A DNA stretch of 53,556 bases from an uncultured Actinomycetes bacterium (GTDB lineage Bacteria > Actinomycetota > Thermoleophilia > UBA2241). A model generated the notes under the pieces. It worked only from the letters and a program-made list of their open reading frames with translations. It made no database searches and was not told the origin of the DNA. This document shows, one piece after another, positions 1-53,556 of the stretch. The position numbers and the translations under genes are program-made. The stretch's first letter is position 1. The number at the start of each line of letters is the position of its first letter. The stretch spans positions 1 through 53,556 of the forward strand of contig CAVWIH010000016.1 in NCBI GenBank assembly GCA_963755025.1, given 5' to 3'.

Positions 1-76
1 TGGAGCCGACGCTCGGAATCGAACCGAGGACCCCATCATTACGAGTGATGTGCTTTTCCAGCTGAGCTACGTCGGC
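1..76 (-). tRNA. tRNA-Thr(CGT)
   Basis: Reverse complement GCCGACGTAGCTCAGCTGG...CATCA-CT-CGT-AA-TGATG...GGTTCGATTCC...CGTCGGCTCCA folds as a cloverleaf with encoded CCA. Confidence 0.95.
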
Positions 77-455
77 CCACGAGTGGACGTCGCCAGATTG
101 TAGGCTACCGGGGCGGGTCGTGCCAAATCGCGCGCCGACGCGTCGCGGCGCCGCGTCGCGCTCACGGGGACCCCGCGACAAAGCGCCGCCTTCGCGCTCT
201 CGTGGACCGCGCGGCAAAGGGCCGGCTTCGCGGGCCGCGGCGGGCCCGCCGCGGCGCCGTCTCGGGCGCACCGGTCCCCGTCGCGCCACGCCCTCGCCGC
301 GCCCTCGCCACGGGCCCGCGCGCCACCCTCGCCAGCGGGCCACAAAGGCCCTCTACGCAGGCACAACTTTGTACAGCGCGGCCCGCTCGCCGCAGGGTGT
401 TTCTGTGCTAGGTTGCAGGGCAAGGCGCCGGGCTCTATTGTCGCTCTCAGGGCGC

Positions 456-506
456 TTGTGACAAAAGAAACAAGTGTTGCCCGATTATGGGGCTGAGAGC
501 TACACT
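456..506 (+). promoter_or_regulatory. Putative hdr-flx promoter with an upstream imperfect palindrome (Rex/CRP-like)
   Basis: TTGCCC(477-482)-18 bp-TACACT(501-506); TTGTGACAAAAGAAACAA at 456-473 partly matches Rex TTGTGAA-N4-TTCACAA. Confidence 0.4.
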
Positions 507-604
507 AGTAGCCGCAGACCTTGTTTGGGGCGAGCGCTACGCCAAGGCTGGCTCGCCATCCCGTATCGGGGCCTCTGGGCCCCCCGATCGGAAAGGCAGG
601 CACC

Positions 605-1234
605 ACGAGCACCTCGACCGAACGCAGCACCAAGGCTCCGGAGACCCTCGCCTCGTACATTCGCCGCACGACCGCCATCAACGTGGCGCGTTGCTACCAG
701 TGCGGCAAGTGCTCGGCCGGTTGTCCGATGGGCGGCGAGATGAAACTGCCGCCGCACGACCTCATGCGGTACGCCATCGCCGGCGACCGCGAACGCCTCT
801 TCAACGACGACTCCCTCTGGCTGTGCCTCACCTGCGAGACCTGCAGCGCGCGCTGTCCCAACGACGTCGACCCGGCGCGCGTGATCGACGCGCTGCGCGA
901 GCTCGCCGCCCTCGAAGGCGCCGGTCACGGCCCGCGCAACGTCGCCGCCTTCCACAAGTCGTTCCTCGAGCAGATCCGCATGACCGGCCGCCTCTCCGAG
1001 GTCGGCCTCATCATGCAGTACAAGATGCGCAGCGGGGCCCTGTTCCAGGACGTCGCCGTCGTGCCTTCCATGCTCGAACGCGGCAAGCTGCCGCTCGTGC
1101 CCAGCCGCATCAGGGGGCACGCCGAGATCAAGAGCATCATGGCCGCCTGCGCCCGCGAGCAGGAGCTCGCCGCGGCGGCGCTCGCCGGCACTGCCGATCC
1201 CGCCCCCGACGCCGACAGCGAGGTCGCGCCATGA
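605..1234 (+). CDS. hdrC: Heterodisulfide reductase subunit C-like, 2x[4Fe-4S]
   Basis: CYQCGKCSAGCP and CLTCETCSARCP motifs. Start uncertain: the RBS GAAAGG precedes an in-frame ACG at 605. Confidence 0.88.
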   Translation, partial: TSTSTERSTKAPETLASYIRRTTAINVARCYQCGKCSAGCPMGGEMKLPPHDLMRYAIAGDRERLFNDDSLWLCLTCETCSARCPNDVDPARVIDALRELAALEGAGHGPRNVAAFHKSFLEQIRMTGRLSEVGLIMQYKMRSGALFQDVAVVPSMLERGKLPLVPSRIRGHAEIKSIMAACAREQELAAAALAGTADPAPDADSEVAP

Positions 1235-2204
1235 CGCTCGCCTACTACCCGGGTTGCTCCATGCACGGCACCTCTCGCGAGTACGACGAGAGCCTGCGCG
1301 CCGTGGCGGCCACCCTCGAGATCGAACTGCGCGAGGTCGACGACTGGAGCTGCTGCGGAGCAAGCTCGGCGCACATCGCCGACCACCTGCTCGGCCGTGG
1401 CCCTGCCGGCCCGCAACCTGGCGCTCGCCGAAGCCCAGGGGGCCGACGAAGTCCTGGCGCCCTGCGCGGCCTGTTACAACCGCCTCTCGGGCGCCGCGCA
1501 CGCGGTCGCCGAACGAGCCCGGCCTGGCCACCAAGGTGCCCGAGGTCCTGGGCCGCCCGTTCGCCAACTCCGTGCAGGTCACGAGCATCGTCGAACTGCT
1601 GCAGGGCCTCGCGCCCGTCATCGAAGAGCGCATCGGCCGGCTCGACCGGCGGCGCTGGCGCGGCAACCCGCTCGAGCAGCTGAACATCGCCTCGTACTGG
1701 GGCTGCCTGCTGGTCCGTCCGGCCGCCACCACCGGCTTCGACGACGCCGAGCAGCCCAGCGGCATGGACGACGTCGTGCGCGCCTGCGGGGCCAACCCCG
1801 TCAAGTGGAACATGGCCGTCGAGTGCTGCGGCGGGGCCTTCTCGGTGTCGCGCACCAGCTCGGTGCTGCGCCTCAGCCGGGCGATCATCGACGACGCCCG
1901 CGCCAGTGGCGCCGACGCCATCCTGGCCGCCTGCCCCATGTGCCACGGCAACCTCGACTTCCGGCAGAGCGCCATGAACCTCGACCCGCCCATGCCGGTG
2001 CTCTACATCACGCAGCTGGTCGGGCTGGCCCTGGGCCTGCCCCCCGAAAAGCTGGGCTTCGCGCGACACTTCGTCGACACGCAGCCGCTCTTCACCAAGC
2101 TCGCCCAAAAGGCCGACGCGGCCGCCGCCGAGGCCGCCGAAGCGGCCGCGGCCAAGGCCGCCAAAGCCGCCGCCAAGACCGCCGCGAAAGCGGGTGTGTC
2201 ATGA
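1231..2204 (+). CDS. hdrB: Heterodisulfide reductase subunit B (CCG domains); two apparent frameshifts near 1395 and 1510
   Basis: MTLAYYPGCS...WSCCGAS, PCAACYNRL, YWGCLLVRP, ECCGG and ACPMCHGNLD are spread over three frames. Confidence 0.88.
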
Positions 2205-4225
2205 GCCGCATCGGGGTCTTCGTCTGTCACTGCGGCGAGAACATCGGGCGCACCGTCGACTGCGCCGCGGTCGCCGACGCGCTCCGCGAGCACCCCGGCG
2301 TGGCGCACGCCGAAGACTACAAGTACATGTGCTCCGACCCCGGCCAGCAGCTCATCAAAAAGGCCATCGCCGACAACGAGCTCACCGGCATCGTGGTCTG
2401 CGCCTGTTCTCCTCACATGCACGAAAAGACCTTCCGCCGCGCGGCCGAACAGGCGGGCATCAACCCCTTCCTGGTCGAAATGGCCAACGTGCGCGAGCAC
2501 TGCTCCTGGATCCACGAAGACCGCGAGCAGGCGACCGCCAAGGCGATCGACATAGGCCGCACCATCGTCGAGAAGGTCAAGCACAACAAGCCGCTCGAGA
2601 CCATCCGCATCCCGGTGACCAAGCGCGCCCTCGTCATCGGCGGCGGCATCGCCGGCATCCAGGCGGCGCTCGACATCGCCGACGGCGGTCACGACGTGGT
2701 GCTCATCGAAAAAGACGCCTCGATCGGCGGCCACATGAGCCAGCTCTCCGAGACGTTCCCCACGCTCGACTGCTCGCAGTGCATCCTCACTCCGCGCATG
2801 GTCGAGGCCTACCAGCACCCACGCATCAAGCTCCATACCTGGAGCGAGGTCGAAAAGGTCGACGGCTACATCGGCAACTTCACCGTCACCATCCGCAAGA
2901 AGGCGCGGTCGGTCAACGAAGACCTCTGCAACGGCTGCGGCGACTGTCAGGCCGCCTGCCCGAGCCGCAAGATCCCCAGCGAGTTCGACGCCAAGCTGGG
3001 CAAGCGCACCGCCATCTACGTGCCCTTCCCGCAGGCGGTGCCCAACATCCCGGTGCTCGACCGCGAGAACTGCACGCTCTTCAAGGGTCGTCGCAAGGGT
3101 CTCGCCAAAGACGCCTGCGGCAAGTGCAAAGAGGCCTGCCTCAAGGGCGCCATCGACTACGACCGCGACGACACCTTCGTCACCGAAGAGGTCGGCGCCA
3201 TCGTGGTGGCCACGGGCTTCCAGCTCTACGACATCGGCCGCGAGCAGCCCGCCGGCCTCAAGGGCTACGGCGAGTACGGCTACGGCGAGGTGGCCGACGT
3301 CATCGACGGCATGCAGTTCGAGCGCCTCGCCAGCGCGTCGGGCCCCACCGGCGGCGCGATGTTGCGGCCCTCCGACGGCACCGAGCCCAAGACGGTCGTG
3401 TTCGTGGCCTGCGTAGGCTCGCGCGACCCCGAAAAGGGCATCTCGTACTGCTCCAAGATCTGCTGCATGTACACCGCCAAGCACACCATGCTCTACCGGC
3501 ACAAGGTGCACGACGGACGCACGGTGGTCTTCTACATGGACGTCCGCGCGGCCGGCAAGGGCTACGACGAGTTCTCGCGGCGCGCCATCGAAGAAGACGG
3601 CGCCGAATACATCCGCGGGCGCGTCAGCCGCATCTTCCGCGACGGCGAAAAGGTCAAGGTCTGGGGCTACGACACCCTCAGCAACCGCCAGGTCGAAGTC
3701 GCAGCCGACATGGTCGTGCTGGCCACGGCGGTGCGCCCCCAGCCGGGCATCAGCGAGCTCGCCCAGAAGCTCTCGGTGAGCTACGACCAGGACGGCTTCT
3801 TGAACGAGGCGCACCCCAAGCTGCGCCCCGTCGAGACCAACACCGCCGGCGTCTACCTGGCCGGCGCCTGCCAGGCCCCGCGCGACATTCCCGAGTCGGT
3901 GGCCATGGCCAGCGCCACGGCCGCCAAGGTGCTTGGCCTGTTCAGCGCCGACGAGCTCGAACGCGACCCGTCGGTCGCCAAGGTCAACGAGCGCACCTGC
4001 ATCGGCTGCTTCAACTGCGAGCGCGTCTGTCCGTACGGCGCCATCGAGCATCGCGACGTGTGCGACGTCGACGGCCACGTCTGTGGCCACGTCGCTTACG
4101 TCAACCCCGGCGTCTGTCAGGGGTGTGGCACCTGTGTCGCGGTCTGTCCCAGCAAGAGCGTCGAGCTGGCCAACTTCACCGACGACCAGATCTACTCAGA
4201 GATCAACGCACTGGCGGGGTGGTAA
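2201..4225 (+). CDS. hdrA: Heterodisulfide reductase subunit A (FAD, Fe-S; electron-bifurcating)
   Basis: MSRIGVFVCHCGENI, VIGGGIAGIQAAL, TFPTLDCSQCILTP, YCSKICCMY and C-terminal ferredoxin motifs. Confidence 0.95.
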   Translation: MSRIGVFVCHCGENIGRTVDCAAVADALREHPGVAHAEDYKYMCSDPGQQLIKKAIADNELTGIVVCACSPHMHEKTFRRAAEQAGINPFLVEMANVREHCSWIHEDREQATAKAIDIGRTIVEKVKHNKPLETIRIPVTKRALVIGGGIAGIQAALDIADGGHDVVLIEKDASIGGHMSQLSETFPTLDCSQCILTPRMVEAYQHPRIKLHTWSEVEKVDGYIGNFTVTIRKKARSVNEDLCNGCGDCQAACPSRKIPSEFDAKLGKRTAIYVPFPQAVPNIPVLDRENCTLFKGRRKGLAKDACGKCKEACLKGAIDYDRDDTFVTEEVGAIVVATGFQLYDIGREQPAGLKGYGEYGYGEVADVIDGMQFERLASASGPTGGAMLRPSDGTEPKTVVFVACVGSRDPEKGISYCSKICCMYTAKHTMLYRHKVHDGRTVVFYMDVRAAGKGYDEFSRRAIEEDGAEYIRGRVSRIFRDGEKVKVWGYDTLSNRQVEVAADMVVLATAVRPQPGISELAQKLSVSYDQDGFLNEAHPKLRPVETNTAGVYLAGACQAPRDIPESVAMASATAAKVLGLFSADELERDPSVAKVNERTCIGCFNCERVCPYGAIEHRDVCDVDGHVCGHVAYVNPGVCQGCGTCVAVCPSKSVELANFTDDQIYSEINALAGW

Positions 4226-4227
4226 TC

Positions 4228-4752
4228 GTGGCCGACTTCGAACCGCGCATCACCGCTTTCGTGTGCAACTGGTGCACCTACACCGGGGCCGACCTGGCCG
4301 GCACCAGCCGTCTGCACATGGCGAGCAACGTGCGCATCATCCGCCTCCCCTGCACGGGGCGCATCGACCATATGTTCATCGTCAAGGCCTTCGAGCGGGG
4401 CGCCGACGGCGTGATCGTCAGCGGCTGCCATCCGGCCGACTGCCACTACACGGCCGGCAACTACCACGCCCGGCGGCGCTTCGGCGTGTTCCGCGAGCTG
4501 CTCTCGTTCCTGGGCATCGACCCCAAGCGCGTCACCTTCTCGTGGGTCTCGGCCTCCGAGGGCGGCAAGTGGGCCGACGTCGTGAACGGCACGGTCGAGC
4601 GCGTGCGCGCCATGGGCCCGTTCGACTCCTACCACGGTCTGGTCGGCGCGGCTTCGCCGGCCGACGACCCGTTCGCTTCCTTCGAACCGCCCGCCGGGGC
4701 GACCGGCGACTCGCCCGCCGCGCCGGCCTCTCACACCGGGGGCGCGTCGTGA
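4228..4752 (+). CDS. flxD: MvhD/FlxD [2Fe-2S] subunit
   Basis: FVCNWCTYTGADLAG, RLPCTGRID, SGCHPADCHY, WVSASEG. Confidence 0.9.
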   Translation: MADFEPRITAFVCNWCTYTGADLAGTSRLHMASNVRIIRLPCTGRIDHMFIVKAFERGADGVIVSGCHPADCHYTAGNYHARRRFGVFRELLSFLGIDPKRVTFSWVSASEGGKWADVVNGTVERVRAMGPFDSYHGLVGAASPADDPFASFEPPAGATGDSPAAPASHTGGAS

Positions 4753-5627
4753 CTGAACTGCAAGACACCGCCCGGCGCCTGCTCGACGAAGGCGAAGTCC
4801 AGGTCGTCATCGGCTGGGAAGAAGGCCGGCGCGGCGTGCGCCCCGTCTTCGTCACCAGCGCCGCCGACTGCGACCGCCTCGTCTTCGACACGCGCTGCGT
4901 GCACAACCTGGCCACCTTCCTCAACCCCCGTCGCTCGCAGGTCGCGGGCCTCGGCAAGGCCGCCGTCGTGGTCAAGGGCTGCGACGCAAAAGCGGTCGCC
5001 GGCCTGCTGCGCGAGGCGCAGATCGAGCGCGACGGCGTCGTGCTCATCGGCGTGCGCTGCGGCGGCGTGGTCGGCAGCCCGGCCGCGGCCCAGGCCCCGG
5101 CGCTCACCGCCGAGACCGTCGCCTCGCGCTGCTTCGCCTGCGACGTGCGCGAGCCCGCCCTGGCCGACGTGCTGATCGGCGACGCCCAGCCCGAACCGCC
5201 GGGCAGCGACGCCCTCGACGAGCGCATAGCCGCGCTCGACGCCCTGGGCCCCGACGAGCGCTTCGCCTTCTGGACCAACGAGCTCTCGCGCTGCACCCAG
5301 TGCTACGCCTGCCGTCAGGCCTGCCCGCTGTGCTACTGCGAGCGCTGCATCGTCGAGAAGACCGAACCGCAGTGGATCGAGACCTCGCCGCACCCGCGCG
5401 GCAACTTCGCCTGGCACCTCACCCGCGCCCAGCACCTCGCCGGCCGTTGTGTCGGCTGCGGCGAGTGCGAGCGCGCCTGTCCGGTCGGCATACCCTTGGC
5501 GCTCATCAACCGCAAGCTCCAGCAGGTCGTCCTCGAACTCTACGACTACACCGTCACCGACGACCCCGCGGTGCCAGCGCCCATCGGTGCCTACGCCACC
5601 GACGACACTCAGGACTTCATCAAATGA
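4749..5627 (+). CDS. flxC: 4Fe-4S dicluster protein (FlxC-like)
   Basis: CTQCYACRQACPLCYC and CVGCGECERACP; lies between flxD and flxB. Confidence 0.8.
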   Translation: MTELQDTARRLLDEGEVQVVIGWEEGRRGVRPVFVTSAADCDRLVFDTRCVHNLATFLNPRRSQVAGLGKAAVVVKGCDAKAVAGLLREAQIERDGVVLIGVRCGGVVGSPAAAQAPALTAETVASRCFACDVREPALADVLIGDAQPEPPGSDALDERIAALDALGPDERFAFWTNELSRCTQCYACRQACPLCYCERCIVEKTEPQWIETSPHPRGNFAWHLTRAQHLAGRCVGCGECERACPVGIPLALINRKLQQVVLELYDYTVTDDPAVPAPIGAYATDDTQDFIK

Positions 5628-6781
5628 GCGACACGAAAAAGAAGAAGAGCGCCCCGACGGCGACCGACGCGGCCGCGCCGGCCGCGCTGGGCGAAGCCCG
5701 CTACCTCACAAGCGAAGCCCTCGGCCGGCTGGTCGAAGGCTTAGCTGCTGCCGGCACACCGGCGGTGGCGCCGGCGTGGGCCGGCGATGCCGGCCGCGCC
5801 GCCGGCGGCTCCGGCGACGCCCCCGAGACCGAGTACCGTGTCGTCACCGGCGCGGCCGAGCTCGCCCTCGGCGAGCGGCTGCCGCGCCTCTCCCTCAAGC
5901 AGTTCTTCCTGCCGCCCACCGAGGTCCTGTTCTCCTACAAGCGCAACGGCGCCGACATCGTTCTCACCCCCGCTCAGGCTGCGCACGACCAGGTCGTGCT
6001 CGGCGCGCGGCCGTGCGACGTCGCCGCCCTGCCGATCGTCGACAAGGTCATGAACTGGGACTACGCCGACGAACTGTGGAACGCGCGGCGCGCGGCGACC
6101 ACCGTGTTCAGCCTGGCCTGCAAGGTCGAAGACGACTCCTGCTTCTGCAGCGCCGTCTTCCTCGAGCCGGCCGCCCTCAAGGGCTCCGACGGCCGGCTCA
6201 CGCCGGTCGACGGCGGCTACCTGGTCGAGGCCTTCACCGACAAAGGCGCGGCCTTCGTGGCCGCCCACGCCGACGCCTTCGCCGACCTGCCCGACGCCGC
6301 GGCCAGCGGCGCCCAGGCCGAATCGTTCCGGGCCGCGGCCCGCGAGCGGGTCGCCGGCAACCTGCAGGTCGACCACGGTCGCCTGCGCGACTGGCTCGAC
6401 CATCACTTCGACGATCCCTTCTGGGCCAACCTCGGACCGCGCTGCAACGGTTGCGGCGTGTGCGCCTCGGTGTGCCCCACGTGCCACTGCTTCGACATCG
6501 TCGACGAGCCCGAAAGCGTGGGCAGCGGCGTGCGCCGCCGCAACTGGGACACCTGCCAGACCTGCGTGTTCACGCTGCACGCCTCGGGGCACAACCCCCG
6601 CGGCGACCAGAACGCGCGCTATCGTCAGCGCATCGAGCACAAGTTCCTCGCCTATCCGCTCAAGTTCGGCGACGTGCTGTGCACCGGCTGCGGCCGCTGC
6701 TCGCGCGCCTGCCCGACCGGTCAGGACATGGCCGAGATCCTGACCGCAATCGACGCTCGCGCCGCCGAGGATGCCTCATGA
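5624..6781 (+). CDS. flxB: 4Fe-4S dicluster protein (FlxB/AsrA-like)
   Basis: GARPCD, CFC, CNGCGVCASVCPTCHCF, RRRNWDTC, CTGCGRCSRACP. Confidence 0.82.
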   Translation: MSDTKKKKSAPTATDAAAPAALGEARYLTSEALGRLVEGLAAAGTPAVAPAWAGDAGRAAGGSGDAPETEYRVVTGAAELALGERLPRLSLKQFFLPPTEVLFSYKRNGADIVLTPAQAAHDQVVLGARPCDVAALPIVDKVMNWDYADELWNARRAATTVFSLACKVEDDSCFCSAVFLEPAALKGSDGRLTPVDGGYLVEAFTDKGAAFVAAHADAFADLPDAAASGAQAESFRAAARERVAGNLQVDHGRLRDWLDHHFDDPFWANLGPRCNGCGVCASVCPTCHCFDIVDEPESVGSGVRRRNWDTCQTCVFTLHASGHNPRGDQNARYRQRIEHKFLAYPLKFGDVLCTGCGRCSRACPTGQDMAEILTAIDARAAEDAS

Positions 6782-7656
6782 CCGTGACACAGCAGACGCA
6801 AAGCGACAGCCCGGCGCCGCAGGCCGGAAGCATCTACCAGCCCGACCTCGTGGTCGTCGAGTCCATCGTCGACGAAACGCCCGACACGCGCACCTTCCGG
6901 CTGCGCTTCCAAGACGAAGCCAAGGCTGCGAGCTTCGAGTTCCGCGCCGGCCAGTTCGGCGAGTACTCGGTCTTCGGCGCCGGCGAATCCACCTTCTGCA
7001 TCGCCAGCCCGCCCACCCGCAAGGGCTACATCGAGTGCACCGTCAAGGCCGCCGGCAAGGTCACCGGCCAGTTGCGCGAAGTCGACACCGGCGACGTGCT
7101 CGGCTTTCGCGGGCCCTACGGCAACGTCTTCCCGGTCGACGACTGGAAGGGCAAGAACATGGTCTTCATCGCCGGCGGCATCGGCTTGGCGCCGGTGCGC
7201 TGCGTCATCTGGAACGTGCTCGACCTGCGCGACCAGTACGGCGACGTCACCATCGTCTACGGCGCGCGCAGCGTGTCCGACCTCGTCTACAAACGCGAGC
7301 TCGAAGAGTGGGCGGCGCGCTCCGACGTCAAGCTCGTCACGACCGTCGACCCCGGCGGCGAGACGCCCGACTGGACCGGCGAGGTGGGCTACGTCACGCC
7401 GGTCGTCGAACAAACGGCGCCGAGCCCCGACAACGCCATCGCCGTGCTCTGCGGACCGCCCATCGTGGTCAAGCTCACGTTGCCCGTGCTCGCTCGCCTG
7501 GGCTTCGCCGACGACGCCATCTTCACCACCCTCGAGAACCGCATGAAGTGCGGCGTCGGCAAATGCGGGCGCTGCAACATCGGCTCGGTCTACGTGTGCA
7601 AAGACGGTCCCGTGTTCACCGCGGCGCAGATCGCCACACTGCCCCAGGAGTTTTAG
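6778..7656 (+). CDS. flxA: FAD/NAD-binding oxidoreductase (FlxA/AsrB-like)
   Basis: FRAGQF, RGPYGN, IAGGIGLAP, LENRMKCGVGKCGRCNIG...VCKDGPVF. Confidence 0.88.
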   Translation: MTVTQQTQSDSPAPQAGSIYQPDLVVVESIVDETPDTRTFRLRFQDEAKAASFEFRAGQFGEYSVFGAGESTFCIASPPTRKGYIECTVKAAGKVTGQLREVDTGDVLGFRGPYGNVFPVDDWKGKNMVFIAGGIGLAPVRCVIWNVLDLRDQYGDVTIVYGARSVSDLVYKRELEEWAARSDVKLVTTVDPGGETPDWTGEVGYVTPVVEQTAPSPDNAIAVLCGPPIVVKLTLPVLARLGFADDAIFTTLENRMKCGVGKCGRCNIGSVYVCKDGPVFTAAQIATLPQEF

Positions 7657-7766
7657 CCTTCAACGAGCACGCTCGTGACGGCATCCCTCAGGCCGGCGCG
7701 GTAGCTGCGACACTCGGCGGTCCCCCGGCCGCCGGCGGTCCGCACGCCCCAGTCAGCCTGGCGGTC

Positions 7767-8609
7767 GTGTCGACCCATGGCGTAGCGGCCCTGCGGGCCG
7801 CGTTGCGCGGCGTGCACGAGACGGTCGACCGCGACGTCGAGGTCATCGTGCTGGCCGCCAAGCACGACGACGGCGTGCTCGACTACCTCACCCGCCACTA
7901 CCTGCGCGGCGATGTCGCGGCGGTCGCGCTCGCCGCCTCCGAGAGCGAGATGGCGCATTGCGGCATCGATCTGGCCTTCGGCCTGTCGAGCGGCGCCGTC
8001 GTGGTGCGCCTGCCCGACGACCTGCTGTTCGCGCCGGGCTGGCTTGACGCGGTGGTCGACGTGCTGCAGACCGACTCCGAGATCGGCATGCTCGGGCTGG
8101 TGCTCGACGACGACCCGCCGCGCCGTGGGCGACCGCCCAAGGTGCGCCCGCCACACAAGGTCGAGCGCGTCGACCCGCGCGCCTTCGCCGTCACCCGCGA
8201 GGTGCTGCGCGAGCACGCCGCGGTGCTGCAGGGCGCGCGCTGCGCGTCGGGCTGCCGCTTTCAGGACAGGCTCCAGCAGCTCGGCCTTCACATGGCCTAC
8301 CTGCCCGGGCAGCTCGCCGGTGGGGGCGTGCCCCTCGCCGGGCCTTCGGGCGCCGAGCTCGAGGCCGACCTCGCCTTTCACCCCGGCGAACGCGAGGCCA
8401 TGAGCGCCCTGCGCCAGAGCTACGCGCTGGGCGACGTCGTGGCCGCGCCCTGCGCGCTGTGCGACGACGAGGAGTTCGAGGTGCTCGCCGTGCAGATCGA
8501 TTTCTGCGAGTCGCACGGCGTGCCGATCGGTCACACCTACGCGCTGCGCTGCATCGGCTGCCACGCCCTGCGCGTCGAAGACGACCGCGAGTTTCGCTGC
8601 CCGGCCTGA
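7767..8609 (+). CDS. Hypothetical protein: GT2-like N-terminal fold plus Cys-rich zinc-ribbon C-terminus (start uncertain)
   Basis: Host-like codon usage; VVVRLPDDLLFAPGWLDAVV resembles the GT-A DxD region; CALC...CESH...CIGC at the C-terminus. Confidence 0.55.
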   Translation: MSTHGVAALRAALRGVHETVDRDVEVIVLAAKHDDGVLDYLTRHYLRGDVAAVALAASESEMAHCGIDLAFGLSSGAVVVRLPDDLLFAPGWLDAVVDVLQTDSEIGMLGLVLDDDPPRRGRPPKVRPPHKVERVDPRAFAVTREVLREHAAVLQGARCASGCRFQDRLQQLGLHMAYLPGQLAGGGVPLAGPSGAELEADLAFHPGEREAMSALRQSYALGDVVAAPCALCDDEEFEVLAVQIDFCESHGVPIGHTYALRCIGCHALRVEDDREFRCPA

Positions 8610-8709
8610 CGGGCCGCGCCTCCGCCTGAGAATTCCGTCGTCAGGGCAGGGCACGGAGCCTGCGCCCGAGCCCTACAGGCCGCCCACACCGTGTCCGATA
8701 CCCTTCCTA

Positions 8710-8942
8710 TGACCACGAACGGACACATCGACTACGCGGCCTTCAGGGTCGCCCTCCACGACGTCCGACAGCGCGGCATCGCCCCTCGCATCTGCCTTCC
8801 GTTCGCGGCCCGGCCCGGTCAGATCGTGAACATCGCAGGCGACGAGTACCGGGTGCACGCGGCCGTGACGCACGAGGGCGAGCCGGCGGGCATCCTGCCG
8901 GCCGACGACCAGGTCGCCGGCTACAGGGTCTCGCCAGCCTGA
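8710..8942 (+). CDS. Small hypothetical protein
   Basis: MTTNGHIDYAAF... 77-aa ORF with plausible codon usage. Confidence 0.45.
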
Positions 8943-9889
8943 AGCTCCCGGTAGAGCCGTAAGAGACGGCGCGCCGTGACGGGCAGGCCCTGGGTCTCCG
9001 CCACGGCGCGTCCGGCCACCCGGGGATCGCCGCCGCCGAGCAGCCCCTCGACGTGCGCCGCCCAGGCCGACGGCTCGAAGGGCGCGCACAGACAGCCCTC
9101 GACTCCCGCCAGCAGCGTGGGCGCCACCCCGACCGGCGTGGAGAGCACAGGCACGTCGCAGGCCAGCGCCTCGACGCAGGCGAGGCCGTAGCCCTCGCGC
9201 TCCGAGGTGACGAGCACGGCGTCGGCGGCGTTCAGCCAGAGCGGCATCTCGGCGCGCGGCCTGCCAAAGACGGCGCGCAGCTCGACGTCGGGCCGGGTGA
9301 GCGCCAGGCGCGCGGCCAGCGCGCGGGCGTCGGCGAAGCGCTTTTCGGGGCGGGCCGGGTCGGCCGGAAAGACGAGCAGGCGGCGCGCGGGGCTTGGGTC
9401 GAGGCCCAGCCGGGCGCGCGCTTCGGCGCGGGGGAGAGGCCGGAACGCCGTGAGGTCGGCGCCCGGCGGGATCACCGCGCTCACCGCAAAGGGGCACTGC
9501 GCGGCCAGCTCGGCGGACACGGCCACGACCGCCGCGGCGCGGCGCGCGACCAGGCCGGTGAGGCGCTTGACGACGGGGTGGTGGCAGTCGCGGCCGTGCA
9601 CGGTGAGCACCAGCGGCAGGCGGCGCGGCGTCGCCAGGGCGACCACGCCCGAGAGGCCGTAGTGGGCGTGCACGACGTCGGCCTGCACGCGGGTGAGGCG
9701 TAGTTCGAGGGCGGCCAGGGCGTAGCGCCAGGGGCGCCGCCGCGCGTTCCAGTGAAAGACCTCGACGTCGGCCTCGCCGGTGGCGCGCAGGGCGGCCACC
9801 TGGTCGGCCACGAACACGCCGTACGAGGGTCGAGACGGCGACGGGTACATGTTGGCGACGATCAGCACGCGCAGGCGGTCGGTGGCCAT
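8921..9889 (-). CDS. Glycosyltransferase family 4
   Basis: VLIVANMYP, VVHAHYG, LTVHGRD, SEREGYGLACVEALACDVPV (EX7E motif). Confidence 0.9.
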   Translation of the reverse strand: MATDRLRVLIVANMYPSPSRPSYGVFVADQVAALRATGEADVEVFHWNARRRPWRYALAALELRLTRVQADVVHAHYGLSGVVALATPRRLPLVLTVHGRDCHHPVVKRLTGLVARRAAAVVAVSAELAAQCPFAVSAVIPPGADLTAFRPLPRAEARARLGLDPSPARRLLVFPADPARPEKRFADARALAARLALTRPDVELRAVFGRPRAEMPLWLNAADAVLVTSEREGYGLACVEALACDVPVLSTPVGVAPTLLAGVEGCLCAPFEPSAWAAHVEGLLGGGDPRVAGRAVAETQGLPVTARRLLRLYRELQAGETL

Positions 9890-9899
9890 GTGCGAGAGC

Positions 9900-11030
9900 C
9901 TAGCGGTCGGTGCGCGGCGCGGCAACGGCCTTTGCGTCGGGGGACTGGGCGGCGCCGGCGGTCAGCGGCTCTGCAGGCTGCGCCGCCGCGGCGTCGTGGG
10001 CTTCGCGTGACAGGGCCGCGCCGCTTGCCAGCCACTGGCGGCCGCGGCGCTGCGCGACCTCGCAGGCGCCGTAGAACTCGTCGGTCGCCGGCACGATGGC
10101 GTCGGTCCCGAGCGTGTCGGCCAGGTGGGTGCGACGCAGCTGCTCGTCGGTCTCGGGCCCGACGCCGGCGAGGTAGAGGCGCCCGCCGCCCTTGGCGAGC
10201 GCGGCGGCGTAGTCGCCCAGCAGGGTGAGCAGGGCGCTGTGCAGGGCGCCGCGCCCGCGCAGGCGCAGCACGACCACGGCGCGGCGCCCCGAGGCGGCGG
10301 GCGGCAGGGACGCCCTGACCTTGGGCGCCGCGGCAAAGAAGAGGCTGCCGTAGATGTCGAGCACCGTGACCGCCGCATCGCTGAGCGCGGGCTTGCCGGC
10401 GACCTCGCGGGCGCGGCCGTCGTCGCCGATCGCGACCTGTACCACGCGCACGTCGAGCGAGGCCAGGTAGAGGTATTTGAGCACCGAGATGGTCGCCCCG
10501 GCGAGCACGGCGTACTGCAGCGGCACGATCAGCACGAGGGCGAAGGTGATGGCCATGACGCCGGCCGAGAGGCGGTCGGCCACCCAGATCTCCTTGATGG
10601 CGCGCACGCGGATCATGCTGATGGCCGCCACCATGAGAATGCCGGCCGTGACCGCCAGGGGCACCTTGCTCACGAGCGGCGCGGCGGCCAGCACCACGAC
10701 GATCACGACCACGCCGGCAAAGACCGACGACCAGCGCGAGCGCGAGCCCGCGCTCACGTTGAGGGCGGTGGCGTTGACCGAACCGCCCATGGTGGCGCCG
10801 CCGAAGAAGCCGGCGGCGACGTTGGCCACGCCCTGACCCACGAAGTCGCGGCTGGTGTCGCCGTAGGAGCCGTCGGCGTTGGCCACCGAGGTGCCGATGC
10901 CGGTGCCCTGCACGAGCGCGATGATGGCCAGCGACAGCGCCGGCAGCAGCAGGCCGGGGACCAGGGCGAGGTCGGGCAGGTGGGGCAGGGGGAAGCTGCT
11001 CGGGATGGGCGCGATATCGCCCGAGTTTGC
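9900..11030 (-). pseudogene. SulP/SLC26 anion transporter, 5'-truncated (C-terminal TM part and STAS domain remain)
   Basis: RDFVGQGVANVAAGFFGG, SVNATALNVSAGSRSRWS and STAS motif DIYGSLFFAAAP. Homology and codon bias stop abruptly near 11030. Confidence 0.75.
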
Positions 11031-11035
11031 GCGGA

Positions 11036-11503
11036 TGGTGCGTGAAGTCCCGGTCCTGCGCCACGAGGAGAGGCTAGACACGGCCATTGAGACCAAACGG
11101 CGGATGATCCTTTCACGGGACGCCTTCCGTGGCTTCTTCGACATCCTGTCGCGTGCCATCCGCAACGAGCAGCTTCGCCAGCGCATCGCCGCCCTCTGCC
11201 CATGGTGGTGCGAACACAACGTCACGTGGCTCGGTTGCAAGGCGGCGGCCCAGAGGACCGGGACGATCTCGTCCAGGGGCTTGGGCAGCTGTGATCTCGG
11301 CGTCGGTCGACGACCTCTCCATTCAGGCTGAGCTTGAGGCAGAGGACTTCGACGCCAGCAGACCATCAGAGGCACTGAAGCTCCTGATGGCCAGCTCCAT
11401 GGCGCAGCTGGAGGAGCGGCTAGCGGCGCAGGAGAATATCGCACCGGCGGATGGCTCATCTGCACCAAGGGCGCCTGCCAACGCTGAGACGCCCAAGGCC
11501 TAA
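11036..11503 (+). pseudogene. Remnant of a TetR-family regulator (C-terminal domain only, frameshifted)
   Basis: FRGFFDILSRAIRNEQLRQRIAALCPWW...DDLSIQAELEAEDFDASRP aligns by eye with FRGFFDILPHAFRDDDLRERMFELYRWW...DGLSIQAGLDPEHFDLKRP of the TetR at 21524. Confidence 0.75.
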
Positions 11504-11850
11504 GCTAGACGTATCCAACGCCGACGTTGATTAGTCGACAAGCAGAGTGCGTCTCGTTCGAGCTTGTGGCTGGACCTGCCTTCCTGGGCCGACGGCGGAG
11601 TAGGGCTACCGCCAGGCTAAAGCGTCTTGGTTGGCGGTGCGGGTCTGCGCGTTTGCGCTGTCAGTGGTGGGGCGTCGCACGGTGAGTGGAGGCGAAACAC
11701 TCGCCGGCGGAGGTTGCTGGCGCGTTGGGACGCTGGTTGGGGTTTGGGCGTTGCATCGAGTGCGCCCGCGTTGCTACGCATCGAATGCAGAGAACGGCCG
11801 CAGCATCGACGCCCCATTCGAGTTTGCCGATCATCTTCAAAGGAGACCCC

Positions 11851-12350
11851 GTGTCCGATCCGGTCCTTGCCAAGCGCAGCATCCACGCCTACACCGCCGA
11901 ACCGGTGACTGACAAGCTGGTCGAGCAGTTGCTTCTGACGGCCGTGGTCGCGCTGTCCGCTGGTAATCAGCAGCCGTGACTCTTCTTGGTGCGCGATCCA
12001 GCGACACTTCCGGCTATCTCCACACTCCACCCGTATGCGCGAATGCTCGAGCATTGTCCCGTCGCGGTCGTCGTATGCGGGGTTGAGGACGGACTGTGTT
12101 GGCCGCTGTTTTGGCCCCAGGATTGCTCAGCCGCTACGCAGAACATCCTAATTGGGGCGCAGTCGCTCGGTTGCGCGTGGTTTGGCTTAGAGTCTATCCG
12201 CTCGAGGAGCGCGTTCAGGGAGTGCGCCGTCTGCTCGATGTGCCTGATGACGGCATCCCCTTCGCCATCGTGCCCGTCGGTCATCCCGTCGAGCCCAAGC
12301 CACCAGCTGACCGCTACGATCCGCATCGTGTGCGCTGGGAGCATTGGTAA
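11851..12350 (+). pseudogene. Nitroreductase family pseudogene
   Basis: KRSIHAY...SAGNQQP* (TGA at the conserved Trp), QDCSAATQNIL, frameshift near 12170, VPVGHP. Confidence 0.75.
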
Positions 12351-12585
12351 CGCCATTCCTACGGAAGCGGAGACGGCTAGCGAGGGGTCGGCGTTCATTC
12401 ACGTCGGGGAGGCGCCACAACAGTCCGACCGAGCCCTTTGGACTTAGTCTTGCTCATAAGCTCTTCTTGGCTGCAGAGTCTTTGTCGGCGGGCGGCCGAC
12501 CCACGGGAATCCAAACATCGCGGGGTGTCGCCTGTGGTCGGGCGGCGTGGCATTGCAACCTGGCGAGCGTGCGAATTGGGCTCTA

Positions 12586-12613
12586 TTGACAACGCGCGAG
12601 GCGCTGGTACTAT
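12586..12613 (+). promoter_or_regulatory. Sigma70-type promoter of the ABC operon
   Basis: TTGACA-16 bp-TACTAT with an extended -10 TG. Confidence 0.7.
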
Positions 12614-12627
12614 CCGCGCATACGGAA

Positions 12628-12644
12628 CCACCCAGGTGGATAAC
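12628..12644. promoter_or_regulatory. Putative TetR operator, copy 1
   Basis: CCACCCAGGTGGATAAC is the exact reverse complement of 22235-22251; palindromic core CCACC-N2-GGTGG. Confidence 0.65.
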
Positions 12645-12810
12645 TCCGTGCTCTGGTCATGGGCGTCCTGAGCTGTAAGAGCTCGGGAAACCGGGACCGA
12701 TGGAGCGTGAGCGTTTGGGCGGCCAGGGGGCTTTCCGCCAGCCGATCCCGCTTAGATGCCGCGCTGTCGGGCCGCAGCGCCAACGTTATGCTGGCTAGGG
12801 GGAGTGCTCA

Positions 12811-14416
12811 ATGGAAGACCTAGACCGTCCGTTCCCATTCGACATCATGAAGGCCCGGTATACCCGGCGCGATGTGCTCAAAGGGGCGCTCGTGGCTGGC
12901 GCGGGAGTCAGCTTCGCCTCCCTACTTGCGGCCTGCGGCAGCAACACGAGCAGCTCGAGCTCGAGTCCAAGTCCCACTGCTGCTGCAAAACAGGGCGGCA
13001 GCCTACAGATCGGGATCGGCGGCGGGTCCGCCAACGAAACTCTTGACGGCCAGCTGGCGACCACTGAGCCGGAAATTGCCATCACGTTCCAGCTCTACGA
13101 CGCGCTCCTTGGCTGGGATGAGAACTATAAGCTCATGAACTGCCTGGCCGAAGAGTACTCTGCCAACTCCGATGCAACAGTCTGGACGGTCAAGCTCCGC
13201 AAGGGCGTGGTGTTCCACGACGGCACGCCGATGACCGCTGACGATGTCGTGTACAGCTACCTGCGAATCATCAATCCGAAGTCCCCCAAGATGGGCTCCA
13301 CTCAGCTTGCGCAGCTCCCGGCCAGCGGCATCCGCAAGATCGATGCGACCACGGTGCAGTTCAAGCTTGACTCGCCCAACTCGGTCTTCGATGAGGCCAT
13401 GGCCGTGTATGGCAACACGATTGTCCCCGTCGGGTTCAATCCCAAGAGCCCGATCGGCACTGGCCCCTTCAAGCTGAAGAGCTTCTCGCCGGGCCAGCAG
13501 ATCGTCTTCAATGCCAACACCAACTACTGGGGCGAAGCACCTCACGTTGATGAGTTGACGATCATCGAGTTTGAGGATCCAAGCGCGCGAGTCAACGCGC
13601 TTCTGGGTGGTACCGTCGATGCCATCTCGGATCTTCCAGCGCGAGATCAAGGTCGTGCAGAATGCCAACAACGTGCTGAACGCGCGCACTGGCGCTTGGC
13701 AGCCGTTCACCATGCGTATCGATGTCAAGCCGTTCGACGACGTTCGCGTCCGCCAAGCGTTCCGGCTGATCGTCGCTCGTCCGGCCATGATCGAGCAGGC
13801 CTACGACGGCTACGGCTGGGTCGGCAACGATATGTACGCGCCGTTCGATCCAGGCACCCCGACCAATCTGCCGCAGCGCCAGCAGGATCTCGCGCAGGCA
13901 AAGGCACTCCTCAAGGCGGCTGGTTACGACAACGACCTGACTGTCACGCTAACCACATCGACCGCGGTGGGCGGTTCCGCGGTCGCAGCGGCTCAGGTCC
14001 TCGCTGAGCAGGCTAAGGGCGCCGGGGTCACTGTAAACGTCAACAACGTCGATCCGAGCATCTTCTATGGCAGCCAGTACCTGACGTGGCCGTTTGCCCA
14101 GGATTTCTGGTATACGCGCAACTATCTCGCCCAGGCCAACCAAGGCACCATGCCCACGGCTCCATTTAACGAGACCCACTGGAAGAACGCTCAGTGGCTG
14201 AAGCTTGTGCAACAGGCCTTCAGGACCGTCGATATGGCGCGGCGCAATGAGCTCGTCTCCGCGGCGCAGACCATCGAATACGATGAGGGCGGCCTTATCA
14301 TCTGGTCCTTCAACAATCAAGTCGACGGCTATAGTAAGAAGCTCGGCGGCGTCGTGCCGGACAAAGGCGGCGAGCCGCTTTCGAGCTTCCACTTCAACAA
14401 GTTCTACTTCGTCTGA
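12811..14416 (+). CDS. ABC transporter substrate-binding lipoprotein (family 5, peptide/nickel type); frameshift near 13640
   Basis: Tat motif TRRDVLKG, lipobox LAAC, LRKGVVFHDGTPMTADDVVYS, PIGTGPFK, PFDDVRVRQAF. Confidence 0.88.
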
Positions 14417-14443
14417 TCGGCACGCCTCGGGATTGAGATTCGA

Positions 14444-14481
14444 GTGCGGTAGTCCCGGCCGTGAGGCCGGGACTACCGCAC
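14444..14481. repeat. Perfect 17-bp inverted repeat with a GTGA tetraloop (mRNA stabiliser/attenuator)
   Basis: GTGCGGTAGTCCCGGCC-GTGA-GGCCGGGACTACCGCAC between the SBP and permease genes. Confidence 0.8.
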
Positions 14482-14505
14482 GGTCTGCAGGAGATAGGGA
14501 GTGAC

Positions 14506-15471
14506 GTGCCGCCTCTGTTGAAACTCATCCTCCGTCGCCTTGGGCTCGGCGTCCTCACGCTGTTTCTCGTGTCGCTTGTGGTCTTTGCCGCGACCCAGGC
14601 GCTCCCGGGCGACCCCGCTCGCGCGATACTTGGCAAGCAGGCAGCCGACAAAGCGATGTATGAAGCGCTGCGCCAGCAGCTGCACCTGAACAGACCCCTC
14701 TACGTTCAGTACACCACGTGGCTGAAGGGGGTCGTGACCGGCAACATGGGCACCTCGCTGGCATCGGGTGAACCGGTTACCGCCTTGCTAAAGCAACGCG
14801 TCGCGAACTCAGCCGTGCTCGTCCTGTTGGCCGCTATCCTTAGCATCCCAATCTCGCTGGTCATCGGAGCGCTGAGTGCGCTCTGGCGTGACTCGCCGTT
14901 TGACAACGCGACCTCTATCGGTTCGCTCGCCCTCGCCTCGCTTCCCGAGTTCGTCATTGGGATGGTGCTGATTATCGTCTTTGCCACCACCCTGTGGCAC
15001 TTCATGCCGGCCGTCTCACGAGTGGCTCCGGGTGTCTGGATCTGGAGTCAGCTCAACCTGCTGGTCCTGCCTGTGTTGACGCTGGCGCTGGCCGTGGCTC
15101 CCTACATCAGCCGCATCCTGCGTGCGTCCATGATCGAGGTGCTGGAAAGCGACTATGTGCAGATGGCGCGACTCAAAGGCATGCCCGAGCGCACCGTAAT
15201 GGTGCGGCACGCGCTGCCCAATGCGGTGATCCCCGCGATTCAGGTCTCAGCCCTGCAGCTCGCCTGGCTTGCCGGTGGCGTCGTTGTGGTCGAATATCTG
15301 TTCAATTACCCGGGCATCGGCTCGGCGTTAATCGACGCTGTGAACAACCGCGATCTGCCTGTCGTTCAGGCGATCTCCTTGCTGATCGCCGCCGTCTATG
15401 TAGGCGCCAACCTAGCGGCCGACATCCTCACCATACTCGTAAGTCCGCGATTGAGGACGGGCTTGCGATGA
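14506..15471 (+). CDS. ABC permease (DppB/OppB-like)
   Basis: LPGDPA, DYVQMARLKGMPE...HALPNA (EAA loop), VEYLFNYPGIG. Confidence 0.92.
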   Translation: MPPLLKLILRRLGLGVLTLFLVSLVVFAATQALPGDPARAILGKQAADKAMYEALRQQLHLNRPLYVQYTTWLKGVVTGNMGTSLASGEPVTALLKQRVANSAVLVLLAAILSIPISLVIGALSALWRDSPFDNATSIGSLALASLPEFVIGMVLIIVFATTLWHFMPAVSRVAPGVWIWSQLNLLVLPVLTLALAVAPYISRILRASMIEVLESDYVQMARLKGMPERTVMVRHALPNAVIPAIQVSALQLAWLAGGVVVVEYLFNYPGIGSALIDAVNNRDLPVVQAISLLIAAVYVGANLAADILTILVSPRLRTGLR

Positions 15472-16402
15472 GCACCTTGTCGCAGGACGCCCAGGAACTG
15501 ATTCCCAGCGCCGACGAGCTTCTGCCGGAACCGCGGCCGGGCGGCACCCATCGGCGCCGTGAATGGGTTGACATTGGCCTCGGTTCTTTGCGATTTGGGC
15601 GCACAAAGGTCGGACTTGCCATCGTTACGGTTGTCGTCCTCCTTGCCTTCCTCGGTCCCTACGTCGCACCGCACTCGCCGTTTGCCTTCGTCGGGGCACC
15701 CTTCGCCAGCCCCTCGGCGCACGCCTGGCTGGGAACCGACACTCTGGGGCGCGACGTGCTCAGCCGTGTGCTCTGTGGGGGCCGTACGGTGATCGGCTTG
15801 TCGCTGGTTGCGACCGTTTTGGCCATGGCTATGGGCGTGACACTTGGGCTGTTGGCTGGCTATTCGCGGCCAGCCGTCGACGACGTGATCATGCGCCTGC
15901 TCGACGTACTGCTCGCCTTTCCCTCGATTGTATTCGTACTTTTGCTCGTCTCCCTGCTTGGTCACGCGTTGTGGCTGATCGTCCTTGCCGTGGCAGTCAC
16001 TCACGCGCCGAGAATCGCGCGTGTCGCGCGCGGCGCCACGCTGGAGATCGTGGCCGCGATTTCGTGCGCGCCTCTGAGGCTTTGGGGGTGCCCCGTCGCA
16101 AGATCCTCATAGGTGAGATCCTGCCGAACATAACGAGCCCGCTGCTCGTCGAGTTCGGCCTGCGCATGACCTACTCGATTGGCCTCATCGCCTCGCTGAG
16201 TTTCCTCGGTTTCGGGATGCAGCCGCCGGCAGCCGACTGGGGTCTGATGATCAATGAGAATCGCATCGCCATCGCCGTGCAGCCTTGGGCAACCGTCGTG
16301 CCGGTACTCCTTATCGCTTTGCTTACTATCGGTACGAACCTCATGACCGACGGGCTCTCGCGAGCGTTGATCGGCATCGACCGGGACACGGGTGCGAAAT
16401 GA
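15468..16402 (+). CDS. ABC permease (DppC/OppC-like); frameshift near 16050
   Basis: HAWLGTDTLGRDVLSR, DFVRASEALG...EILPN, LSFLGFG. Confidence 0.88.
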
Positions 16403-18180
16403 GCGACTACGTGCTGACAGTCGAAGGACTGCGCATCGAGCTCGATCCCTCGGGCGCCGATATCGATGACGAGGTCACGCTCTCCATTCGTCAAGGCGAG
16501 GTCCTTGGCCTCGTCGGTGAGTCGGCGTCGGGTAAGACCACTGCGGCCACCGCCCTGCTCGATCACGAGCGGCGCGGTGCGCGGATCGGCGGCGGCAAGG
16601 TCACGGTCGACGGACGCGACATCCTGTCGTTGAAGCCCGATGAACTGCGTCGCGTGCGCGGCGGGCTCATCTCCTATGTGCCGCAGGACCCTTCGATGTC
16701 GCTCAATCCAGCCCTACGCATTCAGACGCAACTGATTGAGATCCTCGAAGCACACGGCTTCGGCGCGTCGCAGGCCGATCGCCAGCATCGTGTCGAAGAG
16801 ATGATGGCCGAGGTGCTCTTGCCGACCGATCGGGCCTTCCGGCGTCGCTATCCGCATCAGCTCTCCGGAGGTCAGCAACAGCGGGTCGCCCTTGCCATGG
16901 CCTTCGCCTGCCGGCCGGCCGTCATCGTGCTGGACGAGCCGACGACCGGCTTGGACGTGACGACCCAAGCGCACGTGCTACGCACCGTGAGGGAGCTGAC
17001 TCAGACCTATAAGGTGGCGGCGCTCTACGTCACGCACGACCTTGCCGTCGTGGCCAACCTCGCCGACCGCATCGCTGTGATGTACGCAGGCCGGCTCGTC
17101 GAGTTCGGACCCAAGACGGAGCTCTTCGGTGCGGCCTGTCACCCCTACACGCGCAAACTCCTCGAAGCCATTCCCGATCTCACCGGCGAGCACGCGTTGC
17201 GCGGCATTCCCGGTCGGGCGCCAGTCCCTGGGCGCCGCCCGCGCGGGTGCTTTTTCGCGGCGCGATGCGATGACTCAATCGACAAATGTCGCGAGGAGTT
17301 CCCTCCCTACGACGGCCCAGGAGACGATCATCGGGTGCGCTGTTGGCGGTGGCGAGAGGTGCGTTTGAGGCCCATGTTTGGCGATCGTCCCTTGCGCAAA
17401 GCCGCTGGGCTCTCCTGCGGCGCCGATGAGGAACTCATCACGGTGCGTGGGGTCAAAGCCTACTACGGAACTCATGAAATCCTGCACGGCATTGACGCCA
17501 CTGTTTGCGCCAAACGCTGCATTGCGTTGGTGGGCGAGTCGGGAAGTGGTAAGACCACCTTGGCGCGCGCCATCGCCGGCATTCACCCCGGAAGGGTCGA
17601 GGGTGACATTCTCTTCAACGGCCGCCGCTTGGAGCGCGACTCTCGGGCTCGGCCCAAAGGCTCACGCCAGCAGCTCCAGTACATCTTTCAAAGCCCCTAC
17701 GGCTCGCTCAACCCGCGCAAGACTATCGCCCAAATTCTGAGCCAGCCGCTGAAGCAGTTCTTCAAGCTCTCCCGCGACGAGATGGAACAGCGCATGGTCG
17801 AGGCGCTTGAACTCGTCGCACTCGACGCCACGTTGCTAGGCAAATACCCCGACCAGTTCAGCGGTGGCGAGCGTCAGCGTGTCGCCATCGCCCGTGCGCT
17901 CGCCGCGGAGCCTTCGGTGCTGATTTGTGATGAGGTGACCTCGTCACTTGACGTATCCGTCCAAGCTACCATCGTCGAGCTTCTGGCCAAGCTGATCGAA
18001 GAGACCAGGGTTGGCATGATCTTTGTCACTGATCATCTGCCGCTCGTTCGCAGCATTGCCCAGGAAGTCACGGTGATGAGCGAGGGACGCATCGTCGAGC
18101 ATGGGACAGTCGATGAGGTACTCGGCAAACCGCAGGCTGATTACACAAGAAGACTGCTGGCCGACACGCCAACGATTTGA
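16399..18180 (+). CDS. Fused double-domain ABC ATPase (DppD/F-like)
   Basis: Walker A GESASGKT and GESGSGKT; LSGGQQQR and FSGGERQR; LDEPT and CDEVT. Confidence 0.93.
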   Translation: MSDYVLTVEGLRIELDPSGADIDDEVTLSIRQGEVLGLVGESASGKTTAATALLDHERRGARIGGGKVTVDGRDILSLKPDELRRVRGGLISYVPQDPSMSLNPALRIQTQLIEILEAHGFGASQADRQHRVEEMMAEVLLPTDRAFRRRYPHQLSGGQQQRVALAMAFACRPAVIVLDEPTTGLDVTTQAHVLRTVRELTQTYKVAALYVTHDLAVVANLADRIAVMYAGRLVEFGPKTELFGAACHPYTRKLLEAIPDLTGEHALRGIPGRAPVPGRRPRGCFFAARCDDSIDKCREEFPPYDGPGDDHRVRCWRWREVRLRPMFGDRPLRKAAGLSCGADEELITVRGVKAYYGTHEILHGIDATVCAKRCIALVGESGSGKTTLARAIAGIHPGRVEGDILFNGRRLERDSRARPKGSRQQLQYIFQSPYGSLNPRKTIAQILSQPLKQFFKLSRDEMEQRMVEALELVALDATLLGKYPDQFSGGERQRVAIARALAAEPSVLICDEVTSSLDVSVQATIVELLAKLIEETRVGMIFVTDHLPLVRSIAQEVTVMSEGRIVEHGTVDEVLGKPQADYTRRLLADTPTI

Positions 18181-18319
18181 GCGCTGGGGATTTGTCAACT
18201 GCACGGCCCGGCCGCACGGTGCTCCAAGCGCGGCTTGGCGAAATGTCAGGCGGCGGGCTGTCGCCGAGGCGCGATGGCTGCAAGCCCGGGCCGGTCAGGC
18301 GCACCGACGCAGGTTCGTC

Positions 18320-19998
18320 ATTCCCCACACTGTAACTCCGACACGTACGCCCGATCGTTTTTCGAGGACTCGCGTCGAGCGCGATGTGATTGTGCGCATG
18401 CGTGACGGCGTCGCTCTGTCTGCTCACGTACTTCATCCGGCAGATGCGGCGGAGCCGCTGCCTACCATCCTCATTCGGCAGCCGTACGGCAAAGATGACC
18501 ACCCTTTCATGCACGCGCGCGGGACATATTGGGCGCGTAAGGGTTACACCTGCGTGATCCAGGACGTGCGCGGCAAATACGGATCGCAAGGGGCTTGGGA
18601 CCCGGTCATCAACGAGGCCGCCGATGGTTGGGACACACTCGACTGGATCGCGGGCCGACCGTGGTGCAACGGCGACATTGGCATGGTCGGGGAGTCGTAC
18701 TACGGACTTACGCAGTGGGCGGTTGCTGGGGCTGGCCATCCTCATCTGCGCTGTGTAGCTCCCGGCAACACTGCCCCCGACTTCTACCGGGCGGCCTACT
18801 CGGGCGGAGCGTTTGCTCTTATGACCATGGGCGAATGGGCTTACGAGATGAACGCGAGAAGGCTGTGCAACCCATTTCGTTTCGATCCCTGGCACCTTCC
18901 TCTGGCAAGCGCCGCCGAAGCCGCCGGGATCGACAGCGAGACCTTCAGAGACTTCGTCGCTCATCCTCGTAAGGACGCATATTGGCAGAGGCGCGACCTA
19001 TCGCGCGGTGGCGTTGCGGTGCCAGCATTGCACTGGAGTGGCTGGTACGATGTCATGTTGGATGGTTCGCTTGCCGGCTGGCAGGCGGCTGGAGCGATTC
19101 GGAGCGCTGCGGCCCGCCCTGCGCGGCGGCTCGTGATTGGGCCCACTGACCATGCTTTGACTCCGACTGTGAGCGGCTGCGTGGGACGCATCGATGTGGG
19201 ACGCGACCACTGGTCGTTCGACCGGGTCCAGCGATTCTTCGACCGCTGGCTGTGTGGCTTGCCTAACGGGGCGGAGCGTGACCCGCCGTCTGCGTTTTCG
19301 TTGTTGGCGGCGACCGCTGGCGGACCGCCGAGTCGTGGCCACTGCCGGGCACAGAGTTTGTTCGCTTCCACCTGCACGGCCGGGGAACAGGATGTCTGGA
19401 AGGAGTGCTCAGTCGCGAGGCACCTGGTGACGAGGCCTCCCGACCGCTTCCTGCTATGACCCCGATACTCCAGTGGCCTGGTGGCTTGAGCACAGCCTTT
19501 GGGACTTGGCAAGCGGGCTCGGCGATCGCCGACCGCTCGAGTCCCGTTCCGATGTGCTCGTGTATACATCAGAGCCTCTCGCGGCCGACCTCGAGGTGGT
19601 CGGCCCGCTTTCGGTCACGCTTTCCGTGGCGTCGTCCGCCCGACACCGATTTCACCGCGGCCTTGGTCGACGTATTCCCGGATGGATATGCTCAGCTCGT
19701 TCAAGAGGGCATCGTGCGCATTGCCGGCCTTGAAGGGGGCGTTGGGGTCGCGGTCTGTGACGCGGACCTGGTCCGTGTACTGTCGGTCGCCCTGTGCGCC
19801 ACTGGGCACCTATTTGGCGCGGGGCACCGCGTGCGTCTTGAGGTTTCAAGCAGCAACTTCGGTCGCTATGACCGCAACCTCAACACCGGCCACCCGCCGG
19901 GCGCCGACGCGGAACGCATGGTCGCACGGCAAGTCGTCTATCACGATGCGCGACGCGAATCCTACTTGACCTTGCCGGTGATCCCGGCCGACGTCTGA
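18320..19998 (+). CDS. CocE/NonD (peptidase S15) alpha/beta hydrolase; several frameshifts at 19290-19640, start approximate
   Basis: MRDGVALSA, RQPYGK, QDVRGKYGSQG, nucleophile elbow GESYYG, GHRVRLEVSSSNF...RNLNTG. Confidence 0.8.
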
Positions 19999-20050
19999 GG
20001 CGCATGGAGAATTTGGCGTTCCATCTATCAAGCAGCGACGGAGGAAGCCC

Positions 20051-21493
20051 ATGCAAGCCCGCACCACATGGCTGAGCGACACAGAGAAGGCCCTCGTGTA
20101 CGACGAGGCGCTGGTCTTGCTCGAGCGCGTCGGGCTGCGCATGGCGGGGTCGCGGCGCCTCGCTGAGATGCGCGACGCAGGGGCGGTCGTCGACGACGCC
20201 TCGGGCGTCGTCAAGTTCCCGGCGGCGCTCGTCGACCGGCTGCGCCGCCAGTGCCCGCGCGAGATCGTCATAGCGGGCGCCGCGCCGGTCAACGACGTCG
20301 TGCTGGCCGACGGCGCGCCGTCGCGCTTCTCGTCGTCGGGCTGCGCGGCGCTCACGCTCGACCACCGCACCGGCGAGCACCGCGCCTCTACGCTCGACGA
20401 CCTGCGCAGCGCGACCATCCTGCTCGACGAGACACCCGAACTCGACGTGCAGTGGACGATCGTGACCGCCAACGACGTCCCGCTCGAGCGCCGCGAGAAG
20501 CTCGCCTATTACACCGTCCTGTCTGAGACCGACAAGCACGTGACCTTCGTCGACTGCCCCAGCGCCATCGAGCCCGTCCTCGAGATCGTCGAGGTGCTCT
20601 GCGGCAGCCACGAGGCGTTCCGTCTGCGGCCCCGTATCAGCACGCTCTTCACGGTGGCCTCGCCGCTGTCGATCGACGGCCGCCTGCTCGACTTTCACGC
20701 GGGCCTCGCCGACTACGGCACGCCCATCGAGATCTTCACGGTGCCCATCTCCGGCGCCACGGCGCCGGTCACGCTGGCCGGCGTGGTCGTGCAGGGCGTG
20801 GCCGAGCTGCTCGGCGCGGTCTCGGCCATGCAGATCCTGAGCCCCGGCGCGCGCCTCATCTGCGGTCCCTCCGGCACGGTGCTCGACATGCGTTCCACGA
20901 GCATCTGCTACGGCGCCGTCGAGGGCGGTCTCATGAACGCCGCCTTCACCGAGGTGCTGCACTCGCTCGGCCTGCCCGTCATCACCCCTGGCCTGGGTAC
21001 CGACGCCAAGCACCTCGGCCTGCAGGACGGCTTCGAAAAGGCGCTCAAGGGCATCGTTACCGTCGGCGCCGGCTCCGACCTGCTGAGCGGCGGCATGGGG
21101 CTGATCGACTCGGTCAACACGCTCTCCCTGCCGCAGATCGTGGTCGACGGCGAGATCGCCGGTATGATCCGCCGCCTGCTCGGCCAGGTCGAGTTCTCGC
21201 CGCAGACCATGGCCCGCGAGACCATCGAGCGCGTCGGCATAGGCGGCAACTTCCTGCGCGAAAGAGAGACGCGGCAGCGCATACGGGCGGGCGAGCACTT
21301 TCTGCCGCGCATCGCCTCGCGCCTGCCCTACGACGCCTGGCTGGCCGAGGGCAAGACCGAGCTCGACGTGGCCGTCGGCATCGTCGAAGACACCCTCGCC
21401 GCCCGGGCGGAGCGCGGCTCCCACCTGAGCGACGACCAGTTGAGCGCCCTGCGGGCGATCTGCGACGTGGAGAGGACGGGCAGCCATGCGTAA
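20051..21493 (+). CDS. MttB-superfamily methyltransferase, non-pyrrolysine type
   Basis: ASPLSID, ISGATAPVTLAG; LPVITPGL-G-TDAK has Gly at the position that is amber in the paralog at 23821. Confidence 0.88.
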   Translation: MQARTTWLSDTEKALVYDEALVLLERVGLRMAGSRRLAEMRDAGAVVDDASGVVKFPAALVDRLRRQCPREIVIAGAAPVNDVVLADGAPSRFSSSGCAALTLDHRTGEHRASTLDDLRSATILLDETPELDVQWTIVTANDVPLERREKLAYYTVLSETDKHVTFVDCPSAIEPVLEIVEVLCGSHEAFRLRPRISTLFTVASPLSIDGRLLDFHAGLADYGTPIEIFTVPISGATAPVTLAGVVVQGVAELLGAVSAMQILSPGARLICGPSGTVLDMRSTSICYGAVEGGLMNAAFTEVLHSLGLPVITPGLGTDAKHLGLQDGFEKALKGIVTVGAGSDLLSGGMGLIDSVNTLSLPQIVVDGEIAGMIRRLLGQVEFSPQTMARETIERVGIGGNFLRERETRQRIRAGEHFLPRIASRLPYDAWLAEGKTELDVAVGIVEDTLAARAERGSHLSDDQLSALRAICDVERTGSHA

Positions 21494-21523
21494 CGCGAAG
21501 GCGCGGTCGTCGATCGGAGACCG

Positions 21524-22210
21524 GTGACCGAGATCGTGGGCAGGGAGCGGTCGGTACAGAGGCGCAGCGCCTGGGTGCCGTTCGAAGACCCGCTGTCCAC
21601 CATCCCCGAGACGGCACAGAAGATCCTGGCGGCGGCCTCGCGGCTGCTTGCCGAGCGCGGCTACGCCGCGCTCACCCTCGAGAACGTGGCCGCCGAGGCG
21701 AGCGTCAACAAAGCCTCGATCCGCTACAACTTCGGCAACAAGGCGGGCCTGGTGGCGGCCGTCGTCGACGCCCTGATCCACGACGAATGCCTGCGCCTGG
21801 CGGCCGACCTGCGCACCGTGAACGAGCACGATCGCCTGCACGCCGCCATGGTGGGCATCGAGGGCATGATCGCCGGCGCCGACTCGTTTCGCGGTTTCTT
21901 CGACATCTTGCCGCACGCCTTTCGCGACGACGACCTGCGCGAGCGCATGTTCGAGCTCTACCGCTGGTGGTACCGCCAGAACCTGGAGTGGCTCGGCCTG
22001 GCCCTCGACGGCGCCGCCAACGACGAGCACGAGATCCTCATGGGCCTCGCCGAGCTCATCGCCGCCATCCCCGACGGGCTCTCCATACAGGCCGGGCTCG
22101 ACCCCGAGCACTTCGACCTCAAGCGTCCGCTGGCGGCGCTCGAGCTGCTCCTGCGCAACTCCATGGAGCAGCTCGCGCAGCTCGCCCGCAAGGGGCACGA
22201 GGCCTCCTGA
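21524..22210 (+). CDS. TetR-family transcriptional regulator
   Basis: KILAAASRLLAERGYAALTLENVAAEASVNKASIRYNFGNKAGL helix-turn-helix. Confidence 0.92.
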   Translation: MTEIVGRERSVQRRSAWVPFEDPLSTIPETAQKILAAASRLLAERGYAALTLENVAAEASVNKASIRYNFGNKAGLVAAVVDALIHDECLRLAADLRTVNEHDRLHAAMVGIEGMIAGADSFRGFFDILPHAFRDDDLRERMFELYRWWYRQNLEWLGLALDGAANDEHEILMGLAELIAAIPDGLSIQAGLDPEHFDLKRPLAALELLLRNSMEQLAQLARKGHEAS

Positions 22211-22230
22211 GGCTCGCGCACGGCGTCACG

Positions 22231-22259
22231 TTGTGTTATCCACCTGGGTGGGATAGCAT
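22231..22259 (+). promoter_or_regulatory. mtbB promoter with operator copy 2 in the spacer
   Basis: TTGTGT-17 bp-TAGCAT; GTTATCCACCTGGGTGG at 22235-22251. Confidence 0.65.
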
Positions 22260-22360
22260 CCACGCCGCTTCCGGGCCTTCGCCGCGGACGGCAAGGCACG
22301 AACGACGAGACCAGCAACCGCGCTCCCGCGCCGAACGAACGTAAGGAGGTGGCGAAAGTT

Positions 22361-23793
22361 GTGAGCAAGATCACGACACGCATGGGCGACGGAGCCTCGG
22401 TCGAGATGACGCGCGACGAACTGCGGCGCGATCTCATCGAGGGTACCGAGATGGCCGCCAAGAGGGGCAAGATCCCACGCTCACCGAGAACGAGCTCGAG
22501 TACCTCGAGGACATGTTCGCCTGTCCCAGCCGCATCTGGGGAGTCGAGCGCGGCCACGAGGCGGTCATGAGCAAGGACGGCTCGGTCAACACGCTGTGCT
22601 CGTCGCGCCTGTCGAGCGGCGTGGCCGCGCCGATCGGCCGCGAGGCGGCCATCCGCCTGTTCGAGACCGCCTTCGCCTACGACTCCATGGAGGTCGGTCA
22701 CACCGACTACTCCGTGAAGCCCTGCAAGTTCCTGGCGACGGTCGAGCAGGAGCACATGGAGCTCCTGCAGCAGATCACCATCCTGCCGCTGTTCTACGGC
22801 TTCATGCCCAACCTGGGCCTCTATTACCGGCCCGACGGCGCCTACGCCAACCCCTCCGACCTGCTGCCGACCGGCAAGATCGAAGAGGCCCGCCGCACGC
22901 AGGAAGAGGCCCTCGAGGCCTGCCAGCAGGACACCATCTGGCTGAGCGAGAAGATGGTCGAGGTGGCCGCCGACGGCATCAACTACGACACGGTGGCCTC
23001 TACCGGCGACGCCGAGTTCCTGGCCTCGCTGCGCGCCTGCGAGCACATCACCAAGACCACCGACATGGCGGTCGAGATCGGCATGGCCGCCGAGGTCGTG
23101 CTGGGCTTCCACGGTGAGCTCGAATACCACGGCACGCGCCTCGCCGGCCTGTGGCCCCACCAGCAGATGAAGCTGGTCGAACAGGCGGGCGCGTCGATCT
23201 TCGGCCCGGTCGTCAACAACAACTCCAAGAAGTCGTGCGCCTGGAACGTGGCGCGCGCCGTCACCTTCGTCAAGGCCTGCACCGCAGAGGCGACGATCCC
23301 CGTGCACCCCAACGTGGGTAACGGCGTCGGCGGCGTGCCCATGTTCGAAGTCTCGCCGCTCGACATGGTCACGCGCGCGAGCGCCGCCATGATCGAGATC
23401 GGCAAAGCCGACGGCTTATAGGTGGGTACGGGCGACCCCAACGGCATGGCCATGGCCCATGCGTTGGCCTCGTCGATCGGCGGCATCAAGACTGCTGGAG
23501 ATCTGGTAGCCAGGATGCAGCTGAAGAAGATGAGGTTGACCGAAGCCAAGGCCTACGTCGCCGGCAAGCTCGGCGTGAGCACCTTCGACCTGTCCGACTC
23601 GACGCTCATGCGCACGGTGCGCGAAGAGCTCGACATCGGCACGGTCACCGCCGTGCCCGGCGTGGCCAAAGGGCTCGAAGCCAAAACGCGGATCGCCGAC
23701 CTGCTCGACATCAAGATCAACTGCGTCGAGCGGCTCATGCGCAAGACCGGCCTGGTGCGCGACCTCGCGCTCGAGCACGCGGGACGGCGCTAA
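22361..23793 (+). CDS. mtbB: Dimethylamine:corrinoid methyltransferase with in-frame amber at 23419-23421 (pyrrolysine); apparent frameshift near 22480
   Basis: [45 protein letters not shown]...AGDLVARMQ. This matches the MtbB context DGI-O-IGVGDP, and homology continues about 123 codons past the TAG. Confidence 0.9.
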
Positions 23794-23820
23794 GGTGCGA
23801 AGGCCCCAGAGGAGGTCGCC

Positions 23821-25308
23821 ATGAAGAGGAACGCCCACGCCGGGCATCGCGGCTCCGGCGGGCTGAGCCTCAACGTCTTCACCGACGATGAGCTCAGAGA
23901 CATCCACCTCTCGACGCTCGAGGTGCTGGAACGCACCGGCGTCTGGGTCGAAGACGACGAAGCCCTCGACGTGTTCGCCGCGGGCGGCGCCGAAGTCGAC
24001 CGCGCCGGCAAGATCGTGCGCCTTCCCGCGCACGTGGTCGAAGACGCCATCCGCTGCGCGCCGCCGACCATCACGCTGTGCGGCCGCACGCCCGACTCCG
24101 ACGTCGTGCTCGAGCCGGGCCGCGTCGGCTTCACCAACTTCGGCGAGGGCATCAAGGTCACCGACATGGAGACGGGCGAGCTGCGCGAGCCCACCAAGCG
24201 CGACGTCGCCGACGCCACCCGCCTGATCGACGCCCTGCCCGAGATCGACGTCGTCGAGCGCCCCATCGGCGCCCACGACGTGCCGCAAGACGCGGTGCCG
24301 CTGCACAACGCCGAGGCGATCTTCTCGAACACCACCAAGCACGTCTTCATCGGGCCCATCAACGGCCGCCTGCTCAAGAAGATCCTTGAGATGGCGGCGG
24401 CCGTGGTGGGCGGCGCCGAGGCGCTGCGCCGCCGGCCGCTGGTGTCGTTCATCACCTGCCCGGTGAGCCCGCTCAAGCTCGTGCAGGACTGCTGCGAGAT
24501 CATCATGGGCTCGGCGCGCGCCGGGGCCACGGTCAACGTGCTCAGCATGGCGATGGCCGGCGCTTCGTCGCCGGTGTCCATGTCGGGCACGCTCGTCACC
24601 CACAACGCCGAGGTGCTGGCCGGCATCACGCTGGCGCAGCTCACAAAGCGCGGCGCGCCGGTGGTCTACGGCAGCTCGACGACGGCCATGGACCTGCGCC
24701 TGGCGTCGGCGTCGGTGGGCAGTCCCGAGTGCGGGCTGATCAACGCCGCCGTGGCCCAGATGGCGCGCTTCTACCTGCTGCCCAGTTGGGTGGCTGGTGC
24801 GTAGGGCGACGCCAAACTCGGTGACGCGCAGTCCGGTCACGAGAAGACTCTCACAGGCTTACTCCCAGCGTTGGCAGGGGCCAACCTGATCTATGGCCTG
24901 GGGATGCTCGAGTCGGGCGTCACCTTCGATTACGGTCAGCTGCTCATGGATTGTGAGTTCGCGCGGCTGATCAAGTTCACCCTCGGCGGCATTCCGGTGA
25001 CCGACGAGCTGCTCATGACCGACGACATCCACGCGGTGGGCTCGAGCGGCGACTTTCTGAGCCTCGACAGCACCTACAAGTACATGCGCTCGCAGTCGAC
25101 GCCCAGGCTCATCGACCGCCGCGTGCGCGAGGAGTGGGTGGCGGGCGGCAGCAGCGACCTGCACGAGCGGGCCGCAGACGAGGCTCGCCGGCTGCTCGAC
25201 ACCTACACGCCCGAACCGCTGTCGGCCGAGGTGCTGGCGGCGCTGCGCGACATCGTCGAGACCACCGAGAAAGAGCTCGGCATCGAACCGGCGCAAGTCG
25301 CCTTTTAG
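23821..25308 (+). CDS. mttB: Trimethylamine:corrinoid methyltransferase with in-frame amber at 24802-24804 (pyrrolysine)
   Basis: [71 protein letters not shown], the canonical Pyl-MttB context. Confidence 0.93.
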
Positions 25309-25360
25309 GCGCAGGGCCGGCCGGAGGACGCGCGACTACCTACACGAGAGGACGACCACC

Positions 25361-25995
25361 ATGGCAGATAGTTACGCACTGCTTCAAGAAGCGATCATCT
25401 CGGGCGACGGCGACCGGGCCCGCGAGCTCGCCCAGCGGCTGCTCGACGACGGCGTCAGCGCCCGCGAGATCTTAACGCCGGCCTGCTGCCCGGCATGGAC
25501 ATCGTCGGCAAACGCATGCGCGAGGGCGACTGCTTCATTCCCGAGGTGCTGCTCAGCGCGCGCACCATGCAGGGCGCGCTCGAGCTCCTCAAGCCCCGCC
25601 TCGCCGAAGGCGACTCGGGCAACCTCGGCACCATCGTCATCGGCACCGTCGAGGGCGACGTGCACGACATCGGCAAGAACCTCGTCGCCATGATGCTCGA
25701 AGGCGCGGGCTTTGTCGTGATCAACCTGGGCACGGGCATCACGCCGGCGCAGTTCGTCGCCGCCGTCAAAGAGAACAAGCCCGAGCTGCTCGGCATGAGC
25801 GGCCTGCTCACCACGACCATCCCGAAGATGGGCGACACCGTGAAGCTGCTCGAAGCCGAGGGCCTGCGCGAGGGCGTGAAGGTCGTCTGCGGCGGCGCCC
25901 CGGTCACCCAGTCGTTCGTCGATTCCATCGGCGCCGACGGCTACGGCACCAACGCCGCCGCCGCCGTCGAGCTCGCCAAGCAGCTGGTCCAATAG
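25361..25995 (+). CDS. Corrinoid (B12-binding) protein, MttC/MtbC family; frameshift near 25480
   Basis: GTVEGDVHDIGKNLV, GMSGLLTTT, GGAPVT. Confidence 0.9.
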
Positions 25996-26008
25996 CTAAG
26001 GAGCGCAC

Positions 26009-26653
26009 ATGACGGCCAACCGAGACGAGCTCATCCAAGAGGCGATCGACTCGATCGTCAACTACGACGCGGCGGCCGCCCACGACGTGGCCACCCGCGC
26101 CCTGGCCGCCGGCATCGCCCCCGGCGACATCATCAACCAGGGTTTTGTGGTCGGCATCTCCCAGGTCGGCGACGCCTTCGAAGGCGGCGAGGTCTTCCTG
26201 CCCGAGCTCATGCTGGCCGCCCAGGCGATGGACGCCGCCACCAAGGTCTGCAACGCGGCGCTTGAGGGCGGCCAGGCCGAGAAGAAGGGCGTCGTGGTCG
26301 TGGGTACCGTGCAGGGCGACGTGCACGACATCGGCAAGGCGATCGTCATCGCCTACCTGAAGGCCCACGGCTACGAGGTCACCGACTGCGGCCGCGACAC
26401 CCCGGCCAAGACCTTCATCGCCAAGGCCAAGGAGCTGCACGCCGACATCATCGGCATGAGCGCCCTGCTGACCACCACCATGGAGGAGCAGCGCCGCGTC
26501 ATCAAGATGATCAAAGACGAGGACCTGCCCTTCAAGACCGTGGTGGGCGGCGCCCCCTGCACGCAGCGCTGGGCCGACCAGATCGGCGCCGACGCCTACG
26601 CCGAAGACGCCTCCGACGGCGTCAAGAAGATCGACGCCCTGCTCGGCAGGTAA
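26009..26653 (+). CDS. Second corrinoid protein, MttC/MtbC family
   Basis: FLPELMLAA, GTVQGDVHDIGKAIV, GMSALLTTTM, IGADAYAEDA. Confidence 0.93.
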   Translation: MTANRDELIQEAIDSIVNYDAAAAHDVATRALAAGIAPGDIINQGFVVGISQVGDAFEGGEVFLPELMLAAQAMDAATKVCNAALEGGQAEKKGVVVVGTVQGDVHDIGKAIVIAYLKAHGYEVTDCGRDTPAKTFIAKAKELHADIIGMSALLTTTMEEQRRVIKMIKDEDLPFKTVVGGAPCTQRWADQIGADAYAEDASDGVKKIDALLGR

Positions 26654-26663
26654 GGAGGAGCAC

Positions 26664-28035
26664 ATGGACCAGCTCGAACCCCTCGAGACCAACCAGCTCG
26701 AGGACGACTTTCTCGGCCACCTGTGGCCGCCGTTCACCCAGATGGGGGGCCTCAAGCCGACCATCATGGAACGCGCCGAAGGCGCCGTCGTCTACGACAC
26801 CGAAGGCAACGCCTACATCGACGGCTTCGCCTCGCTGTGGACCGTCAACGTGGGCCACGGCCGCAAGGAGATCTTCGACGCCATCCAGACCCAGGCCGAG
26901 AAGCTCGCCATCTACCACATCTTCCAGATCGGCAACGAGCCGGCCATCAAGCTCGCCGCCAAGGTGGCCTCGCACATGCCGGGCGACCTGAACCACGTGT
27001 TCCTCACGCTGGGCGGCGGCGAGTCGGTCGAGACCGCGGTCAAGATGGCGCGCCAGTACTGGCGCAACAAGGGCAAGGGCACCAAGTTCATGGTGCTCTT
27101 CCGCGACCGCTCCTACCACGGCACCACCATGACCGCCACGAGCGCCCAGGGCCTGTCGGTCAACCGCGCCAAGTTCGAGCCCTTGCTGCCCGGCTTCATC
27201 AAGCTCGGCGCGCCGTACTGCTACCGCTGCTTCTGGAACAAGACCTACGGCGAAGACTGCAAGATGGAGTGCGCCACCCAGGTCGCCCAGGAGATCGCCT
27301 TCTACGGCGCCGAGAACGTGGGCACCATGCTCGGCGAGACCATGATCGGCACCGGCGGCGTCATTCCGCCGCCTCCCGAGTACTGGCCCATGGTCAACGA
27401 GATCTGCAAGGCCAACGAGGTGCTCGTCATCAACGACGAGGTCATCACCGGCTTCGGCCGCAGCGGTACCTGGTTCGGCTTCGAGCAGTTCGGCTCCGAC
27501 CCCGACCTCATCACCATGGCCAAGGGGCTCTCGTCGGGCTACCTGCCGCTGGGCGCCGTCGGCGCCAAGGACCACGTCTTCGACGCCTTCCTCGGCGGCC
27601 CCGGCGAGGCCTTCATGAGCGGCGCCACCTACATGGGCCATCCTCTGTGCTGCGCCGCCGGCATCGCCAACCTCGAGATCGTCGAGCGCGAGAACCTGGT
27701 CGACCGCTGCCGCGACGTGGGCGCCTACATGCAGGAAGGCCTGAAGACCCTGCTCAAGCACCCCATCGTGGGCGACGTGCGTGGCGTGGGCCTCGTGGCC
27801 GGCATCGAGTACGTGCAGGACAAGGCCACCAAGGAGTGGTTCCCGCCGGCCGTGGGCGCCGCCGCGAAGATCCGCGACGAAGCCTTCAGAGCGCGGTGTG
27901 TTCATCCGCCTGCTGGGTGGCGGCAACTGCCACGCCGTGGCGCCGCCGTTCATCATCTCCACCGAGCAGATCGACACCATCGTCAAGGTGCTCGACGAGT
28001 CGATCACGGTCGTCGAGAAGCAGCTCGGTTACTGA
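26664..28035 (+). CDS. Class III PLP aminotransferase; frameshift near 27890
   Basis: YIDGFASLW, GGESVETAVK, SYHGTT, DEVITGFGRSG, MAKGLSSGYLPLG. Confidence 0.9.
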
Positions 28036-28069
28036 GGATCATCCGCTTTACATCAAAGGAGCCAGGTTC

Positions 28070-29119
28070 ATGAGCAAGCCGCAAGTCGCAGTCGTGGGCT
28101 ACGGTGTCATCGGCCAGCGCTTGGCCGACGGCGTCGCCCTGCAGCAGGACATGGAGCTCGCCGGGGTGGTCGACGTCGCCCCGACGCTCGCCATCCGCGC
28201 CCTCCACGAGTCGGGCATGCCCTACAAGCTGTACGTCGTGGCCGCCGAGCAGAAGGCCGCCTTCGACGCCCTCGGTATTCCCGTGTCGGGCACCCTCGAC
28301 GACCTGCTCGGCCAGGTCGACATCGTGCTCGACTCGTCGCCCGGCGGCATCGGCCGCAAGAACAAGGAGATCTACCAGGCGCGCGGCATCAAGGCGATCT
28401 TCCAGGGCGGCGAGAAGAACGACATCGTCGACGTCTTCTTTCACGGCTATGCCAACTACGAGAAGGGCGTGGGCAAGGACTACCTCAAGCTCACGAGCTG
28501 CAACACCACCGGCCTCATCCGCGCGGTCGACTGCCTCGACCGCGAAGTCGGCGTCGAGCGCGTCATCGTCACCATCGTGCGCCGCGTGGCCGACCCCGGC
28601 GACACGCACCGTGGTCTGGTCGACGTCGCCCAGGTCGAGCCCGTGCCCAACCACCAGGCCGTCGACCTCATGACGATCATGCCGCACATCGAGGCCACCG
28701 GCCTGCTCGTGCACGTGCCCACCACCCACGGTCACATCATCAACGTGGTGGCCACCACCAAGGCCGACATCTCCAAGGAGCGCGCCCTCGAGCTCTTCGA
28801 GGCGCATCCCCGCATCCGCAACGTCAAGATCGCCGACGGCTTCAACTCGAACGCCTCGCTGTTCCGCTACGCCCGCGACCTCGGCCGCAAGCGCGCCGAC
28901 ATGTACGAGATCGCCGTCTTCGACGAGACCATCGCCAAGAGCGGCCGCGAGTTCATGTTCGCCATCAACATCCCGCAGGAGTCGGTCGTCATTCCCGAGA
29001 GCATCGACGGCATCCGCGCCGCCCTGTCGCTGCAGAGCGACCGCCTCGAGGCCGTCGGCCTGACCAACGAGTACCTCGGCATGCACGCCGGCTCGCCGGT
29101 CGTCGCGCCCGTCGCCTGA
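28070..29119 (+). CDS. Type II (archaeal-like) glyceraldehyde-3-phosphate dehydrogenase homolog
   Basis: VVGYGVIGQRLADGVALQQDMEL, FQGGEK, SCNTTGL, QESVVIPESIDGIRA. Confidence 0.88.
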   Translation: MSKPQVAVVGYGVIGQRLADGVALQQDMELAGVVDVAPTLAIRALHESGMPYKLYVVAAEQKAAFDALGIPVSGTLDDLLGQVDIVLDSSPGGIGRKNKEIYQARGIKAIFQGGEKNDIVDVFFHGYANYEKGVGKDYLKLTSCNTTGLIRAVDCLDREVGVERVIVTIVRRVADPGDTHRGLVDVAQVEPVPNHQAVDLMTIMPHIEATGLLVHVPTTHGHIINVVATTKADISKERALELFEAHPRIRNVKIADGFNSNASLFRYARDLGRKRADMYEIAVFDETIAKSGREFMFAINIPQESVVIPESIDGIRAALSLQSDRLEAVGLTNEYLGMHAGSPVVAPVA

Positions 29120-29126
29120 CGTCGCC

Positions 29127-30398
29127 ATGAAGTACGACATCAACACGCTCGACGACTTCGAGGTCGCCGGCAAGACCGTGTTGTGTCGTGTCGACATCAA
29201 CTCGCCGCTCGATCCCGAGAGCGGCGAGTTGGCCGACACCACACGCCTGCGCGGCTGCGCCCCGACCGTGCGGGAGCTCGCCGAGAAGGGCGCCAGGGTC
29301 GTGCTGCTGGCCCACCAGGGCGGCGACCTCGAGTACCACAACTACGCCTCGACCGAGCCCCACGCTCCCGTGCTGGCGCAGCTCATCGGCCGGCCGGTGG
29401 CCTTTGTCGACGACGTCTGCGGCCCGGCCGCCCGCGCCGCCATCGCGGACCTCGCCGACGGCGAGGTCCTGCTGCTCGACAACGTGCGCTTCGTCTCCGA
29501 AGAGATGACCCTCTTCGAGACCAAGCTCAAGCTCTCGCCCGAGGCCCAGGCCAAGACCCTGGTGGTGCGCAAGCTGGCGCCGCTCGGCGACCTCTACGTG
29601 TGCGACGCCTTTGCCGCGCTGCACCGCTCGCAGCCCACGCTGGTGGGCTTCGAGCAGCTCCTGCCGTCGGCCATGGGCCGGCTGTTCGAGCGCGAGTACT
29701 CGGCCCTCGCCCACCTGCGCGAAGAGCCCGCGCGGCCCTGCGTGTTCGTGCTGGGCGGCGCCAAGATCCAGGAGGCGTTCCCCATGATGAGCGCCGCTCT
29801 GGCCGACGACGCCGTCGACACCGTGCTGGTCTGTGGCCTCGTGGCCCAGGTCATGCTCATGGCCGCCGGCTGCGAGCTGGGCGAGCCTTCGAGCTCCTAT
29901 GTGCGCGAAGCGCACCTCGACGCCTTCGTCGAGGAGTCAAAGGACATCCTGGCCCGCTACGGCGACAAGGTCGTGCTGCCCAGCGACCTGGCCTACGTGA
30001 GCGGCGGCGCGCGCTGCGAGGTCGCCGTGGCCGACCTGCCCATCGACGAGCTGCTGCTCGACCTGGGCCACGATACCGTCGCGGCCTACAAAGAGCACCT
30101 GGCCGGCGCCGGCACCGTCTTCGTCAACGGCCCGGCGGGCGTCTTTGAACAGCCCGAGACCGAGTACGCCACCAAGGCGCTGTGGCAGGCCATGGCGGCC
30201 TGCGACGGCCACACCGCTCTGGGCGGCGGCGACAGCATCGCCGCCATGAACCGCTACGAGCTCACCACGAGCTTCGACTACGTCTGCACCGCCGGCGGCG
30301 GCATGGTCAAGTTCTTAAGCGGCGAGGAACTGCCCGTGGTCAAGGCGCTCAAAGAGTCGGCCGTGCGCTTTGCGCCCGAGACCGCGCGGCCTGTCTAG
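29127..30398 (+). CDS. pgk: Phosphoglycerate kinase homolog (archaeal-like)
   Basis: RVDINSP, LLDNVRF, DAFAALHRS, LGGAKI, NGPAGVFE, GGGDS, TAGG. Confidence 0.88.
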   Translation: MKYDINTLDDFEVAGKTVLCRVDINSPLDPESGELADTTRLRGCAPTVRELAEKGARVVLLAHQGGDLEYHNYASTEPHAPVLAQLIGRPVAFVDDVCGPAARAAIADLADGEVLLLDNVRFVSEEMTLFETKLKLSPEAQAKTLVVRKLAPLGDLYVCDAFAALHRSQPTLVGFEQLLPSAMGRLFEREYSALAHLREEPARPCVFVLGGAKIQEAFPMMSAALADDAVDTVLVCGLVAQVMLMAAGCELGEPSSSYVREAHLDAFVEESKDILARYGDKVVLPSDLAYVSGGARCEVAVADLPIDELLLDLGHDTVAAYKEHLAGAGTVFVNGPAGVFEQPETEYATKALWQAMAACDGHTALGGGDSIAAMNRYELTTSFDYVCTAGGGMVKFLSGEELPVVKALKESAVRFAPETARPV

Positions 30399-30503
30399 GA
30401 CCACGCGGCCTCTCTGAACGAGAGGCGTCGGCGCGGCGCCCCGAACGGGGCGCCGCGCCCAGGCGCTTCTGTCGAACCGTGACGGAACCGAGGAGGGTGA
30501 CCT

Positions 30504-31796
30504 GTGACCGACGTGCAGCTCGCGATCCCCTACGGCGACGGCGAGCTTGCCTGCACGCTGCCCCAGGCCAACCTGCTGGGCGTCGTGCGGCCGCCCGCGG
30601 GCGGCCAGGCGGCGCCCGACGCCGCCGCCGAGCAGACCGAGATCGCCCGCGCCCTGGCCGAGCCCATAGGCACGCCGCGCCTGAGCACCCTGGCCGCCAC
30701 CGCGAAGTCGGCGGTCATCGTGGTGAGCGACGTCACGCGGCCCTGCCCGTCGTACAAGTTCCTGCCGGCGCTGCTCGGCGAGCTCGCCGCCATGGCGCCG
30801 CAGGACATCACCATCCTGTTCGCGCTCGGCGGCCACCGCCGGCACTCAGCCGAGGAGCAGGCTCGCCTGGTGGGCCCCGAGGTCGTGGCCAGCGGCGTGC
30901 GCCTGCTCGACCTGGACGCCGCCGGGTGCGTGCCGGTGGGCACCACCTCGCGCGGCACGCGCCTCGAGGTCTTCAAGACCTACCTGGATGCCGACCTGCG
31001 CATCTGCACCGGCAACATCGAATACCACTACTTCGCCGGCTTCTCGGGCGGGGCCAAGGCCGTGGTGCCGGGCATGTGCTCGTACGCCGCCATCCGCGAC
31101 AACCACGCCATGATGCTCCAGGACGGCGCGCGGGCCGGCGTGCTGCAGGGCAACCCCGTGCGCGAAGACATCGACGAGGCCGGCGGCATGATCGGCATCG
31201 ACTTCATCTTCAACGTCGTGCTCGACGAGCACAAACGCGTGCTGCACGCCGTGGCCGGCCACTACCTGCAGGCGCATCGCGAGGGCGTGCGCGTCTACGA
31301 CGAGCGCTGCGACCTGCGGGTCGAGGCGGCGGCCGACGTGGTCGTCGCTTCGCCGGGCGGCATGCCTAAAGACATCAACCTCTATCAGGCCCAGAAGACG
31401 CTCGACAACGTGAGCGGCGCCGTGCGCGACGGCGGCGTCGTCGTGCTCGCGGCGCGCTGCCGCGAGGGCTTCGGGCAGCAGGCCTTCGAGGAGTGGATGC
31501 GCGGCATGGAGGGCGAGCCCCAGGTGCTCGTCGACCGCATACAACGCGAGTTCGTGCTGGGCGGCCACAAGGCGGCGGCGATCGCCGGGCTGCTCACGCG
31601 CGTCGACGTCTTTCTCGTGTCTGAGTTCCCAGCAGAGGTGGTGCGCGGCATGGGCATGCAGCCCTTCGCCAACGTCGACGACGCTGTGGCGGCGGCCCTC
31701 GAGAGATATGGTACGAGTGCGCAGTTCCTGGTCGTGCCGCACGGCAGCCGCGTCACGGCCGGTCCGGTCGCCCGCGAGGTCGGTGTGAGTACGTGA
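30504..31796 (+). CDS. LarA-family nickel-pincer racemase/epimerase
   Basis: SDVTRPCP, LGGHR, YHYFAGFSGGAKAVVPG, KDINLYQAQK, GGHKA. Confidence 0.85.
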   Translation: MTDVQLAIPYGDGELACTLPQANLLGVVRPPAGGQAAPDAAAEQTEIARALAEPIGTPRLSTLAATAKSAVIVVSDVTRPCPSYKFLPALLGELAAMAPQDITILFALGGHRRHSAEEQARLVGPEVVASGVRLLDLDAAGCVPVGTTSRGTRLEVFKTYLDADLRICTGNIEYHYFAGFSGGAKAVVPGMCSYAAIRDNHAMMLQDGARAGVLQGNPVREDIDEAGGMIGIDFIFNVVLDEHKRVLHAVAGHYLQAHREGVRVYDERCDLRVEAAADVVVASPGGMPKDINLYQAQKTLDNVSGAVRDGGVVVLAARCREGFGQQAFEEWMRGMEGEPQVLVDRIQREFVLGGHKAAAIAGLLTRVDVFLVSEFPAEVVRGMGMQPFANVDDAVAAALERYGTSAQFLVVPHGSRVTAGPVAREVGVST

Positions 31797-31836
31797 AGTC
31801 CGGCGTGCCGGCGAAAGTAGATCAAAGGAGACGCTG

Positions 31837-33396
31837 ATGACAGACGCAGAGCACAAGCCGACGGTCGAAGAGCTCAAGGCCAAGGCCTACCAGCCCATGG
31901 AAGACGCCATCAAGCTGCACCCCTTCTACCGCGGCAAGATCGAGACCACGCTCAAGTGCTGCGTGCGCGACTTTCAGGACTTCGCCATCTGGTACACGCC
32001 GGGCGTCTCCAAGCCGTGCCTCGAGATCCAGGCCGACCCCGAGAAGGCCTACGAGTACACCAACAAGTGGAACACCGTCGCGGTGATCTCCGACGGCACG
32101 CGCGTGCTGGGCATGGGCGACATCGGCCCCAAGGCCGGCCTTCCGGTCATGGAAGGCAAGAGCCTGCTCTATCGCTATCTGGGCGGCGTCGACGGCTTTC
32201 CCCTCATGGTCGACACCAAAGACCCCGACAAGTTCATCGAGTTCGTCAAGCTCGCGCAGCCCGGCCTTGGCGGCGTGAACCTCGAGGACATCTCCCAGCC
32301 CAAGTGCTTCCGCATCCTCGACACGTTGCGCGAGGAGTGCGAGATCCCGATCTGGCACGACGACCAGCAGGGCACCGCCTGCGTCACCCTGGCCGGCCTG
32401 ATCAACGCCCTCAAGGTCGTGGGGCGGCCGCTGTCCGAGGCGCGCATCGCCTTCATCGGCTGCGGCGCCGCCAACGTCGCCATCAGCCGCCTGATCTTCG
32501 CCTACGGCGCCGACCCGGCCAAGTGCATGCTGGTCGACTCCAAGGGCATCCTCAACAAGGACCGCGCCGACATCGAGGCCGTCAAAGACGAGTGGCGCGA
32601 CAAGTACAAGTACTGCCAGATCACCAACTCAGAGCAGCGCAGCGGCGGCATCGCCGAGGCCCTCAAGGGCGCCGACGTGTGCATCGCACTCTCCAAGCAG
32701 GGCCCCGACACGATCGACAAAGAGTGGATCCGCGGCATGGCGCCCGACCCGATCGTCTTTCTGTGCTCCAACCCGGTGCCCGAGATGTGGCCCTGGGACG
32801 CCAAAGAGGCCGGCGCCGCCGTGGTGGCCACCGGGCGCTCCGACTTTCCCAACCAGGTCAACAACTCGGTCGGCTTCCCGGGCATCTTCCGCGGCACCCT
32901 CGACGTGCGCGCCAAGACGATCACCGACGAGATGTGCATAGCGGCCGCCGTCGAGCTCGCCAAGGTGGCCGAAGACAAGGGCCTGTCGGCCGACTTCATC
33001 ATGCCCACCATGGACGACTGGGAGGTCTTCCCGCGCGAGGCCGCCGCGGTGGCCATGAAGGCGATCGAGCAGGGCGTGGCGCTGCGCACCGACCTCAGCT
33101 TCGAGCAGGAGGTCGCCGAAGCCACGGCGATCATCGCGCGCGCCCGCGGCCTGGTGCAAGACGCCGAGTCGCTGGGCTACATCAAGATGCCCGAAGGCAC
33201 CCCGCCGCCGCTGCCCACCGCCGAAGGCATGAAGGCCCTGGGGCGCACCATCGCCAGCCAGGCCGCCGACGTGGCGGGCGTGGCCGCAGACCGTGCCGGC
33301 GACGCCGCCCAGAAGGCCGTCGATTCGGTCGAGGAGTACGCTCGCAGGGCCGCCGACGCGGCCCGCAAGGCCATGGAGGACCGCCGCAAGAAGTAG
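31837..33396 (+). CDS. NAD(P)-dependent malic enzyme with Ala-rich C-terminal extension
   Basis: YTPGV, SDGTRVLGMGDIG, PVMEGK, NLEDI, HDDQQGTA, TGRSDFPNQVNN. Confidence 0.92.
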   Translation: MTDAEHKPTVEELKAKAYQPMEDAIKLHPFYRGKIETTLKCCVRDFQDFAIWYTPGVSKPCLEIQADPEKAYEYTNKWNTVAVISDGTRVLGMGDIGPKAGLPVMEGKSLLYRYLGGVDGFPLMVDTKDPDKFIEFVKLAQPGLGGVNLEDISQPKCFRILDTLREECEIPIWHDDQQGTACVTLAGLINALKVVGRPLSEARIAFIGCGAANVAISRLIFAYGADPAKCMLVDSKGILNKDRADIEAVKDEWRDKYKYCQITNSEQRSGGIAEALKGADVCIALSKQGPDTIDKEWIRGMAPDPIVFLCSNPVPEMWPWDAKEAGAAVVATGRSDFPNQVNNSVGFPGIFRGTLDVRAKTITDEMCIAAAVELAKVAEDKGLSADFIMPTMDDWEVFPREAAAVAMKAIEQGVALRTDLSFEQEVAEATAIIARARGLVQDAESLGYIKMPEGTPPPLPTAEGMKALGRTIASQAADVAGVAADRAGDAAQKAVDSVEEYARRAADAARKAMEDRRKK

Positions 33397-33434
33397 CCGA
33401 GGCGGGGAAGAGGCACAAGCGCTTCGCCCGCACG

Positions 33435-33488
33435 AGCGGCGGGGCGGCGACGGCTGTAACAGCCGTCGCCGCCCCGCCGCTTTCATTT
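33435..33488 (+). terminator. Intrinsic terminator, probably bidirectional
   Basis: Perfect ~22-bp stem AGCGGCGGGGCGGCGACGGCTG/CAGCCGTCGCCGCCCCGCCGCT followed by TTCATTT. Confidence 0.8.
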
Positions 33489-33627
33489 GTGCGCCTGCGC
33501 CCGCTGGCCCGACCCTGATCCACCCGCCCGCACTGAGCCCTTGCGGACACCCACGCGGGCGCCCGGTCGGCAAGCAGGCGAGACGTGCGCGAAGGCTTGG
33601 CAGGAAGTGCGGAAGACGGGGGGTGAA

Positions 33628-33703
33628 TGGAGCCCGGTCGCGGATTCGAACCGCGGACCCCTTGCTTACCATGCAAGTGCTCTACCGACTGAGCTAACCG
33701 GGC
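33628..33703 (-). tRNA. tRNA-Thr(GGT)
   Basis: GCCCGGTTAGCTCAGTCGGTAGAGCA-CTTGC-AT-GGT-AA-GCAAG...GGTTCGAATCC...ACCGGGCTCCA. Confidence 0.96.
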
Positions 33704-33708
33704 TTGGC

Positions 33709-33793
33709 TGGTGGGGGAGCTAGGATTTGAACCTAGGTAGGCTGCGCCAACGGATTTACAGTCCGCCCCCTTTAACCACTCGGGCACTCCCCC
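33709..33793 (-). tRNA. tRNA-Tyr(GTA)
   Basis: GGGGGAGTGCCCGAGTGGTTAAAGGGGGCGGACTGTAAATCCG, long variable arm, CCA end. Upstream promoter TTGAAA-17-TACCAT on the minus strand (33835-33807). Confidence 0.96.
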
Positions 33794-34286
33794 GGGAGCT
33801 CGCAGGATGGTACTCGAAAGCACCCCTGCTTTCAACCGTCGCCGGCGTGGCCATTCTGCCCACGCGCGCCCGTTGCTACTCTCGCTCGGCGGCGCGGCGC
33901 TCGGCAAGGGGGACGGGAAGTGGATCGGCGGGGCCGGCCGTCGCCGGCCCCGCCTGCCCTGAGGGGGGCTACCAGTAGGGGGGCTGCCGGTAGCGGGGCG
34001 TTAGTGTCAGGGTACCCTTTGGACCCGCGAGGCGCGTCTCTGGTCGGCGCGCCGTGCGGGGTTGCTTGTGATTCCTTGCACAGTATACGTCGATTTCTGC
34101 CGGTGCCAACCCCAACATTTGCCGAAGGCCGAGGCTGCATCATGGACAGAATGGCCCAGTTGTCGCGCGAGTGCAGGGATGTACCGGTCCCGTGGGGACC
34201 AGGGGATCGTTCGCATAGACGCTGACGGCGCTCGGATTGAGGCGCGCCGCGGAGTCTGCTAGCATGGGGGGCCTTCAAGGCCCGGT

Positions 34287-34363
34287 GGCGGCGTAGCTCA
34301 GCTGGTCAGAGCAGCGGAATCATAATCCGCGTGTCGTAGGTTCGAGTCCTACCGCCGCTACCA
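34287..34363 (+). tRNA. tRNA-Met(CAT), elongator type; integration target
   Basis: GGCGGCGTAGCTCAGCTGGTCAGAGCA-GCGGA-AT-CAT-AA-TCCGC...GGTTCGAGTCC...CGCCGCTACCA. Promoter TTGAGG-17-TAGCAT at 34237-34265. Confidence 0.95.
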
Positions 34364-34365
34364 AA
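34317..34365 (+). repeat. attL core (3' half of tRNA-Met)
   Basis: GAATCATAATCCGCGTGTCGTAGGTTCGAGTCCTACCGCCGCTACCAAA. Confidence 0.93.
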
Positions 34366-34399
34366 CCAGCCCCCAGATTTGCAGGCATTTCTCATTTCG

Positions 34400-34421
34400 C
34401 TTGTGAACACCTTGTGAACAC
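34400..34421 (+). repeat. Putative integrase arm-type sites (left)
   Basis: CTTGTGAACAC x2 in tandem; the same 11-mer recurs near attR. Confidence 0.7.
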
Positions 34422-35672
34422 CTACCTCGGAAGCGAAATCGGGCGCGCCGAGGGCGCCCCTTCGACGAGGGCGGCGAAGGTGTCTGCCGCTTCCTGCTGC
34501 ATGCCGGGCAGCACGCTCTGATATACGCGCATGGTGAAGGCCACGTCAGAGTGCCCGAGGCGCTCCGAGACGACCTTCACCGGCACGCCAGCCCGCAGGA
34601 GCAGTGAGGCGTGCGTGTGGCGCACGTCGTGCAGCCGGATCGTGGGCACTCCGGCAGCCACCACGTGACCCCGAAAGGCGCGCGTGATGCGATCGGGGTG
34701 CACAGGCGCGCCGTCCTCTGCGGTGAAGACGCGGTGAGGATTCGGCCAAGGCGCCGGCCATGCTTGGCGCTCTCGCGCCTGTAGCTTCTGCCAGGCGCCC
34801 AGGGCCGCCACCGTCCCGGCGTCGAGGTCGATGACGCGCGAGCGTCCGCGCTTCGGCGTTGTCTCGCGCAGGTCGGCGCCGACGATCGTCAGCGCGCGTT
34901 GCACGGCGATCCGGCCGGCCTTCAGGTCGACGTCGCACCATAGCAAACCCGCGACTTCACCGCGCCGCATGCCCGTGAGGGCGAAGAGGTGCCACATCGT
35001 CGCCAGGCGATCGTCGGCCGTCGCCTCGAGGAAGGCGCGCAGCTCGCCGGCCGTCCACGCTCTGAGTTCATGGCTCTCCGCGAGTCGCGCCTTCGGCAGC
35101 CTTGCCCTGTCGGCAGGGTTCCAGGCGAGCGTGCCTTCGTCGACGGCATCGGCCAGGGCCTTGTGCAAGGTCGCCGCGATGCGCCGCACCGAGGCGGGGG
35201 ACAGGGGCGCGAGCTCCGCTAGCTGGTCGTCTGTGCGGTCCTTGCCGCGCGGGCGCGGCCGGCGCTTCAGCTGGGCGTAGAAGGCGTTGACCGTCGCCCG
35301 GTCGAGCCTCTTGAGTCGTAGGTGACCGATCGCCGGCACGATGTGGCCACTGACGTGCGCGCGGTACGACGCAAGCGTCGTGGCCTTCACGTGGTCGGGG
35401 TGGTCTTCGAGCCAGCCGAGCCAGCGAGTGAGGTACTGCGCCACAGTCTCTCGCGTCGGCTGAGCGGGCAGCCGCCCCTCGCGTCCCGCCATGCGCGCCT
35501 TGTCGCGCGCCGCCGCGGCGTCCTCTCGACTCTTGTAGCCACCGCTGCCGACCAGGCGGCCGCCGACGCGAATGCGGAACGACCAGGTCGCGCCGCGCTT
35601 CATGAGGCCGTCTTTGAGCTTGTCAGGCATCGGCTGCGCCGCCCGGCAGTGGCCCGCTTTGCTCATCTTCAC
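34422..35672 (-). CDS. int: Tyrosine recombinase/integrase (start may be ~35630)
   Basis: TGMRRGE, RLHDVRHTHAS, VSERLGHS...TMRVY catalytic set; N-terminal arm-binding domain. Confidence 0.95.
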   Translation of the reverse strand: MKMSKAGHCRAAQPMPDKLKDGLMKRGATWSFRIRVGGRLVGSGGYKSREDAAAARDKARMAGREGRLPAQPTRETVAQYLTRWLGWLEDHPDHVKATTLASYRAHVSGHIVPAIGHLRLKRLDRATVNAFYAQLKRRPRPRGKDRTDDQLAELAPLSPASVRRIAATLHKALADAVDEGTLAWNPADRARLPKARLAESHELRAWTAGELRAFLEATADDRLATMWHLFALTGMRRGEVAGLLWCDVDLKAGRIAVQRALTIVGADLRETTPKRGRSRVIDLDAGTVAALGAWQKLQARERQAWPAPWPNPHRVFTAEDGAPVHPDRITRAFRGHVVAAGVPTIRLHDVRHTHASLLLRAGVPVKVVSERLGHSDVAFTMRVYQSVLPGMQQEAADTFAALVEGAPSARPISLPR

Positions 35673-35722
35673 TCTCGACGTCGGGAAGCTCTCTTAGGTG
35701 GGCGAGCAAGTAGGCGATGAGA

Positions 35723-36565
35723 TCAGGGAGACGCATCCCAGAGAAGCCCTCCGTAACCCTTGTCGCGCTCGAGGATGGCGGACGCCTCCTCTACCGCGAC
35801 GCCCTTCCCCAAGAGGGCCCACTGAAGGTCGGTGATGTCCTGGCGCCGGTGCCGTGCGGTTCTGTTCGAGGCAGCGGGCCGGGGCCGGTCGACCCGGAAG
35901 CCCATTTCCTCAGCTCGCCGTACCCAGCGCCGGACCTGTGCAAGGCTGTATAGCTGCTGGCTGGCAAGCTCCTTCATTGGGGAGTGAGGGTTGCGCGCCT
36001 GGATTTCGTTATAGGCCCTGGCGATTGCTTCAAAGTGTTCAGGCGGCAGGCCCTTGCGCCCGGGGTGAACGTGTGACGCGCGATAGGCCCTGGCGTCGCG
36101 GCCCCAGATGATCTCCGCGAGGTCGTAGGTCCACGCCGGCATCTCAGCCCGCGCGAGCGGATTCGCGAGACGCTCTTGCTCCTCTTTGAACGACGGGCCG
36201 GGACCACCCCCGGGCCGGCTAATGCGGCCACGAGAGGCGCGCATCGTGTTGATACAGAGGAGGATGTCCTTCAGCGGGATGGCACGAAGGCTACGGGGCG
36301 TCACGTTGACGGGCGCGCCGCCGGAGTCGTCGAGCCCTGCGCCAAGGACGAGCGACGTGCAAATGACCTCGTTCGTCCTGGTGAGCGCAGCGCGGACCCT
36401 CAGCGGGTAGGGCTGCTCGTCCCATCCGACGTCAAGCCAACGAGCCTCGCCGGGTCCTGTCGGCTCATCGGGCCGAAGGGTGAAGGCAAAGCGGAACACG
36501 CGCCCTGACTGCTCGATCTGAATGACGTACTGCTTCTCGGCGCCGAGCTCGGCGTCCTTACCCAT
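35723..36565 (-). CDS. Hypothetical protein with C-terminal HTH (possible repressor)
   Basis: EAIARAYN...PMKELASQQLYSLAQVRRWVRRAEEMG; divergent from the XRE gene. Confidence 0.65.
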   Translation of the reverse strand: MGKDAELGAEKQYVIQIEQSGRVFRFAFTLRPDEPTGPGEARWLDVGWDEQPYPLRVRAALTRTNEVICTSLVLGAGLDDSGGAPVNVTPRSLRAIPLKDILLCINTMRASRGRISRPGGGPGPSFKEEQERLANPLARAEMPAWTYDLAEIIWGRDARAYRASHVHPGRKGLPPEHFEAIARAYNEIQARNPHSPMKELASQQLYSLAQVRRWVRRAEEMGFRVDRPRPAASNRTARHRRQDITDLQWALLGKGVAVEEASAILERDKGYGGLLWDASP

Positions 36566-36752
36566 CGGTCCTCCCATGTGCGTTGCACCGTGACGGCACC
36601 GAGAATACACCGACTTTCCCGGCGTGGCAAGTCATCTGTTCTAGGTCGCTCAAATTGGACCGCATTATTGCAAGTTTCCTTCTGCTCCAAGTGTGCGACG
36701 ATGGTGCTCCGGAACCGCTCATACAGCGACAAACGAGTGATTGGAGAATCAG

Positions 36753-36983
36753 ATGGACGCACTCATGGAGGAGGTCAGAGCGCGGCGACGGTTGCCTGAG
36801 CCGGTAATGCGCCGTGCAATCCGCAAGGCGGCCGGCGTCTCTCAGAAGCGAGCTGGCGAAGAGATCAACGTAACGCACCAAGCCATCGCGCGGTACGAAG
36901 ACGGGTCGCGAACGCCCCGCGGCCCGGTACTCGTGGCCTATGTGGGGTTGCTCGAGGCGTTGCGGGAGGAGAGCGGGCTATGA
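36753..36983 (+). CDS. XRE/Cro-like HTH regulator
   Basis: RAIRKAAGVSQKRAGEEINVTHQAIARYEDGSRTP. Confidence 0.85.
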   Translation: MDALMEEVRARRRLPEPVMRRAIRKAAGVSQKRAGEEINVTHQAIARYEDGSRTPRGPVLVAYVGLLEALREESGL

Positions 36984-37252
36984 ATCCGCGGGAGATGGTC
37001 ACGAGTCAGACCGACACTGATCGCGACGCCATCCTCGCGCAGCTGCGCGGGAAGTTCGTGTGCAGCATCGACGAGGCGCGAGTCCTGCTCGATCTCGGAA
37101 GAGTCGCCGCCTACCGCCTCGCGGCCACGAACGGCGCACTCGCTGACGGGGTCGGGGTCCTGAAATGCGGCCGCCTGTACAAGGTACCTGTGCGCCCGCT
37201 CCTGCTCGCCGTTCTCGGCGATGCCGACGTCGACGACCAGGGCGAGGACTGA
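36980..37252 (+). CDS. AlpA/excisionase-like DNA-binding protein
   Basis: SIDEARVLLDLGRVAAYRLAA...LKCGRLYKVP. Confidence 0.7.
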   Translation: MNPREMVTSQTDTDRDAILAQLRGKFVCSIDEARVLLDLGRVAAYRLAATNGALADGVGVLKCGRLYKVPVRPLLLAVLGDADVDDQGED

Positions 37253-37255
37253 GCG

Positions 37256-37561
37256 ATGACGTGCTGCTCCGAATGCAGGTACTGGCACGCTCGCCACGAC
37301 ACCGAGCGCTACCTTCGCCAGGGTGCCGACGCTGACACTGACGCAGTTCCAGAGTGGCTGTCGGCAGATACTCGCCGGCTCGAGGCCGAGGCCGGCGCTG
37401 AAGAGTTCAGCGGGACGCTCCACTTCGACGACCTGCCGTGGGTCGCGCTGCCCGGCGAGTGCCGGCGGCACGCGCCGCACTTCCCGGCTGGCTGGCCCAT
37501 GGCGGGCGCCGACGACTTCTGCGGCGAGTTCGCCGCGAAGACCGGCGAGAAGCTTCCATGA
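37256..37561 (+). CDS. Cys-rich hypothetical phage protein
   Basis: CSECRYWH...GECRRHAP...WP...DFCGEF; overlaps the next start codon. Confidence 0.65.
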   Translation: MTCCSECRYWHARHDTERYLRQGADADTDAVPEWLSADTRRLEAEAGAEEFSGTLHFDDLPWVALPGECRRHAPHFPAGWPMAGADDFCGEFAAKTGEKLP

Positions 37562-38685
37562 GGGAGACAGAGAAGACCGTCGCCACCGGCGATGACGCCC
37601 CGGCGCCCATCACGTGCACGCCCGTCGAGCCGGCATCGGACGGCAGCGAAGGAAACGGCTCGCTACTCGTCTGCTTGAGCGACGTCCGGCCGCAGACCGT
37701 CGAACACCTGTGGCCGCGGCGCATCCCGATGGCCATGCCGTCGATAATCTTCGGGCCCGGCGGCCTGGGCAAAACGCACTGCTGGGTCGACATCGCGACC
37801 CGCGTCTCACTTGGCTCGCCATGGCCGGACGGCGGCCGGGCGCCGCGAGGCAACATCGTGGTGATAAGCGGCGAGGATGACTGGGCGACGACGCTCGTGC
37901 CGCGGCTGATCTACTCGGGAGCCGACCTGCACCACGTCTTTGGATTTCCCGCCGTGGCTTCGTTCGGCGAGGGCGATCGGCGTACGTTCCGCCTGACTGC
38001 GGACGCCGCCACCCTCGAGCGCGAGATCCTGAGCGTCAACGCCGTCCTGGCGATCGTTGACCCGCTGACGTGCTTCCTGGACGGCGTCGACACCCACAAC
38101 ACCGGCGACGTGCGAGTCGCGCTGTCGATGCTCGCCGACGTCGCCTCGCGCACCGGCGCGGCCATCCTGTGCGTCTTGCACCCCAACAAGGCAGAGAAGG
38201 ACGGAGCGTCCGCCCTGAACCGCCTCAGCGGCTCAGGAGCCTTCGGCGCGGCGGCGCGCAGCGTCATGGCCGTTGTGACGGACCCGAAAGACGAGACCGA
38301 AGAGCGGCGGCTACTGCTCCCGGTCAAGCTAAACATCGGCCGCATGCCGGGCGGCTTGGGCTTCAGGGTCGTTTCCGACAACCCTGATACCTGCGACAGC
38401 GGCATCACGTGGGATACCGACCCCGTCGAGGTAGATGCCGACGAGGCCTTCGGCCGGGTGCGGCCCGACACGCCGGCCATGATCCACGCGAAGGCCTTCC
38501 TCCTGCGTGTCTTGGGCGACCACGAGCCCTACCCCTCGAAGGTCCTCGACGAAGAGGCATCCGAGGCCGGTATCAAGGAGCGCACCCTGGCGCGCGCAAA
38601 GCGCAAGCTCGGCGTCATCAGCGAGAAAGACGGCTTCGCAGTCGGCGCCGTCTGGACCTGCCGACTTCCCGGCGGCGAGCGATGA
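37558..38685 (+). CDS. RecA-like AAA_25/RepA-type helicase
   Basis: Walker A GPGGLGKT, SGEDD, Walker B IVDPL, HPNK, SGSGAFGAAARS. Confidence 0.85.
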   Translation: MRETEKTVATGDDAPAPITCTPVEPASDGSEGNGSLLVCLSDVRPQTVEHLWPRRIPMAMPSIIFGPGGLGKTHCWVDIATRVSLGSPWPDGGRAPRGNIVVISGEDDWATTLVPRLIYSGADLHHVFGFPAVASFGEGDRRTFRLTADAATLEREILSVNAVLAIVDPLTCFLDGVDTHNTGDVRVALSMLADVASRTGAAILCVLHPNKAEKDGASALNRLSGSGAFGAAARSVMAVVTDPKDETEERRLLLPVKLNIGRMPGGLGFRVVSDNPDTCDSGITWDTDPVEVDADEAFGRVRPDTPAMIHAKAFLLRVLGDHEPYPSKVLDEEASEAGIKERTLARAKRKLGVISEKDGFAVGAVWTCRLPGGER

Positions 38686-38698
38686 CGCTCGCTTCCGC

Positions 38699-38852
38699 CC
38701 CCAAGAATGCCAGCTCGCTTCGCAACCTTCGAGGCAGTCTTTTGCGCGCGCGCGTATACACACCTACTGGCACTCTTGGGCAGTCTTGGGCAGTCTTGGG
38801 AGCCGTCGCGCCCCAAGAATGCCAAGAGTGCCAAGAGTGCCCAAGAGTGCCA
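38699..38852. repeat. Iteron cluster, putative replication origin
   Basis: Three GCA(C/G)TCTTGG at 38770-38799 face four CAAGA(A/G)TGC at ~38813-38850 in inverted orientation; one more copy near 38700. Confidence 0.75.
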
Positions 38853-38887
38853 GGGACACCCCACGCGCGCACGCGCGAGGCGGCATC

Positions 38888-39877
38888 GTGAGCGTCTGCA
38901 CCGCCGAAAGCGCTCTCAGTTCAGCCGACCTTGCCGCCTTCGACTCGCAGCCCCTTCTGCGCGGCGACCATGCCGACTATCTCTGCCCATTCTGCCACGA
39001 CGATCGCCCAGGGCGCCGTCGCGACAACCAACATCGCAAGCTCAGGGTGTGGCCGACAGGTGGCTGGAACTGCGTGCGTTGCGGCCGGCACGGCTTTCTC
39101 GAGGATCGCAAGCAGGGTCACGACGATGACCCGCTTCGCCCTGGCCGCAAGACGCAGCCGCGGCCGGTGGGTTCGGAGCCTTCACCCGCCGAGATCGCCG
39201 AGCTCGCCAGCAAGCGCGCCGCCAAGCGCCGCTTGTGGAGCGAGGCCGTGGCGATCGACGATCCGGCCGCCGCTGCCGGCGCTGCGTACCTCTGGGAGCG
39301 TCGCGGCCTGCCGCTACTGCCGGCCGTCTCCGCTGGCGTGCGCTTTCACGCCGACTTCACCTGGCGGTCAGAGGCTCCGTATCGCTGGGCTGCCGAACGG
39401 GCCCGCGGCGCCGTCGTCTTTCTCGTGACCGACGCCGCCGGCAACGCCGTCGACCTCGAGGCGCGCTACATCGATGCCGCCGCGCCGAAATCCCGCAGCA
39501 CCGGCAAGGGGGGCGTCTTCGTCGCGACGCCCGACGCCCTCGAAGCCGACCACCTCGTCGTGTGCGAGGGTCCGCTCACCGCCTTGTCCGTGGCTGCCTG
39601 CGGCCAGCCGGCGATCGCCCTGTGCGGTCGCGTCCTGCGGCCATGGCTCGCCATTCACTTGGCCGGCCGCACTGTCTTCGTGTCGCTCGACTGGCACGAA
39701 GCCGGCGCTGACGAAGCCGGCGGCGCCGCCTTTGGCGCCCTGCACGCCGTGGGCGCCCGTCCGTACCGCCTGGCGCTGCCCGCCGGCTCAGGCGACTGGA
39801 ACGACCACCTTCGCGCCGTCGGCCTCGCCGATATGCGTGCCGAGCTCGAGCACGTCATCGGCAAGGCGACGTCGTGA
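38888..39877 (+). CDS. Primase-like protein (zinc finger plus Toprim)
   Basis: CPFC...WNCVRC; VVCEGPLTALS; SLD; GDWNDHL. Confidence 0.75.
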   Translation: MSVCTAESALSSADLAAFDSQPLLRGDHADYLCPFCHDDRPGRRRDNQHRKLRVWPTGGWNCVRCGRHGFLEDRKQGHDDDPLRPGRKTQPRPVGSEPSPAEIAELASKRAAKRRLWSEAVAIDDPAAAAGAAYLWERRGLPLLPAVSAGVRFHADFTWRSEAPYRWAAERARGAVVFLVTDAAGNAVDLEARYIDAAAPKSRSTGKGGVFVATPDALEADHLVVCEGPLTALSVAACGQPAIALCGRVLRPWLAIHLAGRTVFVSLDWHEAGADEAGGAAFGALHAVGARPYRLALPAGSGDWNDHLRAVGLADMRAELEHVIGKATS

Positions 39878-39918
39878 GCCACTTCACCTACCCCACCAAA
39901 CCAAGCGAAAGGAACCTC

Positions 39919-40260
39919 ATGGACATCATGATCGACGAACAGGCCAACGCCCTCGACGCTAACTACAGGCAGCAAGGTTCGGACCGGGCGAAGGTGGTCG
40001 ACAACGCAGCCCGGACGCGACCCCCGCACGTCGACCCGAACGGCACCGCCCAGGCCGAGTCGCTGACGCTGCTCGCCATGGCGGCCGACCAAGCCATCAT
40101 GTCGCTCGGCGACGAAGCCGAGACGCCTCAGCCCGCCGGCATCGACGACCTGCTAGCGCTTGACCTGCGCGGCGTCCCGGTGCGCGAAGCGCTGGCCATG
40201 CTGAGCGAGCGCGCTCGCGCCATAGTCGCCGACCTGCCGCGCAAGGGTCAGCGCCAGTAG
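39919..40260 (+). CDS. Hypothetical protein
   Basis: RBS GAAAGGA before the ATG; element-like codon usage. Confidence 0.55.
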   Translation: MDIMIDEQANALDANYRQQGSDRAKVVDNAARTRPPHVDPNGTAQAESLTLLAMAADQAIMSLGDEAETPQPAGIDDLLALDLRGVPVREALAMLSERARAIVADLPRKGQRQ

Positions 40261-40905
40261 CGAGCCGTGCAAGGATCCCGGTTGCGTTCTCCTTTGGCGC
40301 CACGCCAGTCTGCCGGGCCGCTCGTGGGCAGATCCTGCCGAGCGGACAACAAAGAGGCTGGCACCCGCGCGGCGGTGGGCCGCTCTGCGAGTCGACCCGC
40401 CGCCGCGCCTCACTGCACTGACGCGGTGCTCACCGCCGCGCCGCTGGCGCCGGGCGGCGAGCACCTGGCCGGCGCCCAGCGACCCGAGACAGGTTCCCGC
40501 GGCGGACCATCCCCAGCCGCGACCCGGAGAGCCCCAGGGCGGAGCCGCGTCGGCAGGGATGGTCGCGGCGCACCCGGCGCGTGAGGTCAACAGCCGACGA
40601 GTCGCGCGCCGGCCGCGATGCCCAGACGTCCGGCGCGATCGCGCTGCGGATGGTCGTGAGCGCCGTCCCGCGAAACGACCAGATTTCTGCCCATTCGTGG
40701 CCCGATGGTGGCGGAAAGGTGCCCTTTGACGGCCGCTGCCGCGAGCATTGTCGCCTGCCTACCGGTAGAGGGGTCGCACCCTTTGAGCCCGGCCGATGAA
40801 CCACGTGGTCCCCAGACTCCCGAAGAACCATGAAATGAGCTTTTCCCGTCCGTTAACGCTGGCCCTCTCGAGACGTAACGGTGACGCCGCGTTTACGCTT
40901 GTCGC

Positions 40906-41280
40906 ATGGTTTTGGTGAATCGATGCATGAGCTGCGGCGAGCCGATCAGACAGCCTGCGACTGGCCGGCGGCGCCAATTCTGTTCCGATCGGTGCAGGAA
41001 GCGCGCGCACCGGCGGCGCATGGGCGGCGTCTATCGCATCATGGTCGCGTCCGCGCCGAATGACGCCGAGCTCGACGCTCAGCTGGGCGCCGCGAGCGAA
41101 GAGTTGCTTCACCTGCCGTCAGATCCGGACGAAGCGGTCGTGCAGACCGTGATGGAAGCTCGCGCACTGGCGACGGCGTTCGCGCATTGCGCCAGCCGGG
41201 GCCGGCCGCAGTTGGCCTGGCGCTGCGCGAAGGCCGCCGACGAGATCACCGCCGTCTTGGCGCGCTACTTCACGATCTGA
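40906..41280 (+). CDS. Hypothetical protein with an N-terminal zinc finger
   Basis: CMSCGEP...GRRRQFCSDRCRKRAHR. Confidence 0.65.
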   Translation: MVLVNRCMSCGEPIRQPATGRRRQFCSDRCRKRAHRRRMGGVYRIMVASAPNDAELDAQLGAASEELLHLPSDPDEAVVQTVMEARALATAFAHCASRGRPQLAWRCAKAADEITAVLARYFTI

Positions 41281-41290
41281 GGGCGCCCGC

Positions 41291-41590
41291 ATGAGCGGCA
41301 CCTGCCAAGTCGAAGGCTGCGACCACGAGACGAAGGGCAACCGGAGGCACTGCGACATGCACCGCAAGCGCCTAAGCGTGCGCGGCGACGTCGGGCCCGT
41401 CGGCTACGTCGCTTGGCCGCGAGGTACGCGGGGCTGCAAGATTCCCGGCTGCCCCGACCCTCACGACTCCCTCGGCCTCTGCTCGGCTCACTATCAGCGC
41501 TACCACGCCAGCAGCTTCTGTTGCCCATGCATCGGCGCCTTCTCTGGCGTGTTCACGCGAGGGCCGCGCCCCGTCGTCGACGATGCCTGA
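41291..41590 (+). CDS. Small protein with two C-x4-C...C-x2-H zinc modules
   Basis: CQVEGC...CDMH and CKIPGC...LCSAHY; no HNH nuclease domain follows. Confidence 0.6.
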   Translation: MSGTCQVEGCDHETKGNRRHCDMHRKRLSVRGDVGPVGYVAWPRGTRGCKIPGCPDPHDSLGLCSAHYQRYHASSFCCPCIGAFSGVFTRGPRPVVDDA

Positions 41591-41698
41591 AGGCGTGCGG
41601 GGCGCCCTGGCCGGCCGCCTCTATCTCGACTCAGGATGTTGCTCGCAATTCCTGCAAACTTCCGGGGCAAACATTCGTCCGAGTCGAAGGAGGGTGAC

Positions 41699-42205
41699 AC
41701 GGCAACGCCCTGGACCACCACTGATCTGAGGCTACTGAAGGCTGAAAGCAGCCTCGGAGCGGTCAAGCTCAGCGAGCTGCTCGGTCGTTCGGTCAGCTCG
41801 GTCGAAGCGGCAGCTCATCGCCAGCGGATCTCGCTTCGTCGCTCTGGCTGCCGTCGCGGCTCAGTTCTCGGCCAGCCCCGCGGCGTCTCGCTGCTGCCCG
41901 CTCTGCGCTCCGACCTCATCGACCCGAAAATCGCCGAGCTGGTGGCGCAGCGCATGAAGGTGAATCAGGACGCGCCTCTATGCCCGCGCTGCGCTGCTCG
42001 CACCATTCGCGTCGAAAGCACGGGTTTGTGCGTCGTCTGCCACCGCCAAGTCCTGGCCGAAGCTCACCGCGAAGTGCTCGCCGAGATCTCTTCGCAACAG
42101 GCGTTGTGGGCGGCTCGCCAGGACCTACAGCGCGCGCGAAGGCGTTTGGGCGTTTCGTACCCCCACGATGAGAGCGGCGAGCCTGTGGCGGAGCCGCCCT
42201 CATGA
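41699..42205 (+). CDS. Myb/SANT-like HTH plus zinc-finger protein (possible late regulator)
   Basis: PWTTTDLRLL...LSELLGRSVSSVEAAAHR; CPRC...CVVC. AGGAGG precedes an in-frame ACG at 41699. Confidence 0.6.
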   Translation, partial: TATPWTTTDLRLLKAESSLGAVKLSELLGRSVSSVEAAAHRQRISLRRSGCRRGSVLGQPRGVSLLPALRSDLIDPKIAELVAQRMKVNQDAPLCPRCAARTIRVESTGLCVVCHRQVLAEAHREVLAEISSQQALWAARQDLQRARRRLGVSYPHDESGEPVAEPPS

Positions 42206-42268
42206 GTTGGGTGACGCCCCTGGCAGACTAGGCCCGGACCTTAAACCGTGAGCCCCGGAGGCCGCGTC

Positions 42269-43534
42269 ATGACTCAGCAAAACGTAGCAATGGCCGCGGC
42301 GCTCCAGAGCCTGCAGTCCGCTCGCATGAACGAGCGGCTCGCGTGGGGTCGACTCACGAAGGCGAAGGCGGAGGCTGAGAGGCGGGGCGCCACCGGCCTC
42401 CGCCCTAGTTCCCCCGAGTTCAAGGCGCTTGACGCCGCCGGCCGTGCTCACGACGCCGCCTACGAAGCGCAGACGGCCGCCGAGAGGACGCTCGCAAGAA
42501 TGTACGAGGCGATCGACGTTGGCTTCGGACCGGGGTCGAGTAGCGGCGCCTGGTCGCCGTCCGGCTGCGTGGCCGAGATCCGGAACTGGGCGACCAAGGC
42601 GAGCGCCGGCAAAAGCAACGGCCTCGGCAGCACGCTCGGCAAAAGCCCGGCCTTTGGCCTGATCCACGCCGACGAGTTCCAGAACGCCGTGGGCACCGCC
42701 GCGAACTACCCCGAGCCCACCTGGCGCGCGCCCGGCTTCGAGCCGGTGGCCGGCCCTCAGCTGAACCTCGTCGACCTCATCACGTGGCTACCCTCGGAGA
42801 CTGAAAACCCGCAGTGGATGGCCGAAAGTCTGCTGACCAACACCGCGACTGAGACGCCTGAAACGCTCGTCGCCCCCGAAGCGGCCGTGAGCTACACGCC
42901 CGAGAATGGCTTCACAAAGAGGCTGCCCGTCACGCTGCCCGCCTCGCGCCAAGCCCTCGACGACGCGCCGGTGCTGCAGGACCTGCTCGACAATCGGCTC
43001 GTGTACGCGCTCAAGGTGCGACTGCAGGGACAGTGCCTTTACGGAAACGGCGACCTCACCGCAAACACCGCGAACATGCGCGGCATCATGAGCACGCCCG
43101 GCGTCCTTTCCGTGGCTGTTCAGACGTCGGGCAGCCCGCTCGACCCCACGGTCGACGCCATTCAGAACGCAATCACCGCGATTCGGCTGGGTACCGGCGG
43201 TTGGTATGAACCCTCTGCGTTGCTCATTCACCCGACCGACGCGCAGGCGCTTGCCGCGCTCAAGAACACGACCGGGAGCTACGTCTTTGAGCCAGGCCAG
43301 CCGCTGACGCCTTTCGGGCTGAAGACCGTCATCACGCCTGCCGTGAACCCGACGCAGCCCATCGTGGGGTGCCCTGAGAGCCTGACCGGCTTCGTTCGCG
43401 GCGACATCTTCGTCGCGCTGTCCGACACGCACCTCGACTTCATGATGAGGCGCCTGATTCAGATTTATTGCGAGGGCCGCTTCGCCCTGGCCGTGCGGCA
43501 GCCCGCCGCGTGGTGTCAGATCACCGGCTTCTGA
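42269..43534 (+). CDS. HK97-fold major capsid protein with N-terminal coiled-coil
   Basis: SRQALDDAPVLQDLL, LYGNG...MRGIM, IHPTD...LKNTTGSYVF, FGLKTVITP, EGRFALAVRQPAAW. Confidence 0.85.
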   Translation: MTQQNVAMAAALQSLQSARMNERLAWGRLTKAKAEAERRGATGLRPSSPEFKALDAAGRAHDAAYEAQTAAERTLARMYEAIDVGFGPGSSSGAWSPSGCVAEIRNWATKASAGKSNGLGSTLGKSPAFGLIHADEFQNAVGTAANYPEPTWRAPGFEPVAGPQLNLVDLITWLPSETENPQWMAESLLTNTATETPETLVAPEAAVSYTPENGFTKRLPVTLPASRQALDDAPVLQDLLDNRLVYALKVRLQGQCLYGNGDLTANTANMRGIMSTPGVLSVAVQTSGSPLDPTVDAIQNAITAIRLGTGGWYEPSALLIHPTDAQALAALKNTTGSYVFEPGQPLTPFGLKTVITPAVNPTQPIVGCPESLTGFVRGDIFVALSDTHLDFMMRRLIQIYCEGRFALAVRQPAAWCQITGF

Positions 43535-43596
43535 GCTGAGACCGGAAGCGCTGGGGCGATGAACCTCGCGATCAGTCGAGGGGTGGTGGTGTAGCC

Positions 43597-46467
43597 GTGA
43601 CTGTCACGATCAATGTCGTCTCGCGCCTCGACGACTACGCGCTGAAGCGCGCGCAGGCCGAGATGCTCGGCCTCGGCAAGGCTGCGATCCGCTCCGACTC
43701 GAGCATGGCGGGAGCTTTCCTGCGCACCGGCGCGACCCTCAGTGCGCTGAGCACCAAGCTCAAAGCCGTCGGCACCGGCATGTCGATGTACGTCACCCTT
43801 CCCCTGGCCGCCATCGGCTACGAGTCCGTGAAGTCGGCCATGAAGTTCCAGTCGAGCATGGCGCTCATCAAGACGCAGGCCGGCGGTACCGCGGGCGACG
43901 TCAAGGTGCTCTCTGCGGCCATCCTTGGCATGAAGGACGTGCAGTACGGCCCCAACGAGCTCGCGGCCGCCATGTACCACCTGAAGAGTGTGGGCATGGA
44001 CAACAAGAATGCCATGGTGGGGCTGCGCGTCGCCACCGAGGGCGCGGCCGTCGGGCAAGCCGACCTCGAGCAGACCACGAGCGTCCTGGCGGCCGCCTGG
44101 AAGAGCGGCGTCAAGGGCGCCGGCACCTTCAAGGACGCCATGGCCGAGACCAACGCCATCGTGGGCGCCGGCAACATGCGCATGAACGACCTCGTGAGCG
44201 CCCTCTCGACCGGCATCCTCGGGTCCGCCAAGATCTTCGGCGTCTCCATGCAGAGCGTGGGCTCGGCGCTCGACGTGATGGCCGACCGCGGCCTGCCGGC
44301 GACGCGCGCCGCCACCGGCCTGCGCATGGCCATCTCGATGATGGGCTCGCCTTCGAAGGCGGCCGCCACGATGCTCAACTCGCTGGGCATCAAGACGCTC
44401 GAGCTGGGCACCGACATGCGCCGCCCCGACGGCCTGCTCGTGGCCATGCAGGACCTGCACGACCACCTGGCTGGCCTCAGCCAGGAGCAGCAGGCTTTCG
44501 ACCTCTCCAAGATCTTCGGCGGCGGCCGCACGAGCTCGGCGGCCATGATGCTGATCGGCAACCTCGACGCGCTGGCGACCAAGTACAAGCAGGTCGGCAA
44601 GACGGCCGGCGACTTCACGAGCGAGGTCGCCACGCAGGCCAAGACCGTGTCCGCGCAGTGGGCCGAGTCGAAGGCATCGCTTGAGTCGAGCGCCATCCTG
44701 ATCGGCAACGACCTCATGCCGCTCGTGCTCGAGGGCGCGCACGCCATCGACCGGCTGGCCGAAGCCTTCCAGGGGATGTCGCCGAGTACGCGCAGGTTCG
44801 TGGTCGACTGCGGGCTTGTCGCGGCTGCCGTGGGCCCCGTGGCCTACGTGCTTGCCGGCCTTACAAAGATCGCGGCGTCCGCTTCGACCGGCATCGGCAT
44901 GCTCATGCTGAAGCTCAATTCAGGCAGCAGTGTGGGCGCGGGCGCTACGGGCCTGGGCGGCACTCTCAACAAGATCCTCGGCCGCGGCGGCGCAGGCGCA
45001 GGCAGCACCGCCGGTATGGTCGCCACCGACGGCGGCGCGGCTTCAGCCGGCGTGCCGGTCGTGCTGGTAGGCGCCGCGGCAGCCGCTTCGGCGGCGCTGA
45101 CCGGCGGCCTCATCTACGAGCTGGCCACCTACCGGGAGAAGCGCAACGCGCCGAGCGGCGCGACGCTCAACCCGAAGGGCGTGCAGGGCGGCGCGGGCGC
45201 TCACCTTACTCACTCGGGTGCGAGCGTGGCCGGCATGTACACCCCCGCCGACGCCATCGAGAACCTCTCTCTGATCATCCCCGCGCAGACGCGCTCCGGT
45301 GTAGAGAACTACATGGAGCTGCTCAACAACCTGCACAAGCTCGAAACGCAGCCTGAGGCGCTCGGCCCCGTGCAGGCCACCCACACCGCGCGGCAGCTCG
45401 TCAACATCCGCGCCAACATCATCTCCAGCCTGCACATTACGGCGGCCCAGGCAAACGCTGTGATGAACAGCATCTTCGGCAAGCAGTGGGACCCGGCCAA
45501 GGACATGCAGCCTTCCTTCATGGCCGCCGAGAACGCCCTGCAGGCCGAGATCACCAAGTGGAAGAAGCTCGGCCTCAGTCTGACCGGCGGCCTGGCGGCC
45601 GGCGTCGTGGCGGGCAACGACTACGCGGTCAAGACCGTCGAGGCGCTCGCCAGCGGCCCGCACGGCATGACCACGCAGTTCGCCGAGCAGGTGCAGTCGC
45701 ACTCGCCCAGCCGCGTGTTCTACCAGTTCGGCCAGTACATCACGGAAGGCCTGGCCAACGGCATCACGGAGAGCGCCTCCGGGCCGCTGTCGGCGATCGC
45801 CAAGCTCGGCAAGGAGGTAGCCGCGGCGCTGGGCGCCATCACGTCAGCGACCGACAGTGCGCTGGGCGGCATCGGCTCGGCTGTCGCGGGCGCGGCCGGC
45901 GGCGGCGGGAAGTCGGGCGGCGGCAGCGTCGGCTCGGGCAAGAACGTGGCGACGGGCAAGAAGCTCGCCGCCAAGTACGGATGGAACACCGGCCAGCAGT
46001 GGGCCGACCTCGACATGCTCTGGGAGCGCGAGTCGGGCTGGAACAACACAGCGCAGAACCCGACCTCGACGGCCTACGGCATTGCGCAGTTCCTCGACTC
46101 GACGTGGAGCGGCTACACCTACGCCAAGACGAGCGACCCCACCAAGCAGATCGTCGACGGCCTCGAGTACATCAAGCGCCGCTACGGCACGCCCGCCGAG
46201 GCCTGGGCGCACGAGACGCGCATCGGCTGGTACGACCAGGGCGGCGTGCTGCCGCCCGGCCTCTCGCTGGCCTACAACGGCACCGGGCACGACGAGATAC
46301 ACACGAGCGGGCCGGGCCGGGGTCCGACCGTCATCAACAACTACGAGATCAACCCGCCGCCCGGCCTCATGGTCGGCGACTACGAAGACTTCGCGCAGGC
46401 GCTGTGGCCGTGGATCGAGCGCATGATGGCGCACTCTGAGTCAAGGCACAGGGGGGTGCTCGGATGA
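43597..46467 (+). CDS. Tail tape-measure-like protein with C-terminal lytic transglycosylase (SLT) domain
   Basis: TP901-like core (VGTGMSMYVTLPL, KFQSSM, AATGLRMAI, KIFG), HSPSRVF, LWERESGWN...STAYGIAQFL, WYDQGG. Confidence 0.88.
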   Translation: MTVTINVVSRLDDYALKRAQAEMLGLGKAAIRSDSSMAGAFLRTGATLSALSTKLKAVGTGMSMYVTLPLAAIGYESVKSAMKFQSSMALIKTQAGGTAGDVKVLSAAILGMKDVQYGPNELAAAMYHLKSVGMDNKNAMVGLRVATEGAAVGQADLEQTTSVLAAAWKSGVKGAGTFKDAMAETNAIVGAGNMRMNDLVSALSTGILGSAKIFGVSMQSVGSALDVMADRGLPATRAATGLRMAISMMGSPSKAAATMLNSLGIKTLELGTDMRRPDGLLVAMQDLHDHLAGLSQEQQAFDLSKIFGGGRTSSAAMMLIGNLDALATKYKQVGKTAGDFTSEVATQAKTVSAQWAESKASLESSAILIGNDLMPLVLEGAHAIDRLAEAFQGMSPSTRRFVVDCGLVAAAVGPVAYVLAGLTKIAASASTGIGMLMLKLNSGSSVGAGATGLGGTLNKILGRGGAGAGSTAGMVATDGGAASAGVPVVLVGAAAAASAALTGGLIYELATYREKRNAPSGATLNPKGVQGGAGAHLTHSGASVAGMYTPADAIENLSLIIPAQTRSGVENYMELLNNLHKLETQPEALGPVQATHTARQLVNIRANIISSLHITAAQANAVMNSIFGKQWDPAKDMQPSFMAAENALQAEITKWKKLGLSLTGGLAAGVVAGNDYAVKTVEALASGPHGMTTQFAEQVQSHSPSRVFYQFGQYITEGLANGITESASGPLSAIAKLGKEVAAALGAITSATDSALGGIGSAVAGAAGGGGKSGGGSVGSGKNVATGKKLAAKYGWNTGQQWADLDMLWERESGWNNTAQNPTSTAYGIAQFLDSTWSGYTYAKTSDPTKQIVDGLEYIKRRYGTPAEAWAHETRIGWYDQGGVLPPGLSLAYNGTGHDEIHTSGPGRGPTVINNYEINPPPGLMVGDYEDFAQALWPWIERMMAHSESRHRGVLG

Positions 46468-46781
46468 CCGACCACGCGAAGCAGAGCATCGTCGACGAGC
46501 TGATCGCCGGCTTAGGCGGCTGTGAGGAACTGCGGAACCCGGGAAGTCTCGCCGCAGTGGCGCAGCATTGTCGCGACGGCATCGTAAGCTTCGCCGAGAA
46601 CGAAGATCGCGTACGCCGAGGAGAAGACGCCATCCCCCCGTCGCCAGGGCCGCGGATCGCTCTTACCCTTCTGCTCTGCTGGCTAGCCGACCAGTACGAC
46701 AGAGACGAGCTCGACGGCGAGCTGGTGCACCTGTTCGCTGACCTACTCAATCGCCGGTACCCGCCGCTGCGGTCGGTCTGA
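46464..46781 (+). CDS. Hypothetical protein
   Basis: ATGA overlap with the tape-measure stop codon. Confidence 0.55.
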   Translation: MTDHAKQSIVDELIAGLGGCEELRNPGSLAAVAQHCRDGIVSFAENEDRVRRGEDAIPPSPGPRIALTLLLCWLADQYDRDELDGELVHLFADLLNRRYPPLRSV

Positions 46782-46786
46782 GCCCC

Positions 46787-46981
46787 ATGGCCGACGCGGC
46801 AGTCGCCAGGGAGCTTGCGCCCTTCTCTGACCCGTCAGGGCGCGTAGAGCGCGGCGTGCGACGGCACTCTCGCGAGCTGCAGCGGCTCGCCGACGAAGTT
46901 CGCGCGCTCTGCTCTGAAGTCTCGCGGGAGAAGCTGAGCGATTCGGACCACGAGTGTCCCCTCGGGCCTAGTGGCTCGTGA
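46787..46981 (+). CDS. Small hypothetical protein
   Basis: Directly follows the previous ORF. Confidence 0.4.
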   Translation: MADAAVARELAPFSDPSGRVERGVRRHSRELQRLADEVRALCSEVSREKLSDSDHECPLGPSGS

Positions 46982-47126
46982 GCACCACGTAGATGATGAA
47001 GACACAGATGGCGCAGACCGGGATGAGCATGAGCAGGCAGCCGAGGCTGGCCAGCCCGCTGCCGATGACCCCGAGGATCGCGCCGAAGGTGGCGAACCCG
47101 CTGCCCGGCTGTTTGTCTTCTGCCAT
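46968..47126 (-). CDS. Small membrane protein
   Basis: MAEDKQPGSGF followed by ~38 hydrophobic residues; RBS GGGGGAG. Confidence 0.55.
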   Translation of the reverse strand: MAEDKQPGSGFATFGAILGVIGSGLASLGCLLMLIPVCAICVFIIYVVLTSH

Positions 47127-47231
47127 CACTCCCCCTGCGTCGTATCCGTGACGCTTGGCCGCCACGTGGCCGCGCAGTCACCCTAGTACCAGACTACGAC
47201 CATAGGGGCTGCCGGTACAGTGGCCGTCTCG

Positions 47232-47785
47232 CAAACGCGGAAGGCCCCGCGCCTTGTCGGCGTCGGGGCCCTCGCGGCGACTGCAGCCACCTTCACAGAG
47301 TAGCACCGGCGTCGGTCGGAAGCGCCGGCGGGCAGCGCCGCAGGAATACTGCCAGGCTGTCGCTGTCCTAAAGAGAGAAGGGCGGGAGGGCGCCGCGGCT
47401 GTGCAGGCGGGCGCCCTCCCGGGATTCACCGGCGGAAGAGAGGGTCCAGCCGGCGCCAAGAGTCTACACCCCTGCCCGCGGGTGCACTGTCGATTGTTCA
47501 TGTGTTAGTCAGGGCAGGCGACGCCAGCAAGGTGTCGGCAGGGGCGGAGAGGGCGCCCGGAAACGACCTAAGCGCCCCCTCGGAGGCCGCCGGCCGCAGG
47601 AGGTGCCAATCGACCGGCACCGTAAGTGTACCCACGGCACGACGGTCGGTAGCCGGAACGACAGCTGCTCCGGCGCGTCGCCTTGTGGCGCGGCGAGAGG
47701 GCGCCGGGGATCCAGGGCCCGACGCCCTCTCTGGGAATCGCGCCAGCGACCGGGGGGTACCGGGCTCGCTGGCGTCGAGAGTCTA
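47232..47785 (-). ncRNA. Tandem array of 3-4 predicted small RNAs (-10 box, 5' hairpin, 3' GC hairpin)
   Basis: Minus-strand -10 boxes at 47297, 47461, 47625 and 47780 (spacing 164/164/155). Repeated GAGGGCG.../...CGCCCTC stems. Plus-strand A.C mismatches become G.U pairs on the minus strand. Confidence 0.6.
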
Positions 47786-47868
47786 CAGCAGTCCCGATTC
47801 CTTGACCCCGTTCGAGTCGAAGAATGCGAGCCGGGTTGCTCGCTTGACCGCCGTCGACTACGATTTTG

Positions 47869-47928
47869 CGCGGACCCCCCACAAGGTCTCGGCCCCCGTC
47901 TTCCCGTGAGACGGGGGCCGTTATTGTT
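47869..47928 (+). ncRNA. Predicted ~60-nt small RNA convergent with the nuclease-like gene
   Basis: TTGCTC-17 bp-TACGAT promoter (47836-47864), GGACCCCCCACAAGGTC, then a 12-bp terminator stem plus TTATTGTT. Confidence 0.55.
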
Positions 47929-48006
47929 GGGGCCGGCTCAGACGGCAGCCGGCCCGCCGCTCCGATCGGGAACGACGGGCCGGTGCGTCTGCGGCGACTG
48001 AAGGGC

Positions 48007-48594
48007 TCAGGCGGACGCGCGCAGCCCTGCGAGGCCGTTGTCGGCCGCCAGGGGCCCCGCGGCCTTCGGCAGCTCCCACATCGGCAGAAGATCGCCGCCG
48101 GCCGCCTTTCGCATCGCCCTGAGGGAGCTCTGCTCACCGAGCGGGTAGGCGGTGCCAAGGAACACGTGCTCTGGACCTTCGCGCAGTATAGCCGCGAAGC
48201 TGAAGTCGACCGGTGCAACCATCAAGCGCGTGCCCGTGCGGCGCCCCTTTCCCTTCTTGTGGCCGTAGTGGCGTTTCTCGCGCCATGAGACCGCCCGCGG
48301 GTCGCCAACGGCGAGGCGCTCGAGGATGTCCCAGACGAGGCCCATGAGAGCGCATCGGCGGGGGTCAAGCCAACGCTCCTGGGATCCCCGGTGGGCCCCT
48401 GTAGCGACGTGCCAGAAGAGCTTGTCGATGTCCCCAGCGGGCAGGACGGGCCGGCCCTGAAGTTCGATGTGACCGTCGACGGCTTGCTCGAGCTGCCAGC
48501 GGCAGCGCTGGACCCACTCCTGCACGCTCCCGTCGAAGCTGGCGATTGAGAACGGCTCGGGTAGCCTGAGCTCGCCGGCATCTTCGACCATCAC
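48007..48594 (-). CDS. Putative barnase/EndoU/RelE-like (PBECR-type) nuclease
   Basis: FWHV...ERWLDPRRC...W...R...AILRE...FLGTAYP pattern, recognised from memory only. Confidence 0.5.
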   Translation of the reverse strand: MMVEDAGELRLPEPFSIASFDGSVQEWVQRCRWQLEQAVDGHIELQGRPVLPAGDIDKLFWHVATGAHRGSQERWLDPRRCALMGLVWDILERLAVGDPRAVSWREKRHYGHKKGKGRRTGTRLMVAPVDFSFAAILREGPEHVFLGTAYPLGEQSSLRAMRKAAGGDLLPMWELPKAAGPLAADNGLAGLRASA

Positions 48595-48956
48595 GCCGCC
48601 CCGGCGACGGCGCGCAGGTCCTCGAGCACGAGGCGCTCGCGTTCGCTCAGCTGCCAGCCGAGGGCCTCGACGATGCGCTCGAGCGTCTGCACCGTGACGC
48701 GCAGCCGGGCACGCGAGCCCATGCGCGGCCAGGGGCGCGGCATGAGCTCGGCCTTCAGGGCTTCGGCGCGATCGCGCTGTGCGGTCGTGTTGGGGTCGAT
48801 GAGGACGACGGCCTGGCGCCTGCCGCGCAGGATCGCCGACCCGAGCTCGAGGTGCCCTTCGCCTTCATCGGCGCGCCGCGGGTCGTCTTTCGGCCAGCTG
48901 CAGATCCCCACGAGCAGGCGGCTCGTGGTCAGTTCCATGGTCTCGTGGTCGCTCAT
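48591..48956 (-). CDS. Hypothetical protein
   Basis: MSDHETMELTT... with a G-rich RBS; stop overlaps the next start. Confidence 0.55.
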   Translation of the reverse strand: MSDHETMELTTSRLLVGICSWPKDDPRRADEGEGHLELGSAILRGRRQAVVLIDPNTTAQRDRAEALKAELMPRPWPRMGSRARLRVTVQTLERIVEALGWQLSERERLVLEDLRAVAGAA

Positions 48957-49000
48957 TGATTCCCCCCGGGAATCGAGTTTCGACAGGATGCGACGCTGCG

Positions 49001-49318
49001 CTATTTGGCGTCGTCGGGCTCCGCGTCGCGCCAGGGCGCCGGCGGGGTGCTGTCCCCGGTGAGGCCCTCCGCTGCCGGCGGCTTGGCCGTCTGGCGCTGC
49101 AGGAAGTTGTTGACCTCTTCGCGCCAGACCAGGATGCGCGACTTCGAGTAGTCGACCCGGTGCAGCCGGCCCGTGGCGATCAGGGCGCGCACCGTGGGCG
49201 CGCTGACCCGCAGGGCGCGGCAAAGATCGTCGGTGTCGAGCACGAGCGGCAGGCGGTAGAGCGGGCGCTCTATGTCGCGGCTCGCGGCCGACTGCTTTGG
49301 GTGGCGTGGCTCAGGCAT
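49001..49318 (-). CDS. Excisionase-like HTH protein
   Basis: LDTDDLCRALRVSAPTVRALIATGRL...RILVWREEV; lies next to attR. Confidence 0.75.
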   Translation of the reverse strand: MPEPRHPKQSAASRDIERPLYRLPLVLDTDDLCRALRVSAPTVRALIATGRLHRVDYSKSRILVWREEVNNFLQRQTAKPPAAEGLTGDSTPPAPWRDAEPDDAK

Positions 49319-49413
49319 GTTTTTCCCTTCGGTCGAACGGCGTGGCGCTGACGCGATAGGGAGCGGGGAGGGGGCCTCGTAGTGGCGCAGGAGTGCCCTG
49401 GCGCCCTCTCGCG

Positions 49414-49433
49414 TGTGAACTTCTTGTGAACAC
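49414..49433 (+). repeat. Putative integrase arm-type sites (right)
   Basis: TGTGAAC-TT-CTTGTGAACAC. Confidence 0.65.
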
Positions 49434-49571
49434 TTGCGCGAAAACCGAGGTGTAACGGGGTGTCACTGGCGATAGTCTGGGGACCGATGACCGCCGAGAA
49501 AGCGCACGATTTGCGGCGCTTTTGCTGACTGGACTGTGCCGGGCCGTCATAGCGTGTAACGGCCGGGCCGT

Positions 49572-49620
49572 GAATCATAATCCGCGTGTCGTAGGTTCGA
49601 GTCCTACCGCCGCTACCAAA
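49572..49620 (+). repeat. attR core (duplicated tRNA-Met 3' half)
   Basis: Identical to 34317-34365. Confidence 0.93.
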
Positions 49621-49789
49621 AACCTCCGCCGACCCCAGGCCAGCCGCAAGACGATCAGCTCGAAAATCGTCGCGCAGGGCGCCGGAGAAGCCAGAGACGG
49701 CATCGCGCACGCCACCGAGTGCCCGCAAGGTCCTCAAGGCCTGCGCCCGTGCCGGCTCCGCCTGCACGGGCCGAGGAGCGCCAGCCGCG

Positions 49790-52700
49790 TCAGGGCAGTG
49801 GGGGAGCAAGCGAGACGGCGATGATTGCCGCGTCGTCTGAGAGCTCACCTCCGGCGAACTGCGTCGCGGCTGTCATGAGGCCGTCGACCAGATCCTGGGG
49901 CTTGCGACTTGCGACCTCCGTGAGGTGGCCCAGCGCGCGTACCTCGCCGAACAGCTCCCCATCGCGTCGAGCTTCGGTGATGCCGTCGGTGAAGGCGAGC
50001 AGTACCTCGCCTGCCGCGAGATGGATGCTTTGTTCGCAATAGGCCGCAGCGAAGGTGCCCAGAGGCACGCCGGGGGCGGTCGAAAGCGGGATACAGCCAT
50101 CGCCGCAGACAACCGCGGGCGGATGGCCCGCCGAGGAGTAGCGCACCTCGCCTGTCGTGATGTCGATGACGTACAGGGCAGCCGTGGCAAACAGCCCATC
50201 GGCCGCCTGGCGGATAAGCGACTCGTTGACGTGCCCCAGCACGACTCCCGGCGAAGCATCGATATACGCCATGGTGCGCACGGCACTGCGGATCGTCTCC
50301 GTGAACTCCGCGGCGCGCACGCCTTTGCCGCTGACGTCGGCGATGAACAACGCGACCGTGCGCCCGTCGATTGCGAAGACATCGAAGAAATCGCCGCCGA
50401 CCTGTTCCGCCGCAGCCGCCGCTCGATGTGCAGCGCCGATGTCCAGGCCGGCCAGTTCGGGCACCGGGAAAGCCAGCAGCCGGCGGAGCGTCTCGGCTGT
50501 ACGATGTTCCACGTCGTAGGCGTTGGCGTTGTCGATGGCCAACGCGCCTACCGTCGCAAGTGCCGCGGCAAACAGGACCTGATCGTCGGCGAAGGTCATA
50601 GCCGAGTGGAGATTGGCAAAGGCCAGGACACCGAGCATTTCTTCCCTCGCCACGAGCGGCACAAAGAGCAAGGACCGAAGTCCGAATCGCTCTGCAAACC
50701 CAGACGCCAGACGAGGGTCGTGGCGGACATCGCTCGACACGAAAGGCTCGTGCGTAAGGACAAGCTCGCCGATCGGACTTTCGTCGCGCGCGAAGCGTTG
50801 TCCAGCAGAGGCTCGGCGACTCCCACCGCCACCCGCGTGACGAACTCGTCGCCTTCGGCAAGCACGGCGACGGCACCCTCGCACCCGATCGCACGCAGAC
50901 CCTCTCCGGCCAGAACTTGGACGATGGCGTCGACGCCGGGCGCCGAGCTGATCGCTACGTCGATGGCATTCAACGCTTCAGAAAGGCGCATGCTCTCGGC
51001 GCGTTCGGCGTGCACGCGGGCGTTGTCGATGGCAAGCGAGGCGGTCACGGCGAGCTTGAGCGCAAAGTCGACCTCGCTACCCGAGTACGACCTCGGGCGC
51101 AGTCCGTGAAACAGCAGGCAGCCGATCACCACCTCGCGCACTATCAGGGGTACGGCCAGCACGGCGCGCAGCCCACGGAGCCGCGGGAAGCCCACGTTCA
51201 GCGCGGGCTCCGTCGCCAGATCAGCGACGACCACGGGCTGTGCTGTCGCCCGAGCCCGGGAGGCGACCGGCGCCTGCGCGACGCTAAGCCGCAGTCCGAC
51301 GTCATCGGCCGAGCAGCCGTGCTGGTAGGCCATGACCCAAGACTCACCTTGCCACAGCTCGATCGCGCCGGCGTTCGCACCGAGTGCGGCGACGCCCTCC
51401 GCCAGGGCGCGAGCCATGATCTCGTCGAAATCGAGCGTCGAGTGTATGACGCTGTTGATGGCATTCAAGGCGTCGGCCAGGTCCGCGCGCTCAGCCAGCG
51501 CGTCCGCCTGGGACTGTAGTCCGGTTGCGAGCTCTTCGATGGTCTGCAATTCCTGCTCTGCCCGTCGCTGCGCCTCGACCTCCGCCTCGAATAGGCGGGC
51601 GTTTTCGATAGTCACTGTAGCTTGAGCTGCGATGCCCTCGATGAGCGCGATCTCGCGAGCGTTGAATTCGCGTCGTTTGTCGCAGTCGTCGATCGTCAGC
51701 AGGCCGACTAAGCGATCGCCGAGGAAGAGTGGCACGACAAGTTCCAAATGGCAGGCGGCGTAGTCTCCTGCACCACGCCTGCCGGGCTCCATCTCGTCGT
51801 AGTCGACGAGAGTCGTGGCCCGTTCGTAGATCGCCCGTTTGGCGGGTTCAGGTAGCTCGTCGAGGGTGACGAGAAGACCGGTTGGCCGGGGCGGTTCCCC
51901 CAGCGACGACGCCACGCAGAGCCGACCTTCCTGCTGGTCCCAGAGGCTGACGGTAACGCGCGCATGGCCCGACGCTTGCCGGATGACTCGCCCTAGGCGG
52001 TCGAAGACATCGTCCGGCGACAACGACTCGGCAGGCAAGCCGACCGCTTCCAGAAGAAGCCGTGTTGTTTCGAGTTCGCGCTGCGTTTCGCCACGGGCCT
52101 CTTGTCGAGACCCGAACAGTCGTGCGTTCTGCAGCGCCTGCGAAACAACGGCACCGACCTTGCGAGCGAAATCGACTTCCATATCGCTGTAGTCGTGCGG
52201 CGAGTCGTAGTAGGTGAAGAACAGGCAGCCGAAACCCTCGCCGTCAACGATAAGAGGAACGGCCAGTGAGGCGGCGATCCTGTACTTCTCGGCGACCGAG
52301 GCGTTGCCCAACGGGTCGTTGCGGTAGTCGGCAATCAAGATGGGACGCTGCTCGGCCAAGGCAAGTTCGCCATGCCGCAGGTCCTCCCCGCCGAAGCGCC
52401 GCCCCTGGAGTTCGACGGGCATGTTCCAGAGGTGAGTAAGACGCCACCCGTCGCTGTCTCGCAGGGCCACGCTGCCGGCGTCACAGCCGAAGGCCTCGCC
52501 TGCCAGGCGCAGGACCTCATCGAGAACATCGCCTGTGTCGAGATGCGAGCTGACCGCGCTGTTGATGGCGTTCAACGCCTCGGAGAGCCACGCGTGTCGC
52601 TGCTGCTCGACCAGCAGGCGTTCGCGCTCTTCCTCTTTGCTCTTGCGGTCGGCGATGTCGTGGAAGTAGGCGGTGACGCCGCCGGTCGTCGGGTAGATGC

Positions 52701-53510
52701 GTGTCTCGACCCAGCCGCCCAGCAACGGGGATCGCCATTCCATGACGGTCGGTGTACCGAGTTCCATGGCCGCGCGGAAGCCGCTCTCGAGGTCGGAGTC
52801 GCGAAGCTCTGCGAAGAGCTCGAAGGGTGTATGACCGAGCATCTCGTCGTAGGACTTGCCGAGCAGCCGACACGCATGGCCATTGGCAAAGACGTAGCGA
52901 TACTCCCAGTCCAGGGCGACGAAGGCCTCCTCGATCTCCTCGAGCAAGGCCCGGGTACGCGCTTCGCCGTGCCCGAGACTGTCGGCGCGGGGCGCGTCAA
53001 GGTCGCTCTCAAGCGACGTCCGATCGTAGCGAGCCGCGGCGCGTCGTGACATGCGTACTTCGAGTCCGCCGTCCAGGCGCAGCTCGAGCGAATCCATGAG
53101 CTTGGCGATGATGAACAAGCCGCGGCCGTGGTCTTGGAGGGGGACTGGCGTGCGCTGTCGGTTGAAGCTCGCCACATCAAAGCCCCTGCCGCGGTCCCTG
53201 ACCGTGGCCACAAGTCTCGCTTTGGTGAAGTTCAGGTCGATCTCGATGTCAGCGGCGGTACCGCTGTGGCGAATGGCGTTGGTGCAGGCCTCTTCGACGC
53301 AGAGTACAGTCTGATCATCACCGGGCCCTCATTGCAGTAACGGCGCAAGTAGTCACGCATGCGTTCGCGAGCGCGAAGCAAATGCGAAGGCTCGGGCGGG
53401 ACGCGGAAGTGCAAGCGCGGGAGCGCAGTCTGCGGCGGGTCACTGCTTTGCGACACCTGGGCCCCTCGCTGGTCGCGTGAAGGCCTGTTTCCCCTGTTTT
53501 GCATACCCAA
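49790..53510 (-). CDS. Signalling protein: RsbW-like HATPase, PAS, multiple GAF domains and a PP2C/SpoIIE phosphatase; frameshifts near 53320 and 50800
   Basis: EEACTNAIRHS, VRDRGRGF, GRGLFII; PAS AFVALDWEYRYVFAN; GAF repeats; VGGDFFD, ADVSGKG, AGHP, FTDGITEAR, DDAA. Confidence 0.85.
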
Positions 53511-53556
53511 AACGACAGGCCACTAGTCGAGTCGGCGCCACCTGTGGGGTGGTGCT

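Follow-up and report, generated by a model that had tools for sequence, protein, structure and literature searches.

The window, i.e. the whole 53,556-nt stretch of DNA that was analysed, contains a 15.2-kb element bounded by exact 49-nt direct repeats (Table 1). These are the only two full-length copies of the repeat in the 3.37-Mb assembly, and the attL copy overlaps the 3' end of a tRNA-Met gene in a tRNA-Thr/Tyr/Met locus that is kept across the genus (12/12 genomes match). The integrase gene lies beside attL and an Xis-like gene beside attR, and every ORF is open, with none broken. The right flank of the element has no synteny in the nearest relative, and an empty attB with both flanks was not found. 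An integrase fragment occupies the same tRNA-Met site in genome G006.

We scanned 23 candidate ORFs with Pfam at its curated cut-off and searched the same 23 against PHROGs. Pfam gave matches for 7/23 ORFs and PHROGs for 9/23, with PHROGs agreeing with Pfam and adding an HNH endonuclease and an HNH-like zinc-finger protein; 12 ORFs have no match at E <= 0.01 in either. An earlier note on this DNA had described an intact att pair, an order of integrase, divergent regulators and helicase-origin-primase, and two recognisable virion genes, both intact, with no terminase, portal, protease or tail genes. All of this stands: the repeats match at 49/49 positions on the tRNA-Met 3' end, the gene order is that of PICI-type satellites, and Pfam and PHROGs agree on the virion genes.

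Table 1. Features of the element and its integration site, with window positions and the evidence for each assignment
Feature	Position	Strand	Evidence
tRNA-Met (CAT), integration target	34287..34363	+	ARAGORN
attL, 49-nt core	34317..34365		exact direct repeat
Tyrosine integrase, 416 aa	34422..35672	-	PF00589 1.7e-21, phrog_1 2e-68
295-aa protein, candidate master repressor (by position)	35723..36610	-	no family match
HTH_3 (Cro/CI-type) regulator, 80 aa	36741..36983	+	PF01381 9e-9
Two small ORFs, 90 aa and 101 aa	36980..37561	+	no family match
AAA_25 (RepA/DnaB-like) helicase, true start uncertain	37438..38685	+	PF13481 3e-24; PHROG primase/helicase families
Putative replication origin, iterons	38702..38852		Tandem Repeats Finder and direct reading
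DUF7146 + Toprim_3 primase, ~329 aa from GTG 38888	38888..39877	+	PF23639, PF13362
Three ORFs, 128, 105 and 72 aa	39874..40799	+	no Pfam/PHROG match even at E 10
124-aa zinc-finger / HNH-like protein	40906..41280	+	phrog_2308, phrog_1271
HNH endonuclease, 99 aa	41291..41590	+	phrog_5351 2e-8
189-aa HTH + Zn-ribbon + long-helix predicted DNA-binding protein	41636..42205	+	homologues, alignment, AF2
HK97-type major capsid protein, 428 aa	42248..43534	+	PF05065 8e-20, phrog_10 7e-25 (major head protein)
Tape measure protein, 956 aa, C-terminal SLT lytic transglycosylase domain	43597..46467	+	PF10145 2e-21 (PhageMin_Tail), PF01464 4e-6, phrog_1533 1e-50
Two ORFs, 105 aa and 64 aa	46464..46981	+	no family match
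ORF block, 65, 107, ~216, 195 and 210 aa	46968..49223	-	no family matches
HTH_17 excisionase-like protein, 105 aa	49001..49318	-	PF12728 6e-8; phrog_66 excisionase/regulator
attR, 49-nt core	49572..49620		exact direct repeat

Regulation, replication and accessory genes

The 295-aa ORF is divergent from the HTH_3 gene, and its position makes the product a candidate master repressor; locus L093 carries a 50%-identical homologue between integrase and HTH_3 genes. Several other products have counterparts in the sibling element described below (L006), including the 90-aa ORF (75% identical), the primase (67% identical to a 322-aa protein) and the 195-aa and 210-aa ORFs of the minus-strand block (52% and 40%). 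The last three ORFs of that block (~216, 195 and 210 aa) overlap, and their boundaries are uncertain. The primase ORF spans 38507-39877, and its frame and the position of the iterons point to GTG 38888 as the likely start. In the helicase-primase spacer, three direct 10-nt iterons (38769-38800) face four to five inverted copies (38702-38713, 38813-38852), and these arrays are a putative replication origin. No usable match in Atlas was obtained for the 128-aa ORF or for the two ORFs after the tape measure gene, the first of which (105 aa) overlaps the tape measure stop with its start.

Two of the small proteins ahead of the capsid gene have informative neighbours elsewhere. Homologues of the 124-aa protein lie directly upstream of terminase genes in L024 and L027, and in L063 upstream of a methylase gene followed by the large terminase (the context in L041 was judged by ORF layout alone). 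Gene neighbourhood thus marks this zinc-finger / HNH-like protein as terminase-associated in phages, and in satellites L006 and L023 its homologues adjoin the capsid gene, with two copies each. The 189-aa protein belongs to a family without a name (29 homologues, none of them named) in which the CxxC...CxxC pattern is invariant (alignment A3). Its AF2 model has a mean pLDDT of 82, and Foldseek against the PDB returned homeodomain/HTH-level matches only, none at E <= 1e-3. Homologues adjoin the capsid gene in L006, L023 and L007; others lie in the lysis regions of phages, and the resident prophage has one that is 39% identical.

The capsid gene and its relatives

The Phage_capsid domain covers residues 171-422 of the capsid protein, which is 28% identical to HK97 gp5. 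The ~170-aa N-terminal extension is kept across the family and is scaffold-like, resembling the one in relatives whose genes adjoin an S78 protease gene. No close DNA relatives were found for the capsid gene or the tape measure gene.

We inspected 17 other loci of this capsid family. Seven are small integrase elements without a large terminase or portal, eight are full head modules (L008 by ORF layout only) and two are unclear or remnants. Five of the seven small elements have att repeats, which set their sizes at 9.9-14.9 kb. In the capsid tree, the window protein groups with those of G003, G016 and contig C93 of G211, all from small elements, in one clade with support of 100/99. Across all 17 capsids, the small-element label does not cluster significantly on the tree (4 changes, with 63/500 shuffles as low). 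A truncated capsid gene sits beside an integrase gene in G062.

The G003 element is a sibling in a congener. It occupies the same tRNA-Met site, is bounded by a 50-nt repeat and measures 14.9 kb, with identities to the window element of 70% for the integrase, 67% for the primase and 45% for the capsid. It encodes a Terminase_4 small terminase and has no tape measure gene. Because there is a sibling at the same site and a four-member capsid clade of small elements, gene content and phylogeny indicate that the window element is a lineage and not a one-off deletion remnant.

These results bear on whether the element could be a decaying prophage, i.e. a complete siphophage that lost its terminase, portal, protease and most tail genes and left an immobile residue. 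We consider this very unlikely. Related capsids do occur in full head modules at 8/17 loci, the tape measure relatives are phage genes, and decay is seen in the G062 capsid gene and the G006 integrase fragment. However, the att repeats are exact, the integrase and Xis-like genes are intact and no ORF is broken, while the replicon (AAA_25 helicase and primase with iterons) is of a satellite or plasmid type. Furthermore, the sibling in another species has the same backbone and lacks the same genes, the capsid clade consists of small elements only, and five further att-bounded relatives of 10-15 kb were found.

The tape measure gene

The tape measure gene begins 62 bp past the capsid gene and is read from the same strand. 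The N-terminal half of its product matches tape measure genes in 792 phage records, with that annotation in 16 of the 25 matches listed. The protein has an E-S catalytic motif and two hydrophobic segments (at approximately residues 400-427 and 479-507), and its length compares with 968 and 948 aa in its nearest phage relatives. On these features, the protein is a genuine, full-length tape measure. No chaperone pair lies upstream, where the capsid gene directly precedes it, so the protein would need helper chaperones.

The nearest relatives (43% and 40% identity, N-terminal half) are found within ordinary siphophage tail modules. According to the earlier note, closest relatives that are full prophages would point to a deletion remnant; this describes the tape measure but not the capsid, whose nearest relatives are the small integrase-bearing elements of its clade. 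Because of these tail-module relatives, and because the sibling has no tape measure, the gene is best read as a lineage-specific capture from a siphophage, neither class-defining nor universal in capsid-bearing satellites.

Three of the four capsid-clade members show no tape measure (the G211 locus ends at a contig edge), so the gene could be a passenger. Taken further, siphophage recombination would have recently brought in the tape measure together with the ORFs that follow it, and the tape measure would have no satellite role and would decay. The absence of the gene from the G003 and G016 elements agrees with this, as do the phage tail-module relatives and a GC3 of 0.93, which a phage relative's tape measure shares and which compares with 0.73-0.86 in the other element genes measured. 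We nevertheless judge it quite unlikely, given a frame intact over 956 codons at the length of its phage relatives, its placement close behind the capsid gene, and the independent occurrence of the same adjacency in an element of G042 and in EPIPs (see below), which would be unlikely for random passengers.

The G042 element answers a search proposed in the earlier note for other att-bounded elements with only a capsid and a tape measure. It is 9.9 kb long with an exact 20-nt att and encodes an integrase, an AAA_25 protein, a capsid, a 143-aa ORF and a 944-aa TMP_2+M23 protein, with nothing else structural. Its capsid sits in a different clade from that of the window, and its tape measure has no BLAST similarity to the window's, so by sequence the capsid and tape measure pair recurs independently.

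Missing virion and packaging functions

Neither Pfam nor PHROGs assigns any of the 23 ORFs to a terminase, portal, prohead protease, connector, tail tube or chaperone family, and the element also yielded no cos site, small terminase, tail assembly chaperone or head-tail adaptor. In six-frame family searches of the whole genome, Phage_portal, TerL_ATPase and Terminase_4 were found only on other contigs (C24 and C28). The only element ORFs of at least 290 aa are the integrase, the 295-aa ORF, the helicase, the primase, the capsid and the tape measure. With so few large ORFs, all assigned except the 295-aa one, a large terminase or portal could not lie hidden in the element. Small accessory functions (a small terminase, adaptor or chaperone) may be present, since 12 ORFs lack a match at the threshold used.

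One explanation for these absences is that the element is a minimal, self-sufficient HK97-fold virus able to package and deliver its DNA with neither portal nor terminase, as suggested for the "twilight zone" mini viruses. The accessible part of PMC13669383 raises this idea for portal-less, capsid-only mini-genomes. For the window element it is extremely improbable: a tape measure makes no sense where tail tube and tip are missing, the HNH-like terminase accessories imply terminase-driven cos packaging, and Pfam found no rolling-circle Rep among the 23 ORFs.

The same assembly contains a siphophage-type prophage with a portal, capsid, tube, 750-aa tape measure, fibres, lysin and small and large terminases. 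Its capsid (338 aa, without the long N-terminal extension) and tape measure have no detectable similarity to those of the element. On this comparison, this prophage, the only one seen in the assembly, does not match the element as a helper.

Comparison with known satellites

Classical PICIs/SaPIs are att-bounded islands of approximately 15 kb with an integrase, divergent regulators, pri-rep genes and an origin, as in the window. SaPIbov5-type islands combine a capsid-protein homologue, Ccm, with helper cos packaging. Classical PICIs lack true virion genes, and we know of none described with a tape measure and a full-length capsid. The cf-PICIs were reportedly defined by Alqurainy et al. in 2023. 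Like the window element, they bear an integrase, their own HK97-type capsid and an HNH endonuclease, and they borrow tails, but they carry a full head and packaging set (portal, protease, connectors, terminase subunits) where the window element has only the capsid and HNH-like genes. The introduction of PMC10690885, a source available in part, gives the term as capsid-forming PICIs. In that same available part, the Streptomyces satellites MulchRoom and MiniFlayer are likewise actinobacterial with their own capsid and HNH genes (MulchRoom also has a tyrosine integrase), but they encode small and large terminases, a portal, a scaffold and an adapter, and no tape measure.

An element that encodes its capsid and tape measure and borrows the rest looks like a design very recently described in other bacteria. 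EPIPs (Extracellular Prophage-Inducing Particles) of Mycolicibacterium aichiense have a capsid gene directly followed by a tape measure gene, lack a large terminase, portal and tail, and form smaller heads and altered tails (PMC12822802). For example, the EPIP Alyssa1 (OR387110) has its capsid at 7458-8282 and its tape measure at 8355-10310, against 42248-43534 and 43597-46467 in the window. Both are small actinobacterial satellites without a large terminase, portal or tail tube that rely on a siphophage helper (for the window, as its genes suggest). EPIPs differ in size (~11 kb against 15.2 kb), in integrase type (serine, against a tRNA-site tyrosine integrase in the window) and in encoding a small terminase, head-to-tail adaptor, stopper and scaffold, whereas no small terminase or adaptor was identified in the window element. 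They also show no helicase/primase module, while the window element carries a replicon of its own as well as HNH genes. The two share no detectable sequence similarity apart from a weak ~98-aa tape measure stretch (E 9e-5 in an 11-kb database).

In the available portion of PMC12987554, the Vibrio cholerae satellite PLE11 puts its own tape measure into chimeric tails, as western blots, mass spectrometry and electron microscopy show, and tmp genes are figured in PLE-like elements and some cf-PICIs. The likeness to the window is an own tape measure in otherwise helper-built tails, experimental for PLE11 and gene-based for the window. From the same portion, the PLE11 helper is a myovirus, PLE11 adds a chaperone, a baseplate hub and the Rta inhibitor of the helper tape measure, and PLEs encode no capsid protein. 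PLE11 shares no homology with the window element.

Integrase-bearing mini-elements with only a capsid and scaffold, and no portal or terminase, appear in the accessible part of PMC13669383, where one portal-less mini genome has a lone tape measure ORF. As described there, these entities resemble the window element in being small and lysogenic, with an integrase, excisionase, RepA/helicase, regulators and an HK97-fold capsid as sole head gene. They average 8.75 kb and come from human-gut samples with "encapsulin-enriched" capsids, in contrast to the bigger window element, whose host is an uncultured high-GC bacterium and whose capsid is of the typical HK97 gp5 kind. The earlier note's proposal of a distinct satellite class was therefore overstated, given that EPIPs share the adjacency, PLE11 swaps its tape measure and portal-less capsid-only mini-elements are published.

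Proposed life cycle

We favour, as the probable explanation, an integrated phage satellite with a PICI-like gene order, which depends on a helper siphophage: it supplies its own capsid and a captured tape measure and takes the rest from that helper. Its host is an uncultured, probably actinomycetotal, bacterium. An HK97-type helper siphophage with HNH-assisted cos packaging would derepress the element, which would excise and then replicate from its own origin. The element's capsid protein would assemble on the helper portal and be matured by the helper protease, and the helper terminase would package the 15-kb element DNA. The element's tape measure would take the place of the helper's inside the helper tail tube and tip. 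The outcome would be chimeric virions with a satellite-set tail length and an SLT head-piece for piercing the cell wall.

The same two proteins could instead act mainly as dominant-negative decoys that spoil the assembly of heads and tails when a phage invades and thereby defend at the population level, with spread of the element being rare or by other means. Satellites commonly pair hijacking with assembly interference, and Rta of PLE11 blocks tail assembly via the tape measure (PMC12987554, available part). The prophage capsid and tape measure are unrelated to those of the element, so mixed assemblies could be non-productive, and the 12 no-match ORFs could be defence cargo. Even so, we regard interference as an unlikely primary role: a decoy would need neither a tape measure of full length whose SLT motif is intact nor a full capsid with a scaffold-like extension, and the element's own replicon and HNH-like packaging accessories suggest that the element has its own DNA packaged. 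The analogues, EPIPs and PLE11 (the latter as far as its source is available), either build these proteins into their own virions or have been proposed to do so.

Element boundaries, gene content and replicon

On its sequence, the element at 34317..49620 is most likely a helper-dependent satellite that would supply its own head shell and tail ruler, a reading we hold with somewhat better than even confidence. The assembly that contains it spans 3.37 Mb in 39 contigs (84% complete, 5% contamination, ~68-70% G+C). An exact 49-nt direct repeat encloses 15.2 kb, and its only full-length copies in the whole 3.37-Mb assembly are the two bounding the element. Because the left copy is the 3' part of a tRNA-Met gene, the repeats have the form of a classical tRNA-targeting att pair, which agrees with the intact pair described in the earlier note.

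Candidate ORFs (n = 23) were picked by length and third-position G+C and then scanned against protein families: seven score above the curated Pfam cut-offs and nine have PHROG matches. Every ORF of at least 290 aa is assigned save the 295-aa one beside the integrase, and 12 small ORFs have no match at E <= 0.01 in either library. Five of the element's ORFs terminate in TAG.

Features of the element in gene order
Feature	Position	Strand	Basis or remark
tRNA-Met	34287-34363
Left repeat (attL)	34317-34365		49 nt, exact
Tyrosine integrase	adjoins attL	-	PF00589
295-aa ORF	beside integrase	-	no family match; divergent from HTH_3 gene
HTH_3 regulator		+	Pfam
Two small ORFs	between HTH_3 and helicase		no family match
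AAA_25 helicase	after the two small ORFs		Pfam
Helicase-primase spacer			~200 bp; iteron arrays
DUF7146/Toprim primase	likely start GTG 38888
Three ORFs	between primase and 124-aa gene		no family match
Zinc-finger/HNH-like protein	before HNH endonuclease		124 aa
HNH endonuclease			99 aa; phrog_5351
189-aa protein	immediately before capsid
HK97-type capsid protein			428 aa; PF05065, phrog_10
PhageMin_Tail + SLT tape measure	starts 62 bp after capsid gene		956 aa
Two small ORFs	after tape measure
Block of ORFs	up to excisionase-like gene	-	no family assignment
HTH_17 excisionase-like gene	adjoins attR		end of minus-strand block
Right repeat (attR)	49572-49620		49 nt, exact

Two features of a classical PICI are present, namely its size and ends (15.2 kb between exact repeats, with the integrase at attL) and its own replicon (AAA_25 helicase, inverted iteron arrays and Toprim primase, the start of the last likely being shifted to the GTG). 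A third, the lack of phage structural/lytic genes, is violated by the full-length capsid and tape measure genes. Iterons were indeed found where the earlier note had placed an origin: in the spacer, three direct 10-nt copies face four to five inverted copies, making it a putative origin. The divergent pair formed by the HTH_3 gene and the unmatched 295-aa ORF is kept in another fetched locus, L093.

Missing virion functions

Terminase, portal, prohead protease, connector, tail tube and chaperone had no match in Pfam or PHROGs in any of the 23 ORFs, those without a family match being rescanned at E <= 10. In six-frame searches of the whole assembly, Phage_portal, TerL_ATPase and Terminase_4 (PF04860, PF03354, PF05119) occur only on contigs C28 and C24; there are two Phage_capsid loci (the element's and one on C28) and a single PhageMin_Tail locus, which is the element's. 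The claim of a capsid and tape measure without terminase, portal, protease or tube is thus borne out by the ORF scans and six-frame searches, with 12 small ORFs unmatched.

Genes for a small terminase, head-to-tail adaptor, stopper or scaffold were also not recognised with Pfam and PHROGs, in which the 12 small ORFs have no family match; an N-terminal extension of the capsid protein may fill the scaffold role. Atlas searches likewise yielded no usable match for two of the small ORFs, the 105-aa one that follows the tape measure and the 128-aa one downstream of the primase. A conjugative element (AICE) was dropped as an identity because FtsK/Tra, relaxase and Nudix had no match in any ORF. An autonomous mini-virus is one of the less likely readings.

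Capsid relatives

The PF05065 domain spans capsid residues 171-422. The protein is 28% identical to HK97 gp5, and its N-terminal extension (~170 aa) is conserved; we infer its cleavage and a role as scaffold. An encapsulin identity was dropped because the protein matches Phage_capsid and HK97 gp5 and is encoded in a mobile element, beside HNH-like genes that flank terminase in phages.

A pattern-based locus search with the capsid found no relative in genome_contigs or viral_contigs. A capsid profile gave matches at E <= 1e-20 in 11 genomes of a class sample (401 genomes) and at E <= 1e-25 in nine of a phylum sample (401 genomes), one of these nine being left out of the analysis. Among the 17 non-self capsid loci inspected, seven are small elements that have an integrase and neither large terminase nor portal (in genomes G003, G016, G228, G247, G042 and G544, and on contig G211:C93), eight hold a complete head module of terminase, portal, protease and capsid (including L008, by ORF layout only), and two are ambiguous or decayed (G062 has a truncated capsid, and the capsid of G488 neighbours uvrA). 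Direct repeats bound five of the seven small elements.

Small capsid-bearing elements bounded by direct repeats
Element	att target	Repeat	Size
G003	tRNA-Met	50 nt	14.9 kb
G247	tRNA-Asp	46 nt, exact	11.4 kb
G228	tRNA-Gly	53 nt	10.8 kb
G544	tRNA-Tyr	60 nt	9.9 kb
G042	not a tRNA	20 nt, exact	9.9 kb

In a maximum-likelihood capsid tree (n = 17), the window's capsid forms one clade (support 100/99) with those of G003, G211:C93 and G016, and all four members are small elements. Over the whole tree, the small-element label requires four changes, a number as low as which was reached in 63 of 500 shuffles, so its clustering is not significant. It follows that small elements with a capsid gene originated, or diversified, on several occasions.

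The G003 element is a true sibling, sitting in the same tRNA-Thr/Tyr/Met locus of a congener. Identities to it are 70% for the integrase, 75% for the 90-aa ORF, 67% for the primase, 45% for the capsid, 38% for the 189-aa protein, 52% and 40% for two minus-strand ORFs, and 42% for the Xis-like protein. Unlike the window's element, the sibling has a D5-type helicase, a Terminase_4 small terminase and no tape measure.

A metagenome contig of 1,160 bp (L095) is 99.6% identical to window positions 41289-42387 (1099 nt aligned), with four differences, none of them in the capsid or tape measure, so a near-identical copy exists, whether in the source data or in a different data set. Its first 61 nt fail to align with the window upstream of 41289 (41228-42387 compared), which suggests that the near-identical element has a recombination boundary immediately ahead of the HNH gene. 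Beyond this copy, synonymous sites are saturated, since the nearest relatives have only 45% (capsid) and 43% (N-terminal half of the tape measure) protein identity.

The tape measure

Matches to the tape measure come from 28 PHROG families, and among the 25 listed, 19 are annotated as tape measure (best 1e-50). PF10145 matches at 2e-21, and 792 phage records match the N-terminal half at 25-29% identity. Two hydrophobic segments are present in the protein, and the catalytic E-S motif occurs in its SLT domain. Judged by these sequence features, it is a bona fide, full-length siphovirus-type tape measure.

Its nearest relatives (968 and 948 aa) are 43% and 40% identical over ~420 residues, and both lie in normal tube-chaperone-tape-measure modules; a pattern-based locus search with the tape measure found no relative in genome_contigs. 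These results and the capsid tree bear on another reading, that of a decaying remnant. The earlier note had allowed that the closest relatives might be full prophages, making the element a deletion remnant, and the outcome differs between the two genes: the capsid falls in a clade of small elements, whereas the tape measure does have its relatives in phage tail modules.

GC3 is 0.93 and uniform along the tape measure gene, compared with 0.73-0.86 in the other element genes measured, and a phage relative's tape measure also has a GC3 of 0.93. Together with the gene's absence from the sibling, this contrast points to a phage origin, by capture in the window's lineage. It is also where a passenger tape measure, a further rival reading, must be weighed: the gene appears to be an acquisition, and it is full-length, and a capsid and tape measure also occur together in a second small element. 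This is the 9.9-kb element of G042, with an integrase, AAA_25 helicase, HTH gene, capsid, 143-aa ORF and 944-aa TMP_2 + M23 peptidase tape measure. Its capsid belongs to another clade and its tape measure has no BLAST relation to the window's, so the combination is not unique to the window.

Another tape-measure-bearing satellite type may be present on G211:C45 (L042, 852-12539). This tRNA-Thr-integrated locus has an integrase, several HTH genes, Rep_O, a 194-aa HNH gene and an 832-aa tape measure (phrog_1533, 2e-57), with no capsid before the contig end.

Conserved small proteins beside the capsid

In two full phage loci (L024 and L027), a homologue of the 124-aa zinc-finger/HNH-like protein directly precedes the terminase genes; in L063, it precedes a methylase, after which comes the large terminase. 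For L041, the context was assessed on ORF layout alone. Satellites of the window's clade have the homologue beside the capsid gene.

The 189-aa protein stands for an unnamed family with 29 matches, all hypothetical (one labelled Actinomycetota), and a narrower alignment used in pattern locus searches gave four and six loci, mostly short. Its architecture is an N-terminal HTH, an Arg-rich linker, a CxxC...CxxC ribbon and a long helix. The protein is found beside the capsid in four satellites, and elsewhere in phage lysis regions and next to Xis-like genes; the resident prophage has a homologue, 39% identical. A recognisable small terminase was dropped as its identity: it has no BLAST similarity to the sibling's Terminase_4 protein and no Pfam match better than E 0.028. 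The hidden TerS that the earlier note thought worth seeking did not emerge from Foldseek either, in which the AF2 model (pLDDT 82) of this protein has no PDB match at E <= 1e-3 and resembles nothing beyond generic HTH folds. We read the protein as a DNA-binding regulator or packaging-specificity factor. An interference-first element is a rival, less likely reading of the whole.

Elsewhere in the genome, 124-aa and 189-aa homologues are adjacent at C13:31609-32373, with integrases at ~5-6 kb and ~48-49 kb. The end of another contig (C33:131811-136941) has an integrase in three frames, apparently frameshifted and 59-74% identical, with a 90-aa ORF homologue and a zinc-finger-like stretch. The genome may thus hold other related, partly decayed elements on C13/C33.

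Comparison with known satellites

Satellites have long been thought to remodel only heads and packaging. To our knowledge, tail remodelling via a satellite tape measure was shown only in 2025-2026 and in two systems: PLE11, a Vibrio cholerae satellite, and the Extracellular Prophage-Inducing Particles (EPIPs) of Mycolicibacterium aichiense. PLEs are ICP1-dependent Vibrio islands with a large serine recombinase, a RepA_N replicon and no known capsid gene, whereas the window's element has a tyrosine integrase, an AAA_25/Toprim replicon and a capsid gene. It resembles cf-PICIs in having its own capsid and HNH endonuclease (PF05065, phrog_10, phrog_5351), but portal, prohead protease, connectors and terminase subunits have no match in its 23 ORFs. 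As in EPIPs, the tape measure comes right after the capsid (gap of 62 bp in the window and 72 bp in Alyssa1, OR387110); unlike the window's tyrosine recombinase (PF00589), the EPIP integrase is a serine integrase. A tblastn search of the 23 proteins against Alyssa1 (one of 13 isolates) gave only one weak tape measure segment (E 9e-5), and the two elements share no sequence similarity of note.

The EPIPs of Mycolicibacterium have 11-kb genomes that encode small terminase, adaptor, stopper, serine integrase, scaffold, capsid and tape measure, and their particles have smaller heads and longer, variable tails (PMC12822802). PMC12987554 describes PLE11 as swapping ICP1's tape measure, chaperone and hub for its own, and figures tmp genes in other PLE-like elements and cf-PICIs. 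Integrase-bearing mini-elements of ~8.75 kb have capsid and scaffold as sole structural genes, and one has a lone tape measure ORF, according to PMC13669383; for Streptomyces satellites, PMC10690885 gives terminase, portal and capsid, and no tape measure. The window's element is within this now-known theme and is not a new class. The 'distinct satellite class' of the earlier note is not supported, with capsid and tape measure paired in EPIPs, tape measures swapped by PLE11 and mini-elements built on capsid and scaffold only. Full-text literature searches, supplements aside, brought up no paper on a PICI-layout element with capsid and tape measure alone, or on the window's capsid clade.

A broader proposal, to which we give slightly less than an even chance, is that capsid plus tape measure is a recurrent minimal hijacking kit of actinobacterial satellites, with at least three independent origins (the window's clade, G042 and EPIPs). 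Head shell and tail ruler/ejection protein of the resulting chimeric virion would then be set by the satellite, and a siphophage would provide the portal, protease, terminase, connectors, tube and tip. The window's element would be the barest version so far: it would lack genes for small terminase, adaptor and scaffold, and would couple this to a full PICI-type replicon. Its lineage, capsid-bearing satellites that integrate in tRNA genes, would be one not described before, with the HNH-like zinc-finger, HTH/Zn-ribbon and capsid gene set as its mark.

The window's element and the independently bounded G042 element suggest that the combination recurs in uncultured Actinomycetota and that it is reducible to those two virion genes alone, which offers a clean natural experiment on the parts of a virion that a parasite needs to encode itself. 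Finders built on PICI, cf-PICI, P4 and PLE definitions probably miss tRNA-integrating capsid-only satellites or call them 'incomplete prophage', and genome annotation should avoid scoring such loci as degraded prophages.

Candidate helper and surrounding genome

A siphophage-type prophage is split across the end of one contig (C28:136000-155943) and the start of another (C24:1-5300; L047/L048). The C28 part has amidase, fibres, a 750-aa tape measure, tube, 338-aa HK97 capsid and 809-aa portal fusion, ending in a C-terminal fragment of the large terminase; C24 starts with a large terminase spread over two ORFs, together with a Terminase_4 small terminase and a methylase. Its capsid and tape measure have no detectable similarity to the element's, and for this reason it was dropped as a matched helper. 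Sharing is limited to the 189-aa-like protein (39%), an Xis-like stretch and a weak zinc-finger-like stretch. The prophage is a possible helper, though not a matched one.

To the right of attR (49621-53556) are SpoIIE/GAF/PAS sensor genes. This SpoIIE/GAF flank was beside tRNA-Met in none of six congener loci, and a clean empty-attB comparison was not obtained. In the nearest relative (G002:C2, L085), the DNA downstream of tRNA-Met is ~90% identical to another contig of the window's own genome, C37, from 10305 (10305-16640). Strain-specific DNA probably continues past the element for at least another 14 kb.

Window positions 11000-20000 have a GC of 0.61-0.65 against ~0.69 and encode an oligopeptide ABC transporter and X-Pro dipeptidyl peptidase. 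A number of genes there look split or truncated: the binding protein is partial (398 aa), one permease piece has 143 aa, and the peptidase comes as 452 + 197 aa. The region may be a decaying or foreign island, or reflect assembly errors.

Two methyltransferase genes of the window each have one in-frame TAG past which the reading frame goes on: an MtbB-like dimethylamine methyltransferase (PF09505, 22513-23793, +; TAG at 23419-23421) and an MttB-like trimethylamine methyltransferase (PF06253, 23821-25308, +; TAG at 24802-24804). We take these to be at about the pyrrolysine positions of the archaeal enzymes. The genome also has PylS (278 bits, above cut-off) and PylD (173 bits summed), at C10:70114-70989 and C10:75537-76259. 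TAG is probably read as pyrrolysine in both genes of this high-GC bacterium.
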